A stretch of 64,000 nucleotides of DNA, taken from contig OZ038379.1 in NCBI GenBank assembly GCA_964036045.1, forward strand, positions 55,118,001 to 55,182,000, in the 5' to 3' direction. Below the pieces are notes generated by a model that was given only the letters and a program-made list of their open reading frames with translations, did no database searches and was not told the DNA's origin. Of the stretch, positions 1 to 64,000 are shown one piece after another. Source of the DNA: Eutreptiella sp. 'Long Island Sound 2002' (lineage: Eukaryota; Protista; Euglenida). A program made the translations under genes and the position numbers. Position 1 is the stretch's first letter; each line of letters begins with the position of its first letter.

Positions 1-499
1 TTTTGAATTATGCTTCCACTCAGATCCTAGCCCCTCAATGTCTTGAATGGATCTCCTTTTTTTTTTCAGTTAGAGATTTTTACCTTTAATGGGTGAAGAG
101 GCACTGGAAGACATAGTGAGGCCCTAGTGCCACCATAGTGTGTCTTTCCTTAAACCTTAGATGATTTTTGGATTTAAGGGTCCAAGGGTCCAATTCCAAG
201 GAGTTGGTGAAGGTTCCCCAGAGGGAAGTGGACGGTTGAAAGGGGGCTGAACTATTGGTGTCATTTGCGAGTGCCCTAGACCTTGTGCATTCTGTATTCT
301 TGTTGGAGGAGTGTGTGATGTCGAGGAGTCATGCCGTCTTTGTTTTCGGGGGGGGGGGGTGACCATAGGCTAGTTTGCCTTTTTGCAAGTGCAACATGCC
401 ATAGCTCATGCTTGGGGGGCAACGGTGGCTGGGATAGTTCATCGTGGTGATTAGTGCCATGGTGTCAAGCGTAATTCGCTTATTTTTTTATTCCACGTA

Positions 500-935
500 A
501 GCCGTTTTTTTTTTGGGGTCCGGAAAAAAAACCTTGAAAATGTACGGCACACGACGTACACTTTTTGTGTGACGCGATCTACACCTAAGAAAAATAGCTA
601 CGGGACGTACCCTTTTGTAAAACAAGAAAAGCGAGTTGCACTTTTTTTGTTGTGCGATCTACGCTTTTTTTTTATACGCGGCCTATTGCCGAAGAAAATA
701 AGTGGGTTACCTTTTTTTATAAAACAAAAAAAGCAAGGTACACTTTTTTTGTTGTGTGACCTACGCTCTTTTTGATGTGCGGCCTATGTCAAAGAAAAAT
801 TAGCGATTTACGCTTTTTTTGTCGAAAAACAAAAAAGTAAGATAGGCTTTTTTTGTTACGAGTCGTGCGCCTTTTTTTTATACGCGACCTATTGACAACA
901 AAAACAAGCGAGTTACGTATTTTTTTGATGCGCCT
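500..935. repeat. Degenerate tandem array of CGCGACCTA-like cores separated by A/T tracts
   Basis: Recurrent tgtgcgatctacgc / tgtgtgacctacgc / tacgcgacctatt with T6-T9 and A5-A7 tracts; related blocks at about 2690-2810, 39440-39720 and 52760-52890. Confidence 0.6.
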
Positions 936-1584
936 TTTCTGATTTTCTTCCCCGAGAAGGCAGGGGCTAGGCACCCACTTCGGATTTTGTCCCCTTTTTC
1001 GGGGACCCACGAGAATGCAGGGGTTATGCGGGGACTCTTGTATTTCCGTGGCACGGAAAATTGCGCAAATCACGGAAATAGCCCGGAATTGAAAATCATG
1101 GAAATCATAGAAAATCACGGAAAATCACGCAGCTGGAAATGAGTGTTCCGATTGTTTTTTATTGTTGTTGCGAGCCGCTAAGTGTGGGAGTGTGTATTTC
1201 TTTGTGTCTTTTCAGTTGTGATATGTCTTCCTCTTATGAGAATTCCACTCCCGCTGCCAAGAAATGAAAGGTTTGGCAACGGGGGTCAAAGATGAGAGCA
1301 TGTCAGTCGCGCTGCCACTGCCCCTGCATCAAGCACAACGAGCACATCATCCGCAGCAGCAAAAACATAGGTCGATTTGAAGGCACTGTTGGATGGAATT
1401 GGTCAAAATCAAGCAGTTGGAGACGTGTCTTGCACGTGTCCAGCAGAGGCCAAGGCTATGCATAAGGAAAATTTTTGCCACGCAAATTCCACGGACAATC
1501 ACGGGAAATCACGGAAAGCTTTTGTCATCCAAATCATGGAAATACCACAAACCCTGTTGTGTAGTGTTTCCGCCCACTTGTGCG

Positions 1585-1986
1585 CCCCCGAGAAGGCAGT
1601 GGTGAGATAGCCACTTCTGATTTTGTCCCCTTGTTCAGGGACCCCCAAGAGTGCATGGGATACGTACCACGTCCTCCCACTTGTGGGCACACGAGAAGGC
1701 AGGACTGAGGCGGCCAGTTCTGATATTTCCCCCTCGTGTGGGGAGGCCCGAGAATGCAGGGGTGACGAAGCACTTCCGCCCACTTGTCGGCCCCCGAGAA
1801 GGCGGTGGTGAGGCAGCCACTTGTGATTTTGTCCACTTGTTTTGGGACCCCAGTGAATGCAGGGATTACGTAATACTTCCGCCCCCTTGTGGGCCCTTGA
1901 GAAGGCAGGGGTGAGGTAGCCACTTGTGATTTTGTCCCCTTGTTTGGGGACCCCCGAGAATCTAAGGGTTGCGTCGCACTTCCGCC
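1585..1986 (+). repeat. 103-bp minisatellite, about 4 copies, each made of two related halves
   Basis: AGAAGG anchor at 1591, 1694, 1797 and 1900 (period 103); halves GAGAAGGCAG.. and GAGAATGCAG..; further copies at about 945-1030 and 45880-46110. Confidence 0.85.
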
Positions 1987-2524
1987 TGTCTTTCCGGCCT
2001 CTAACTCCGAGGATGTGCCCCAGGATGGGAACTTAGTGCAGGGCAATGTAAACCCCCCTCCACAGACCCCGAAGTCCTCTTCCTTTACTAAACCCCCCCA
2101 CAAGTGATGATGCCCGTCCATACGGGTTCATCTGTGGACGCCGTGTGTAGGTCCCCGAGGCATACCCAAAGGGCGCAGAGGGTCGGTTGGTGAACAACCA
2201 CCGGTTTATTCGAGAATATCGAAGAGTTCGTTGCAAAGGATATCCCTGACGCTTCGCCGATCTGCGTGCAAAGCCGGAGGCCTCGGACACAACATTTGCT
2301 TTGATCTGCAAGCATGTTTTCGGCGACTAAAGAATGTAGTTGGCCCGAGGGGGCCGGACTCAGGTGTTCTCGCTGGCTTGAGCTTCGTCGCCGGTGGCGC
2401 CGGTAGCAATGTAGTTGGTTTGATACCGCTTGGCAAAGGCCGAAGGGTCAAATGGCATTTTTTGTTTGCGATCATGATGACTGTGCTCCATCCTACTTCT
2501 GCCATCTGCTGACAATGCGTATAA

Positions 2525-2625
2525 AAACCACCCTTTGCGCTACGGCTCCACTGCTTTACCCGTACGGGAGGTACCCAAAATGTTGTAGTCGCTATATGCT
2601 TCACCTCCTCCGGTAGCAAGGGTGG
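2525..2625 (+). repeat. Dispersed repeat of about 100 bp, second copy at about 52510-52612
   Basis: accaccctttgcgctacggctccactgctttaccc..gctatatgcttcacctcctccggtagc matches accaccctttacgccacggctccattgctttaccc..gctatatgcttcacctcttccggtagc. Confidence 0.75.
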
Positions 2626-3599
2626 TTGTTTGGGGATTCCTGTGTGTTTCCGCCTTTTGTTGGAAAACAGGGTGTTTGCCATGCGCGGCTTGCGCTAAAT
2701 AAAAAAATTGCGCGACTTACACCAAAAAGGAATTTCCGTCCAAAAGAAGCGCGGTTTACCTAATAAAAAAGTTACGCGACTTAAGCAAAAAAAAGCTAGT
2801 TACACTTATTTCCACAATCGCGCAACGCTTTCCTCAATGCAATGGCACTCGCTAGCCATCAGTTTAGTTGCCATGATAGCTAATGGGGCGCACGCCATTC
2901 TCCTCTAAGGCCGCTACATTGTTGCAGCAGTGCACTCTTGCCATGATTAGGCGTTGGAGTTCTTGGAGTCATATGTAGTGCCTGCACTGCATGCCCCCCT
3001 ACCCCCTTGTAGATGGGGTAGCACAGTGTGGATGGTAGCTTGAATTCATTTTGCATAGGATATGGGCACCACATTGTGCTCTAGGTTAGGCTGCTAACCA
3101 AACACTCATGCAAAGTTTCATTCATGGCATCAATGGTGGCGGCTGGAAAAAGTGGACGGCATTTAGGACAAGAGCCATCTTGCGAAAAACCCGTGTTTGG
3201 CGCCCCCTTGGTACGGTCCAACTACTATGGCTGCAACGGTTGCTACCAACTGATGCAACCAATTTGGCTGAGGAGTGCAACTCGCATGGAGTGTGGCATG
3301 TGAAAATGGCGGGGGAACACGCTATTGTCCGCCACGTAGGGGGACAGTGCCTGGGGCTTTAGCAACACGTTGCCAAAAAGCCCCATGTCACGGGGGATAA
3401 AGATATTATTCTTTGTGGACAATACTGGCGGCCATGTCATAGACGCTTACCTATACATGGGACATGGAGGCAAGGTGCGGCGGTCGGGGTTGTGTGCGGG
3501 GTACTTTAGTGCCAAGGGCCTCATTGGCCTTTGGATGTCACGCATTCCACCGTCCAACGTGTTTGTGGCCTACAACTCATTTAGAACATTCACAAGCGG

Positions 3600-4120
3600 T
3601 AGTCCTTGGTGTCGAAATTTGTCAAAAATGGCCAAAAAATGCCATTTTTAAGCCATTTTGGTTGCCTAGGATGTCATTGGAGGTGGGTATATGTGCTGGG
3701 ACCAACCTAGATGATGAAGAAACACCTTAGGCTTGGGGACCCCTTTTTGGGTCCAAAACACCGTAAAGTTAGCTGTGAAAAGGAGCCTTTTCGCATAGTG
3801 CTTGAAGTTTTGACCTTCCTTTGCTGTGTGAGTGCCATGCATTGCCTTGGGGATCTTTAGGGTGATAAATAATGATGGATGTGAACACTTGCAAGCCACT
3901 TCCGCACCGTAGGCAACCTTGAATGCGCCAAGCAGTAGCACACAGCACCCTTATGCTTAGAGTTAGTGAGATGGTGTCCACCATGTGGGTGGTGTAGCCC
4001 TCTTTGGTGCCAAGGGTGGAGCTACAAGGTTTGGTAAGCAAGCACCAAGCACCAAGCAGCAAGCAGCAAGGAGCAAGGAGCACTAGCAACAACAACAGGC
4101 ACACACAAAATGGGCAAAAC
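3600..4120 (+). repeat. Copy of a diverged interspersed repeat family (also about 26200-26943, 32286-32720, 33545-34620)
   Basis: Shared motifs gatgaatgggaa..tttgcaagc, tgcctaggatg and aaatgg(c/g)c(t/c)aaaat in all copies. Confidence 0.6.
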
Positions 4121-7100
4121 ATAGATTTAAGTCTTCATGCTCCAAACTAGACCATTATTTTCATGGATATCAGCTATTGGGTACCATCACACAAAGCTTG
4201 AGCAAGAAGCTCAATGGTGGTGGCCAGGAACAGCCGTAGCAAGTGGCATACCCATGTTTCACAATCCGCCACAAACGGTCACGAGGGCCATTTTTTGGGG
4301 ATTTTGGGTGTATGGGATTTGTGGCCGCAAGCGGGCAGATCTGGGGAGGTCACCCGCTCAGGTACCGTGCTGGGGGCTACAAAACAAAAATTTCCAGTAT
4401 CGGAACATTCACAGACCAAGCAAAGGGGGTTCATTGGAAACAATGAAGATCTTCAAGTGTGGTGAAAAATGACCCTTGGATTGTTTTGCCAACACCATGG
4501 CCCGCGCTAGGGTACTCCATTTTTTGTGCTTTCTTTCTGTTCTGTTGCAAGATGACCGGGATGTGTAGCCAAGACCGTGTGTACCCTTTGCGAACCGCAC
4601 TTTTGAATTAGCATGCGCACGTAGCTGACTTTTTGCCCGTCTTGCCCGTTATTCCGTACCCGTTTTCCCGTTTGCCATGCTTACTCCGCCAGAAATTAAA
4701 GAAAGATATCCACACCCAAAATGTAGATCGAGTGGTTGCTAATGCCGCTTAGATTTGCAAAAAAAAAAATTGTTAAATTCACGCGCACATTCGCATGTCT
4801 CGTACATGTGTCTCGTTAACATTCTCATGTAATTTCCTTTTCGCCTGAAAAACGCACGGAGATCGCACCATGATTGCGGGAAGATGCACAATGTTTCAAG
4901 TTCGGCACCTTTCCATGCTTTCGTCCCCCTGTGCAGCTCTGATTTCTCTTGCTATGGCCCTCTCGCAACATGGCAGCCTGCCGACCCAGCCACCGACAAC
5001 CATGCCCACTTCTTCGCCCTCCCCCGCCGCCGGCACACACTCGAGGAGGCCACATACACGGGGGGCCTGCTGGTGGGGGAGGTGGTGGAGTGGGCAAAAG
5101 TTTGGACCCCTCCTCCACCCTCAACCATCTTGCTATGAGGGAACCCTAGTGTGCGGGTGCTCTTCGCAAGAAGGGGTGGGCCAAAGACATGTGGCAAAAA
5201 CTGCAGCTAGCCCTCCACGTGTTGAGGGTTATCACCGCCCCCAAAGCGGTTGACTCCCTATTGGTGATCATGTCTATGCACGGGTCGGGCAAGTTGAAAT
5301 TGGTGGTTTGCAAGATCTACCCCACCATTAACCTCGTCTGTTGCCTTCCGCGCACGGATATGATTGCCTTGAACGAGTTCTTCCCTGCTCAGGATCCAAA
5401 GGGGGACCATTCCTCTTTCCCCTTTCGGTGGCCCACCACCACTGCTCAATAGTGGGATGACTTGGGGATTTTCCCTGCCCACCTTGAGGTGCCTCCCCTC
5501 TACCACGTCCCCAACATCACTCTTCCCACACTCCATCAGATGTGTGGATGGAGTTGGTATTGGGGATTTGCTGACCCACCCCCTCTTTTCATTACCCCCG
5601 AAAACCCCTTTGCGAACCGCCCCTTTGCCGGACCCCCCCGCCCATGCAACCCCTAATCCCCCCCCCTTTTCCACTACTGTCCCGCACCTCCTATGCCCAT
5701 GAACTTTATTGATGGGCTTGGGTATATGGTGAACGGAGACGCCCTCGGTTCCGCTTGCCGCAAGGTGGCTTGGGAACGGCTGGAGAAAGTGTGGGGCGGA
5801 GAGGGGGGGATAAAGCTCCACATTTTTTTGATGTTGTTTTTAACCAAAAAACTGTGGATCAACAAAGGGCGGTCCCTCCCTGCCCTAGCACTACCAGTCT
5901 AGAGCGTCTAAGACAGAGGCCTTGGAATGTAGCGTCTTCCAAAATCTCGTAACCGAGCTGAAGGACATGATTCGCCAACGGCGCCCCCACCTAACCCTGC
6001 ACCCCGCACCAACTAGTCCCGACCCAGGGCACACGCAAGCCGCACTAGAACCACCTACATTCACCTGCCATCCACGGTTCGGAGATGTCTGCACCCGTTG
6101 CAACGAGGGCTCTCGGGGTGCTGCTTGGTTCCTCACCTGGCAAGGGGCCATGAAATGGGCAAAGGACTCGCTGTCCTTTTGTGGTGCGGCTGTGGGCCAC
6201 CTTGCGCCCATGTCTACGAGGCTTACGGCAGTTTTTGTTGGGAGGGGGTGTCCTTGTCGACACTCTTCAACGTGGCCACCGACAGGAATGTGGCCAATGC
6301 CACCTCCTACAAACTCGTACTCAACTGCATAGTGCTAGAGCCACATCTAGTCCTCCAGAGCACGGGACTCCTCCAGCACCCTAACCTGGACTTGTGTGAC
6401 GGTATGTTCTAGGTTGACAACCGGCACAAACTACGATTGAAGGATTGTTTTGGTTATGCTTGCACTCACGCCAAGCATTGTCGGTTTGTGTGGTTTAGAA
6501 GGGTGGCGTGTGACCGTCCCATTTACTCGGTTCTTGCACGTAAAAGCGGGGTTTTGTCTCCGGATAGAAGATTGGTGTTCAAGTGAAAAAGGCATTTGCG
6601 CGCGCAAAAAAAGCACCTTTGGCGCGTGCAAAATCTCCCAAAAATAGAACCGGAGCTAGCTTTGCGAGACAACCACGAAGGTAGGGGTGGAGGCTAATGG
6701 TGCATGTCTCAATGGGAAAGCAAAGGCAAGGGGGTATTTTGAGCATGTGGAGTCTGAATTCTATGCTGTTTCTCCACAAAAATGATGTTTTTCACCTTTT
6801 CCTAATTTTTGTTGTATTTTTGCCTCCTTTTCTTTCTATTAGTGGAAGCTGTGTGGAGCTCACCTCCTCCAACAGCGCCTTGTGCATGCTTTTGGGTGGC
6901 AGGCCGGTAAAATCCCGAAAATGGAAGGTCCATCGCACAGAATACACAAGAAGGGCTGGCACATTCTTCAAAGCGTCACAAAGCGCCACAAAGTGGCTGG
7001 ACGCGGGAAACAACAGCAACATGGGTTGTGCCTGATGAGCGAGCACATTCATTGGTGGCACCAAAAGTTCGTACCACCAGCGGAACGTTGAGGTTCCCCA

Positions 7101-9099
7101 TGGGTAGTTCACAGCCATGTATGGCAGATGCAGAACGAACTTCTTGGGTTGCGGCAACACAATATACAAAACACTGCATGTGCACGGGGTGTGGCATGGG
7201 CATCTCCGGGCTAGTCGAACCGCAGCCTCTTACTTCCCTTCTCTCATACATAGTCGTCGGTCTTCGATGTGTATCCCGCTTGTCGCGGACTACGTTTCCC
7301 CTTGTGCTGCACTTTTCGCAGCCATGGTGCTGCTGGATGCGCCCGTGGCGATATAACAGTCGACTTGTTTTTCATCACACACCTCAATGGGCCATAACTA
7401 ACGTTTCATTGAGGAGCCGTCCCTCTACTTGTTAGCTGGCAACGGTTTGGTCATTATCTTTAGTTGCATCAAAAGCTCTTTTGCTTTGTTGGTCAAAACG
7501 CCTTGTAGATGCACAAACCCTCTCCGTTTACAATCTCCTGGAACGGCAACCTGGTCCTCATCAGCTGCGGGTTTTGGGGGGGGGTGTCCATTGGGCATAT
7601 CCGGTGGCATACCAAGAGTTGCCACCTCCACCCATCACGTGACCCGAGGGGTTTGAAGCCTGGGCTGCCGGTTGATATTTGAAGCGATCCCGGAGGACCT
7701 AGTTGACCGAGTGTGCAGAATGGAGACACGACCGTGCAGCTGCAGGCCGGCCGCGCAAGGGGTGGCTAGTCCCAAACAACCGCCGAGGGGTCGGATGCGT
7801 GGATGGTTGCCAACGTGTGGCTCGACCCAACGGCCGTATTGGAGGATGCCCTGCCTGAACGGCGGTGCAACTGAAGCCCAAATTGATTAACCGGTTGCCT
7901 GGAAGCGCTTGCAAGGGTTTTTAGTGGCCACACCGGGCGGGACTGGGTATCGTATAGGAAGCAAGTTGTGAACGGCCACGTCATTTTCAATCAACTCGGG
8001 CCGCCACTCTAGGAGCTTGCATGTGGCCCTACAAACACAAGAGGGGCTACCACGTGTTGTACAAATGGAACGTAGTAGTGCAACCGTCACAAAGCATCTT
8101 GGTGGTAAATGGTATAACCATGCCCCCTCGGGCTAGTGAAACTTGGAAGGTTGTCTTCAGCGCCTACCTTCCCCCTGCGTGTCAGCCGCCGGGGGGATCC
8201 CATGCCGTACATCAGTGATGTTTTAATGCTGCAGACCAATATTGCGGCCAACGTCTACCATGACCCATGGTGATCACCGTGAGGCGGAACACATGGCCAC
8301 CACCGTAGACGAAGCCACAGAGAAGTGTCACATGCCCCAGTGCGCTGGTGGTGGCTACCTTCGCCGGCTACTGAACACCTTGTGCGGATCCGTGAGGCGA
8401 TAGGGGCCTTGGTTTTTGGTATGGGCTTATGGGTGCGCACTTGATTAAAATGAAGGGCCAGGCACACATGTCGTGGTGGAGATGGGCCACATAGTGCACG
8501 TGATCGGCGACCTCGGCGCGCCACCGTATGGGTACATCCGCAACGGGTGGCATTGTTGTGCAGTTGCTCTCAAATTTCTTTGCAAAGAATTGATCGTGCT
8601 CGGGTGTTGTGCGACCTCACACACTGGCTTGACGCGGGCGCATTGGGAGCACAGTGGCATTTCATCGTCACTCATTCAACACTGTTGATGGATACATTGC
8701 TTCTGCTATTTCTGAAATGGATTTGGCCAACTGCAAAAAGTTGGTGGTGTGGCGCTGGCCGACATTTCAGAACTCCTACCAGGAACATGTATATTTGGTA
8801 GTGTGGTGCAGCATGCCATGCTTGAGGAGGAGGTCAAGTGGTTGTGGTGAACACCGGGAGAAGAATGCATGTAGCGAAAATACTTCCAAGGTGCACGCGA
8901 CGCATGCAACTGCCGAGGCGCGGTCGGTGCCGTCTGCGCGGAATGCCTCGTCCACCGCCAAGCAAGCGGACCACTCGTAGGCGCCCACGCAAATTGGTTG
9001 CGGCGGCGGTGTCGGGAAAGTAGGCATCAGCAGGCACCACCGCACGGCATACGCAAAGATCATGCGGCTGTAGGCGGAGAACGAGCTCTTGAAGGTCCA

Positions 9100-10990
9100 G
9101 CTAGTCTTGCTAGAGGGCCAAGTGAAGGTGAAGGACGTCCAAGGTGGTTATTTGAAAAAGAAGTGTGCTCGGATGGATGCACAATCGAAGGAGCGCGAGG
9201 AACTAGTAACCTCAAAAAGAAATGAGGTTCCATTGTAGAGCGGAATTTGCGGCAGCACGAGGAGCAATTCCGGGGGGAGTGCCATTCGTGGCCAGCGGGG
9301 CAACAAGCGGTGGCCGCGGTTGGAGGATTCAGGCATGCGCTTTAGCCTACGGTGGCTGCCTTCCATGGCAAAGCATGAAAATTTGCAGACGATTCTCCAC
9401 TTGCGGGCAAAGAAATACAAGTAGTTAATCCACAAATGTGACCACAGCACCTTTGGCCACTGCAACACTCAGTGGGCCTTGCCCATTCTTATACTACATT
9501 CCGGTAGCCTTCCTACCTTCCCCCCGGACAAGCAATCCGTTTGTTGTGCATGCAGGCCAAACTGGGCAAAATTGTCCCGCCACTCCCTACAAAGATCATC
9601 GCATAGTCTGCCTCCCACCCGTGTGTTGTTCATTCCCCCCTCCTCAATGCATATCGTAATGAGTGCCTCTCACCGCCGAGTGCGCATGAATTGCACAGCC
9701 GCTGCACACTCCAACCTAACGTTTCCCTTCCCGTTTGCTTTGTAAGTGTTCAACCTCCCCTCTGTTACCGTCTTCACTTGAATGCGGGGAACATCTAGAA
9801 TGGGCTGCGACAACTTGCGCACGACCACAGCCGCAGACCTGCCCGTTCCTACTACCACTGCGTCTCGCATGCCCGAAATGCCACATATTGTGATAAGCAG
9901 CACCCCGTGGAACCCATAGTTCGGATTATGGCCGTCTGCTGCAATGTGTCGATATATCGCTCCATCTGGGAGCACCACATCCCACTAGCCGTGGATGGTG
10001 TCTTCCAAGCCAAAGTTGGCAACACATTGTCCCCTATTGCATCCGCACACCCAACACACCGAGGCTTGGGATGCCGCGGCTTTCCAATTCTTGCAATTGG
10101 CCATTAAATTTTGTGCCTTGCCATCGGCACACAAAATAAAAAGGTTTTCGCGGTAGGAACCGCCGATATCCTGGAATACAGCCTTACTTGTGTTCCACAA
10201 TTATTCATTGAAGTCCACTTCCATGGGGGCCGCGCACAACGTGGCCCACTCCTCAATACGGCCTAGTAGCCACTAGCTAACAAGTTGGGAGGGGCTGCTG
10301 GTATGCCCAAGTGTGCAATGGAGGTACGCCGCCTCATGGCGTGATGCACCATCCACCGCAATCAGCATCCAATGTAGTCTTGGATCGCCGCGTTGTTGGG
10401 CGTGGCCAACTTCGGCCGGTCAACAACTAAAAAGGTGTTGCAACCGCTTTGGTAACGGGCAAACGGCCCCATAGAGCTCGACACCCTCACCCGTCGCGGC
10501 AATGAAGCCCCCCGAAGCAGGCTGTGCGAGCTGCTGCATTGCGGCCCACACGTCTTCTCATGGTACACCTTCAACCAGATGAGGAGCGAGATACTACGCC
10601 TCGGTCCTCGATAGAAGGACTGACCGGATGCGCCACACTGCCGCGAGGGTATTCTCCCACAAGGATGGTGCCGTAGGGTTTGCACCACGCCCCCCCCCCC
10701 TCCCGGCTACACGCTTCAACATGATCTGGCGTGTGTCCGGCAGGTGTTGCGCCGTGTAGGGTGCATCTAGCTCCCCGGAGACGACGTCTGCTAACGACTG
10801 GAGTCGGCGTGCCTTGTGTTGTCTAGATTTCATATGGGAGGGGAGGGGGTCCTTCGCTTGGCTCCAGTGCCATGGGGCATTAGAACAATATAACGTTGGC
10901 AAGAAACAGGTGGTAGAAGATTGCAAGTCGCGTCATAGTGTGAAGGGTGCAGCCTGTGGTAGTTTGCAGCCGACTCCAAGTGCGACTCAC
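9100..10990 (-). pseudogene. DDE transposase remnant C, Transib/RAG1-like (CMC supergroup)
   Basis: Largely one frame with stops: WMLIAVDG (D about 10352), LFILCADGK (D about 10124), CWVCGC, NYGFHG, WSHLWINYLYF (HxxxxH-like, second His appears as Y), KFSCFAMEGSHRRLKRM (E about 9362). Confidence 0.7.
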
Positions 10991-11299
10991 AACGATCCGG
11001 AAATGCACAACAAAATGCACTGAAAAGTGCGCCAAAATCGCGTGAAAATCGTGATTGTCTGAAACGTTGAGTTCGAGGTCGTGGTGCATGACTCGTGCGA
11101 ATTTCGCGACATAATTCACAAATGTAATGTACAAAGGTGGCAATCTTCGGGACACTATTCCAAATGGAACGCAAAACGGTTACAAGGGCGCTAGGCGGAA
11201 GTTGGCTTCCACTGCTGCCGGCCCCCGATGCCGCCTTGGGCTTGGGAGTCAAAAAATCAGGGGTGCGGGTAGCCTGCACCATGGTCTGTGTGGGGTAAT

Positions 11300-12750
11300 T
11301 GGAGGCCACAGTGCCATGGGCTAACATTGTGTTCCCATAGTTGGGGAGGACATTTTCCAGAGTGCGCCCCCACGCGCCGCTTGTTACAATAGCAACAGTC
11401 GCACTTCGAACCCACCGCGGATAGCTGGCCCTTGGCGTCCTCGGCCTACTGCCGCCATTCTTGGGCAGCATCGAAGAAGTACGGCAAGGCCTCCCCCTTC
11501 CCCCCCTCGTTCCCCACACCGTGCTGTTACTGCTGCTGCTGCACCGGCCCATTTGACTTGCGTGCCTCCAGCTCCTTCACCCGTGCGCGAACCTGGGCCC
11601 TCTCCGTCTCCGCTGCCTTCGCCGCGTCCCGGTCCCCTTGGGCATCGAGCTAGGCATCTTACAGCTTCCTCCTCAGCTAAAAAACCTCCCGCTCTGCCAA
11701 TACCGCCCGTTATTGCCACCGGGGCTGGGCTTGCTACTGCTGAAGCCAATCAGCCACTTGGGCAGTGGGGGGGACAGCGGGGACTCTGGGCAGAGGCTGG
11801 CCCGTCATGTGGGCCTTGCGGGGCTGCCCCACCCTGTTTCCCCTCGCATCCGCGCTGCTGCGCGAGTGGGCGTGGTCATCCCCCCCCGTCGTAGTGCGCA
11901 CGGAGAGCACAATCGCGCCAAAATCGCGCGATTTTCGGGTTCAGCGGCAAGGAACTTGTTTGCATACCTCACATTCGCATGGACATCGAGCAGTGCATCA
12001 CCTTTCTTTGCCTACTTGGGGTTCGTGAACGACGGCGCGTCGTTCGGTAGCTGCCAGGCTCTCGTGGGCCGTTCAAGGGACAGGGTGCCACCGATCGCCC
12101 ATTGCACCAGGGCATTGCCGTCCGTCCGCCCGTCATTCGCGACTTGAAGCTGGTACGGCCCTCGCCACAGGACAACCTCCCCGCTATGGACCGGTGGGGC
12201 TTGGAGACTCGCCGCGGAGCGGGTGACGAAGGTGGGGTGGTGGGTGCACACGGGAGGGCTTGCTAGTGCCGGGGGGTCGGGGGGGTTGAAAACATCATCC
12301 CGAAGGTCCTCCACGGCCAGCCCCAAATGGGCCTCCAACCCCCTCCCACAAAAAGGAGTTGGCAATATGTGGGGACCGCCTGCTGCTCAAGCGCTCCCAA
12401 AATTTTCGTGAGGAGTGGGTTAGTGGGGGGGTCGAGATGGGTGGTGTATGGCAGCACGTTGGCATGCATTTTGTTGGGGGTCCACTTCGTGAACAAGGCC
12501 CCTTGCATGTCTTGGCCGGGGGGGGGGCGCTATGGCGGCAGGCGGTGCTCACCATGACGTGCACCTCCCCTTGGTTAAGGAGGACCTCGTGCCACCCCCA
12601 CTTGGGCATCCCCCAAGGCCGTTCCCGCCTGAATGCCCAGGCGGTACTGGGGGGTGAGGGCCACAAAAGTGCGGAGGTGGCAGTTCGCCGTTGACCGGTT
12701 GGTGGGGGTTGTTCTGTGGTAGGGGGATCGGTGTCCGTGTGGGCTAGCTG
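11300..12750 (-). pseudogene. Degenerate accessory ORF with a coiled-coil segment, upstream of transposase C
   Basis: Fragments VVLWRGPYQLQVANDGRTDGNALVQWAIGG and DAQGDRDAAKAAETERAQVRARVKELEARK; same strand as the transposase, as in elements A and B. Confidence 0.4.
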
Positions 12751-13269
12751 ATCGCCGGACTCCAGCCGGACACAATGACGGAACCGGGGGGCATGGGGTG
12801 TACGGATGCAAAGGGGCTGTGTACGTCATGTTGTGTGGCGCGTGGCGCTCCCGGGCTGTCATGGGCTGGGGTTGCACTGCCGGCCTGGACGTCCTTGTGC
12901 TAACGCTGCTGGGGTGGCGAGGGGATGGTGCGTGGCCGGGGGGTGACAACGTGGTGCGTTGGGCTTGGAGCGGCGTGAAATCGGCGTGTGTCCCCCATTT
13001 TCCCCTGTTGGAGGGCCTCCCGCAGTCACTGAAGAACGGGTGGGTGGTTTTGGTGTGCAGAGAGTTTGCGCGGGTGTAGCCCTTTGGGGCGCAGCATGTC
13101 GGCGGGCACGGTTTCCGATGCGTCTTGTGGCATCCATCCCATCGACGGCCATAGCTCGCTGTTCTCTGGTGTGTCCCTGTCTGATTGGCTCACCAGACCT
13201 TTGTGCAGGGGCATCTGCTGGAGGTGGGCGGTGCGTGGCTGGTATGGGCGCGGGGGTACGGGTTGTCCT

Positions 13270-14418
13270 GGCAGTCCGCCTTCACCCCTATTTCAGGATG
13301 CTTAACTTCAGGGAGGGATACAAAGTCCACAGCCACTGATGCAAAGGGAAAAGAGGACATGGGGAAGGCATCGCATGAGTCAGGATGTGGGCCCCTTTGT
13401 GCCTTGGACTGTGCACATACCACAAAGGCGTCCACAACCTCTTTACCCTATCCCAGTCGTAATCGTCGGACAGATTACGGACATTGAAGTGTCGCTTGAA
13501 AAGTTCGACGGTTTTTGGGGGTACCTGGATGTGCAAAGTAGTGCAATGCTTCTACTACCTAACTCAGGATGCCTACAAGAACCAGTGCCCTACCATTTAC
13601 CCTGATATGGGGGTGTCCCCATGGTGGTTTATGTCACCGGTAGGTTCCATATTCAATGTCTTTCTTGATACCCCAGTCCAGCAGGACTTTCAGGTTAGGG
13701 TCATCTGCGTAGTATGGTTCCTTATCCTCATTCAGGATACTACACGATGGGGGCACATTGACCGATGTGACAGATGTGAGCAGGGTGTGGGGAACATGAG
13801 GAGACTCTCTCATCACATGGGCCATACCATGGAGGTCTTGATCCTCATAGAAATCAGGACCCACGGACTCTTCGGCCTCAGAACCAAAGTGAGGATCACT
13901 AGGATCACTACGCAGGTTGTTCAGGGCACCACACATGTCAATCTTATGGTGATCCGGGCAATCCGGACATGGAGGAGGGTCCGCAGTGACTGGCAGTTCA
14001 GCAAAAGGGTGGTTTTAAGTCACCTTGACCTGTATGTCGGAGGGATAAGCGCATAAGCCCATCTCTGGTCATCTAGCTTGTCTGGGGTGGCCGCTTGCGG
14101 GCTGGCACACTCATAAAGAAAGCCGGGATGGTGGTTGGCCGTGCGCTGATCGCTATAACCGCTGCAGTGTCCATGGCACTTGGCGGTATGGGTGCACGGG
14201 GGTCAAGATTCACTCCCTTTGCAAGGTACAGACATTCCATCAACAAGGGCATCATTTTCGGCCTTGTCTTGGGGTTCCCAGTTCTCCCACCCCTGGAGGT
14301 CGGCATCTGAACCACGGGGGCTGGTGTCATCCGCCAGCCCTGCAGGGTAGGCCCGCACACTCGTCCTTTCCGCGACATGATTGTCCTTACCCAGCTTCTA
14401 GCCAACAACAATGTTGTA
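13270..14418 (-). pseudogene. Ty3/Gypsy pol 3' part: end of RNase H plus integrase
   Basis: YNIVVG*KLGKDNHVAERTSVRAYPAGLADD (RNase H tail); ALHYFAHPGTPKTVELFKRHF and VCAQSK (H2C2 zinc domain); FPFASVAVDFVSLP (integrase core start). Confidence 0.85.
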
Positions 14419-14439
14419 TGGGGTGCAGCCAAGGAAGTA

Positions 14440-14745
14440 TGGCCTAGGAACCCCCCCTTCCTAGGGTTTTTCTACTCCTACACGTTACGAGGGCACCCGA
14501 AGACTTTGAACACAAACACCGCGCCTTCAACGCGCCTACTTTGGGGGACATTGGGTCCCGGGTGGGTGATGTCCAATTTTGGGGTGTTTTTGGAAACCCC
14601 GTTTTGGGCAGGAACCCCCCTGGGAACCCCCCTTCCTAGCCAGGAAGGGGGGTTCCTAGGGGGGTTCCTGGGCAGGAAACCCCCTCCTTCCTATACCCTT
14701 CCTGGGCAGGAACCCCCCTTCCTAGACCCTTCCTATGACCCTTCC
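14440..14745. repeat. Element A left subterminal AGGAAGGGGGTTCC repeats (both orientations)
   Basis: Multiple ggaaccccc / ttcct / aggaagggg units; perfect 15-bp-arm palindrome at 14623-14656. Confidence 0.85.
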
Positions 14746-14929
14746 TGTCATGAGGCAATAGCACACAAATCCGTTCGCTGGGGCTTGAATGGCATTGTGC
14801 CACCGCAGTGATGTTGTCACTGGTCCACGTGCCGCTTGCGTCGATTGACAACGGCCGCACTGCGGCCTTGCCGCACCTCGTACAATTGCAAATCGACACT
14901 CAACGCGTCGGTGTGCACCACGTGCCTCA

Positions 14930-16940
14930 TTCCGAGGCGTGTGATGCGGGGTCGCCGAGTACACCAACCGCGCATCGAGTTTTTGAGATACCGCTTGAAC
15001 GGTTGGTTTCTGTATTATGTCCGAACACTGCGAAAAATGTACAAACTCCCAAAGCGACACGCAAAATATGCGCTGTGAACACATGTCCAATGTACCCAAG
15101 GGGTCACACCCCATTGCAATTTACCCCAACACTCCCCTAAACCGTCACTGGCGGACTCCAATTCCTTGAGTTAGGCCCGTGTTAGCCAATCCCTTTTGCG
15201 CCAGAGCGCGTGCATTCGATGCGTTGATAATAATACATGCTTCATCACTAGGAAAAAGTTAACGCCACCAAAGGCCACGTCGGGTAGGTTGTCCCGCACT
15301 ATGGCCACAACTCGGCCATGTAATGCACTGTCTTCAAAAAACATTTTGCCACCTGTCATATCAAATTTTACGGCCTTGGTTGGCCGGGGAGCCAACCGCT
15401 CAGCATGCGGAACGTTTTTCACCTCATCCAAAAGCTTGTTGTACCTGCGGCTCACTGGTGGCTAAGTGGAAATGTGAAGCTGGGGCTCATTTGGGGCTCA
15501 GTTGTGCATTGCGATGTCTTTGTGCTTGTTTGTTGTGCGTTTTGCATGCTAGGTAATGTGCATTTAATGTTTTTAGAAGTTTTAGATACTCACTTGGTCA
15601 AGGTTCAAGGTGGGGCGTACTTTTTTTGGCGACGGCTCAGTTAACTGAGTGCCTGACTGAGCCGTCGAAAAAAAGAAACCCCCCCGGTCAAATCCTCTCG
15701 GCCTAGGGATTGGTGTCCCTTTGGGGACAGTCCAAAACCCCAACCCACCCCCGAAAGCCACAACTTTTCACATTAAACCCCTTGAAAAACACCACTTAGC
15801 CCCAAATGAGCCGTTTTAGCCCCAGCTTAGCCCCAACGTCACATTTTCAAGTGAGCCGCAGGTACAGTGAAGCTCCAAAACCAAAGCTTTCCCTGTGTCC
15901 TTTGCGGCATTGGCAACGTCGGGTGCACCGTTTTCAATCAAATCTTTCAATGTTTCATTGCGTCGCTGAACAATTGCGTTCGCAATACGACACGAGCCAT
16001 GCTCCACGTCACCAACGCGGTTGCATGGTCCAATTGCCCTCAAAAATGAGCCCCGCCTGCATTGGGCCAATATAGAATTGGCACGTGCCAAGGAATGAAT
16101 GCAATGGCAGCCTGCCCAACATTTTCCCTTTTGATAATTGGCCGAAAGCATGGCTTTGCCATCACTTGTCAAGGCACATACACTGGGTATGCGATTCCCC
16201 AAGTGCCAAAGATCCACAGTGGACAAAACATCCAAAACATCGTGATTAAGGTTTGCCTTAGTGTCAATGGCCCGGAGACAGTGCGTGTCATCCGGTCCGT
16301 CAAGCGCCCACCACGTCGCCGAGCGTCGCACGTCGCCTGCAACTGCTACACCCTCTGACCACACGGTCACGTGGATGTCGCACTTGGTGGCCGAGGTCTG
16401 CCACAGTGGTATGGCACCTGCGCAAATGATAATCAAACGCCGGTCTTTACGAGGGATGTTAAAGGTACCGCACGCCCTACTCAACGTCAGTAGGCTTTGC
16501 ACTACTTCAAGGAGTGGACATACAGGGGCAGCTCGGCGCGATACCACCCCCGATGCAACCTCCAGGGCCGTTGCGACATATGGCTGCAGTTTGCTGCGCC
16601 ACTCCATTAATTCCCTTCGTGTACAATTGCGCTCCAATTTTAACATGTTGTGCGTGGAGAGGCTCATTTGGTGTGCCGTTTGCAACACTTGGATCACTTC
16701 CTCGGAGACATGCTGTTCCTCGTCATCGCGCACCTCGTGGTTGTCGGACCCAATCACTATACCGTTACCGGTTGTGCGCACAACGATGTCGTCATCTCCA
16801 AGCACAGAGCCCTCAACGTCGCCAATGTATTTCCGTCTCTGTCGCCGTGCATCAACCTCCAGATCCCAATACGGGGTCACCCGAACGACACTGCCAAGGA
16901 AATTGGCAACGGCCTTTTGCATTACATTTAAAATGGAAGC
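14930..16940 (-). pseudogene. DDE transposase remnant A, Transib/RAG1-like (CMC supergroup), split by a MITE
   Basis: IICAGAIPLW (first D apparently GAT>GGT), ALTSDGKAM, KCWAGCHC, GDVEHG, KFDMTGGKMF, VTPWVHWTCVHSAYF (HxxxxH), RSVRT*YRNQPFKR (expected E is TAA at 15015-15017). Confidence 0.72.
15444..15862. mobile_element. 419-bp MITE with TA duplication inserted in transposase A
   Basis: 13-bp perfect TIR CCTGCGGCTCACT, further imperfect inverted similarity (aaatgtga, ctggggct, ctcatttggg); TA at 15442-43 and 15863-64. Confidence 0.88.
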
Positions 16941-17209
16941 CTGCCAAGAATTGTGAGGGCAAGATGTGCACAGGAAGTGCCACAAGAACCCCACAAGAAC
17001 CCCCTTCCTGCACATGAAACCCCCCCCTCCTGGCCAGGAACTGTCCCAGGAACCCCACAGGAACCCGTCTCCTTGTACAGGAAGCCCCTTCGTGGACCCT
17101 ACCTGGACCCCTTCCTGCACAGGAACCCCCCCCTTCCAGCACAAGAACCCCCTTCCTGTACCCCTTCCTAGACACTTTCTGCACAGGAACCCCCCCCCCC
17201 TTCCTGTAC
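16941..17209 (-). repeat. Internal block of element A subterminal-type repeats, bounded by GT..AG (putative intron)
   Basis: Minus strand CCAG|GTACAG...TTCTTGGCAG|GCT; interior made of caggaacccc / ccttcct units. Confidence 0.6.
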
Positions 17210-17781
17210 CTGGTGTTTCGGTGTACTGCCCCATCGGTTGCCCGGGTCCTCTCAAACACCGCTGTCACTTCGGGGCATTGCAACCACACATGCCATGCAA
17301 CTGCGTCCATGCTTGGAGAGCTTGGGAATCTCGGTGGTAACCCCAAGGGTGAAGCTATGTGAAGCTCCCCGCTCGTGGCACCACCTGGCGCGCCCTGCGC
17401 ACGATGTGACTACTATCCTACGCGACTGTCGCGCACAAAATAAGATAAGGGTTAGATATGCGTTAGGGTTACGCCAAAAAGGACTAGTTTTTGGATATGG
17501 GTTAAGGTGTGTATTTTTTTTGCGCACCGCGTCGCACAACCCTTGGCGCGTTCGCACATCCATGCATGCATGTGTGCAATCTTGGGAGTGGGCTGGTCAC
17601 AACACACGTGTACTGCAACCACCAGGACGCAATCCCCTCGCAGTGTGCCACCAAGGGTTGTCTCTCCACGTCTCATGCCCACACAGGTTGGCAGAATCCG
17701 AGCATCCCTCAACAGCCACCAGGCCAGAGGGACACTCGGGATCGTTGCGCTCTCATCGCCACCGTGCCTTGCCACTCCTCA

Positions 17782-19056
17782 TCACTTGCTGGGGCTTGGG
17801 CCCTCGCCGTACGTCCGGTTGAGGATGCTCAACGCCCGGTCACATTCCGCAGCTTTCTCCTCCAGCAGAGACTCGGCCTTGACCCTGCCTGCCTGCGCCT
17901 CGCGCGCCGCGTCCTCAGCAGCCTCCAACCGGTCTTCCAGGGCAATCAGGCGTGCCTGCATACTTGCAATGGTTGCCTCGTGCTTGGCAACCTGTTCCCG
18001 TGCTTCACGCTCCTTCTTGGTTGCCTGCTGCGTGGCCCGCTCTGCCCGGGTCTTGCCCCCACTTGCCATCGCCTTCTCAACGGCATCAGGCAACACCTCC
18101 TTCAGCGCCGTGCGCACGACCTCCTGCAACCCAGGTGGCAGCTGCGTGATCACTGTCCCCGTGTCCATTGCCATTGGACTTGCCCGCCCCGGACTGCCTG
18201 GTACGCGCCGCTTGGAGGGGGAGTCGGTGATCGGGGGCCTCTGGGCAGGTCGCTTCACGGATCCCCGCGCTGCCCTGTGTGATTGCTCCGACTTGACCTC
18301 GGCCCCAGCTTGCTGCCACAGTGGTTGTGTACGTTCCTCCGTGCCGGGCTCCTTCTTCACGTCTGAGCGTCCACCCAATTGACCCTGTTCTTGCCGCTTG
18401 TGGTACTTCTCCAGCCACTCGTCAACCGCGTCCTGCACCTCAATGGGGACACCGGCATCCAAATCCGTCAGCCTTGCTAGACTCTTCCGCGTCTTGAAGC
18501 TGCTCTGCTCGCTGTACACCAAGAAAGACCATGTGTTGCTGGCCTTGGCATGGCCAACAAGGCACAAGTACTGCACAACCACGTAAGTCTTGCCATGTCT
18601 TGCATGCCCCTGGGGCAGCTCGGCCAGACTGTCCGTACATGCCACTAGCAACCGCAGTTGCAGGGCAGTGGTTGCCTTCCCCTTCCGCACCGTCAGTGTG
18701 CAGTCGCGATACCAGAACGCGCCCCCGTGCCTGGTCATAGGACTGTGCATGTCTGTGATGTTCAGCGTCGATTGCAACACCCATGTCGGAGGGTCTTGAA
18801 GACTTGGTGCTCGCCCATCCACAGTCCGCGCAGCCTCCGATGGTGCCACTGGCAGTGGGGCTGCCCCCTCCTCCTCATCGACGGACTTCAGGACCAGCCG
18901 CGGGTACACGTCAACATCAGCCTGAAGAGAAGTACGGAAGTGCCAGCGACGAAAGGGGGTAGATAAAGGTAAAGGTAAATTGCTCGGGCGATCTCCGAAC
19001 TCCAGCGTATCAGTGATCCCTACCTGTCCCAAGGCGCAGCACCCTACAGCACACAA
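17782..19056 (-). CDS. Uncharacterised 424-codon accessory protein of element A with C-terminal coiled coil
   Basis: Open frame from the ORF track; globular-looking N half, low-complexity linker, heptad-like tail (EAREQVAKHEATIASMQARLIALEDRLEAAED). True start uncertain; possible splice acceptor at 19044. Confidence 0.55.
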   Translation of the reverse strand: MCAVGCCALGQVGITDTLEFGDRPSNLPLPLSTPFRRWHFRTSLQADVDVYPRLVLKSVDEEEGAAPLPVAPSEAARTVDGRAPSLQDPPTWVLQSTLNITDMHSPMTRHGGAFWYRDCTLTVRKGKATTALQLRLLVACTDSLAELPQGHARHGKTYVVVQYLCLVGHAKASNTWSFLVYSEQSSFKTRKSLARLTDLDAGVPIEVQDAVDEWLEKYHKRQEQGQLGGRSDVKKEPGTEERTQPLWQQAGAEVKSEQSHRAARGSVKRPAQRPPITDSPSKRRVPGSPGRASPMAMDTGTVITQLPPGLQEVVRTALKEVLPDAVEKAMASGGKTRAERATQQATKKEREAREQVAKHEATIASMQARLIALEDRLEAAEDAAREAQAGRVKAESLLEEKAAECDRALSILNRTYGEGPSPSK

Positions 19057-22000
19057 AAGTTATCAAAATAGTTGCAACTCTGGAACCGTGAATTCGCGGG
19101 ACACATAGAGAGCCACTGTATCGTACAGTGCATAGAAGTCCTAGTGCGGAGCGTGGTCTCGCTCACACGAGCATACGACACAGGCGTTCTTGTACCTCGG
19201 TCCTGCCTCTGCCGCCTGGCACCGCAAGACATCACAGTATAGCACCTGCAATGTGTACGGGCTACCCTGTTCCAACGCCCGAGGCGGCACGCTACTGACA
19301 GATCGGTGATCCAGGGCAGCGTGGCACCAGGCACCAGTTGCAGTAGCCATGCCACCAGCCGCTGAACGGAGACTGCCACCTGGGCTCTCGCCCTTACCCC
19401 CACACTGTATCCTGCGAAGGCTACCCCATCTGTCCACACCCTGCAACCTTCCACGAATGGGGCGCTGCGGGGGGCTTGCTGAAACATTTCGTCCCGAGGG
19501 ACATCGCACGCCATCCGCGCCAGAACTACTTTGGCCAGGGCCACCCCATCGGACCGGCTGAGCGGCCACGGCACTTGCGCGGAGAGGTGTACCAGACCAG
19601 TCCACGACACCAGCACCACTTGACTGGCACCTAGCACACTGTCCGCCCAAGTGCTCACCGACGGCACCTCCTGCTCGGGTACAACCCCCACCACCAGCAC
19701 ACCTCCCGGAACCTGCAACCTGGCAAGCAGATCTGTCACGTCACAAGAGAGGACGCGCACCCGTTGTGCGACCTCCTCTACCAGAGCCGTTAGTGCTTGC
19801 CCCATACAGAGGTATAATACCGAACAGTACTGCACATGTGCCCACTGATTGCCCTCACTGAGAGCACAGAAACAGCAGGGAGGTACATCAAAAAATGTAC
19901 GAGGCATGGACGGCAGCAAACGCAAATAGGCCGCCACGCGATGATGTGTTAACGGCACCTCGGAGTCTTCACACACTGCACACGACACGTTGGACAGAAA
20001 ACCCGAACCCGCCAGCTGCACTGAGAGTTCGGAGTCGCACCACTCCGCTACATCACGGAGTTCGGAAAACATGGACACATACGAGATCACTAGTGCCCTA
20101 CCTTGCCACAGTACCGCTGGCACATCCCGCAGCAGACACAGAGCATCGGCGATTGGAAAACCTTGGGTCTGCGGGTTGTCTCGCCCCCAGGTCGCCAGGA
20201 GATGCGATCGCTCTTGCCAGCCGGGCAACAGCCCCGTGGCGTGCGTATCGTGTTGTACTGGGGTCCACAGTTCGTGAACCGCATGCCAGACTCTGTGGGC
20301 CAAAACCAGCTTGGCAATACCGTCAAACCACGGGTTCACCCACACCCAACGCTGGAAACCACATACCAGCGCTGCCGCGGTATCCGCCGTGACCCAGAGA
20401 CGTCCCTTAGCCTCACGACAGATCAACACGCCCAACATCTTGGCAATCCATTCTAGGGCTGTGGACGAGGCCCCAACAGTGAGAATACCTCAGGATATCT
20501 CCTGCTGGATACCCGCCCCATCAGAAATGACCACGCCCATCCTTGCACCAAGAGGGCCACCCTCCGTGGACTGAGGCAAACCGGCGTCGGTGGTCAGGTA
20601 TAGATCAGGAGCCATCCTGAGAGCAGGGAGCAGTTGCGGCAGGGGTAGGTCACGAAACCCACTGGGACTGTCAGTGTGCAGGCGGTACCGTGGCAACAGT
20701 GCCGCAACCCGACTAGCGTCGTCATCACCCAGGGGTAAAGGACACTCGCGTTGCGCCCGAAGGAGCGTACGCGTCTGGCTGTCGCGCCCATCTAGAGCCG
20801 TAAAGTATCCGTACAGGAAAAGAAGGGCTGCCCTGTGGCGTAACGATGGGCACCCCCAGCCAAAGCGCGCTGTGGACACCTGAAGGACTGTAACCGGATC
20901 ATCCTGCGGCAGGCAGAGCAAAGCGCGCACTGCAGGCTGCAGGCGAGGCTGCAAGCGCTCTATCGCCGAGGCGGGGAGAAAGGAACCTCTGCATACATAA
21001 TACAGACTAGACAGAACATAGGCATACAACGCTCTCACGGCCAGTGTAAAATGCAGGCGATGCGCCAATACAAGCGCACGCCGGCGCCTGATACGGCCGT
21101 GCAGTTTAGGGACCAGGTCCGGCAAGTAGGTACCTGGCTATATCGCAATACTCACCACCCCAGGTACTGCCTGAGACGCGGCCGTGCACGCACCCTCCAC
21201 GTTCAGTTCACCCTTGACCCGCTGTATCTCGCCCCCTGGGCCCATACGAAGCACTGTGTACTCTTGCTTCGCAAGGTTGTTAACCGTGCAGTTTTGCTGG
21301 GCTGCATGATGGGCGGCTGTCACTTTGCGGTTGATGGCCAGCGCTGTCCGCTCAACGTAGCGGCGATCATCGCTGAAAACACTCTCACTAGGCAACGCAA
21401 CCAAACCTGCATGCTCGACGACCCACTCCTCAGTCCCACACTGTGACGCGCGTGTCCGGAGCGTACCCAACAGGTTACAGCCCGTGGCTGCAAATACACA
21501 TCCCTGGGAAGAACCTTCACGCGTGGAGACAGGGGGGGCCAGCCCGCGAGTGGTAAAGAGACGTACGTTCTGAAGAGGGTAGAACCTACTGGCCCATTCT
21601 CCAAACGCGCACTGTGTAGACCACATCTGACTAAGCCGGGCCACATTCTTTCTGATGGGCGTGTCAGAGGCTCCGCTCTCGTCAGCATCAACAATGTGGG
21701 CTTAAGCTGTCTGCTGCAGTGCCAGGACGATCGACGCGCGCACGGGGAAACCCATGTGCTGTGGGGATATTTCTTTCCGATAGGAAAAAGTACGTTCATC
21801 GAAATCACACGCCATGTCTGCACGGTACATTGTTTCCCTGTGTACCGTGCTGGCCTCTAAGCAACATGTCCCGCATAGGGGAATGGGCGCAGCAGAGAGA
21901 GGGGGAGGTCATCGACGGACTTGGCATCTGAACATCCTGCCCTCAGAGCCTCGCGCAGCGCTGAAACCGTATTAAATGCCCTGGGATCTCGAGCGTGCAT

Positions 22001-23200
22001 CCGAAGCCACCTCACCTCAGGATCCGCGTCCCATTCCCCAAGCCGTCTCGCCCGAAACAGTGAAGCTAATTTCGTCCGGCGTGGGGAGGGGGGAGGCCGT
22101 GGCCGCCGCCCAGGTAAGGTCAGGCAGGTTCATAAGAACTCCCCTGCTCCCTTGATACACCTCGAGCTGACTGCGCGCCTCCCCAATGATCTCCTGAACG
22201 GATGATGCAACGTGGTCGGGACGAGGCTTCAGCTCTGGCAAGGGTCGGGGGCATGGCGGCTGTAACTTCATGGTTTCGTGGTCAGACGTGTAACACTGGA
22301 TGCCGCTACGATCTGCCTGTTGAGACGCAAGCCACGCATAAACATGTCTGATTGCAGGTCCTGGTGCCACCGGTCCAGAAGCTCCTTCGAGCCTCCCTGA
22401 CGAAGCGTTGCACCCAGTCTCATACGCTCAGCCGTAGCTTGCCGTGTACAGTGCGTAGGCAGAACCGGATCCGCTAATAGCCAATGGCACCGGATCCACA
22501 CATCAGGGTGTACGTCCTGAGCAGACAGCCAAAACCAAAACAAAGCCAGGAGAGGAGTGAGCTTACTCCTTTGATCTGGAGTGTTGGCCGGGTGTTGGTA
22601 TCTCGTAAACGTTGACAGACGCTGTAATCCTGACACACCCTCGAAGTCACACACCACACACACATGAGAGGAAGGACCGGGCACTGCTGAATGACTAATA
22701 AAAGAAAAGTCGGGGCTGACCAATATATAGTCAATCTCTGTCGCACGGTGCTTACCACACTGCCGAGGTGCGGAAGGGGGAGGGTTCCTGAGTGACATGC
22801 ACATGCCACAACCCACACACTGTGCCCAGTTCAAGCCCTCAAACAGCCCTCCCCTTGCATTGCCACTGCCGCTGACCCTTGGCAAGCAGTACTAACCATG
22901 TATTTGCCATATTGCATTGTGAACCCCTCCAACCAAAGGCCCGGCGATTCAAAGGGGACATAGTGTCAACCTGTTGGCATGCACACCAAAAGGCTTGCTC
23001 CTCTGCCACCTTGGTGTTGCGAACGATCGCCCCGGCGGCCATCAACAAGCTCGGGTCTACGGGTCTGGGCCCGTGTGGTGCCATCTCCATCCGGTACAGC
23101 AAAACGTCACTGCTCTCCTCGGTACCCCCGGGCGAATCCTCCAAAGCGGCCGTTCACCACGACCGGAATGCTCCCAAGCGGCGTAACCAACAAGGCGTGG
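19044..23200 (-). pseudogene. LINE ORF2: AP endonuclease, reverse transcriptase, RNase H, zinc knuckle
   Basis: EIDYILVSP..PSSHVCV (APE C-terminus); DESGASDTP, GSSQG, VFSDD (RT); TTDAG, TALEW, TADT (RNase H D/E/D); CCFCALSEGNQWAHVQYC. ORFs 21138-21644, 20490-21125 and 19044-20438 share one frame separated by single stops. Confidence 0.85.
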
Positions 23201-24955
23201 TGTTCCGATCTCGGCCAGGGCAGCCACTCGCTCTCGTGTGCATGCCCCGCCAGTGGGCAGTCCTCCGGCTTGGGGGTTTTGTCAGCGGGAATCACATGTG
23301 GTGCGAGCGCTGCCTCGTAATGCCCGGTGTAAAGCGTCGTCCCATCCGATGGAATCAAACAGGTCACCATGTGCTGCAGGGTAGGGACACGACTCGGATC
23401 AGCGGCCTCGGCACTCCCCGGATCGGATGCTGTGCTGCTACTGCTTGTCGCACTTGCTGCACTCGATCCCCGTGTGATTGCGGCAAAAGACTTGGACACC
23501 ACACCCAATGCACTTCTCACTTGTCGGCTTCTGGCGGCATCCGTGGACTCCACAACTGACAGCGGCCTTGTGCGCCCAGAACGGAGGCGTGATGGCGTGG
23601 GTGGTGGCGTAGGACACGGTGTGCGTCGACAGCCCACAGAACCCAATAATACGGCGGGACCCCGGTTCCGCAGCCAATGGTAGGCCGCCTCCTTCATGCA
23701 CCACCGTCGAGCAGATCACCCACAGGGAACCCCTTCTCATTGGCATGCGGTGGATGATCCAAGGCCGAGGGAAGGCACAGGGAGACATGGCGACGAACTG
23801 TGCGCAAACCTCATCATCATGGGATATCCATCGACATTGCCCGGAACACGGAGAGGGCGATGCCATTCATAGGAAGTGACGCTGCTAGGAAATTTCGGTG
23901 CGGCAGTTGGCAAACGTGGGTGATGGACTCGATGTACCCTTGCGTCATTACGTGCAGCGTCTTGCCCAAGATCGCCTCCAACTTGGCCTTCACCCGCGTC
24001 ACGGCCGACAGGTGCGGCAGGTCCCAGAGCTTGATGTTCCCCTCCCCATCCGGATACTTGGACATGTCCTCCAGCTTCCCCCACACCATCTTGCGGTCCG
24101 GCGGGTCCTTAGCTCGGCCAGCAACTAGGCGGTTGTGGTTGAGGATCCGGGCCCAACGCTCCTCGGCGATCGCCACTGCCTCCTTCTACGCCTCCTCCAC
24201 CTCATACTCCGCAAAAAAACTCCGGATGAACAAGTGGTGCAGGCTGGCAAGCTGACTGGGGTCGCTGTTCACGGCAGTGGGGCAGCCACTCGGCAGCTCC
24301 AATAGGGGTTCCTCGTGCGCGACAAACAGCGGCGTGGAGGTGACGGGGAGGGCAAGTAGCCCGCTGGCCGTATACGCACTCGGCACGGTGAGCCCGGGGC
24401 CGTCGCCGTCCCATTCCCACGCTGAGCGACTGGAGAGCGAGTAGATGGGAAGGGTCTCCTCAACGGACTGCCGCGGATCGAAGAGAAACAGCTTCCGCTT
24501 GCTGCCTCCTTGTGCCACCCCTCCTTGGCGAAAGTGGTCGGCTTGGGCTTCGTGGAAGTGAAGCGGAGGGTGGTGGGCGGCTCGGCATCGACAAGATGGG
24601 CAGCCATGTAGTGGCTGTGGATCCGGGTGTGGTCGCTGGGCAGGCGGGCGGACAGGGACTCCAGCAAGGAGGAGTAGTCCGCTCCGCTGGGCCGCACGTG
24701 GAATGTGGTAATCTCGGGGTTGCGGCGCACCGTCTCTGCAATGAGGTCTAAGAGGGCACATGGGTCCCTGTCGCGGAGGATGGACTTGGTGATGCGCACC
24801 CGGCCGATGTTCGTGCCCGGCGGCCAAGTCACGGCGGAGTTGGTTGCGATGGTCGTGTCGTGGAACGTCTGCCCCTCCGGAAGGGAGCAACCACGTCTAC
24901 CGGCCGGGCCTGTGGCGGCCGCCATCCAATCCGAAGCATAGGGACAGGCAGACAT
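23200..24955 (-). pseudogene. Probable LINE ORF1 region, fragmented
   Basis: Protein-like fragments 24269-24955, 23817-24176 and Cys/His cluster KCIGCGVQVFCRNHTGIECSKC, positioned 5' of the endonuclease. Confidence 0.5.
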
Positions 24956-24989
24956 TGCGAAAACCGGGCTGCCTTTGAGGGGCAGGAAG

Positions 24990-25140
24990 GGCCATAGGAA
25001 AGGGGGTTCCTAGCCAGGAAGGGGGGGGTTCCTGGCTAGGAAGGGGTCTAGGAAGGGTCTAGGAAGGGGGTTCCTACTAGGATGGGGTCCAGGAAGGGTG
25101 CAGGAAGGCTCTAGGAAGGGGTTCCTAGGGGGGTTCTTGC
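24990..25140. repeat. Element A right subterminal AGGAAGGGGGTTCC repeats
   Basis: Tandem aggaagggg(tcta/ttcct) units just inside the right TIR. Confidence 0.85.
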
Positions 25141-25307
25141 CCGAAAAAAGTTGACTCCCTTGGTCCGACACCGGGGTCGTGATAGTTCCTAAACACTTAT
25201 TTTGACCCCCAAAACACCCCCCATAAGTGTGGTCCGTTTCTTTAGCGGTGCACTACCATGTCATTTGGCGAGGGGTTCCTAGGCCACCCTTCCTTGGCTG
25301 GACCCCA

Positions 25308-25985
25308 TACCGGGAAAGGAAGTCATTGCAACAGCTGCAACGACCTAGGTGTCGAGCCATAGTACAGACATTCTCCTTGTACCATGACTCGGTGGACTTG
25401 TAGTCTGTCAAAACAGTGACTTTACGCCCTCATGTCCAACTGTTGAACTTGAAGAGGCAAGACACCAGTGCGTAGGTCTCGTTTTACCCCACAGACAATG
25501 TCCTTTGCCCGGTAAACCCCAAGGCTTTGCCCTGGGGACCATATCGGATCTGGACTTCAGGTTTTGTTGATTATGAGGCTCAAGCAGCCCAGCTACCATC
25601 ACGCAAGAGCTGCTCCAACACACCCCCTATGCCAAAATCCGAGGCACCAACGTGAATCGCATATTGACCAGTGTCATTGGGGATATACAATGCACACTTC
25701 TCACACAGTGCCTCCTTGATTTTGGCGAAAATCTGCTCCATGATCTCAGTCCATTCAATGGAGCTGCGGTCGGTGCAGACCTTGCACTTGCCTCCCTCAG
25801 GCGCTCTCTCATACTTCCCTCTGAGGCTGGCCATCAGGGCTGCAGCCAGAAGAGCATACTGAGGTATGTAAATGGAATACCAATGAAATACTTCCAAAAA
25901 TCCCTTCATCTCCTTGGGGGTACGAGTCATGGCTTTAGCCCAGGCACGAACTGCAACTACTTTCTCGCGGGCAGAAGATCTTGGA
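25308..25985 (-). pseudogene. Ty3/Gypsy pol 5' part: RT connection and RNase H
   Basis: EKVVAV..PKEMKGFL..WYSIYIPQYA..IEWT..FAKIKEAL..YAIHVGASDFGIGGVLEQ..ETYALVSCLFKF..KVTVLTDYKS..DFLSRY, with in-frame stops. Confidence 0.9.
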
Positions 25986-28451
25986 GACCCTCGTAAAGCA
26001 GTACAAGGTGAAGGTGATTCTCCAGCCGGGGAAGCAGCCGGAAGTGGACCGAGAGGAGGGCATGCATTCGCCCCGGTCATGCTCTCCCCGCTCCTAGTCA
26101 AGGTGAGCGGGGTCATGGAGGTGCCGATTTGCAATGAAACCAATCTAGATGATGCACAATCGCCTTGGAGCATTGTGCAATAGCATTAGCACGCGATGGG
26201 TGGCCTGAAGCACCGCTTTTGAGGGTAAATGGCCATAATCAGCCCCCAAGAGCAGCTTTTTTGGCACCTTTCTTTAGTGTGTTTGATGCTATAGATTGCC
26301 TAGGCACCCTTGCGGTGATTTATACAGATGAATGGGAACCTGTGCGAGGCATTACCCCACACCCAACACCATTCAATCCCCTATTGGCACCAACACAGTG
26401 CGTGCCCGTGCCAGGGTAGGGTTAGCAAGGGTCACTTGTGGGTCCAAAAGAGGAGCAAAAAGAGTTTTCTCAAAGATGTTCTAGGACCACTTGGTGTGCC
26501 CAAACAAATTGATTCACGTTGTTTTCATTGATTCCTAGCCATGACAGCTAGCCCATGCAAGTCCCCCAAAAGCCGTAAAAGGGCCAAAAACGGCCACATT
26601 TTGGGTACGGGTGGGACAAGGGGGAGGCGTGTCTCTCCAGCAAGTGCACTGAGCAACGAAGGATTTTGGGAGGCGGGGGAGTATTGGGGACTATGGGGCA
26701 GGGGCTCTCAAGCGAGCCAAGCGAGCAAGCGGTGTGTTGGGGGGTATCATTGCCGCACTATGTAGGAGCTAGGCTCCTTTACATGTGTCCTTCAAGAGGT
26801 CTTTATCCGTCTTGGTTGGCTAGGGGTCACCTGCAAGTCAAAAAGTGGTCTAAAGTTATTTTTTCCGAATGTCCTCCAAGATCGCCCCAAGAAGTTGCTT
26901 TAGGTTGTCGTTTTTCACCGATATTAGCCCATGTATGTTCCCCTACCCTTGGTACACGCTAGAAGACCCAATCTCGTTCTAACCTACACGGCGGGAGAGG
27001 GCTAGAACGGAAAAAAGAGTTGGGTACCCGGGGGGGGGGGGGGGGTTTGAGGCTTGTAACCCAGACCCCCCTACCCGTCCTCGGGGGCCCATGGTTTTTT
27101 TTCACAATGTCACCGTTTTCACCTAATCTTGGAGTCTCAAAAATTTTCGTTCTAGCAACGTTCCAGCGACGTTCTAGCAAGCGCCGCTAGAGCGTCGCTA
27201 GAACAATGTATATGAGTGCTCCGCCACTCCTCAAAGAGAAGCTGCCCCGGCTACAATGGCCAGCCGTGGCCCATCGCAGGGTCGGAATGCTCAACCCGAC
27301 TCACGGAGTGCCATGTTCCCCCGGCCCAGCCCCCGGTTAGCCCTATTAGCCCCCCAGCCCCCCCAATAGGTTAGTTGGAAGGTCACTTGGCGGACGCGCC
27401 GGGTCACTTGGTGGTGGGTTGGCCCGATTAGCTCGATTAGCCTGATTAGCCGGCCCCCCTTTCGCGAGTCGCGACACGCTCGTTACCTCTCCTACATGGT
27501 GGGGGGTTGCCGGGGCGCATCCTTGCTCCCGGCACCCCCCTTCTCACCCCCCATGTCCCCTTCCTTCTCCCCCCCTCTTGTCACCCCCCATCTCACCCCC
27601 CTTGTCAGCCCCCTCCCCCTTGTCGTCACCCTCGTCCCCCTCGTCATCCCCGTCATCCGCGTCGTCCCCATCGTCTCCCACAAGGCCTCCCAGAGCTGGG
27701 CCTCCGCCTCCTCCCGGATGCGGAACAGGAGCTCCCCCGGCACCCGGAAGGGGCCCCCCTCTTTCTCTTGCTTCCTTTTCTTCCCCTTCTCCCCGCCCTC
27801 CCCATTGGACCCCTGCGACAGCACCAACCAGTCCCCTAGGTCCAACTCCTCATCCCAATCCCCCAAAACCGTCACTTGGACACTGACGGTCCCCCCATTG
27901 CCCCCCTTCGCTCAAGGGACATACCGGGTGTCCCCCACACCCGGCACATTACCATAGGGGTCCCGGCCCCCATTCTCCAAGGGGGGGCTTGGTGTTTGGT
28001 GGAGGGCTTGCCCTTGCCCTTGCCCTTGGCTTGGGCAAGGCCTTAGGCTTGGTCTGGGCTTCGGGGGGGAGGGGCTCTTCCTCGCTACTCTCGAAGTGGC
28101 AGGGCTTCTTCTTGGGGCCCTTGGGGGGCGTTTGGGTTTGGGGGTTTTGGCGGGGGGTGTCCTCTCACCGCTAGTGCCGCTGGTGTTGTTGTTGCTGCTG
28201 CTGCCGCTGCGGGTCTCTCCTCCCCCCTCCCCCACCCTCAACCAACCCTTGCGCTGCGGGTCCATGCCCCCCGTACTCCTTCCCGCCTCCCACCTACCCA
28301 GCCCGTACAACACCGAGAGGGCCAAGTTGGGGTCCTTCCCCATCATCCAGCCCAACCCGGTGTCCCCCACGAGGTGCGTCCGGCCTGCGGCATCGCGCCA
28401 CTCTACGTGCACCGCGCGGGCGTTGGCTCCACACGTCTGCATGCTCATAAC

Positions 28452-28606
28452 CTGAGAAGAGAAACAAGAGGCAAGGGTGTTCTAGCGGCGTTCTAGGCAA
28501 CTGCTCAAGCGGCGTTCTAGCGACCTTCTAGTGGCGGCGGCGGCGGCGGTTGCTAGATCAACGCTAGAATGGTTCCTAGATCAACGCTAGGACGCAGTCA
28601 ACATAC
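28452..28606 (-). other. Predicted GT-AG intron filled with TTCTAGCG repeats
   Basis: ACG|GTATGT...TTGTTTCTCTTCTCAG|GTT; splicing joins ORF 28598-28915 to ORF 27912-28448 in frame. Confidence 0.75.
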
Positions 28607-29921
28607 CGTGCCTTGCCGGTCAAGGGCGCGGGAGATGGCCCCTAGGTGCCTTGGTGAAGGCGTCCCGGGGGTTGGGGGGCTGCGGCTGCGGGGGTCCCCC
28701 AATTGCGGGGGTTGCGGGGACCTTGGGCTTGGGCTTGGGGCGGGAGGCGATGCCGTGCACCAATCCGGCATACGCCCCCCGGTTGGCCGGCGATGGGTCA
28801 AACCCCCCCATATCCATGATCGCCGACCACGTTGGCGTCTAGGTGCACATCCTTCCCGCAAGCTCCAACCCCCCCCAAACCATGCGCCTGCTACAAGATG
28901 GCGATGAATCGCCACTGGCTCGCCCCCCCCCCTTTCTCACCTCGGGGACGGAGGTGGCGTTGGGCCAAGTCAAACATCTTCACCCCCTTTTCCGAGGGGG
29001 GGCTCGCGTCCCTCCACTTCCGCCCAGGCAACTTTGGTTGCCACCACCACTCCCCTGGGACCCCCCCCACCCGCAGGGGCTTGTCCCGGTGGACGACCCC
29101 CTCCGAGTACACCCATACCCACCTGGCCTGTCCCAAAATCCTTTAATGCACCCGCTACCTCAAAAAACGGAGAGTCCAAACTGGACTCTCCGGGGGGACG
29201 AGGAGGGGGTGGTCGAGGTTTCGATGGTGGGGGCCAGCCAGGACGGCCGGGTCCCATGGCAGGTGCTGGATGGCCCCCCCCTCCTTCGTCCCCCAAAAAA
29301 CCCTCAACCATTGCCCTGCCCCCACCGCCTTCTCCTCCACCACCTTCTCCTCCACCTCGTCCTTTACCGTCTCCTCCACTATCTCCCCCACCTCCGCCTC
29401 CACCACCTCATCCTCCAGCTGCTCCTTCACCTTTGTCTCCGCCGCCACGATCCCCTCATTCCGCGTGACGCTCCTCTACACATGGAGGATGTTCTCCTCC
29501 CTCTCCTTCACCTTCTCCCTCGCCTTCCCGAGGCAGACGACGGCCCAAGCCTCCTGCTCCACATCCCCCTCGGCGCGCAACGCGTCCACCTTGGCCTCCT
29601 AGGCCACCACCTTCTCTTGGCCTTCGCCCCCTTCTGCGCCGTGAGGGAAGAGGAGAGACTTCGCAGCTCCCCCGGCAGCTCCTCCAGCTGCTTGTCCCCT
29701 TCCTCCGTGGCCGCCCTGGCCGACTTCTTGGCGGCCAACGGGTGAGGGGGTGGCAACGGTGGATGTTGGGCTTGGGGTTGGGGCTTGGGCTTGGGCTTGG
29801 GCTTGGCGAGGGGCGGTGTCTTGGGCTTGGCCTCGACTTCGGCCTTGGTCTTGGCCTCGGCCTCGGCCTTGGCGTTGGCCTCGGCCTGCTAGCGCATCAC
29901 CTCGGCCAGCAAGTCCGCGGT

Positions 29922-30077
29922 CTGACGTTGCTAATACAAAAATCGCAGCAGCGTTCTAGCGGCGTTCTGGGCAACTGTTCTAGCGGCGTTCTAGCGACGT
30001 TCTAGCGACCCATCGTGCCGCCTAGATCAACACTAGAACGCTTCCCTAGATCATCGCTAGAACGGACGACAAAATAC
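29922..30077 (-). other. Predicted GT-AG intron filled with TTCTAGCG repeats
   Basis: CAG|GTATTT...CAACGTCAG|ACC; splicing puts the ATG-30119 exon in frame with ORF 29508-29756. Confidence 0.7.
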
Positions 30078-30199
30078 CTGTTTCCAAATCTCCTCGATCG
30101 AATTTTGCGGGGCGGACATGTTGCTGATGCCGAAGAGTCCGTTCGACGGAAGCCTGCATGTGCCCCTGGCTCCTCCTCACCTCCATGGCACCCCTGCCC

Positions 30200-32170
30200 A
30201 AGCATGGCACTTGCGACCAGGGCCCCCCGTGCACAACCCACAACACGTCGACGTTTGCAAACAACCATGTCATACATTGTGCTTGCACACCGGCCTCCCT
30301 GTTGATGGCCGACCACTTACGACCTTCAACCTCGTTCTCCCCCTCCACCTTACAGCCCTCCCCCCCACGATTGCTATGCTCGTTAGGACCATGTTTCAGA
30401 AAGCGGTTGATGCTTTCTGAAATGTCACCCGAGAACATGGCCAAACCAAATGGCCAAATGTTGTGCAACATGGCATCTACATCCTGTTCCAGGCTCTGTA
30501 GATACCATGATGCTGTACCAACAGTAGGGTGCCGCCGGGAATCCCTTGCCACGGCGGCACAGTTCAATGGGTTAGGGGCTTGATATGTACAATAGAGGGC
30601 GTGCAGCAGGTCCCACATGTTCGCGATGGCCTTGTACGTAGCCGTGCTTTGCCTAATGCCGAGGCACCCGGCAATATCCAGCCATGCCTCAAAAAAATTG
30701 GCCGTTTCTTCCCCGTCCGGGGAAGCTGACCCGTAAACTTTGCAACCTACACGCCTCTCCGATAGGAGAACTTGCAGGTCTTGATGGAGCCAAGGGGTGA
30801 CCGCCCTAGCCTCCCGGTCGACAAACTCTCCCAACAAGAGGCCCATGGCCATTGTCAAGTGCAAAATGCACAGGACGACCCAGACACGTGGTAATTGCAA
30901 AATCCGCTGCGTACTACAGCCAGCGGCTTGCAAAGAAGGCGTCCCAAGGAGCAAGGCCGTGTAGTGGGCCTCCTCACCCTCCATGGTCCGCGGGATAGCA
31001 GTACCCTCCCAAGTCTCCTTTTGGGCATTCCATATCCCCTCATTGACCATGGAGCCCACTTGGGGGCTTGTGGACACTCCGATCACCCTTCGTGTCCACA
31101 GTTGATCCCCCCGAGGATCACCTTTGCCTCCACCTTGGAGGCCCCCCATTGGACGAGCCCCGTGTCGATGACTCTTGAAGCAGCTAAACACAAGACATGG
31201 GGGTTAGTTCATTGGGTTCTAGTCTAGTCTAGCCTAGCTTCTAGTGAGCGGTGTCCGAGGCTAAGTACATCAAAACTAGAACGAGTGACGGGCACTAGGT
31301 GAGAGGAGTACCTCCCAATTGCTCTTCCACAACGTCCCAAGGGTGTCCATGGCCTTGTTATCGCAATTGGCCACGCTCAACACCCAAAGGCCCGTGGGGG
31401 AGCGGGCCAAGCGGTCGAAGTTGGCCAAGGAGATGAGTTGGGTCCAATTTCCCCTGGCCACGGGGTAGGCATCCCCCCGGACGATGAACGTCACTGGGAA
31501 GTTGCAACTGATTGACGGCACCAAGCCTGGCCAGGAGAGGATATATTTGACCCATGAGGCGAAGGGCCATGAGATCCCGGTGGCCTTGGGCAACACCGTG
31601 GCAATGGGGGGATCCAATTCCATGGGGGCGAACAACTCCTTCCAACGGGCTTGGAAGTCCCGCTTAGTGCAAATTGGATGGGAGTAGGGGGCACCGGGGA
31701 CGGTGCGGTGGTACTCATAGTTATAGAGCATGTAGAGCTCCGAGAGGGTCCTTCACGAGGACTTGGGTGCCTTCATGTTGAGCACAAGTTCACACATGGC
31801 GGTAGGGGGGGGAAGGGAGGCGGCGTATGCCTCAACGGCGGCCTTGCATGCCTCACCCGTGGTTTGGGTAGAAGTGGCGTTGTTCACATAGTGGATGGCG
31901 TTGTTGAATTGCCGCCGTGCTCGGGGGCATGATAGCGCCCACGTGGCTAGGTAATGGCCCACCCGCTCATCCTTGAGGTTCAAAGCCCCACTCAAGTTCC
32001 GTAGTGCCTTAGACAAGAGGGAAGTATCCTTCCCGGTTTCGGAGGGAGCAAGGGGGAAAGGGGTGTTTCATGGCAAAGAAATGTGTAATATCTAAGTGTG
32101 AGGGAAGGGACCATGGCACAATGCACCATGGGCAATAGCAAGCATGCACGGCGGAACCATGAAGGACCTG
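30200..32170 (-). pseudogene. DDE transposase remnant B, Transib/RAG1-like (CMC supergroup)
   Basis: TFIVRGDAYP (D about 31472), ILGGDQ (D about 31106, frameshifted), VVLCILHLTMAMG, SWYLQSLEQDV (position of HxxxxH, His codons not retained), FGLAMFSGDISESINRFLKH (E about 30416). No clear CxxC. Confidence 0.72.
31184..31311 (-). other. Predicted GT-AG intron in transposase B containing CTAG repeats
   Basis: GAG|GTACTC...TCTTGTGTTTAG|CTG; interior ctagaagctaggctagactagactag; the downstream exon needs a 1-nt indel to stay in frame. Confidence 0.55.
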
Positions 32171-34904
32171 GCACATCTTGGTAGACATTATATCGTTCTA
32201 GTATGGATCTAATCTAGGCTAGAACATCTAGTCTAGATGTTTTAGGCTAGAACAAGATTGTGTCTTCTAGCGTGTACCAAGGGTAGCACCTTCAAAAGGC
32301 CCCCAAATGGCTAAAATGAGTGTTGAAAGTGATCTTGCATAAGTGCCACCGTCATTTGCTATTTTTGATTGCGATGTACTGCTTTAGGCACACTTACGAT
32401 GATTAACCATTATGAATGGGAATGTTTGCAAGCTATTCTTATAACACCAAAACCTACCGTGCACCACGCACAAGTTAGGGTGCTTGGAGTGCTCAAACAT
32501 GTATTTCACAGTTGTTTTGACCTGCAATTTCCCAAAAAGCCATGTCGGAATCCAAAATGGGGCAAAAAGGGTTCAAAAATGCATGCCCTTTTTGGGCATA
32601 ATTCGTGGTCTATCCGATATTCCCTCACCCACCAGCTTGGTCCTGATAGGTCAGTCTTGATTCGGTGTGGGGTCCCCGAGCTGGTGGAACAAGTAAGATT
32701 TCATTACCCACTTTAGGGTCTCGGGTGCAGCTTCCCGTTTTAGCCAGCAAGCAAGCAAGTGCGCAACCAGCATGCACGAAATTGGCAAAATTTAGAAAAC
32801 CATCGCGGCGGTTGGGATCCGGCCAAAGTTTTGGTGGTTGATGCCTATGAGTATGAGGTGAAGTACAATCGCACAAAGCGAGGTGGGCGGCTTGTTCGAA
32901 TTCCATACCCCCCCCCCCCCCGGGCTCTCCCCCCCTCCCCCTCGAGACCCCCCCAATTTTTCCAACCTGTCTTTCTGCAATTTGAGGTTTTGGGGCAAGG
33001 ATAGGCGCCAAAGGAGCCAAATTTTCTTTGCCCTTACTGAGGGGTTTTTCCCCCCATGTGTCTATACTCAAAATACTCTAAATTTTCTAGAGAAGTGAAA
33101 AATGTTTGAAAAATCAAAAACAATTGAACCCTGACCTGACCTCCAGGTCGGACCTTGGCTGATGGGAGCCTGGGCTAATGGGCAAATGTTTTCTGAAATT
33201 TTTTTGGCCCCATTTTTGTATGTTCAAAATGATCAACGCGTCACGGGGATCATTTTGAGGTATGTATGTTGGTGATCCGCTGACCCCCCCCTCTAGGGGG
33301 AGTCCGCCGGCTAACCGCGTAACCCACCTACTCCCCCCTCACCCCCCCCCCCGCCCCCTCCAGACCCGCAAATTTTTTGCACCCCGTTGGGGTCTCGAAT
33401 TTGAAACCCCCCCCCCCCCCTTGACACAAATTTCGAGCAAGAAACTCAACGGCAGCTGGAAACCACCGTTGTGGGTGACAAACCAAATTTCAAAATATGT
33501 CAGAAATGGCCAAACAAAAACATTTTTGCGGGGGAAATTCGGGTGCCTAGGATGTAGGTGGAGAGGGGCATTAGCATTTGGAACTGGCCGAAATGATGAA
33601 CAAACACCTTGGGGCATTGTGTCGTAGCAGTTGCCCGCAATTAGTGTAGATGCCTCTTGGGGGTAATAAGCTTGCAAATTGAGCCTCGAAAAGTGGATTT
33701 TTGCATAGCTTTTGGAGCTTGACCTTCCTTCGTTGCGTTTGGCTGCCATGTACTGCCTTGGACACTTTTGTGGTGATACACAATGATGAATGGGAACATT
33801 TGCAAGCTATTTCCACACCTCAAACACCCTTTCGAGGACCATTGGCACCGAGGAGTGGTGCATAACACGCACATGCAAGGGTAGGGTTCGCTGGGGCTCA
33901 CCTATGGATCAAAAAGGTATCCAAAATGATTTTGCCAACTTGTCCCGAGACCATTTGGGGTGCTGCTACAATTGGTTTTTAAGCCGTTTGGAGCTTTTTT
34001 TTTTAAACCCATATTAGCCCGTGCAACGTCCCAATACGCTTTTAAAAGGGCCCAAATGGGCCAAAATCAGCTTTGAACGTGATCCTGGAGAAGTGCCATC
34101 TTCCTTTGCTGCATATATTGTGTTGGGCACCTTGATGGTGATGAATACTGTTGAATGGGAATGTTTGCCAGCACCAACACCCTTCAATGCCCCATTGACA
34201 CCCATGAGTGGTGCGCTGCATACTTTCTAGGGTAGTGCTAGTGGAGTCGTGTGTGGGTCCAAAAATGGTTTAAGATGATGTTTTCCAAAGTTGTTTTTGC
34301 ACCAGGAGGGGTGCTGAAACTATTGGTTCAAGGCTATTTTGAGCCATGTGCAATCCATGTTACCCTATGCAAATTCCAAAAAAAAAAAAGCCTTGAACAT
34401 GACCATATTGGGACCAAAGAGGGACCAAAATAGGGACAGAAACGCATTTTTTCAAGTGCTCCAATAATTGGTGTTAAACCATTTTTAGCTATCTTTGAAC
34501 CATGTTTTCCCTTTTTGAGCCCATTTCGCTGGTGTACTTAATGTTCCCTCACCCACCAACTCAGTCCCGGTATTCAATTTTGATTAGGGTCATAGGATAT
34601 GCCGCAGTGGGATCACCCGATACTTGTCCCACCATAGTGGCCATGTTCAATGGCCGCCCTATTTTTCTGTCATTCCCCATGAATCAAATGTGCCATGCTT
34701 TGCTGCTGCTTTCTGCTACTCTCCGTGTCCATCACATTTCTCTCCCTTTGCAGTGCTGTGTTGCTTATTGTTGTATGCTCTTGCATCGTTTGTTTCTGTC
34801 CCATTGTTTCAGCAATTGAAGTGCCATGTGCACTATTATCGACGAATTTGCAAAGCGGTTTTGTCAAAAATTGATACACATGAATCATCTAGTATTCTTG
34901 CTTG

Positions 34905-37102
34905 TGCCAAGCCGGTAACAAATGGGGGCATGGCCGTTCGCCCGGAGCAATTTACGCTGTAAATTACGTAACATTTTGTAAATTCTTCGAAAAGTGGCGT
35001 AAATTCCTGTAAATTCTTGTAAATTCGGTGTAAAATACGGATTTTACATGATTTGCTTGCTATTGCCTGCACTTACAAATATTTTTGAACTAGATTTGTG
35101 TCCATTTTGGAATGTAAATTGTGTAAATGCCCCTTGCCTGTGTCAGAGTTAGCAGGGGCTATGTAGCCAATTCGCCGAATCCGGCATGACGAGTGAAAAT
35201 CCCTGCCTCGAGCTTGTTCCCGGCTCAAGAAGGAGGCATTCAGGGGCATTCTTTCTTTCCTTGCTTTCACGTGCTTTGCGTGCCATTCCGTGCACTTACA
35301 AACACTTGTGAACAAGATTTGTGTCCATTGTCGAATGCAAACTCTGTAGATGCCCGTTTTCTATGCCAGAAGAAATGAGGCCGAATCCGGCAAGACAAGT
35401 GAAGATCAATGTTGAGGCCGGTGAATTGAATGGTGCAAGCATCATCGAGACACATCCATGCCATCCGACCGCGATTGAAATTTTTGGGGCATGTTGCTGC
35501 TGATGTGCCCACGGAGGAGGCCAAACCCCTCTCCCAAGCCCCCTATTTTGCTCTTGCTTTGGACTCTTGCACTGATCGGTCAGCAAAGAAAGAAGAGATG
35601 CTCTATGTCCGATACCCCCTCCCCAATCATGTAGTGACACACTTTTTTTCACTACAAGCATAGGAGGCGGGGGGCATAAAGAGAGGCTACAAGGTGGCAT
35701 TTGAGCAAGCCGCCATCCCTTTGGAGGTTAGGGTCCGCCGGCTTGTTTGGCTTTGCACGGATGGGGCGCATGTCATGGTAGGAACAACTTCTGGCTTGGT
35801 TGGCCTCCTTCGTGCGCTATAGCAAGAGGTAACACGGCATGCTTACTTTGTAGCCATGCATGCCAACTGCCATTAGGCTAATTTGGCATTCAAGGATGCA
35901 TTGAAGGAGGCCCATGCATTTTTGGGCGTACTCAGCGACGGCCTGCACAAGTTGGCTGCATACTACAACTCTTCCCCTGCGCGTTTGAAGGGGTTGCGGG
36001 AGTTCGCTTCCGAACCGGGGGCTGCAATTTTGAAGTTTGGTAGATTGCAAGATCCTCGCTAGGCAACCTTTGCATACAGTGCGCTGCAAAGCATGCGACG
36101 GAGTTACCCGGTGGTGGTTTGTGCACTTCATTCAAAGAAGCCTAGAGACCCCGATGACCAGGTGAAGCAACAGGAAGTGTCGTATTGGATCACCGGTTAC
36201 ATGTTTGTGGCGTCACTACATTTCATGCTTGATGTCGTACGGGAGTGCGCGGGTACGTCGCAGATCATGCCGTTGGTGCGTAGCCCTCAAAGATACCTTT
36301 GTGGAGAAGTGCATAGAGGCACTGGAAAGAGCTAAGAGGCGGGAGGGCCCGGCGTGGACTGATTTTCAAAACGATTCCAAAAAAAAAACCCGACAACGTC
36401 CAAAAAAAATTTGTCCAGACCGAACGATTGACGCCATGGGGAAGTTCGGCAACAAAAAAACAATCGCAAGGCCCCCCAAAAAGAAAAAGAAAACAGGCCG
36501 AACAAAAAGGAGTAAAAAAAAAGTGAAGGAGACTCCAACGTCAACCAAGCGCCAAGTATCCATGCTCCTTTCCTAACCGTCAGCCAACAACCTTTAGCCC
36601 CTTCCCTTTTTTGGAATGCACCAAAAATTCAGTTGCCCAATTAGTAGTCTTTTTGAGGGACGGTACACAATTTTGACCCAAGTGCGGGTCCATGGTGCAT
36701 TCCCCAAACCCCAAGCCCCCCCCCCCCCCCCGCCCATCCCCCGGCAGCCCATGGGCAAACCCACCAAAAAAAAAAAACCTTGGCTGTCGGTATATTCAAG
36801 TACGTATCCACACACATTCTGTTCTAATCCAAACAATAAACCAATCATTGAAGCGGTGGGAAAACGCCACTTCCGGTCGCAAGACCGAAGCAACCAACCT
36901 TCAAAACACCGAGTTCCTGTGTTTTGAGTTTTTGAAGTTGGTTGAGCTGTTGATTCACACCGTCTATTCCGTGAATTTACACCATTACTTGGGAATTTAC
37001 GCCGTTTTGGGGAAAAAACCCATTTACACATTTACCCATTTACGGAACTTGGGGGCCGGGGCCCGAAAAGCCTGTAAACCCCCGTAAATTACCGGCTTGG
37101 CA
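34905..37102 (+). mobile_element. hAT-family DNA transposon, internally decayed
   Basis: 14-bp perfect TIR TGCCAAGCCGGTAA / TTACCGGCTTGGCA; subterminal GTAAATT repeats at about 34955-35050 and inverted AATTTAC at about 36970-37090; 8-bp TSD not recognisable. Confidence 0.8.
35190..36335 (+). pseudogene. hAT transposase remnant (DUF4371/ZNF862-like)
   Basis: YFALALDSCTDRSAKKEEMLYVRY, LCTDGAHVMVG, MHANCH*ANLA (CxxH motif), YYNSSPARL. Confidence 0.88.
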
Positions 37103-38154
37103 TAGACTGGCAATCGCACGGTCTGCTTTCTTGTGCCTGGGGCCAAGTTTCAAATCGCATTGGTGAGGTTTTGTGTGTCCATCCTAGTTCTGTTGGGCAA
37201 CCCTCTGCACTTCTGTGTTACTTATTGTTATGTGCTCTCGCATGGCTTTCTATGTAATTGTTTCACCCTTTGCTGTGCCATGTGCACTATTATGGACCAA
37301 TTTGCAAAGTGGTCTGTTGAAAACTGGTTGACAAAAATCATCTGGCACTCTTGCTTTTTGCTCTGCATGTCTGTGCTATGGACTACAATGCCAGAGTCCA
37401 ACTGATCCGCATTTGTGTGCCTGTGTAGGAATGGACTGCAATCCCAGAGTCCAAGGTACCCCACGTGCTTTTCAATGGCACCAAAATGAATGAAGCATAA
37501 CCCAAAATAAAGGAGGCCAAGTGCCGCAAAAAAAAGATAGGAAATTTTTGACTCTTTCAACCAAAAACAGCGCACAAAATAATCGTTTTCCCCCAATTTT
37601 GCGTGCTGTCGCAAAAATTTTGCGAAAATGAAATTCAAAACACCCAAAGCGAAAATTGGGATTCCGCGAATCATTGATATTTGTACGGTGTTTGCAATCA
37701 TGACTTGAGGATTGGGACCGATTTCCACGGGAGTCATGCAGCCTTGTTTGAGCTTGGGGGTTATTGCAATACCTGGAATGGGTGTTTTCTGCGCCCCCTT
37801 CTCCCTGTTGCTGCCACCTTGCACGCAAGGGGTGAGTATCTCGGGGCGCATTACGCAATTTGGTACCTGGCCCAAGGCGGGTGCAGGGTGGCATCTGGGG
37901 CACTCATAGAAAGGGTGTCGTAATGGCCTTTTAGCACCTGGGAATCCGTTGCTGCTATCTAAGTTTGTGCACCCAAAATCTTGCGCTACTAATATCCCTG
38001 TGGTGTTTTGGTCGCCCACCCTACAACTTCGGGGTGCCAGGTGAGTTTGCTGCAACCTCCGGGGAGGGGTGGTGCAGCTAAGACACCACCTGTTGCAGAG
38101 TCCCCTCTAAGTGGTTCCGGTCTGTGCTACATTCGTTCTCTGTCATAAAAGTGT

Positions 38155-38285
38155 TACAATGGTGTGGCGTGGTTTGGTGTGGTGTGGTGTGGTGTGGCGT
38201 GATGTTGTGTGGCACAGTGTGATGTGGTGTGATGCAATGTGCTGTGTGGTGTACTCATGCTGCTCAGCAGCGTGGTGTAATGTGC
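38155..38285 (+). repeat. Degenerate (TGTGG)n microsatellite
   Basis: ggtgtggtgtggtgtggtgtggcgtgatg.. Confidence 0.8.
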
Positions 38286-39009
38286 CCTCTCAAATTTGAT
38301 ATGCTTTCCATCTCAGATTGCTGTGTGGTCAACTCAAGAAGAAGTGGCACCTTTTGGTGAGTATGTTGGTTGGATGCAGTGTTATGTGTGCCGTGTGAAT
38401 GTGGTGCCCACTGGATTTGCCATATGAATGTGCTGCCCCCTGGATTGGCAGTCAGGACCCCTCCTATGACAATGGTCCTTGACAAATATGTTTCTACTGG
38501 CCTTCTTCTCATATTAGTGACCTTCACACTTGTGCTCCTCCACTTTACAGCACTGTGGCAAACCCAAGTTTTGGCGGTTCGAAAGTCTGAGTCTGCACGG
38601 CATGTGCGATGCGTGCGTGGTGTTGTAGTCGTGACAAGGTCTCCCTTGACTATGAAAAAAAAATAGATCTGAAATCAGGAGATCCATCGTAGTTGAACGT
38701 TGCGATACAAGCCAGAAATCCGCAAAATCCGCCACGATTCCTGCTGCGGGGGTGTACCTGCACGTGCATGCAGTGTGAACTCTCCCCCTAAGTGTTTGTG
38801 ACAAGATTGGTATGGTGTAGATGTGGGTTCCTGGTACTTAAAGCTCTCGGTGAGACACCTCACTTTTGTAATATGAAACGGTCATGTAGCTCAGTGAGGA
38901 AGAACCAATCTGAAGACCCATGTTCAAGACGATGGGCTGCCCAAGTCTTGGTGGTTTATTGAGTTGATATTGCCGTTGCATATGGTCCAGAGGCTTTGTT
39001 GCTTTGTGT

Positions 39010-39430
39010 TATAGTGGCCTCTGTGCACTCTGCATGATAAACACCACGCACTGTTATCCCCATACACTCGGCACTGTGACCCTTGTGTGCTCTGCACTGC
39101 TGCGGATGTGCACTCTGAAATTCTACCCCTATGCCTTCTACACCCACCCCTGTGTGCTCTGCACTGTGACCCCTATGGGCACGGTGCACTATGATTTCTG
39201 CGCGCTCTGCCCTGTAACCGGTCTCCGATCAACCCCGTGCATTTTGAGGGCTATGCAATGTGCAATTCGGCCCTGTTTCACATTGCACCGTGCCTCCCCC
39301 CTCCCCGGTGCATTTTACACCATTGCCAACGTTGGCTTTGCACTGTGAACCCGTGTGTGCTCTTGCGCTCTACCCAATGTGCACCTTGCACATCAACACT
39401 GGTCATTCTGCACTGTGACCCCCTGTGCAT
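39010..39430 (+). repeat. CTCTGCACTGTGACCC-type short tandem repeats (second block about 52905-53050)
   Basis: Recurrent gcactgtgaccc / tgcactctgc units; both blocks abut the CGCGAC-A/T tract repeat. Confidence 0.7.
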
Positions 39431-39839
39431 GTCAGGTGTAAGTCGCTATTTTTTTTTTTTGGCGCTGGTCGCGTGCCATAGCATTTTCAATTTTTTCCAC
39501 AGGTGAAGTATGCCAGAAAAAAAGTGCACGCGACCTGTGCTATTTTTTTGTTACGCGACTTACATCCAAAAAAAAAGTGCATGTGACCACAACAACAAAG
39601 GATACGAAAAAAATACACGCTTTGCACTTTTTTGTTATGCACCCTACACCCCAAAAATATAGCAGTACGCGCGACCTGCATCCAAGAAATAAGTACACCC
39701 GGCCTATGCCAAAAACAAAAACTCCCATGTTTTGGTGTGGCCCCTCGAGTTGGGGTGGTGGCCCCCGAGACGGCACAAAGTTGTTAACCTTCTAGTGGTA
39801 TTGAGGATAACTGCTTCACAGTCTTCTTCTCCACATTGG

Positions 39840-40020
39840 AGCCCCCTCGAGTTCGGGTTAAGGACTCCCACGCTTTGGCATGGCCCCTTGAAACGGGGTT
39901 AAGGACTGCCACGCTTCCGTGTGGCCCCTTGAGCCGGGGTTTCAGGAACCCCACGATTTAGCGTAGCCCCTTGAGTTGGCGTCAAGGATTCCCAAGCTTT
40001 GGTGTGGCCCCTCGAGCTGG
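39840..40020 (+). repeat. About 40-bp minisatellite, 5 copies
   Basis: GCCCCT(C/T)GA(G/A) anchors at roughly 40-41-bp spacing followed by gggttaaggact-like text. Confidence 0.7.
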
Positions 40021-40209
40021 ATGTGGCAACAAGGTCAGACCATTCTTGAGGCTGCCATTTTTTTTATGCAGGAGATGCCTTCAATTTTCATCAGCGGGAA
40101 ATGTAAAAAAAAAGGGGGACACAACGGTGAACCGGTAAAGGTGTATCCCCTTGTTGATGCCTCAACGCCACGGGGGGGGGGGGGCGGACTCCGCGGGTCC
40201 TAGGACGCC

Positions 40210-41470
40210 AACTACCCCTGCCCCCCCCCCCCCCCATAAATGCCATATGTTTATGGCATTTACAAGGCGGAGAAGAGAGACCTCAGATGGATTAGTTGGG
40301 ACCAGGAAACAAGATGCAACAAATGAAGGCAAACGAGAGGGCAGTATAGCGGGAGTGGGGGATGCATTGGTGCAAACACTAAAATAGGTGTGCATGACAC
40401 TGAAGAAGGGTGTACAGTGGCGGGAATAGGGAAGGCCAAAAAGGGTGTGGTGGATAGACAACGTAGAGGAGTTCATCGAACCAATAAGGTACGAGGAAAG
40501 ATTGGTGGCAGAGTGCAAAGCCTCGGCATAGGTGGGAGATTTTGTGGGTATGTACCCCAACATGGACCAAAAGTATGTACTGAAATATATCCTGGAAGCC
40601 ATTGAAGAGGCGTGGAGCTGGGAGTAGCAACAGGAGGAAGAGGGATAAGGAAGAGGGGAGAACGAGGAATTTAGGGTAGGGCTAAGCGGATGGCTCTATA
40701 GGGAACAAGGAGTGGCAGGGAAGGGTTGGAGCAAACAACAGGTCTTGAACATGGTACAGTGGGTGCTGCAAAATGGGTACATGAAGCAGGGAGGGAGGAT
40801 ATACAAACAAACACGCGGGTTCAAGATGGCGTTCAAGTGTGCACTCTTTCTTGCCAACTTAGGTTCCTGCGGGAAGGAGAAGAGGTATGCGGAGCAGGAG
40901 GGCAGGAAAGGCGGAGGAGGTGGAACACAATTACCGGGATGTTGACGACATGTTCACCCTCATAGGATCCATTCCGTCAAAGCAGGAGTACCAACCAAAA
41001 GAAAGGTGAAAAGAGTGGTGGACAATGATGGACACTTAGTCTTTATAGCGGCGGACGTGTGGTGGGAGGAAGACGAGGAGGGCAAAATGAGATTCTCCAC
41101 AGGGGTGTATTTTAGGGATTGGAGCTACCCCATCACCATCAGAAGGTACCTAGTGCAAGAGAGTGTCGTTGTTGACACCCATAGCCCGGGGCGCTGACAG
41201 GACAATATGCGCGGCCCATCAAAATTTGCTCCATAGTGAGGAGGCTCAAAGAGTCCGTACAAAAGGTTATGGTAGCGGCGATGAGAGGCTACGGCATGAG
41301 GGAACAGAAAAGAACGTGGAACAAGTTCCTGAGGCTATGGTGGGGGGCACAGGTGGTGGCCATGGAGGTGACGGAAGTATGGTTTGGGAGGATGACCAAG
41401 TGGGTGAGGGTGGAAGTGCAAAAGGAGCAGGTGAAGACAAGAGGGTGTTGGGATGGCTGGGATCGCAGAA
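40210..41470 (+). pseudogene. Penelope-like element reverse transcriptase remnant
   Basis: WIDNVEEFIE, GDFVGMYPNMD, RIYKQTRGFKMA..LFLANL, YRDVDDMF, LVFIAADV; stops and frameshifts; no GIY-YIG endonuclease recognised. Confidence 0.8.
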
Positions 41471-43982
41471 AGACGAAATGTCCCTATGCACACACACAAA
41501 GACCAACTAACAAAAACTTGGGAGCAATCTCCCGGGACTTAGCACCACAACCACGGCCACAATCGGAGACAACCCAATGCAAGCAAGACAACCATCACCA
41601 GGGTTGAATGATAGAGGACGAAGAAATGTAGGGTTCTTACACAAAATGGGACAACAATGGGGCTAGCATGAAATAGTGGTGAAGGTGAACATGAGAGAAT
41701 TAGCGACAGGTTGGAGGAAACAGAGGTTGGAGCACAATCAGAAGCGTTGGAGGGAAGGAGCAAGCGACGGAATGGAGGAGGAGAAGAAACCGTCGACAGC
41801 ACGGGCAACAATGAGCGAGAAGGAGAGGGGAAAGAATGGGGCACACTGAGTGGTGGGAGATGCAAAAAAGCACGAAGGGGAGGAAGGGACAAGAGGAGAG
41901 GAGGAACAGCAAGAATCTACAACACAGTCACAAGAAGCCCAAGGAGTGAGCAAAGGAAGAGAATCACTGTTTCAGCAGCACCTTGAGGACCACAATGACA
42001 AGGAGCAAGACAATCAACAAGACATAGAAGAAGGCGGAAATGAGAACAACCAGCAAAGCCCAAGCGACAATGGAGGGCAGAGAGATCAAGAGAACCAAAA
42101 AGACCAAGGCTAATTGCACCGGTACAAAGAGTGTGAAGAAGAGCAAGCATGGGCAAAACACACAACCCCAAAAACAAACTCGGCCCAAAGGGGACAACAG
42201 GAAACCAAGGAAGACGAGAAAAAGTGTGCATTGGAAATGCAGTAGGACCCGCCGCCAGTGGACCATGGCAGTTACACCCCAGGTAGGACACCGAAACGAA
42301 ACCATGGAGTTGTTGTTGGGGGACAAAACAACCACGGGACTACGGGTTGAAGGACTCATAATTTCCCCGCATGAGCGGCAAGCAGAAACAGAGTGCGTTG
42401 TCGGAGATAGGGAGCTACAGGGGGCGATTCAGTGGGGAAGGGACATGGGAGGTTGTCTGTTAGGGTGGGTGCCAACACACTCCAATCACGTGCCACTGCT
42501 CTCGGCACAAGACGTTTGTTCCACAAACACGCTCGGGATACTCTTAACTAGGCCTGCAGATCGACCTCTGCAAAAACCCGTGGCGGGACTGCTACCGGCT
42601 CCACCTCCATGTTAGTTCTCAGCTTCTGTGTTTTCAGCCGTACTCGCCTCACTTTCCACTAGCAATACTTGGGCCTTTCGATCTTGCACTTCTTCAATTA
42701 TTTCCCTACACCCTTCCAAGTCCCCTTGTTTCATTCCGACCAAGTGCACTCCCTGGCCGACCTCTAGGTCTGCCCGTGAGTCATGTGATCCCGCGCCCAT
42801 TGTGGTCTCCCTTGCTGCTCCGCCTGCTTTCCTTGGCTCTCTTGTCCTGTTCTCGTGCCTCTTCCGCTCCTCTTGTTTTGGTGGTCTCTTCCTTACTCTA
42901 CCGTGGGCTTCCTCTAAACTCTTCCCACCTATGGTGCTATTCTCGTGCCCTTTCCCCGCCATCACGCCTTGGGTGGTGGACGAAATCCGCCTCTTCTTCC
43001 TTGACGGCGATGTTCTTGTCTTTTTGCTGTTCCTTCACCTCTTTTTGGCCGCTTCGTTGTGGTCTTCTCCTGCCGACGCCGTTGTCGTTGCTTGTCTATC
43101 CCCTCCAACCATTTTTGCACCTGTGCTTTCTTGCACTTACATTGGAACCCACGCTTCTCCTTGAGCACTTTTAAAACTTAGGCTACTGTGTACCTTGCAC
43201 ACTGCACATGGATTGAATGCCCTTGGCCACACTGTACTGCCCCTTGGCCCCTCCGCACTGGTCTTTGGCAGAGCCCACACACGTGCTTGGGCCCTGCCCA
43301 TCCTGCGCTCCCTTTCTTTTTCTAGGACTAGTGCTGTGGTCCCAAGGTTGTAGCCGCCCCTGCCGACCATGTGTCTACTTACGTATTTGTGGAGTTTGAT
43401 GTGTCTTGATGTCCGGAGTTTGCTGTTTTCTAATCTAAGGAGTCTGATGTCTCTTGATCTGTGTCGTCTGTTGTGTCTGCTGACATCATGTCCTATACAT
43501 GGGGCTCCCTCTTCCCCTCTCCCTGATCGCCCCTCTCCTCTCTCACTGTTTCACTGGGGGCATGTTGCGTGGTTGTGCCCTCTGGTTCCTCTGTAACCTG
43601 AGTGTTGGGGCTCCCTTCTGCCCTCCAACCGCGGTCCCCTTCCTCTATACCGGGTCCCGCGGTCCCTTGCTGTGTTGCTCCCCCTTGTTGCATCCACCAT
43701 TTGTTCTGCCCCAGCAGTTGACACTTGGCTCCGTGTGCAGTGATGATGATCTTCAACTCATATTGTTCCTTGGTAACTGGATGTGGCTGGTCATCCTCCC
43801 ACACTCCCTCCAAGTGTTGGTGGTAGTCATGGGCGGACCCCGGGTGCCCTTCGTGCCTTTGTTACCGATCTAGCGGCTGCCTCTAGTTCTTCCTGGCTCA
43901 CCTTGTAGGCTTTCACGGTGCTAGCCACCCCACAGCCCCCTATGCGGATCGAGCTTTGGACCATGGCTACTGGTGCCCCTCC

Positions 43983-44150
43983 CTCTCAGAGGATAGACCC
44001 CAAGGGGTCACACCTGGGGCAACCAAGGAGAAGGTCAAGGGGGCATACAAGAAGATGGTACTCAAACCACACCCAAACCAAAACAAGAACAACCAACAGA
44101 AAGCAAAATTTTTTTCAAGCGGTTGAACTCAACATATGAAAACTTGAGGA
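43983..44150 (+). pseudogene. DnaJ J-domain remnant
   Basis: GVTPGATKEKVKGAYKKMVLKPHPNQNKNNQQKAK, then a frameshift at a T7 run, then FKRLNSTYENL; HPD motif appears as HPN. Confidence 0.7.
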
Positions 44151-45808
44151 GTCATATGGACACCAGATGGGTGTGCAGGGCACAACCAACTAGCGCCACA
44201 ACCACACTACACGAACGTTCAGTTCAAGGCGACAAACTTTAGGTCGAACTTTTGTGAACAAAATGAGCCGCACGTGGAGACCCCACAACGGGCGTAGCAA
44301 CAAAGCTGGGAAGAAGATAGAGGGGACCAAGGGGCAGAATAGACGGGGAGTTGGTGGCTGTCGGGAGCAAGGAAAAGCGGACGGGTGGAGCCGTAGCCGA
44401 CAAGGGCACCGCCACCATAGGGATACAACACAACTACGACTAAAATGCTATTTTTTGGGGGGGAAATTCACCTGGTGCATAGCAGACCTACTCAAGCTAC
44501 AAGGCTACCACATTTGCAGGGAAAGGAAGAGACCGGGGTGGACAAGAGACAACCCAAATGGAGGAAGACGAATGTACCTCCTGGTACCCGTAAGAGTCTA
44601 CCTAGTCCCATTAGTTGCAGGCTGTGCGTGGGTACCGGAGGAAAGGATACGGGCCGCCTGAAGCATTTTTTGTGGGAGAAGGGATACAATGGAAGTCTCA
44701 ATGAGGCTCATGGCCCACCTAAACTAGGCTAACATCATAGCAGCACAACTGGGGTTGAGAACGTATGAGCACTAACTCACACAGTGACACAGAACACCAC
44801 ACACTACAACAAACACTTGGGGACACGAAGATGTGGGGGAGATGAGACAGTGGCAGGACACCAACGTTGGCGGTGACCGAACCACAAGTGATCCGGCAAC
44901 CGGGGGTCATTGGTCACCAACGGCGGACACAACCCCATCAGGACTAAGAGATTGAGACTCATTTGGTTGCGAGTGCCGAACAACACGCCACAACAACCAC
45001 TTAGGTGCAAGGAGAGGTGGGGGGGACGAGAGAGTGGTAGGGCACTGATGTTGGCGGCGACCAAGCGACGCCTGATCCGGCAAGTAAGGGAGAGGGTCAG
45101 CGACGGCGGACGGAGCCCCGTCAGGACTCGACAATCGAGACGGATTTGGTCGCCAATGCCACACGAAACCACATCAACAGCAGCAACGCCGACACCACTC
45201 CGAACCCCCCCCCCCCTTTGCACCACACCCCAGCGACAACCCCTGCATCCGCCAACGCCGCACCAACACCGACACCAACAATGGCGGAGTGCGCTCACCC
45301 ATGAAACAACAATGGAGGGCAGCCCAAGACATCAAAGGATAGCCTAGAGAAGACGCCTGGGCACCGCCGGCCGTGGGTGATGAGCTAACAGGCACTTTAT
45401 AGAGCAGGGGGGGAGGTTGTTGACTCCTCCCTCTCCTCAGCTGCGGGGACACGTACGAACAGGAACTGGCCCGGGTCCCGAACTCTTAGGCTGGCAGTGG
45501 CCGATACGTGCCTGGTCTACCACCGGTGCGACAGCTAAGACCCTCATGCCGACAAATAGCATGCAACTACGCCCAGGACAAACTAGGATGTGGGGGCCGT
45601 CAGAAGCAAGTGGCCAAAACCGCCCACACCAAGCACACCGACACCAACAAGGAGCCGCCTTGAGCCCAGATCTCCCTCCCCAAGGGAAACGAGGGGGCAC
45701 GGTGCGACGAACCCCCTCCCAGTCCTCTTCCCCCTGCCCCTCCTCTACCCAAGACGTTCCCTAAGACCCTTTTTTTTTTCCTTTCAAGGAACGTTGGTGG
45801 TTGGGTTA

Positions 45809-46942
45809 CCCTAAACTATCCCGGACCCCCGTGAGGGGTTTTTTCTCATTGGCCTGGCGAGGGCACTTTTTAAACCCGTGTTCAGGGACCCCCGAGAACG
45901 CAGGGGTTACGTAGCATTTCCGCCCTCTTTTGGGCCCCCGAGAAGGCAGGGTTGAGGCAACCACTTCTGATTTTGTTCCCCTTTGTTGGGGACCACTTCT
46001 GATTTTACTCCCCCTGCTTGGCGTTGGGGATCCCCGAGAATGCAGGGGTGACATAGCATTTCCGCCCTCTTTTGGGCCCCCGAGAAGGCAGGGGTGAGGT
46101 GGCCACTATGGATTGTTTCAATATGATGTGGATGCCGCAACTGCCAGATCTATGCAAGATGGCTCCATGCATGAGTGGATGTTGTGTGAACTTAGGGTTG
46201 TTTGCCACAGGTATAGTTTGTCTTTTGGAGAGAACAAGGCAGATGTGTTGGCACGTGTTCTCAGCCATGTTGCAAGCAAGCAAGTATATATCATTCATGC
46301 ACGGGCTACGCAGGGTTTCGGTTGATTACAAAATTAGTGAGCATGAATAGTGTGAAATTGGTCCATGTTGGTTTGCATCTTTGTGCTAGGGACAACAATC
46401 CCAGAGTCAAACGGATCCACATGTGTATGCCAGTGTAGGAATGGACTGCTATCCCAGAGTCCGGGGCACCCAAGGGAGAAGAGTGCCAACACCCAGCCGG
46501 GAACAACCGATTTGGGGTTTTGGGTGTAACACCCTATTTCATTTGTGTTTTAGAAGTAGGGAATGTCGTGCCTCTTCCCCCTCCCTACAACAACCCGCTC
46601 CCCTGTCACCCAATGCCACCAAGGGCAGAAATAAGGGAGAGGATGGTCAAGAAAGTGGGCAAGCTCAAAGGGGGGAACAGAGGAAGGTAACAAGACATGG
46701 CAGACAACACTCGCCAAAAACCGTGCAGAGTGCAGAAGGAGGAGAAGGAAAGGAAAAATGGGAAGGAATCGTTGTGGTTGTTAGAAGCCCGTGTCAGGAA
46801 AACTACCCTGCATGTGCACAACCCAGCGCGTACAAGTCAGTGCTGGAGTCGGCAAACCCACCAAGGACTCGGAGTGTGCATCTTCATGCACCTCGTCAAC
46901 GGCATGGGCAACAACCCCTCTCCGGGACAGCTACACTTAGGG
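45809..46942. mobile_element. 1,134-bp non-autonomous TIR element with TA duplication
   Basis: Left CCCTAAACTATCCCGGA vs right reverse complement CCCTAAGTGTAGCTGTCCCGGA (5-nt indel); TA at 45807-08 and 46943-44; carries 103-bp minisatellite units. Confidence 0.65.
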
Positions 46943-47240
46943 TAGTCAACCACAACTAGTTATTGAGGGGCTCTGTTGACACTACCATAACACGTTTGGG
47001 CCCATAGAGGGTCAGAATGAGCAGTGGCGAGAGGCCAAAAGGCACCGCCCAAGGCAAACAATCAGATACGGAGGCCTTGTGCCACCCCCCTCCCCCTCCC
47101 AGGGGCCCCCTTCCAACAATTATTTGCCACAAGTTGCCCTTCAGGAGCCCATGGGCGCCAAAGGCACCCAACGGTCCATGGGCACCAAACGCACCCAAAG
47201 TCAAAATTTGTCCATTTTGCACCCCAACAATATCCTTAAA

Positions 47241-47395
47241 CCCAACCATGACCCTAACGCCCACACCAACCCTCAGCCTAGTCCTAACCCTACACCTACC
47301 CCTACCCCCAGCCCTGACTCTAACCCTAATCCAAACCCTAGCCCTAACTAACCCTAACCCTCATCCTAGCTGTAACCCTAGCCCTAGCCCGAATG
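47241..47395 (+). repeat. Degenerate interstitial (CCCTAA)n telomere-like repeat
   Basis: accctaac, tcctaacccta, taaccctaat, ccctaactaaccctaaccc, taaccctagccctagccc; short TTAGGG-like tract at about 47531-47556. Confidence 0.7.
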
Positions 47396-48599
47396 CTAGG
47401 CTATGGTCAGAGGTATTGTTGGGGTCCAGACTGGGAGCAAGGATGTGGCAAAAGCAAGTATGAACGAAATTCGGGGAATCTTGTTCACCCTAATCAGCAT
47501 GGCCGGCATGGCTGAACCAGGTTGTAGCAAAGGTTAGCGTTAGGTTTAGGGTGATGGTATGACTAGAGGGAGGGCAAGGGGAGGTAAGGGGAGCCTATGA
47601 TTGACCCATGCTTGGCCTCTCGGGCAGTTGTCCCCCAAATTGCCCCACCTAGACCCCTCCGCCCCAACCAACCCTGCTGGACCCTCCCCCCCGCAACCCC
47701 CCCCCCCCCAGCCCCGCGCCGCATCGCCTCTCCCAGAACCAACCCCCCCCCCAAGCCCCCCGCCCCTCTCTCTCCCAAAACCACTGGTGGTCGCGGTGGG
47801 TGAGGGGAATGGCTCGTTGTGGGTCTGCGTCTCGCTTAGTTCGTTAGTAGCGATACGCTGTCAACCCGCCCCACAGTGGCAAGTGGAGGACGTGGGGGGG
47901 ACTCCATTGTTTGTGGGGGAGCGTGTCCAAAATAGCACACTTGGCACCACACTGTGATCACTGAGTGCCCCACACTCTGTCGTTCCATCCTCCGTTGGTT
48001 CCTCTACCTCGCTTCCAGTTCGTGTTCGTGCTGCCTCCTGACCCGCCTTGCCCTGCCCCCTTGCCCGTGCCTCACCCTACCCGACTTGCCCCCAGTGTGC
48101 ACCAGGGAGAGGGACCCACGCCCCGCTGTGAGTTGGTTTCGGCCGCCGGGAGCGGCCCAGCTAGAGTACAAGCTGGGAGGTGCATGCATGCCCCGCCACG
48201 GTGAGTTCAGCAACCGAGCTGCTGGCACAACCCATGCGACAACGGGGCTTGGGCCCCTGTTGTGATCTGCCCCGACGCTCGTGGCACGGGTTAGGGCAAT
48301 CATGTACTTGCTGTGGACGTGTGGACCATGTTGTACTTGCTCTCATACCCCCCCCCCCCCCCCCCGCCCTGTGCATAGTCCTCTCCTTTGCATAGTATGT
48401 GGGATTGCCACTTTCCCTTTTGTGCCTTACTCCGGCAGCTGGATATTGAGCTTCTCCTGCGGGTTGCTTGCTGGACAAGGTGGTTCGTCATGATGAACAG
48501 GCATGCGTCCCCACGGGCTGTTCCAGACTCGTTTTGTGGTTCACATGCCCTCGCGTCTCTTAAGCACCAGATACGGTGTGTGAAGGATGTGCCAATGCT

Positions 48600-49715
48600 T
48601 GCGTGAATGTGTGGCGGATTCTGCCACTGCATGCGTGCCTGTGTGGTAGTACATTGTGCAGCTACATGAGTGGCTATGTGGCAGATTATACACCTGCATG
48701 CAAGCATGTATGACGGATTATGCAATGGTATGCATGCATATGTTGCACATAATGCAACCGTATGCATGCTTGTGTGGCAGACTAAGCACTGCATGCATGC
48801 CAGTGCAGCAAATATAGCTTGTGTAGCACAGTATGTGACTGCGTGCGTACGTGTGTGACAGATTATGCGAATGTATTCATGCTTGTGTGGCATACACAAC
48901 CTGTGTAGCAGCGTATGATTCGCACACATACTTCCGTGGCAGATTATGCACATGTATTCATGCCAGTGTGGCAGATCCAGCGCGTGTAGCAGAATATGCG
49001 ACTACATGCCCTGCATGCATGCCTGTGTGGCAGATTATGCAACCGCATGTGTGGCAAATTCTGCAATTGAATGCATGCTTGTGTGGCAGATAGTGCAGTG
49101 TGTGCATGCTTGCATGGCAGATTATGCAACCACATGCATGCTTGAGTGGCGGGTTATGTAACTGGATGCATGCCCTTGTGGCACAAACCACTAGTAAAGC
49201 AAAATGTGGCAGATTGGGCAACCGCATGTGTGGCAGATTATGCGGCTGCATGCGTGCTAGTGTGGATAATGCAGCGCGTGCATGCCTGTGTGGCACATTG
49301 TTCGCCTGCATGCGTGCCTGTGTAGCAGATACAGCCCGCGTAGCAGAATATGTGGCTGCGTGCATACCTGTGTGTCACATTATGCAAATGTATTCATGCT
49401 TTTGTGGCACATACAACATTTGCAGTAGAATGTGCGACTGCATGCAGCTGCATGCCTGCCTGTGTGGCACAGAATGACGTTGATGCATGCCTGTGTGGCG
49501 GATTTTGCAACAGCGTGCATGCCTGTGTGGCAGATACAACATGTGTAGCGGCATATGTAACGGCATGCAACCGCGTGCAAGCATGTGTGGCGGATTATGT
49601 GATTGTATGCATGCATGTGTGGCAGACAGTGCGGTGCCTGAGTGGCAGATTATGCCACTTCATGCCTGCCTGTGGGGCATATCCAACTTGCGTAGCAGAT
49701 TATGCGACTACGTGC
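48600..49715 (+). repeat. 1.1-kb GTGGCAGATTATGC / GCATGCATGC satellite
   Basis: About 15 (g/t)gtggcagat-like anchors interleaved with gcatgc palindromes; explains the Cys/Ala-rich spurious ORFs. Confidence 0.85.
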
Positions 49716-51199
49716 ACCTAATTTTCCGACTTCTTTGTACAATGCTTTGATGTGCGATTCTAAATGCTCACCCCTTGCCGAAGCATGCGGTTTTGTAGTA
49801 TAGCAAGCATCATGGGCACACCAACGCAAGGACAAATGGCTTCTCTAGCACAGACGTGGATTCACCAGCCCCCCTCCCTTAATTTTGAAACATACCCCTC
49901 GTTTTGACCATGCTAATGGCCCTAGATCAGTTTTGGACACCTCCGCCTTTTGGTATGTTTGAAATGCCCCGAGATTGTACCCATGCCCACTCCCAACTGC
50001 CCACTCCTGACTGCTACCACAGGGTGCAGGGTGCTTGAGGCCAAGCGCTGCCGGCCGACATTGGTGCACCGGGGGGGGGCCGGTGTACTGTCACTGCCCA
50101 CCATTTGGAGGGGTCTTGTGCTCTGTCAAGGTCCTCCGAGGCACCGCAAGGGGGCCTGCGGTGCTGTCACTGCCCATCAGTTGCTAGTTGCGGCTTGGCC
50201 TAGGACGGTGAAGCAATCACGGTCATGGGCCCTCAGTTTGGGCTTCATGGTCTGTGTCCCCGGGATGCGGCCCCCGGAATGCTTCCTCTCCATCCATCCA
50301 TCCATCATCTCTCCCAGAACCCCCCCCCCCCCCCAAGCCCCCACCCCCTCCCCCAGGGGGCCTTCGGCCAACGTTTAGTTTGGGGGGGGTCAGTTGGCGT
50401 CCCGATCCGAGCATTCGACCCCCCCCATGCTCAACGCTAGCATGTGGAATAAGATGTTGCGTAAGATATAGAAAGGCAAATCGGTCCCATGAAAGGACTT
50501 TGTTGCTTTCTTGTCAACCCCACGGTTCGCTGCAAAGCGCTACACCTGCCCAACGTACGGTATGTATGCCATGTGTGAAGGCGTCCTTTTTGTGGCATAT
50601 TGTGAAAGTTCCACGTTTCAAGGTGCCCACCCCGCACTCCTAAGAGTCGATTGCCCAATGGCCCTTCAAGTTGGGTGGAGCGCTTGGTCATCGCTCGGGC
50701 GGAACCACAAAAATTGTCTTCCTCAAAAAAGGCCCACAAGAAGGGAGTGAAACAACAAGGTCCACGATCCAATGAGGATGGTGCAAGGTTGGATGCATCC
50801 GAGGATGCTGTGGCAATGCCCTCCGACGGTGATTCTGCCCCGCATAGGAAGAGGCGGCACCAGTTGAACCTTTTCCGCCCCCCTTGGGTTTGTGGGTTGT
50901 GAGACAGGAAGGTGTGATTGTTGTTTATGCACTGTGAAGAGTGTGGTTTTTGTTGACCGCGGTTGAGTGTCCGATGTGTGGCCAAGTCCTTGCCCATGAG
51001 GATGTGTGGGTTTTTAAGAATTGAAAAATGGAGGTTAATGTGGATTCCCTTCTGGAAGCCATCTTGCCCACCGGTCTTGTTGACGACTAGGAGGACATGA
51101 CAAGACGAGGCTATTGTACTAGCCGGTTGGCTTAGTGCCCTTTCAAATGAGGAGCCTTCCTTATTTGATGAGGATGAGCCCCTTCTCCCCGCCCAAAGT

Positions 51200-51790
51200 A
51201 GCTGATCCTTTGGATGTCAGCACTCTTGAGGAAGATATTGCTATCCCTATCATTGTAGCACCGAAGGTTACCTCTAGGTTGCCTTTGGATGAGACCAAAC
51301 CTCTTGTGGTGGGAGATTTGTTGAGTGACAAGGGTATTACTGCATGGCTTACCGACAAGTTGTATCATAATGAAGTCAGTGAGCCATGGCCATGGACCAT
51401 AGCTGTGACATACATTGTGTCCCGCCTACAAAGAATGAAGAAGTATGAAACGACTCGGGCAACCCTTGGTAGTTTGGTGCGGCGGCACATATTTTTTGAT
51501 AATCGTGATTTTCGTGATCGGCTCCACTGGTTTGTTTGTGCCATGGATTACTCAATGCCGGGTTGGGCCTTCAGAGTGTGGAATTGGGAGCCAGTCTAGT
51601 ATTTCCTTTATTCCGCCAATGTCGAAATGCTCCCAACAAAAAGGCATTTCGACACGTGCTCGGGCTTTGGGTTTTTAGAAGGATGGTTTGTCATGTGGGT
51701 ATCAATCCTTGCATCTTTGTGATGAGGTAGATGGCCATCAGGGAAGCTTGGAGGGCATTGATGTTATCCTGATGCGTTTGCGAAAACAAT
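51200..51790 (+). pseudogene. Ulp1/C48-like cysteine protease remnant
   Basis: GDLLSDKGITAWL, LHWFVCAMD, VWNWEP, then GF*KDGLSCGYQSL (QxDGxSCG-like) in His-acid-Cys order. Confidence 0.7.
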
Positions 51791-52642
51791 TCATCCGAGC
51801 ATTGCACATCATAAATGTGGATCACTCTGTCCAACTCCTAGGCACCATCCCAAGAAATGGATGGGAGGAGAAATTGACTCGCCGGAAGCTAGAGAATCTC
51901 CTCCTGTGCTAGCCTTCAACTCCGAGTCCCAGCCCCCATCTAGTTCAACCCTCCTTTTCGAAGAAGAGGATCCTCTTTCACAGCCCAAGGACAACATTGT
52001 TGCCACCCCCTCCTTGTAGCCGGAAGCTAGACAATCTCCTTCCTCGCCACCCTCCAACTCCGAGGGCCCGCCCCCACATGGGTGGTCGGTGAAGGGCAAT
52101 GTTGACACCCTCCCCCAAAACCAACCCCGCACTCCTCTCCCTCTTCTCACCCCACCACACATGCTGACACCTGTCTGTACGTGTCCATACGTGGGCGATT
52201 CTAGGTCGCCGTGGGGTATCCAAAGGGCGCAAAGAGATGGTTGGTGACGGACCAAATGTTTTTTGATGACCTGACCAAGGATATTAAGTAGAATATTCGT
52301 CAAGCTTGTGCGCGGAACACCAAACGCGTGCAAAGCCTCAGTCAATACACTCAAACTCTGATTTGTTCTACGAACGTGCGTTCACTAACTTCTTGTGGTT
52401 GGTGCATGTTTTGTAGCACATTCTCCTCTTTTCTATTGTCTCCTTTTCTCTGCACTCCTCTCTCCAACATCATTCATTTCTTTCCGCCATCTTTGGGCGA
52501 TGAGTAAACAGACCACCCTTTACGCCACGGCTCCATTGCTTTACCCATGCCAGAGGTACCCAAAATATCCGCGGGGGCTATATGCTTCACCTCTTCCGGT
52601 AGCCATGGCAGTTGTTGGGTGGTTCTTGTGGTTTTTCTTGTT

Positions 52643-52644
<2 letters not shown>

Positions 52645-52698
<54 letters not shown>
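52645..52698 (+). repeat. (TC)27 microsatellite
   Basis: Direct reading. Confidence 0.97.
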
Positions 52699-52706
<8 letters not shown>

Positions 52707-54619
52707 CTTTCCAAAAAATGTTTTTTTCCGTATCCAACCTACAGCCCCCCTCCCCAATAAAAAGTGCACGTGACTTACGCCTAAAAAAAGTTTTAGTCAA
52801 AAAATGACACGATTTACGCCAAAAAGAAAGTGCACACAACCTACAACAAAAAATTACGCGACCTACGCTTTTGTGCTTTTGTACGCAATTGACCTACGCT
52901 TTCCTCCCCCTGTGCACTCTGCATTGTGACACCCGCAGTCACTCTGCACTGTGGCCGTGCAGTTTGCAGTGTGACCCCTGTGCACTCTGCACTGTGACCG
53001 CTGTCCACTCTGCCCTGTGAGCCCTGTGTTTTGCGAACTTTGGCCCCCATTCGCTCTGCACCATGACCTCCATGCACTGTATACTGTGGCTCCTTCATGT
53101 CTTTTGAATTTTTGGTTGCGTTGGGATCGATTGGTGCTTTTATGCCTGCAAACGCCTTGGGCCACCTCGGGCCACCTGCGTGTGCTGCGACGCTGTATTG
53201 GTGATGGCATCCAGATCCCTTTTCTTGCTTTGTTTGGCCTCATCCTCTGACCATACTGATTCTGTAAATGGATTGTCCCTCCCCTCTGCCCACAACAGTC
53301 CGTCCCACAGCGTGGTGCCCGGTGGCAGCCAGCAAGAGTTTGACGAATGGGAGATTCCACCAACCCACTTTGCGGCAGGAGTTATTGCTGATACAGACCA
53401 TCAGTCTCCTGTGCCCCTGGTGCTGCTGGAGGACATCCCCCCCCCCAGTTTTTCCTCCCTCTGAGTCCTCCAGCTTGGAACCGCAGATGGACCAAGGGTC
53501 AGTCAGGCACTGCTGGACAGTGCCAGGGCTGGCATGCAGGGACGGCCCCCCTTCCCCCTTTGACAGCTTTCGCCGTTGCAACACCACACGATGGTGTACA
53601 GCATGCAGCCCAAAGGGCAATGCAGAGCAGGACAGGCCATGGCCAAGCAACCTCTGAACAGACCACAAGTGAGCCAGCAGCGGAGCCTCTAGCTCTGTCA
53701 GCGTAGGAGGTGCCTGGCCAACGCAACCCATCAAGGGACCCAGCACCACCAAACCCAAGGTGTATGCTCCATAAAATGCTTTTCTTCCTTTTCTTGCTTT
53801 GTAGAATGACCGTCCGTCAGTGGAGTGATTGCAGTACCGCTCTTGATGTGCAGCTCCGTGGAAGCGTATCCTTGCCGTATGCTCTGCGCACGTGCGTTTG
53901 GGTAGGTTGTCTGGGTGGGCTGTACGCTTGTGCATCAGATGGCCCCAGCACAATTCCGGTCTTGTTGTTTTCTGTTTGCACCGTACTTTTCAGGGAAGTG
54001 CTCTGGGCTGCCCTAGGAGCTGCCATCCTTCTCTCTGCATTTCTACGGCAATTCTGTCATTCGTCCCAGTGGCGCCATCTTGAAAGGGGCTCCCGTACCC
54101 CACAAAAGTTACAGAAAAGGGTGACAACAAAGCCCAGCCGGACGCAGCGCGAGGAGCCCCCCATACTCAGCACTCAGCTGGTTTTTGACCATTTGGCATG
54201 TGGAAGTTGCTTCTCTCCTCGTTTCTGCCGGTTCACAGTCTACCCCCACTCCCCACTTAGTGGCCAAATGGGGTGACAAACACATTCAGGGTGGATTGCC
54301 AGTGGTTTTTGACCATTGTGGGTTGTCACAATATCAGAAAGCTCGATTTTGCAAGGTTTGAATTTGCCGTGGATGCTGAGCAGTTGGTGCACCACCCCTT
54401 GCCTGCAGACTTCCAGTCCCCCACCTAGTTGCCAAATGGGTTGGGAACGGCATAAAGAGGGTGTAAAACATATTTACAAGTTGTTTTTGGAGTGTTCAAA
54501 TTTTTCAGCTGTTGAGGATGAAAAAAACTTAAACAGTTTGTGCACCACGTCTTGCCCACGGATTTGCCCCTCCCATCCACCAAGCGACCCAATGTGGTGA
54601 AAAAGTCGCAAAGTGTACT

Positions 54620-56000
54620 CAGAAAAGCCCACTGCCCAGTGCCCCCTGCAGCAGTGTACTAATGGAGGGCCATCACCTACCACCCCCTTGCAGTGTGGCG
54701 GTGTGCTGAACGAGGCCAACCGCCAGCTGCCCCATGCCATGCGGTGGTGTACTGTAGGATACCCATTGCCCACTACTTCGCCGCAGTGTGGTAATAGGGT
54801 AGCTACTACCTGCCTCTCCCTACAATGCGGTAGTGGAGTGACCGAGCCCCATTGCTTGTTGCCCCTTAAAGTGCTGCAATGTGCTGAAGGAGAACCACTG
54901 CCCCGTGAGTGCGGCAGTGTAGTGAAGGAGACGCATGGCCCATTGCCGCCTACAATGTGGAAGTCTATTGAAGCAAACCCACTGCCCACTAGTGTGCAAC
55001 AGTGTACCGCATGATGCCCACTGCATACTGCCCCCTACATTGCGGCAGTGTGCGAAAGGGAACCCACTTTCCACTGCCCCCTATAGTGCGGTGCTGTACT
55101 TGAGCACTTCAGAGAACCACAGCCCAATGCCCCTTGTGGTGCATTGTACCGAATTAAACCCACTACCCCCTGCCCCGTGCCCCCTGTAATGCAGTGTTGT
55201 TTTGAAGCAGGCTCACTACTCACCACCCCCCGCAATCTTGCGGTGCATTCCAAGAGACCCACTGCCCACTAGCCCGCGCAGTGCGCTGGTGTATAGAGGG
55301 GGTGGTACACCAAATGCTTTGGCAGTTTGAATGACAACACAAGAAAACTTTGATCATCGCAAAACCGATTTTTTACATATTGTGGCCACCCAGAATGATC
55401 GGCAAACATTTGTAAAGCATGTTTTACACCCTTTTCATGTGCTTTTGACCCCATTTGGCTTTTATATGTGAGGGCTCGCAGTCCGTGGGCAAGGGGTGAT
55501 GCAATTTTAGCGGGCTTTAGCCTCAATAGCTGACAATTCATAGATCCCCAAATAAACCTCGTTCATTTCTTATACGGTAACCACCCACTGTGATAAAAAA
55601 ATATTTCGAATGCATTTTGCACACGATGAGTTTTTATCAGTGCCGTGCCCCACGGGGCAACGGGCATTGGCGCTACCATAGTCTTTTGCCACACTATAGG
55701 GGTCTAAAAGCAGTGGGGTCACATCACGGCACTGTAGCACTGCAGGGCGCAATGGACACTTGGGCTCCTCACAAGCACTCCCGCACTACAAGGGACGATG
55801 TTCATTGGGCCACCTTCTGTACACCGCCCCACTACCAGGTTTAGGGGGCAATGGGTCTCCTTGAAGGACCCCCCCACTGAAGGGGGCGGTGGGCAATGGA
55901 GCTCCCTCAATTCAGCGCCGCACTACAAGGGTAGTGGGCAGTGGGTATCATATCATTGTGGTGCCGTATCGCAACAAGCAGTGGGCAATGCCAATTGTTG
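54620..56000. repeat. CCCACTGCCC..CAGTG array (54620-55290) facing an inverted GGGCA(A/G)TGGG array (55620-56000)
   Basis: Recurrent cccactgccc / cccattgccc then gggcaatggg / gggcagtggg. Confidence 0.7.
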
Positions 56001-59000
56001 AGTGCAATAAAGCACCGTATGAGGATATGGGGCTTGGAGCCTTCGGTCTTCTATGCCCTGGCGATGGCGATATGCGAGTGGGCCCTTGGAGGCCCGTGCC
56101 TCGTGGGGGGCATGGGGGGGGTGTCCCTCCATGGCGTTGTGCGCACTGTGCACATGAAACTGGACTTGGCCAGGGTCTAGCGTTGGATAGTGGGTTTCCT
56201 AGTCACCAACCTCGCCAAGTTTTTTGACATCATGTCCCCAAATGTCGACCCGATTGTGGGAGCCCGCGCGGGCCATAGTGACGAAGACCACCTGACCACC
56301 CACATTGAGGGCTTCTTGTATACCCTACCTCTAGCCCCTTGGCTATCGAATTCTCTGGCGCAGCTCTTGGCTATCCCCCAAGGGATGATCTAGGGGATCC
56401 ATGCCGGTGCCACGGCAGCCCTCCCCTTTTCAGGTTCATGGACATCGCCTACCATGCTTTCACGGTAATGCCCTTTCACTTCCCGGAGCTTATGTGGGTG
56501 CCGGACACTATCGTCATCTTGGAGCGCGGTGATACCCGCTCCATCCACAGGGTTTTGCTGGACCAGGGGACATGGTGCCAGGGTATGCAGTGTGTGGACG
56601 TCCTGGACTACAAAATCAAGCATGGGTCTGTGGCGGACTCCCAACCGCTCCGCTCGCCCACACCAGGGGCTGTGGCTCCACATGTAGGCCGCACGTGGGT
56701 GACGGACAGCTTGGAGGAACGAGAGGAGATGCTAGCTCGTGCCCCGAGTTCCCGCCCACCCAGGTCCTCAAGTACATGGGGATTGGCATCTACCTTCTGG
56801 CGCGCCCACGGGCCCCCGTAACCTTTCCGGGGTACGGGCAATAATTTGAGGGGAGCTACGTCCCTAGCGGCTGTCACCAGACACACCCGTAATGGTTCTC
56901 ATGGCAAAGCTCCCGAGCAACCTGCTCCCTTGGGCCAGTGTCTATTGCCCCGCGGCCAAAGTACATGCGGTCGATGAAGCCCTTATGGTCCGGGGACACA
57001 AGCACATCAAGGGCACCTCCTGCCATGCCCACGCGGATGACCTCTGGGGAACCCCGGAGCACGGCTGCCAGGGCCTCACCTAGTCCGCCCAGTCTTGGCA
57101 AATTGCTGTGCTCCGGGAGTGGGTCCGGCAGGGTGCTTGGGCAAAGGAAGCGTTCTGCACGTCCCAGACCTACACTCTTCGGACTGACCAGGCACTTCGG
57201 GGGGGGGGGGGGGGGCTGCCCGGCGGTGGTTACTCCAGTGCACTACGCCCACAATGTGCGATGCCCCCATCACATCCAGACGTTGCAGCGGGTAGTGGAT
57301 GAGGTGTCTTTGCCAATGTGGCTGCCAGGCCAGTGCACAGGCACCAGCCCCGTGACTGGTGCAGGGCCCAAGCCGCCCAAGGGCGGGGCCGGCGGCCCCT
57401 ACTCCTCAGGTCAAAGTGTACCCCGTCCCGTATGGGACGTCACGCAAGTGGTCAAGGTCTATGAGACGGTGCACACTTCAGGGTACCACCATCTAGGGAA
57501 AGCGTACACCCCTGATCACAACATCGTTGAGGAGCGGGCCGTGAAGGAGAGGGCACCGACCCGCAAACGAATCCTGGGGTTGCGCACATGGCTCACACGC
57601 CATAGCGCCGTCTAAATGCCCCTTTTCCGGGCTCCCATGCCGAGGTGGCAGGCCGCTCCCAAGGACTGGATCCCGGGCGATGTGGCTACGTACTCAATGG
57701 AGGCGGTTGTCGGGGGACGGGGAGCCAAAACCACCAAGGCGGAGACTGTATACCACAGGGGGTATGTTGTGAAGGTCTCTATCGCCATGAAGGCGACCAT
57801 CGAGGCCGAGCATTGGGCAGCGGAACTCCGGGTGTATTGTCAGCCCAATGATGCGATGCTCAACGACACTTGGTTGTATCGCCTCCTGATGGCCCTCCGT
57901 GGAATGCAGGCGCAGGTGAATGCCGCTACACTCCTAGCCGTGGGAAGACCACCAGCACGTGTCCGTAGAACACCTCCAAGACACATGGTTTTACCTAGCA
58001 TCAGGTAGTTGTTTGGGCCGGCGGCAGAAGCCTAATTGTAGTGGGAGCAAACATCGCACGCCCCCCGGGTCACAGCTTCTACTCTCTAGTTGCCGTGGCC
58101 GTTGACTGCCGGGGCGCCAGAAGCAGTGGCCAAATTCAACTACCCTGCCGTATGCGTGAAACATTGGTGCCCAAGGCACCCCAACAAAGGTGCCCTATAC
58201 TACTCACTCCACACAGTGGGCACACTACTGGTTGAACTCCAGCCGTCCCTGAAGACGCATCTCCGAGACCGCCACGGGGACCTTGCGTGACTTGCAGTGC
58301 ATGGCCTGGCTACCGACCTCCCCCCCTGTTGTGGCTACCAAATCAAAACCGGGGATTGGGTTCCATGACCTGCCAGCGCTGGGAACCCCATCGTTGTAGT
58401 AGATGTTGGGGCCACGCCGGCGGGCACGGCTCCAGCAGGAGTCGCCTAGTGTGGGGCTGGAGCGTGCAAAGCCCATCTGGCTTGCAAGGTGGGCACCTCC
58501 CAGGAAGGGGGGGGGCATGATCCTCCTATCACACGTCAGGCGACTGGCATTGCAGTCAGGGGTGTACAGGGTTGTTCTAGACTCCCAAGCGGTAGTGGTG
58601 GCCCTCCGCACGTAATACGACGGAGGCCACTGTGGGGATGGCATACACCATTTGTGTGCCATGGTCCCGAGGGCTAACGTTTGGTCCCCACATCAGCGCT
58701 ACAGGTGATTACCAATCCGTCACATTGTATCACGAACGTTAATGTCTTAGGGGATGCAGCGGCGCATGATCCGCCTGAGGTGGACCTTCCTTGGCTCTTC
58801 TGCCGCCCCTTCTCTTCCCCCCCTCCCTGTGGCCTACCGAGACTAGTGCCAGCCCTCCCTCATGGCACTGCGTCGTTGGTTGCAGTAGTAGGCCTCCAAT
58901 ATGGCACAGGTCGAATATGAGGCTTGTCTGGGGGCCAACTACACGTCGGGAGGTAGCATCTCCCTTGAGTGGTTCAGCGGAGACCAGCGGCGCGGCATCG

Positions 59001-59220
59001 CCGCGCCGAATGGACAACATCCCGTCCATGAGTGTCATGGCACACCGGTCGTCGCACCGTGACACGGTACTAGACATTACATGCCTCTTGTGTGGAATCC
59101 AATATGAGACGGCGTGCCACCTCCGGGTGTGCTCGGCCCAGCCCCATGAATGGCGGCCTGCCCGACAGCTGCGGCCCGCGGCACGGCTCAACCAGTGTGT
59201 GGGCTGAAGGGCTGTGTCTC
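56000..59220 (+). mobile_element. Second non-LTR retrotransposon remnant (RT-RNase H-CCHC), 5'-truncated
   Basis: FLVTNLAKFFDIM, LLAIPQG, LMWVPDTIV (YxDD position), VLKYMGI, VVDVGAT, PSHCITNVNVLGDAAA, CLLCGIQYETACHLRVC. Confidence 0.78.
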
Positions 59221-59799
59221 TACGCAAGTAGCGATTGGAGCCGGCTATTTTGGAGCAGCGGGCCGCTATAGCATACACCCTCTCCATGCAGCAGCCCCAC
59301 ATGGATTGCCCCGGGCCCCATAAATTGGGGACATAGTTCGTGCGCCACGTCATCAAGGACTCCATTAGGGTGTGGTACGCCCCCGCCAAGGCGCGCGCCA
59401 CGGTACTGAAGGCCCGGCTCGGTATGAACAAGAAGATTGCACGGGTCTCGCAAGAGCCCTGCCTGCACCAATAGGCAGAGCGGGAGGGTGTACCACGGGA
59501 GCTGCTCGGCTAACTGCAATAGCTTGGTGGAAAGCCTCCACGTACTCCTATTCCCGCTTTCCGCCGTGGTGAACACACTTGCACACAGCACGCACGCGAC
59601 ACATAGCCCTCCTATCAAGGCCCATCGCCTTTGTTGGTTTCGAGACATGCTAATGGTTTGGGCTAACCCCCCGGTTTTTCCCACATCCCCAAAATTATTG
59701 AAAAATGACATGGGCGAAACCCCCACCTTTTTTTTAGCTAGGAACACGGTGACACATGGTAAAAGTGGGAAAACTTGGAATATTGGTTGTCTTTGTATG

Positions 59800-61181
59800 T
59801 GATCTCAGCCCAATGAAGCACAATGAATTGCACTTTTTTCTCGTTGGAGACATATGTTGCCGAGCTATTGGATGAAGGTACAATGTGGACTCCTTGGACA
59901 TTTCTGGGGCCGTCATCGCTCTAGTTGGCTGCTGGTGCCGCTTTTGGGACCCTCCCCACCACCTAGTTTGGTCTGCTCCGGGGACTTTGTGTTGGTAGTG
60001 TTGCTGCAAGCCTTTGGTGTGTTGCACATGACACAACCGGCATTCCAGTCCAGACCATTGGAAGGGTTTTGAAGTTGAAAGACCTTGAAACCACGCAACA
60101 AGAAGTACAATGGTGCAATACCATGCAAGCCATTACGACGGAAATGACAGCTACGCATGATGAGGGCACCTATGTTGTACATGTCTTGCAATACGGTGAT
60201 CACTACGTTGCGTTTGGTCGTCACCATGGGAATATGTTGTACATTGATGTGCATGGGTCCAAGCGTGTTCCGCAGCCCGGACTTTTTTATGTGCTCTTTG
60301 CATGTTCTGGGGATGTGGTTGACCATGGCATTAAGGTGACCGCAAAGGAACATTCAGCCTATTGTCGTCGCGGGCATGAAAGTTGTCCGAAGAGTGCCGT
60401 CATACTTCATATATGCAAGTTCCGGACAGCCGTTACTATCATGGACATTGGCAAGACCATTTTGCGAGATGTCACTACACACCAACTTTGGGCAGCCGTC
60501 AACGAGATGTTTCATTTGCGACCACCCAGGCCCGTCCTTCGGAGTCACGACGATGTAGACGCCTTGTTGGCAACCATCCTAGTTGGGGCCATGGACACGA
60601 ATTGGGTGGACATCATGAATGAACGCCATGCTACCAGGGCACAAGCCGCCAAACGGGCCGTCTATGATTGTGTACGTGGACACCCATTGCGTGTGCCAGG
60701 TGTGCCCGGCAATCGTTGGGTCAAGGCCCACTATGAGCAAAGACCTGCCCACAAGGGATACATTTGCACCGCCTAGAAATGGGTGGAGAGCCGTGGGCGC
60801 AAGAAGACGACTACGGCTACAAAGGCAGGCGGCACCATGGCCAAATCCATCACAGTCTACCGCAACCCCCCCAACAAGACCGCGGCAATCATTGATGCCA
60901 GACTACAAGTTGCGTCTGACGGTATGCCGCAACCCTCTTTCGAGATTGCAAAAGGTGATTCTGATTCATTTGGCGACAATTCTTCTTCATCAGGGTCAGG
61001 TGATTCGTCGTCAACCTCCGTTGGCCTACCCGTTGTGGGAAGAGGATGCACGAAGAAGTATACCAAGACTACCTGCCGCGTCCCTAGTATTGAGCAACCC
61101 GTGGCTAAAACAAGGCCTTCGGCAATAAAGCGGACAACGTCTCAGCCTGTGGCAGCAAGTGCCAAACGGGCAAGGCACTAG
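59800..61181 (+). pseudogene. Long single-frame ORF remnant with possible papain-like Cys-His-Asp triad
   Basis: AQ*STMNCTFFSL (Cys 59829), GDHYVAF, MLYIDV; frame kept to 61181 with about 4 in-frame stops. Confidence 0.4.
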
Positions 61182-62568
61182 TGTTGATGAGTGCCAGTGG
61201 GTGGTGAGGGCCATTACCCTGTAGTTGCTCAGTTTATGGCCTCCCCTGCCTGGTGAAACCGAATGTGTGCCTAACTACTTCGCTCTTCTTCCCTTTGCAA
61301 GAACGGTCAGTGTGGGGTTATGGGGCCATGCTCAGGCCTTGGAGGATCAACTGCTTTTGGGGGCCACAAAGGTTGTACATGAAGCACACTGGAAATGGTC
61401 GGTGTGGGGGTATTTGGCCATGCCTAGCTCTATGAGGATGTGCCATTGCACTTCTTGAGCAACTATAAGCGGGGTGGCCAATGCATGCAGTCTGTTTGGG
61501 GCCCGGCCCCCCGCCTGGCAGGGGTTGTGGGGCGGCTTTAGGCACCGGCTGTGTAGGTTGGTGAGGGCTTAGAGTGGAGGAGCCTGCTTCCTAAATGCTT
61601 ACCCCTTATGCCACCACGTCGTTGCCCGTGGTATGCTGCTATGAACATTTTGGTGGAATCATTTTCGTCTGATTTTTTGGTGAGAAATTGTGGCCCTGCG
61701 TGCATCATCTGGTACAATAAGGAACCCCCCCCCCCTCTTTATTTCCAAGGCCCAACATTTAGCGGTCATTGTTTAAATGAGCTCCCCCTTTTCTTGGGCC
61801 CCCAAAAGTAGGCAAACCATCAGCGTGTCCGAAATTACCGATATCGGTGGGCCTTCTGTCCCATTTACTTGTACCCCTAGATATACATCGTGGCCTTTGC
61901 CTTTTGGCAGCATTGCGTTCGGCACACCACACCACATCACACCACACCCCGAGTACTCCCCAACTCTACCCATGGGTGGCTAGGTCCCGGGCGCGAAGCG
62001 CCGCATGATAGTGCCTGGGGCATCACCCTCTTGGAGGTGTACTCACAGTATCGGGTGTGCGCATGCCCTAGTGCCAAACGCGAACGGCGGGGAGCCCGTG
62101 GCCCCCAAATCTGGGCCCCCCAGGCATCAGGAATGGGCAGCGACGCTAGCAAGGAGAGTTGGTAAAACCTCCCCTCCACTGAGCCACACCCGCCGGCCCC
62201 ACACACAGGGCCCCCCTCACTGCGCACTGGCACGCGCCTCCTCACCCCCTGCACTTGTGCTGTTGTGCCCCTCGCACTGCCCCTCCCTTTCCACCCCCCT
62301 CCGATGCCCGCCCACACCCACTGCCCCATGGGTGCAACGCCCGGCGACGTGCACGCTCCCCCGTGGTGGGGCTTTATGAACGAAGTCGTGGCCACGCCTG
62401 CGCGATGGTAGCAGTGCCGGGGGCCGAGGCGAAGCGGGTCATGGGGAGGGCGCGGGGACATGCGGGGACATGAGGGAGTAGTGGGGCGGCCTTGTAGGAC
62501 CCGTGCCCACCCCCCCTCCCCTGTGCGCCTCAACTTGTGGGTGGTGCTCCATGCTAGGTGGAACTGCG

Positions 62569-62870
62569 GAGATATGTACAAGGGTCTGTACGCTTGAACA
62601 CATCACCGCAGCACTTGTACAGGCGGTTTTACCCCATGTCGTGATATGTACAATGATCTACACACTTGTACGTTTCATTGCAGCAGTTGTATAGTGCAGT
62701 ACACCCCTTGCAGTGATATGTGCAATGCTCTACACCCTTGTAAGCATCAATGCAACGGGTCTCTTCCCCTGTACAAGTGCTAAGGTGATATGTGCAAGGG
62801 TGTAGAGTTTCGTGCATATCACCAAAGGGGGTCTATTGCCCTGTACACGTGTTGTGGTGATATGATGGAT
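62569..62870. repeat. 72-bp period minisatellite with internal dyad
   Basis: G(T/A)GATATG at 62569, 62641, 62713, 62785 and 62857; inverted ca(t/c)atcac at 62599 and 62815. Confidence 0.85.
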
Positions 62871-64000
62871 TAATGCATGGATGGGCTATGTTTAAGGGCA
62901 GCATTCTTGGGGCACAATTCGCCAAGCATCATTGCCGGCACCTCTGACTACTGGCTTGCCCTTAATGCCCGCGAACGGTACTCCGGATCTTAATGCATGC
63001 ACACAGTACGAGGACATATGAATGCGAAACCAACTTTGTGCGACCCCCCGTTGCCCTCAGAAGCAACATCCCATCACTGCTCTTCCGCGGAGTCCGATAG
63101 CGCACCGTCCCAGTTTGAACTCCCCGAGGAGTCTTATGGACGTTCGGCAACACTCATACACACTAAGAACATTGAACAGTGAATACAAAATGAAGCACAT
63201 GGGGGAAGTACAAAACACCAATATGCACTGCTCTGGAGCGCGAAGGATCGACGGGCACCAATGCGGTGGGGATGGCGGATCATCCAGAGCGACGGACGCA
63301 AGATAGACCAAATCAGCGGGGCTGGACACAAAGATGTGCATCATGCATCATTCAAAGATAACGGGTGCAGCACGCAGTGTGACCTTGTACTCTGACTGGG
63401 GCACGGGCCACTCACGCGGAACGGGCTGTTTTGTGAATGAAAGAGAGTCACCCACGAACCCACCCCCGTTAGGGCGCATCTCATGGTTAATGGCCATGGC
63501 CAGGGTCTATTGCCACAACGGAGTGCCGAGCGACTAGCGACCAGAGAAAGTGGGATGACGTAACAAGCCTCAAGCTCGCTGATGTGAGCGACTAACGAGG
63601 AACTCCACTCCCCGGAGATGCGCAGCCATCAAACGTGACCTGTGCACCAAAAAAGTGGGATGCTTGACCACGTGATACACCAATTGCAGCAAGCGAAGTC
63701 AACACATTGGCAGCAATGGACTCATGCACCAGAGCAACCCACTATTCCATGTGGCCTTGGGAAGAATTGGTGCCTCCCAAAAAACACTTTGGCCTTGCCA
63801 TGCAGAGAATCCATCAATGCACAAAAACCATGCATAGGTCTCAAGCAGGCTAGGGTGCACTTGTCACACGCATGCACACCCCATACCCGAGAATTCGTGA
63901 AGAAAAAGGGACATGAAAAATCAGAAAATCAGGGCTCACCCGACGATAGGGGGCGACCCGCAACCAATACAGCGCCGCGAGCACCCTATGTGACACCATC

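Follow-up and report, generated by a model that had tools for sequence, protein, structure and literature searches.

The window, a 64,000-nucleotide stretch of the genome of the euglenid Eutreptiella sp. 'Long Island Sound 2002', contains three features of interest, all on the minus strand: (i) element A (14419..25307), (ii) element B (26946..32283), and (iii) remnant C (9151..10419), in which only motif-like strings have been located. The copies of A and B in the window are damaged. Scans of the window for tRNAs and Rfam families are empty.

Element B is bounded by inverted ends of 41-44 nt, and homology to its second copy, L011, breaks off exactly at these ends. The end sequence is CCCTTGG..CCAAGGG (CCCTTGGTACACG..), with CC..GG termini. 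A TA dinucleotide flanks both sides of the element (left 26944..26945, right 32284-32285) and of L011, while a paralogous empty site near 34020-34030 has a single TA; the two TA-flanked copies together with the empty site bear out the TA targeting that the first-pass annotation had claimed for B. All 13 GCTAGAAC octamers in the window fall within B (0.9 expected) and A holds 8 CCTAGGAACCCC-like sites (0.5 expected), confirming the subterminal repeats proposed for both elements. The target duplication of B spans 2 bp (TA) as opposed to the 5 bp of the Transib superfamily, and the heptamer-like CAC(A/T)GTG of that superfamily is found neither at the B ends nor at the A ends (TGGGGTGCAGCC..). Element B is a complete transposon of a RAG1-fold family and is probably inactive.

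The transposase gene of the B family contains one or more introns. One exon (31309..31752, minus strand) carries the first catalytic aspartate, D1, in the motif RGDAYP (D at 31471-31473) and aligns with the D1 exons of five other loci (L001, L003, L004, L008, and L010) as well as with residues 1-100 of the intron-free relative P0145. A second exon (30049..31140, minus strand), for which 91 homologues are available, carries D2 (31105-31107), C-I-L-H (30859-30870), and E-S-x-N-x-x-L-K (E at 30415-30417). The motifs RGDAYP, RGDQ, CILH, and SESINRFLK thus lie on the minus strand where they had been placed. The intron position is common to six B lineages, one form being spliced. Within the family, D1 is kept in 10/10 sequences, D2 in 28/29, the C and H of CILH in 39/41 and 38/41, and the last catalytic E in 35/37, followed by N and K in 34/37 each. 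The conserved set is D, D, C-x2-H, E-x2-N-x3-K, with D-D-E spacings of 81/231 (87/236 in A). Clustering at 50% identity divides the family into 762 clusters. B lacks both zinc motifs, C(2)C and H(3-4)H: in the family, D2 is not followed by a conserved C..C, nor is E preceded by an H pair. A cysteine in an AGC motif is invariant and may, together with C-I-L-H, provide a substitute metal site.

No Pfam model, including the RAG1 domains, Transposase_21, and Plavaka, matches the B transposase even at an E-value of 10. Across at least 40 ORFs and fragments from A, B, C, and the accessory regions, Pfam detects no transposase family. A search of PDB sequences with the B profile returns BbRAG1L as the best match at a marginal E of 0.05, the other matches being spurious designed TIM-barrels. 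In the BbRAG1L alignment, CILH pairs with DATH and vESlNrllK with nEAgNKLFR.

The intron-free P0145 is modeled with a pLDDT of 91.2 and a pTM of 0.91, and a Foldseek search of the PDB with this model yields 48 matches at E <= 1e-3, all of which are RAG1, BbRAG1L, or HzTransib (best E 8.4e-11, TM 0.55-0.64); the next match is the P element at 0.02. VIA-align superimposes residues 1-411 of P0145 on residues 538-1004 of RAG1 with a Z-score of 22.4 (380 aligned residues, 3.7 Å), followed by BbRAG1L (19.6), HzTransib (19.5), the P element (14.0), and Hermes (8.5). The P element/THAP9 and hAT (Hermes) transposases share with B an RNase H-fold DDE core, a helical insertion, and C/D-x2-H, but their structural match is weaker than that of RAG1. 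A structure search of Swiss-Prot lists RAG1 for all top eight matches (E about 1e-10; next 3e-3). A model built from the second exon alone is poor (pLDDT 63), yet it already aligns with RAG1 (residues 790-957) at a Z-score of up to 11.2. An Atlas shape search retrieves RAG1 clusters at TM 0.68-0.74 and unnamed eukaryotic clusters at up to 0.82, and the AlphaFold DB clusters include many unnamed proteins, as well as one with a MULE-domain label, that score on a par with RAG1. A MULE identity for B, suggested by the ES.N..LK motif, is rejected, since the fold ranking far favors RAG1/Transib. As modeled, the core of the B transposase is of the RAG1/Transib fold, as the first-pass annotation had supposed; the predicted position closest to RAG1/Transib holds among solved and named structures, the PDB being devoid of CACTA, Mirage, and Plavaka entries.

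Element A belongs to a second family; this copy is dead and is broken up by some 6.4 kb of other sequence. Its inverted ends are 39 nt long and 92% complementary, agree with those of three other loci (L012, L013, and L014), and read TGGGGTGCAG..CTGCACCCCA, with TG..CA termini (TGG..CCA, beginning with TGGGG). The inverted ends and TA flanks proposed for both bounded elements are present at the window copies. The duplications of A are 2 bp in length, TA at the window copy and TG|..|TG at the full copy L014, and single A ends adjoin CG and TG; the TA targeting claimed for A consequently does not hold. A is flanked by Gypsy sequence. Within A lies a retroelement-like insert (19044..23666, minus strand) that is foreign to the A family and absent from L012, L013, and L014. 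Endonuclease (APE)-like and RT-like motifs were read in it by eye only; Pfam finds nothing in it, and its retroelement parts have no counterpart among the fetched loci.

The catalytic part of the A transposase extends over several frames (14725..17201, minus strand), with the family HMM matching 17264-14725 in five pieces and intact relatives aligning by tblastn. The claimed motif order is located, with damage at two catalytic positions: D1 is replaced by G (CAGAIP, 16416-16418) and E by a stop codon (T*YRN, 15015-15017). In intact relatives the two sites are occupied by D and E. The window copy retains D2 in TSDGK (16161-16163), CWAGC, DVEH, and HWTCVH (15075-15092). In intact relatives the motif set is D, D, C(2-3)C, D-x2-H, H-x4-H, E-x3-N. 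The 102 homologues of A include a lineage of 35% identity in which every motif is present, and at this identity the zinc motifs are kept as CWVGC or CPCC and HWACVH or HWVVAH. An N-terminal part of about 430 aa (23666..24955, minus strand) corresponds to residues 1-431 of P0115 and to residues 1-372 of P0116. It is fused to the catalytic part in both of these proteins and has no Pfam match and no known domain.

Pfam searches of A-family proteins show no RAG1-domain, Transposase_21, DUF4218, or Plavaka (PF18759) match even at an E-value of 10, and sequence and profile searches of the PDB with A give no match. The nearest named language-model neighbors of an intact A relative are RAG1 (0.90), Plavaka (0.90), and Transposase_21 (0.88), and the ten best named neighbors all belong to one clan, such neighbors counting as leads. 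The model of an Atlas neighbor of A resembles Transposase_21 proteins (TM about 0.7); used as an Atlas query, the truncated copy in the window gives no signal (0.48). The motif layout and the language-model neighbors suggest that A belongs to the same broad clade as B.

The first-pass annotation had also proposed a second, coiled-coil gene in both elements. In B, the region downstream of the transposase (27000..29950, minus strand) is a candidate multi-exon accessory gene, low in complexity and rich in K, P, and E, with two short conserved blocks. It is 80% identical to L011 throughout and has weak collinear protein similarity to the post-transposase region of L004 and L008, in the presence of high compositional bias; Pfam finds no match in it. 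In A, a 424-codon ORF with a coiled-coil-like tail (17782..19056, minus strand) has weak coiled-coil Pfam matches only, is missing from deletion derivatives of A, and has no paralogue among the fetched loci, so that its tie to A is unproven. A second gene is thus weakly conserved across B lineages and unsupported in A.

Remnant C had been read as a third transposase. The strings AVDG, ADGK, CWVC, and MEGSH do exist on the minus strand (at 10359, 10128, and 9366), and YFFARKWRIVCKFSCFAMEGSHRRLKR aligns by eye with YFARRFGSLYIFRSIPTEYRNQPFKR of A at equal AR-to-E spacing, just as ADGKA..L.AN..CWVC resembles GDGKAML.AN..CWVGC of A. Against these resemblances, the motifs lie in different frames amid many stops, pieces of C score E 0.2-16 against the A and B profiles among 1406 window segments, which is no better than chance, and no Pfam model matches. 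The tblastx sum statistics of C against A and B are equally 'good' and hence uninformative, with similar values against unrelated subjects. C is thus not confirmed, and the odds are evenly balanced that it is a chance constellation of motifs in decayed sequence rather than the remnant of a transposase. The first reading, in which A, B, and C are divergent members of a single two-gene family that targets TA, is contradicted at the family level and very improbable. It draws on a similar motif order, nearly equal D-D-E spacing, and the 2-bp duplications and subterminal repeats common to A and B. Yet A and B have no detectable sequence or profile similarity, a search of the window with the HMM of one does not recover the other, and hhalign, run twice (the second time with the 35%-identical lineage added), gives a probability below 0.1%. 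The two are also unlike in their ends, subterminal repeats, zinc motifs, intron structure, and N-terminal regions, A is not TA-specific, and C matches neither profile. The preferred interpretation, to which we assign a probability of roughly 80%, is that the window contains dead copies of two separate cut-and-paste DDE families, both within the EnSpm-Mirage-Chapaev-Transib/RAG1 (CMCT) radiation.

The CMCT clade is marked by (i) a D-D-C..C-DxxH-HxxxxH-ExxxN layout, (ii) duplications of 2 to 5 bp, and (iii) 5'-CA..TG-3' ends 'in most cases', and C(2)C and H(3-4)H are described as retained in every one of its lineages, ESTA among them (PMC12730594). The full motif order of this clade is present in A, in agreement with the CMC/Transib-type layout first assigned to it, and includes the C(2)C and H(3-4)H pair that B lacks. 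Both A and B have 2-bp duplications, and neither has CA..TG ends. Transib and RAGL elements have 5-bp duplications and CAC.. heptamer-like ends (PMC9435367; PMC1131882), unlike the 2-bp duplications of A and B and their TGGGG.. and CCCTTGG.. ends, respectively. Transib, RAG1, and BbRAG1L are nonetheless similar to B over the whole core, in C/D-x2-H after D2, and in E-x2/3-N-x3-K/R at the last catalytic residue. B differs from this group in its lack of the zinc C2/H2 motifs, its introns, and a possible second gene unrelated to RAG2. A resembles RAG1 in its C..C and H-x4-H motifs, and the second H sits 20 residues before E in both. The Pfam models RAG1_RNase_H, ZnC2, and ZnH2 match neither A nor B at E <= 10. 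With EnSpm/CACTA, Mirage, and Chapaev (CMC), A shares a long D2-E insertion with C(2)C, D-x2-H, and H(3-4)H, and Mirage elements have 2-bp duplications. Unlike EnSpm/CACTA, A and B have no CACTA-type ends, no 3-bp duplication, and no Transposase_21/DUF4218 match.

It is unlikely that B or A, or both, are divergent members of a described lineage, B as an ESTA and A as a PlavakaA or Mirage element. ESTA elements, described by Kojima in 2025, are EnSpm-like transposons of rust fungi with TA duplications and a RAG1-like transposase by HHpred, which often carry a TET/JBP dioxygenase (PMC12730594). They share with B the TA duplications, RAG1 as sole detectable known relative, and placement in CMCT. 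The supplementary ESTA sequences start with CACCAC or CACCGC, and the ESTA ends are CACCAC..GTGGTG (PMC12730594), unlike CCCTTGG..CCAAGGG of B; ESTA also retains both zinc motifs that B lacks. This comparison is by description. No TET/JBP dioxygenase is seen in A or B, and A differs further from ESTA in its other ends and in the TG flanks of L014. PlavakaA elements of mushroom fungi have 2-bp duplications and TGT..ACA ends (PMC12730594), and A resembles them in its duplications, its TG..CA termini, and the Plavaka clusters among its language-model neighbors. The A ends nonetheless read TGGGGTGCAG..CTGCACCCCA in place of TGT..ACA, Pfam Plavaka and Transposase_21 do not match A, and the hosts are rust or mushroom fungi on the one hand and a euglenid on the other.

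For the two separate families that we favor, the following scheme can be proposed. The core of the B enzyme, as modeled, consists of a pre-RNase H region, an RNase H fold, a long helical D2-E insertion, and C-terminal helices, RAG1/Transib-like in architecture with the C2/H2 zinc motifs lost. The enzyme would most likely bind the GCTAGAAC repeats adjoining the 41-nt inverted ends, excise the element, and reinsert it at TA by a 2-bp staggered cut, so that TA is duplicated. Excision may proceed by hairpin-forming chemistry, as in RAG1, Transib, and hAT, and the second gene may have an accessory role, if any. The A transposase is longer and combines its N-terminal sequence of about 430 aa with the D-D-C..C-DxxH-HxxxxH-ExxxN core, for which a similar fold is presumed. 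Family A has TGGGGTGCAGCC.. ends and a subterminal repeat, CCTAGGAACCCC, of its own and generates 2-bp duplications of no fixed sequence.

An undescribed CMC/Transib lineage, as initially suggested, remains plausible because neither A nor B matches any Pfam transposase model, although ESTA, described in 2025, already pairs a RAG1-like transposase with TA duplications (PMC12730594). A and B look like undescribed branches of the group from which RAG1, the recombinase of antibody genes, arose; among described elements ESTA, PlavakaA, and Transib come closest, and A and B depart from each of them in ends and motifs. More tentatively, and at somewhat less than even odds, B and perhaps A may constitute unnamed, superfamily-level RAG1/Transib-CACTA branches that are abundant in the euglenid and widespread in aquatic protists, with B combining a RAG1 fold that lacks the C2/H2 zinc site, TA targeting, and ends unrelated to recombination signals.

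The first reading of the locus is corrected in that the window holds two families, and the TA rule is not common to both. B provides a RAG1-type core, predicted with high confidence by modeling, in a protist transposon family that is invisible to standard annotation, having no Pfam match. Its insertion signature (TA, 2 bp), ends, and missing zinc site set it apart from Transib, and the known range of the fold is thereby extended. For annotators, the profiles of these families address a large 'unknown repeat' block in euglenid-like genomes and metagenomes, and B and A represent a non-fungal counterpart to the recently described ESTA and Plavaka lineages. The RAG1 catalytic core is usually traced to animal Transib and RAG-like transposons, and a RAG-like/Transib-type core has reportedly been found once in a pelagophyte alga. 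If the proposed status of these branches is correct, the RAG1 core architecture would be older than animals and separable from the 5-bp/CAC signature.

Two minus-strand elements of the window, A (14419-25307) and B (26946-32283), are best described as dead copies, each from its own, apparently undescribed lineage within the RAG1/Transib-CACTA radiation. The first-pass annotation had grouped them with a third remnant, C (about 9151-10419), as one TA-targeting, two-gene RAG1/Transib-like family; profile-profile comparison reveals no similarity between A and B, and the single family falls. The first-pass observation holds in part, as does its interpretation. The surrounding DNA is eukaryotic and dense in repeats (G+C about 55%), with no matches in tRNA and Rfam scans, and the coding signals of A, B, and C all lie on its minus strand. 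A satellite-like tandem array occupies 48586-49716 (about 35 units of roughly 32 nt, with CTGCATGCATGCCTGTGTGGCAGATTATG). A 103-nt tandem repeat at 1518-1979 has related copies 44 kb away at 45868-46132 (families D3, D6, and D8).

Element B is bounded by the inverted-repeat pair I3 (26943-26986 and 32243-32286, 93% complementary), and its termini read CCCTTGGTACACGCTAGAAG...CTTCTAGCGTGTACCAAGGG with a TA on either side. A second copy in the same assembly (L011), 80% identical across 5.5 kb, loses homology exactly at the B termini and is also flanked by TA on both sides. The host sequence of B is another repeat, a paralogue of which (about 33985-34060) can be aligned through the insertion point and has one TA in place of the TA-element-TA of B. 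Both the boundaries of B and its TA duplication are thus supported by two insertions plus a paralogous empty site. There are 13 copies of the octamer GCTAGAAC in the window versus 0.9 expected, and B contains all of them, some near each terminus and others in two internal clusters. The latter, at 28479-28521 and 29953-30063, lie between coding pieces.

The transposase gene of B comprises two minus-strand exons: exon 1 (31309-31752), carrying the first candidate catalytic aspartate, D1, in FIVRGDAYP, and exon 2 (30049-31140), carrying RGDQLW, CILH, and SESINRFLK. Exon 2 has 91 homologues in a word-indexed collection, the majority on megabase-sized contigs from a single ENA assembly with 60-85% identity, and several lineages with only 33-45%. 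A profile search with the family retrieved 762 clusters at E <= 1e-3 among 1.84 billion representatives. The two-exon layout recurs in other lineages at five loci (L001, L003, L004, L008, and L010); together with the window (31309), these six lineages share the D1/D2 intron at the identical codon, with GT immediately after exon 1, at a mutual identity of only 30-40%. The spliced or intron-free form is P0145 (L005-L007), a 434-residue protein from identical 1.8-kb Logan contigs in five runs, in which the D1 and D2 parts form one uninterrupted frame. The candidate catalytic residues are near-invariant across the family alignment (D1 in 10/10, D2 in 28/29, and E in 35/37), as are the C and H of C-I-L-H and the N and K of E-S-x-N-x-x-L-K. 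At L008, 493-nt inverted repeats (3609-4101 and 15113-15605) surround a divergent B-like transposase gene of the P0069 lineage and may be its long terminal inverted repeats.

Primary sequence gives a faint signal of kinship. Pfam has no match to the B transposase even at E 10, and the best hit of the B profile among all PDB sequences is amphioxus RAG1-like 6b40_A at a marginal E of 0.05. It is a meaningful alignment even so, setting CILH on DATH and vESlNrllK on nEAgNKLFR. Exon 2 modelled alone was poor (pLDDT 63), and VIA-align of that model placed RAG1 or HzTransib in all of the top 18 entries (Z 7.8-11.2; next 5.3). A full-core model of P0145, built on 53 alignment rows including trimmed D1 exons, reached pLDDT 91.2 and pTM 0.91. 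Foldseek against the PDB returned 48 matches at E <= 1e-3, all of them RAG1, BbRAG1L, or HzTransib (best 8.4e-11), followed by the P element at 0.02. VIA-align superposed residues 1-411 on RAG1 538-1004 (380 residues, 3.7 A, Z 22.4), with lower scores for BbRAG1L (19.6), HzTransib (19.5), the P element (14.0), and Hermes (8.5). Among Swiss-Prot models, ranks 1-8 are RAG1 from eight vertebrates (E about 1e-10; rank 9, 3e-3). We therefore read the predicted B core as a RAG1/Transib architecture extending from the pre-RNase H region through the C-terminal helices. Among solved and named structures RAG1/Transib is closest; with CACTA, Mirage, and Plavaka structures still unsolved, the ranking extends no further. 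A shape search of the ESM Atlas gave RAG1 clusters at TM 0.68-0.74 and unnamed cnidarian and mucoromycote clusters at 0.77-0.82, and among AlphaFold DB clusters RAG1 ranks 22nd, with numerous unnamed eukaryotic proteins scoring E 1e-14 to 1e-9. We read B as belonging to a broad, little-annotated group of eukaryotic proteins built on this core.

Element A is bounded by the inverted-repeat pair I6 (14416-14454 and 25272-25310, 92% complementary). Its termini in the window read TGGGGTGCAGCCAAGGAAG...CTTCCTTGGCTGGACCCCA, again between TA dinucleotides, and CCTAGGAACCCC-like repeats lie close to both ends and once internally, so that the subterminal repeats claimed at first pass are present in both elements. 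A 482-codon frame (15819-17264) has 28 homologues, every one in the same assembly, at 61-85% identity, and a further lineage, 35% identical (P0300 and P0365), came from a profile search. Intact relatives carry D1 in IICADATPLW and D2 in LTGDGKAM, followed by CWVGC or CPCC, GD(V/F)xHG, HW(A/V)(C/V)(V/A)H, and E in (T/C)E(Y/Q)RNQxFKR; all six motifs are common to both A lineages. The spacing, D1-87-D2-236-E, is nearly equal in B (81 and 231). The copy in the window is dead, with D1 replaced by G, E by a stop codon, and the frame broken several times.

The N-terminal part of the A protein, about 430 residues, is seen in the longer relatives P0115 and P0116 and maps beside the opposite terminus of A (24955-23666, minus strand). 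The 6.4 kb between it and the catalytic part hold retroelement-like text and a 424-codon frame, and are missing from three copies (L012, L013, and L014). The retroelement-like insert (19044-23666, minus strand) splits the transposase gene; its endonuclease and reverse transcriptase motifs were recognised by eye alone, with no match in Pfam. Internal-deletion derivatives at L013 (5648-8549, 2.9 kb) and L014 (5647-9048, 3.4 kb) have the N-terminal and catalytic parts fused in one ORF. L014 retains both A ends with TG on each side; this direct repeat is a duplication and does not belong to the inverted end. Next to single ends stand TG in L013 and CG in L012. The duplications of A are thus 2 bp long and not TA-specific, confining the proposed TA targeting to B. 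Gypsy-type pol fragments flank A at 25580-26173 and 13193-13447 (both minus strand), with a Pfam RT_RNaseH_2 match and integrase-like text; joined in silico, they restore no clean frame with a single TA.

A has no match in Pfam or in PDB sequences. A language-model search with the intact relative P0094 returned unnamed clusters at 0.94 and, among named neighbours, RAG1 fragments (0.90), Plavaka (0.90), and Transposase_21 (0.88), with the best ten named matches all in one clan. The modelled fold of one 0.94 neighbour is similar (TM about 0.7) to those of Transposase_21 and Plavaka proteins. On these neighbours and on the motif layout, a published hallmark of the EnSpm-Mirage-Chapaev-Transib (CMCT) clade, we assign A to this clade at moderate confidence. 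Of the RAG1/Transib core proposed for all remnants, the fold is supported in B and the motif layout in A.

Remnant C is unverified as a transposase. The strings quoted for it are present, but scattered over several frames among many stops. Neither the A nor the B HMM, including one keeping C-terminal columns, gave a piece of C an E better than 0.2 over 1406 window segments, and Pfam had no match. Sum statistics from tblastx, equally "significant" for A and B, were discarded. The MEGSH piece of C aligns by eye with the E region of A at equal spacing, and C may be an old A-like remnant. As to the claimed second, coiled-coil gene, K/P/E-rich low-complexity frames without a Pfam domain lie downstream of the B transposase; they are kept in L011 at whole-element level and have a few collinear, compositionally biased matches in the distant L004 and L008 (sum E 2e-6 in tblastx; 1e-6 in phmmer, with high bias), with two short blocks similar by eye. 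The B group may thus have a conserved accessory gene, though support is weak. None of the fetched loci has a paralogue of the 424-codon frame in A, and the derivatives lack this frame; its assignment to the element is unsupported.

The main rival reading is that A and/or B belong to a lineage already named; the comparison here is with published descriptions. Duplications of 5 bp and CAC-type ends mark Transib and RAG-like transposons (PMC9435367; PMC1131882), including one from a pelagophyte alga (PMC9435367), whereas B has TA duplications and CCCTTGG ends. All CMCT lineages make 2-5 bp duplications and have C(2)C and H(3-4)H in the D2-E interval, and most have CA..TG ends (PMC12730594). Both motifs are absent from the B alignments, which show at most one non-conserved cysteine after D2 and no histidine pair before E. 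Two of the lineages described within the clade bear on this reading. ESTA of rust fungi, described in 2025, combines TA duplications and CACCAC ends with an HHpred match to RAG1 (PMC12730594); B shares its TA duplication and RAG1 link but differs in ends and zinc motifs. PlavakaA has 2-bp duplications and TGT..ACA ends (PMC12730594), and A shares the 2-bp duplication and TG..CA but lacks the Plavaka domain. A full-text literature search for Euglena and Transib found nothing linking them beyond passing mention. We consider membership in a named lineage unlikely, at roughly one chance in five, and favor two undescribed lineages. B lacks the RAG1 zinc ligands, and its near-invariant A-G-C and C-I-L-H, about 16 positions apart (alignments A1 and A4), could possibly form a replacement metal site.

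The host of A and B is probably a euglenid. Several estuary metagenome runs, and runs from two coded organisms, contain near-identical words of B; the host or close relatives thus live in estuarine water. The analysis adds (i) two distinct families side by side, (ii) a high-confidence full-core model of B, (iii) empty-site evidence for TA in B, (iv) non-TA 2-bp duplications in A, and (v) loss of the zinc motifs in B.

Follow-up and report, generated by a model that had tools for sequence, protein, structure and literature searches.

Introduction

[quoted passage not shown] Its members are recognised by a DDE triad on an RNase H-like core, by C(2)C and H(4)H motifs and by target duplications (TSD) of 2 to 5 bp. 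Termini are 5′-CA..TG-3′ in most cases, and lineages with TG..CA-type ends are included as well, among them PlavakaA with a 2-bp TSD and TGT..ACA ends (PMC12730594). Some fungal DNA transposons, part of them from this clade, carry TET/JBP dioxygenase genes (PMC12730594). Transib in the strict sense is defined by its fold, a 5-bp TSD, CAC heptamer-like ends and similarity to the Pfam RAG1 models. Transib relatives are reported to include elements that duplicate 3 bp or TA, both TSD and TIR being labile (bioRxiv 10.64898/2026.08.26.747230), and a RAG-like transposon of Aureococcus has a RAG2-like gene upstream (PMC9435367).

We analysed a stretch of 64,000 nucleotides from Eutreptiella (the window), in which a preliminary description, made from the letters alone, had placed a composite TIR transposon of 10.9 kb. 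We hold it to be likely that window 14419-25307 is a single, decayed representative of a ~6.9-kb cut-and-paste transposon present in many copies, and that its transposase family belongs, by predicted fold and motifs, to the CMCT clade, the fold agreeing equally with RAG1-type and CACTA-type clusters.

Results

An insertion into a Gypsy pol gene

The features of the window copy are as follows.

14417..14418, no strand: left TSD copy (TA); a single TA stands at the same site in 11 uninterrupted Gypsy paralogues
14419..14454, plus strand: left TIR, beginning TGGGGTGCAGCC, the 3′ end in gene orientation; 211 genomic matches
14600..14750, no strand: subterminal array of short motifs (AGGAAGGG / GGGGTTCC and complements); recurring 8-mers
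14820..16925, minus strand: ORF C, predicted RAG1-fold DDE transposase gene, interrupted here by the MITE and, over its final third, by stop codons; tblastn, fold, motifs, stops in the window copy
15440..15866, no strand: nested 427-bp MITE with perfect 16-nt TIR (TGTACCTGCGGCTCAC) and a 2-bp duplication, GT, outside the canonical element; 8 other copies are uninterrupted with a single GT
16940..17210, no strand: internal array of the same short motifs, separating ORF B and ORF C; recurring 8-mers
17785..18966, minus strand: ORF B, conserved N-terminal domain and coiled-coil tail, in an uninterrupted 424-codon frame (17782-19056); tblastn
18957..22763, minus strand: nested LINE-like repeat, in place of a canonical internal motif array of ~240 bp; absent elsewhere in the family, own boundaries in the genome
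22842..24955, minus strand: ORF A, probable PhyH-like Fe(II)/2-oxoglutarate dioxygenase-like gene, also comprising a Cys/His-rich part and, at the C terminus, a conserved module; it carries a frameshift here
24980..25150, no strand: subterminal array of the same short motifs, at the 5′ end in gene orientation; recurring 8-mers
25272..25307, minus strand: right TIR, closing ..GGCTGGACCCCA; pairs with the left arm
25308..25309, no strand: right TSD copy (TA); letters and the same 11 empty-site paralogues

The left and the right flank each aligned to 11 uninterrupted Gypsy paralogues at 81-84% identity, and on these the two flanks overlapped by exactly 2 bp, that is one TA. The paralogues read ..RWHEFLSRYNIVVVYKPGKDNDVADGMSRWAYPAG.. 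over the insertion site, and the window flanks, each translated separately, gave ..NDFLSR and YNIVVG*KLGKDNHVA..RAYPAG. In paralogue L050, whose open frame runs to 799 codons, the site is found near residue 451, where the Pfam RT_RNaseH match ends, with RVT_1 upstream and Integrase_H2C2 downstream; the order RVT_1, RT_RNaseH, Integrase_H2C2 is that of Ty3/Gypsy elements. We conclude that a Gypsy-type pol gene received the TIR element in its RNase H region, and that the split Gypsy frame reported earlier is real.

A repeat-finding program returned arms of 39 nt (14416-14454 and 25272-25310, 92% complementary). On inspection of the letters, 3 mismatches separate the 36-nt arms (14419-14454 and 25272-25307), in agreement with the 33/36 matches of the preliminary description, and the TA that it had placed beside them is present on both sides. 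It had also proposed to search the genome with the TIRs and to tabulate the TSD. A 33-nt end gave 211 genome matches with at most 2 mismatches, against 0 for a reversed control, and TGGGG..CCCCA termini recurred in all 30 copies read. Perfect 2-bp repeats flanked 13 of 15 two-ended pairs, with a chance expectation of 1/16 per pair, and comprised 8 different dinucleotides. The proposed boundaries and 2-bp duplication are thus upheld, by these 13 pairs and by the 11 empty sites, while TA as the duplicated sequence was incidental, being the TSD in only 3 of the 15 pairs and present in 3 of 30 left flanks. The TSD is 2 bp of any sequence, CA/TG being somewhat preferred. Tc1/mariner, prompted by the TA flanks, was rejected on the same counts (3 of 15 pairs, 8 dinucleotides): the TA of the window copy is shared with that group by chance, and fold, size and genes differ.

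Two nested insertions in the window copy

Thirteen of the 14 other two-ended copies were 3.1-7.0 kb long, mostly ~6.9 kb. Neither the 3.8-kb LINE-like stretch nor the MITE, which sits inside the transposase gene, was present in any of the 14, and both inserts are for this reason regarded as later, nested insertions. On alignment, 15440-15866 and 18959-22767 were the portions missing from all the others. The window copy reaches 10.9 kb solely through these inserts.

At least 1096 first-look candidates for the LINE-like repeat were found elsewhere in the genome. One of its ends is fixed, at 18957-18965, and truncation is variable from the other side: among the copies listed, most begin at query position 54-65 and stop variously (1337 to 2963), as for elements with a fixed 3′ end and 5′ truncation. 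The window insert lacks ~140 bp that other copies have near 21862. Its first readable residues resemble the tail of an endonuclease domain, and the insert is probably 5′-truncated. Six pieces of it gave nothing relevant in Pfam at E up to 10, and a word-based homologue search with a 481-residue piece returned only unannotated near relatives. By eye alone, an FSDD motif could be made out, together with a part resembling RNase H; the identity proposed here relies on these motifs and on the truncation pattern. A transposase, an accessory frame and a whole LINE had been announced between the TIRs. The transposase frame, the 424-codon frame and a LINE-like stretch are there; a whole LINE is not supported, and the insert stops at 22763, short of 24955. 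In every copy, 22768-25307 forms part of the canonical transposon, and the dioxygenase-like gene, not a LINE, lies in it.

A transposase with the fold of RAG1

Searches of Pfam and of PDB sequences, profiles included, found no sequence-level link of the transposase to RAG1, Transib or CACTA. Twenty-one members gave no Pfam match at E up to 5, RAG1 models included; all long frames, whether from the window copy or from intact ones, gave nothing in Pfam for the transposase or ORF B; and PDB sequences searched with profiles gave only chance matches for the transposase. In public data, the family amounts to 930 clusters at 50% identity, 0 of them with a Pfam domain. An AlphaFold model of the transposase (pLDDT 72) was then compared with solved structures. 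The top 49 Foldseek matches in the PDB were all RAG1, BbRAGL or HzTransib (best E 1.2e-10), and VIA-align ranked RAG1 first (Z 18.0), ahead of BbRAGL (16.1), HzTransib (14.4) and the P element (12.7), the next being 7.4, so that the RAG1/Transib likeness seen at first reading is supported at the level of the model. RAG1_RNase_H and Transposase_21 (CACTA) clusters tied in the Atlas fold search (TM 0.57-0.66). Language-model features of the transposase pointed towards RAG1 families rather than Transposase_21, and one of its two nearest Atlas feature clusters was streptophyte.

Residues D170, D255 and E494 (numbering of L038:5100-6776) are invariant or nearly so across the 21 members, which are 29-43% identical. 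In the model, D170 lies within a strand and D255 just past one. CWxC was present in 19 of the 21 members and HWxxxH in every member covering that stretch, with the E of the triad 20 residues after the H(4)H pair (19 between). RAG1 has the same H(4)H-to-E spacing (H937, H942, E962). As a whole, the signature D..D..C(2)C..H(4)H..E agrees with the CMCT definition (PMC12730594).

Two additional genes and the motif arrays

The canonical element has three ORFs, A, B and C, in one orientation (window minus strand), and four arrays of one short motif, adjoining both ends and between the genes. The 8-mers of the arrays occur 8-19 times per copy, against a chance expectation of 0.1. The fourth array, between ORFs A and B, was displaced in the window copy by the LINE-like insert.

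All near-full copies have ORF A, which is probably a PhyH-type Fe(II)/2-oxoglutarate dioxygenase. PF05721 (PhyH) matched two divergent members, one with E 6.5e-4 and 20.5 bits, below the Pfam cut-off of 22, and a second with E 7e-3 over the same region of the profile. The nearest Atlas features were PhyH/2OG clusters (score 0.94); the Atlas feature search with the entire ORF A gave no usable match, and a word-based homologue search returned near-identical proteins only. The predicted model was unusable (pLDDT 31). Of 14 copies, 12 have an HRD motif followed after ~65 residues by H, corresponding to HxD...H, as does a relative, L059; in the window copy HRD reads HRN. The idea of a RAG2-like partner, borrowed from the Aureococcus transposon, is unsupported, ORF A being dioxygenase-like.

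The relative L059, whose transposase is 37% identical, has the same layout, and its TIRs begin TGGAAGCGCT. ORF A is conserved there along its full length (~660 residues), upstream of the transposase, in the same place and orientation, and the N-terminal domain of ORF B is weakly similar to its counterpart (E 7e-4). A single two-ended copy of L059 was found, with unmatched flanks (CT / GC).

None of the RNA runs holds the element: the five runs containing it behave as DNA contigs. Their joints are devoid of GT..AG ends, resembling derivatives formed by internal deletion.

Discussion

Compared with Transib, RAG1 and RAG-like transposases (PDB 6PQN, 4WWX, 6B40), the transposase studied here has the same predicted fold over the part aligning to RAG1 459-1008 (Z 14-18) and a DDE triad, in which the second D is followed by paired Cys and the E preceded by paired His, but no detectable sequence similarity. 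The TSD is 2 bp instead of 5 bp, the ends are TGGGG where theirs are CAC, and heptamer/nonamer-type ends were not seen. The partner genes differ from those of RAG systems, being dioxygenase-like and coiled-coil, and a RAG2-like gene was not recognised. The preliminary description was thus right that ends and TSD depart from canonical Transib. This departure is not an anomaly, because the CMCT clade, with the same fold and motifs, knows duplications of 2-5 bp and TG..CA ends (PMC12730594), and Transib relatives themselves vary (bioRxiv 10.64898/2026.08.26.747230). Subterminal repeat arrays and several genes are features shared with CACTA, and the 2-bp duplication and TG-type ends with PlavakaA; ends are TG..CA, whereas CA..TG is usual in CMCT (TGGGG..CCCCA in 30/30), and a Pfam Transposase_21 match is absent. 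Nozomi-related Transib elements similarly combine a RAG1/Transib-type transposase giving no conserved-domain match with a non-canonical TSD (3 bp, TA) and non-C termini; unlike the present family, these are single-gene insect elements that group with Transib by sequence (bioRxiv 10.64898/2026.08.26.747230).

As RAG1_RNase_H and Transposase_21 clusters score equally, more than one position inside CMCT may be considered for the family. It may be one of the named non-Transib lineages (Lanisha, Plavaka, Mirage, ESTA), merely unannotated here, a possibility that we take seriously though we incline against it. PlavakaA has comparable TSD and ends, Lanisha is moss-derived and EnSpm-like, the motifs are common to all these lineages (PMC12730594), and a streptophyte cluster was among the two nearest; the descriptions of these lineages, however, mention no PhyH-type dioxygenase with a coiled-coil gene. 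We doubt, but still consider, that it is an undescribed, widespread RAG1-fold lineage beside Transib/RAG and not within CACTA-like groups, whose transposase would depend on two partner proteins: a dioxygenase of PhyH type, modifying DNA or chromatin so as to evade silencing or mark ends, and a coiled-coil protein, binding the motif arrays. That it is a true member of Transib, drifted in TSD length and ends as Nozomi-related elements are, appears unlikely. The best solved matches (RAG1/RAGL/Transib), the features favouring RAG1 over Transposase_21, the 19 residues between H(4)H and E, and TSD and TIR lability inside Transib (bioRxiv 10.64898/2026.08.26.747230) would fit; yet CACTA-type clusters fit the model as well, none of the 21 members is matched by a Pfam RAG1 model with E relaxed to 5, and both the CACxxTG heptamer and the 5-bp TSD are missing.

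Two alternatives concern the content of the element. Gene capture by DNA transposons does occur, and neither ORF A nor ORF B has a strong family assignment, so that both could be captured fragments of host genes with no role in the element. We find this improbable: ORF A is in all near-full copies and has kept ~660 residues at 37% transposase identity, and the ORF B N-terminal domain is weakly conserved in L059 too. As for the 10.9-kb composite, with a whole LINE as cargo and TA duplicated, the LINE-like stretch is indeed co-oriented with the transposon genes and without a duplication of its own, and TA does flank the window copy. This proposal can scarcely be maintained, being already contradicted by the other two-ended copies: the stretch is missing from 14 of 14 of them, and was rejected as transposed cargo. 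Elsewhere it forms a repeat by itself, delimited on its own (the at least 1096 candidates); here it replaces the 240-bp array as a target deletion would, and TA is found at only 3 of 15 pairs.

On the reading preferred here, the ~6.9-kb transposon entered the RNase H region of Gypsy pol, duplicating TA; later, the MITE inserted into the transposase gene, and a LINE-like retroelement replaced the A-B array. By homology, excision would be DDE-catalysed, with hairpin intermediates as in RAG/Transib, and strand transfer staggered by 2 bp; the arrays would be putative protein-binding sites. The annotation of the window is thereby corrected to an ordinary nest: Gypsy holds the transposon, which in turn holds a MITE and a LINE-like element. 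The family is of more interest than the nest, as it would form a sizeable branch, without annotation so far, of the transposases from which RAG1 arose. Its firmly established ends and 2-bp TSD add to recent evidence that TSD length and ends vary widely round a conserved RAG1-like core.

Like the fungal TET/JBP transposons, these cut-and-paste elements appear to travel with a Fe(II)/2-oxoglutarate dioxygenase gene; here it looks PhyH-type, the host is non-fungal, and the gene is kept across families at 37% transposase identity. Oxygenase carriage by DNA transposons would thus extend outside fungi, to another enzyme family. Oxygenases so carried could act on DNA or chromatin marks and, speculatively, by analogy with the fungal elements, the dioxygenase might counter host silencing. 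At least 6 full-length transposase frames without stops remain in the genome, which makes the mechanism testable with natural sequences.

Ends of the element and its target site

A repeat search of the window returned terminal arms of 39 nt at 14416-14454 and 25272-25310, with 92% complementarity. In the 36-nt arms 14419-14454 and 25272-25307, three positions are mismatched, and TA flanks both arms, so that the two inverted arms claimed in the preliminary description are real. The 33-nt end was found 211 times in the 2.28-Gb genome with at most two mismatches, against 0 occurrences for the reversed control, which excludes a chance origin of the arms. At least 281 candidate matches were obtained with the first 182 bases of the element, and the 40 that were scored were 94-100% identical.

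Ends lying on the same contig were then paired and 15 stretches were taken, one of them incomplete; the 14 two-ended copies and the window copy make 15 pairs. A perfect 2-bp direct repeat flanks 13 of them (TA, three; CA, three; TG, two; CC, CG, AA, AG and GG, one each), and the flanking dinucleotides of the remaining two mismatch at one base. Neither is the dinucleotide fixed among 30 left flanks (loci L001-L030: CA 9, TG 3, TA 3). We conclude from both sets that the duplication is 2 bp long and of any sequence. The TA duplication proposed earlier therefore holds for its length, TA itself being incidental (3 of 15 pairs, 3 of 30 left flanks). CA and TG together account for 12 of the 30 dinucleotides adjoining the TGGGG end, where about 4 were expected, which suggests a weak CA/TG target preference of the family.

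The host site was analysed with the 120 bases lying on each side of the insertion. Left and right flanks each align to 11 uninterrupted Gypsy paralogues (81-84% identity), and in these 11 paralogues the overlap between the two alignments is exactly two bases long and consists of one TA. Such paralogous empty sites are independent proof of the element boundaries and of the 2-bp duplication. The two Gypsy halves of the window were translated separately, not joined, and the read-through was taken from the natural paralogues, in which one frame runs through the insertion site (..FLSRYNIVVVYKPGKDNDVAD..). In the paralogue L050 this frame is open over 799 codons, with RVT_1, RT_RNaseH and Integrase_H2C2 in Gypsy order, and the RNase H match ends at the site. 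The split Gypsy frame was thus rightly invoked in support of the boundaries.

True length and nested insertions

Lengths of the other two-ended copies run from 3140 to 7005 bp, and nine copies fall within 6.7-7.0 kb. Alignment with these copies revealed two extra stretches in the window copy, so that the 10.9 kb first attributed to a composite transposon are due to two nested inserts:

15440-15866: MITE, 427 bp, perfect 16-nt TIR TGTACCTGCGGCTCAC, beginning TGTACC, 2-bp duplication GT
18957-22763, minus strand: LINE-like repeat, an independent repeat with its own copies elsewhere in the genome

The MITE site is uninterrupted in eight other copies, with one GT. The same pattern of TGT..ACA ends with a 2-bp duplication has been published for PlavakaA, and by this analogy the MITE may owe its mobility to a further family of the clade to which the present transposon belongs.

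For the second insert, a first look at the rest of the genome gave at least 1096 candidates. One end, at 18957-18965, is common to these copies, and the other is cut back by differing amounts, as in a minus-strand non-LTR retrotransposon. On its own strand the insert ends in short TTTACC-type repeats (18957-19000). Instead of simply inserting, it took the place of about 240 bp of the canonical element, corresponding to an internal motif array, and is for this reason not flanked by its own duplication. Some 140 bp that other copies have, at about 21862, are missing from it. By eye, an FSDD motif and a stretch resembling RNase H were made out, and a Pfam search of every piece of the insert matched no family; its LINE-like nature is on these grounds one that we infer. 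The first residues that can be read in it are similar to the tail of an AP-endonuclease domain, and the insert is therefore probably 5′-truncated. A whole LINE, as first described, is not supported: the insert is limited to 18957-22763. The stretch 22768-25307 was considered as part of the LINE and rejected, as it is present in every transposon copy and belongs to the canonical transposon. The Gypsy element came first; the DNA transposon inserted into it and later received both the MITE and the LINE-like element. The window thus holds an ordinary nest of insertions.

A second TIR element lies nearby:

26946-32283: ends TACCCTTGGTACACGC.., 381-codon frame with a GDISESINRFLKH motif

No match was found there by tblastn with the transposase of the present family, and this element consequently belongs to a different family.

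Anatomy and state of the copies

Read in gene orientation (window minus strand), the canonical element contains three long frames in succession, A, B and C, and arrays of short motifs (CCCTTCCT / GGAACCCC and their complements) at four places: inside each end, in the A-B gap and in the B-C gap. The features of the best-preserved copies, L033 and L038, are:

L033:4526-6751, minus strand: ORF A, 742 codons open
L038:2766-4238: ORF B, 491 codons
L038:4779-6776: ORF C, 666 codons
L038, positions 170-320 in gene orientation, +: motif array
L038, positions 2515-2750 in gene orientation, +: motif array
L038, positions 4520-4765 in gene orientation, -: motif array
L038, positions 6550-6690 in gene orientation, -: motif array

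The terminal repeat itself includes the array motif. The two internal arrays, inverted relative to each other, enclose ORF B and give it the look of an element nested in the larger one.

Pairwise divergence among the 15 two-ended copies compared is about 5-9%. The three frames were intact together in none of the nine full-length copies inspected; at least six stop-free full-length transposase frames are still present in the genome, and one stop-free frame lies at G000:C2:128626653-128628329. In the window copy, ORF C is split by the MITE and carries stops, ORF A is frameshifted and only ORF B is open (424 codons): this copy is dead. Internal deletion explains the shorter copies and likewise the joints found in public DNA contigs. 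Deletions of this kind also gave rise to two A-C fusion proteins in the databases, P0013 and P0029, in which the dioxygenase-like protein, represented by two-thirds of its length from the N-terminus, runs into the middle of the transposase near DIPDDEV.. and WWAL.GPDD (alignment A3).

Partner genes and a distant relative

A distant relative of the family was recovered at one locus:

L059:5432-12088: 6.7 kb, same gene order, own TGGAACCCCC-type motif arrays

Its transposase is 37% identical to that of the present family. Its TIRs begin TGGAAGCGCT, both ends starting with TGG, and its flanks, CT and GC, form no duplication.

ORF A matches PhyH (PF05721) with an E value of 6.5e-4 and 20.5 bits, below the cut-off of 22. 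A fragment of L059 independently matches the corresponding part of the same profile (E 7e-3). An HRD..(about 65 residues)..H motif is kept in 12 of 14 ORF A copies and in L059, and the Atlas feature clusters closest to ORF A are those of PhyH, 2OG-Fe(II) oxygenases and HalD halogenases (0.92-0.94). Judging from its sequence, ORF A is probably a dioxygenase. About 660 residues are conserved between ORF A and L059 at 29-42% identity, upstream of the L059 transposase and co-oriented with it. Because of this conservation in the same place and orientation, we regard ORF A as a component of the element rather than as a gene captured by chance.

In ORF B, a coiled-coil tail follows a conserved N-terminal domain, which shows weak similarity both to L059 (E 7e-4) and to a module at the C-terminus of ORF A. 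In L059, a counterpart of this module and a B-like domain share a single open frame, a hint that in the present family A and B may both be exons of a single gene.

The transposase and its classification

ORF C matched no Pfam family, and no PDB sequence, profile searches included. A word search found 33 relatives, down to 35% identity, and an exhaustive search 930 clusters at 50% identity (E up to 0.001); no precomputed Pfam domain was present among the relatives. A structure model was built from 14 sequences (pLDDT 72). Its first 49 Foldseek matches in the PDB were all RAG1, amphioxus RAG-like or Helicoverpa Transib proteins (best E 1.2e-10). With VIA-align, an independent search, 428 residues were aligned to RAG1 (Z 18.0, model 68-548 on RAG1 459-1008), followed by BbRAGL (16.1), HzTransib (14.4) and the P element (12.7), then by a drop to 7.4. 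Across 21 members (29-43% identity), D170, D183, D255, H309, E494, CWxC and HWxxxH show no or hardly any variation; the CWxC pair lies 14 residues past D255, and E494 twenty residues past the second His of HWxxxH. In the ESM Atlas, RAG1_RNase_H and Transposase_21 (CACTA) clusters score alike (TM 0.57-0.66), so that the fold cannot separate Transib from CACTA-like lineages.

The preliminary description had noted a RAG1-like enzyme with ends and duplication unlike those of Transib. The mismatch is real, and ceases to be a puzzle once the whole CMCT clade (EnSpm/Mirage/Chapaev/Transib and allies) is the comparison set: Kojima reports duplications of 2-5 bp in the clade, 2 bp with TGT..ACA ends for PlavakaA, and a TA duplication for ESTA (PMC12730594). 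For relatives of Transib, Ilin and Mannervik described duplications of 3 bp and of TA, and also non-C termini (bioRxiv 10.64898/2026.08.26.747230). PlavakaA shares with the present family the 2-bp duplication and ends of the TG type, which are TGGGG..CCCCA here. The family is best filed as a variant within the known clade, whose named lineages we compare by their published description. It is well delimited and apparently an undescribed form of the RAG1/Transib/CACTA group, accompanied by two conserved partners, a probable oxygenase and a coiled-coil protein.

The element is of the cut-and-paste type, with defined ends, 2-bp staggered integration, internal-deletion derivatives and a RAG1-type DDE core. 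By comparison with solved relatives, excision would proceed via hairpin intermediates and the insertion domain would be stabilised by zinc. The motif arrays are putative binding sites for the transposase or the ORF B protein, by analogy with CACTA. More speculatively, the dioxygenase might act on DNA or chromatin marks, as suggested by TET/JBP-carrying fungal transposons.

A 563-residue relative (P0021, loci L060-L063; 39% identical) recurs unchanged in four independent samples (two JGI, two SRA), on short contigs, and its element may be transcribed, or recently active, in another organism. In public runs X1-X5, 36-41% of the sampled words of the element occur in two organisms that carry different labels (A and B), and the family is therefore common to at least two labelled taxa or strains.
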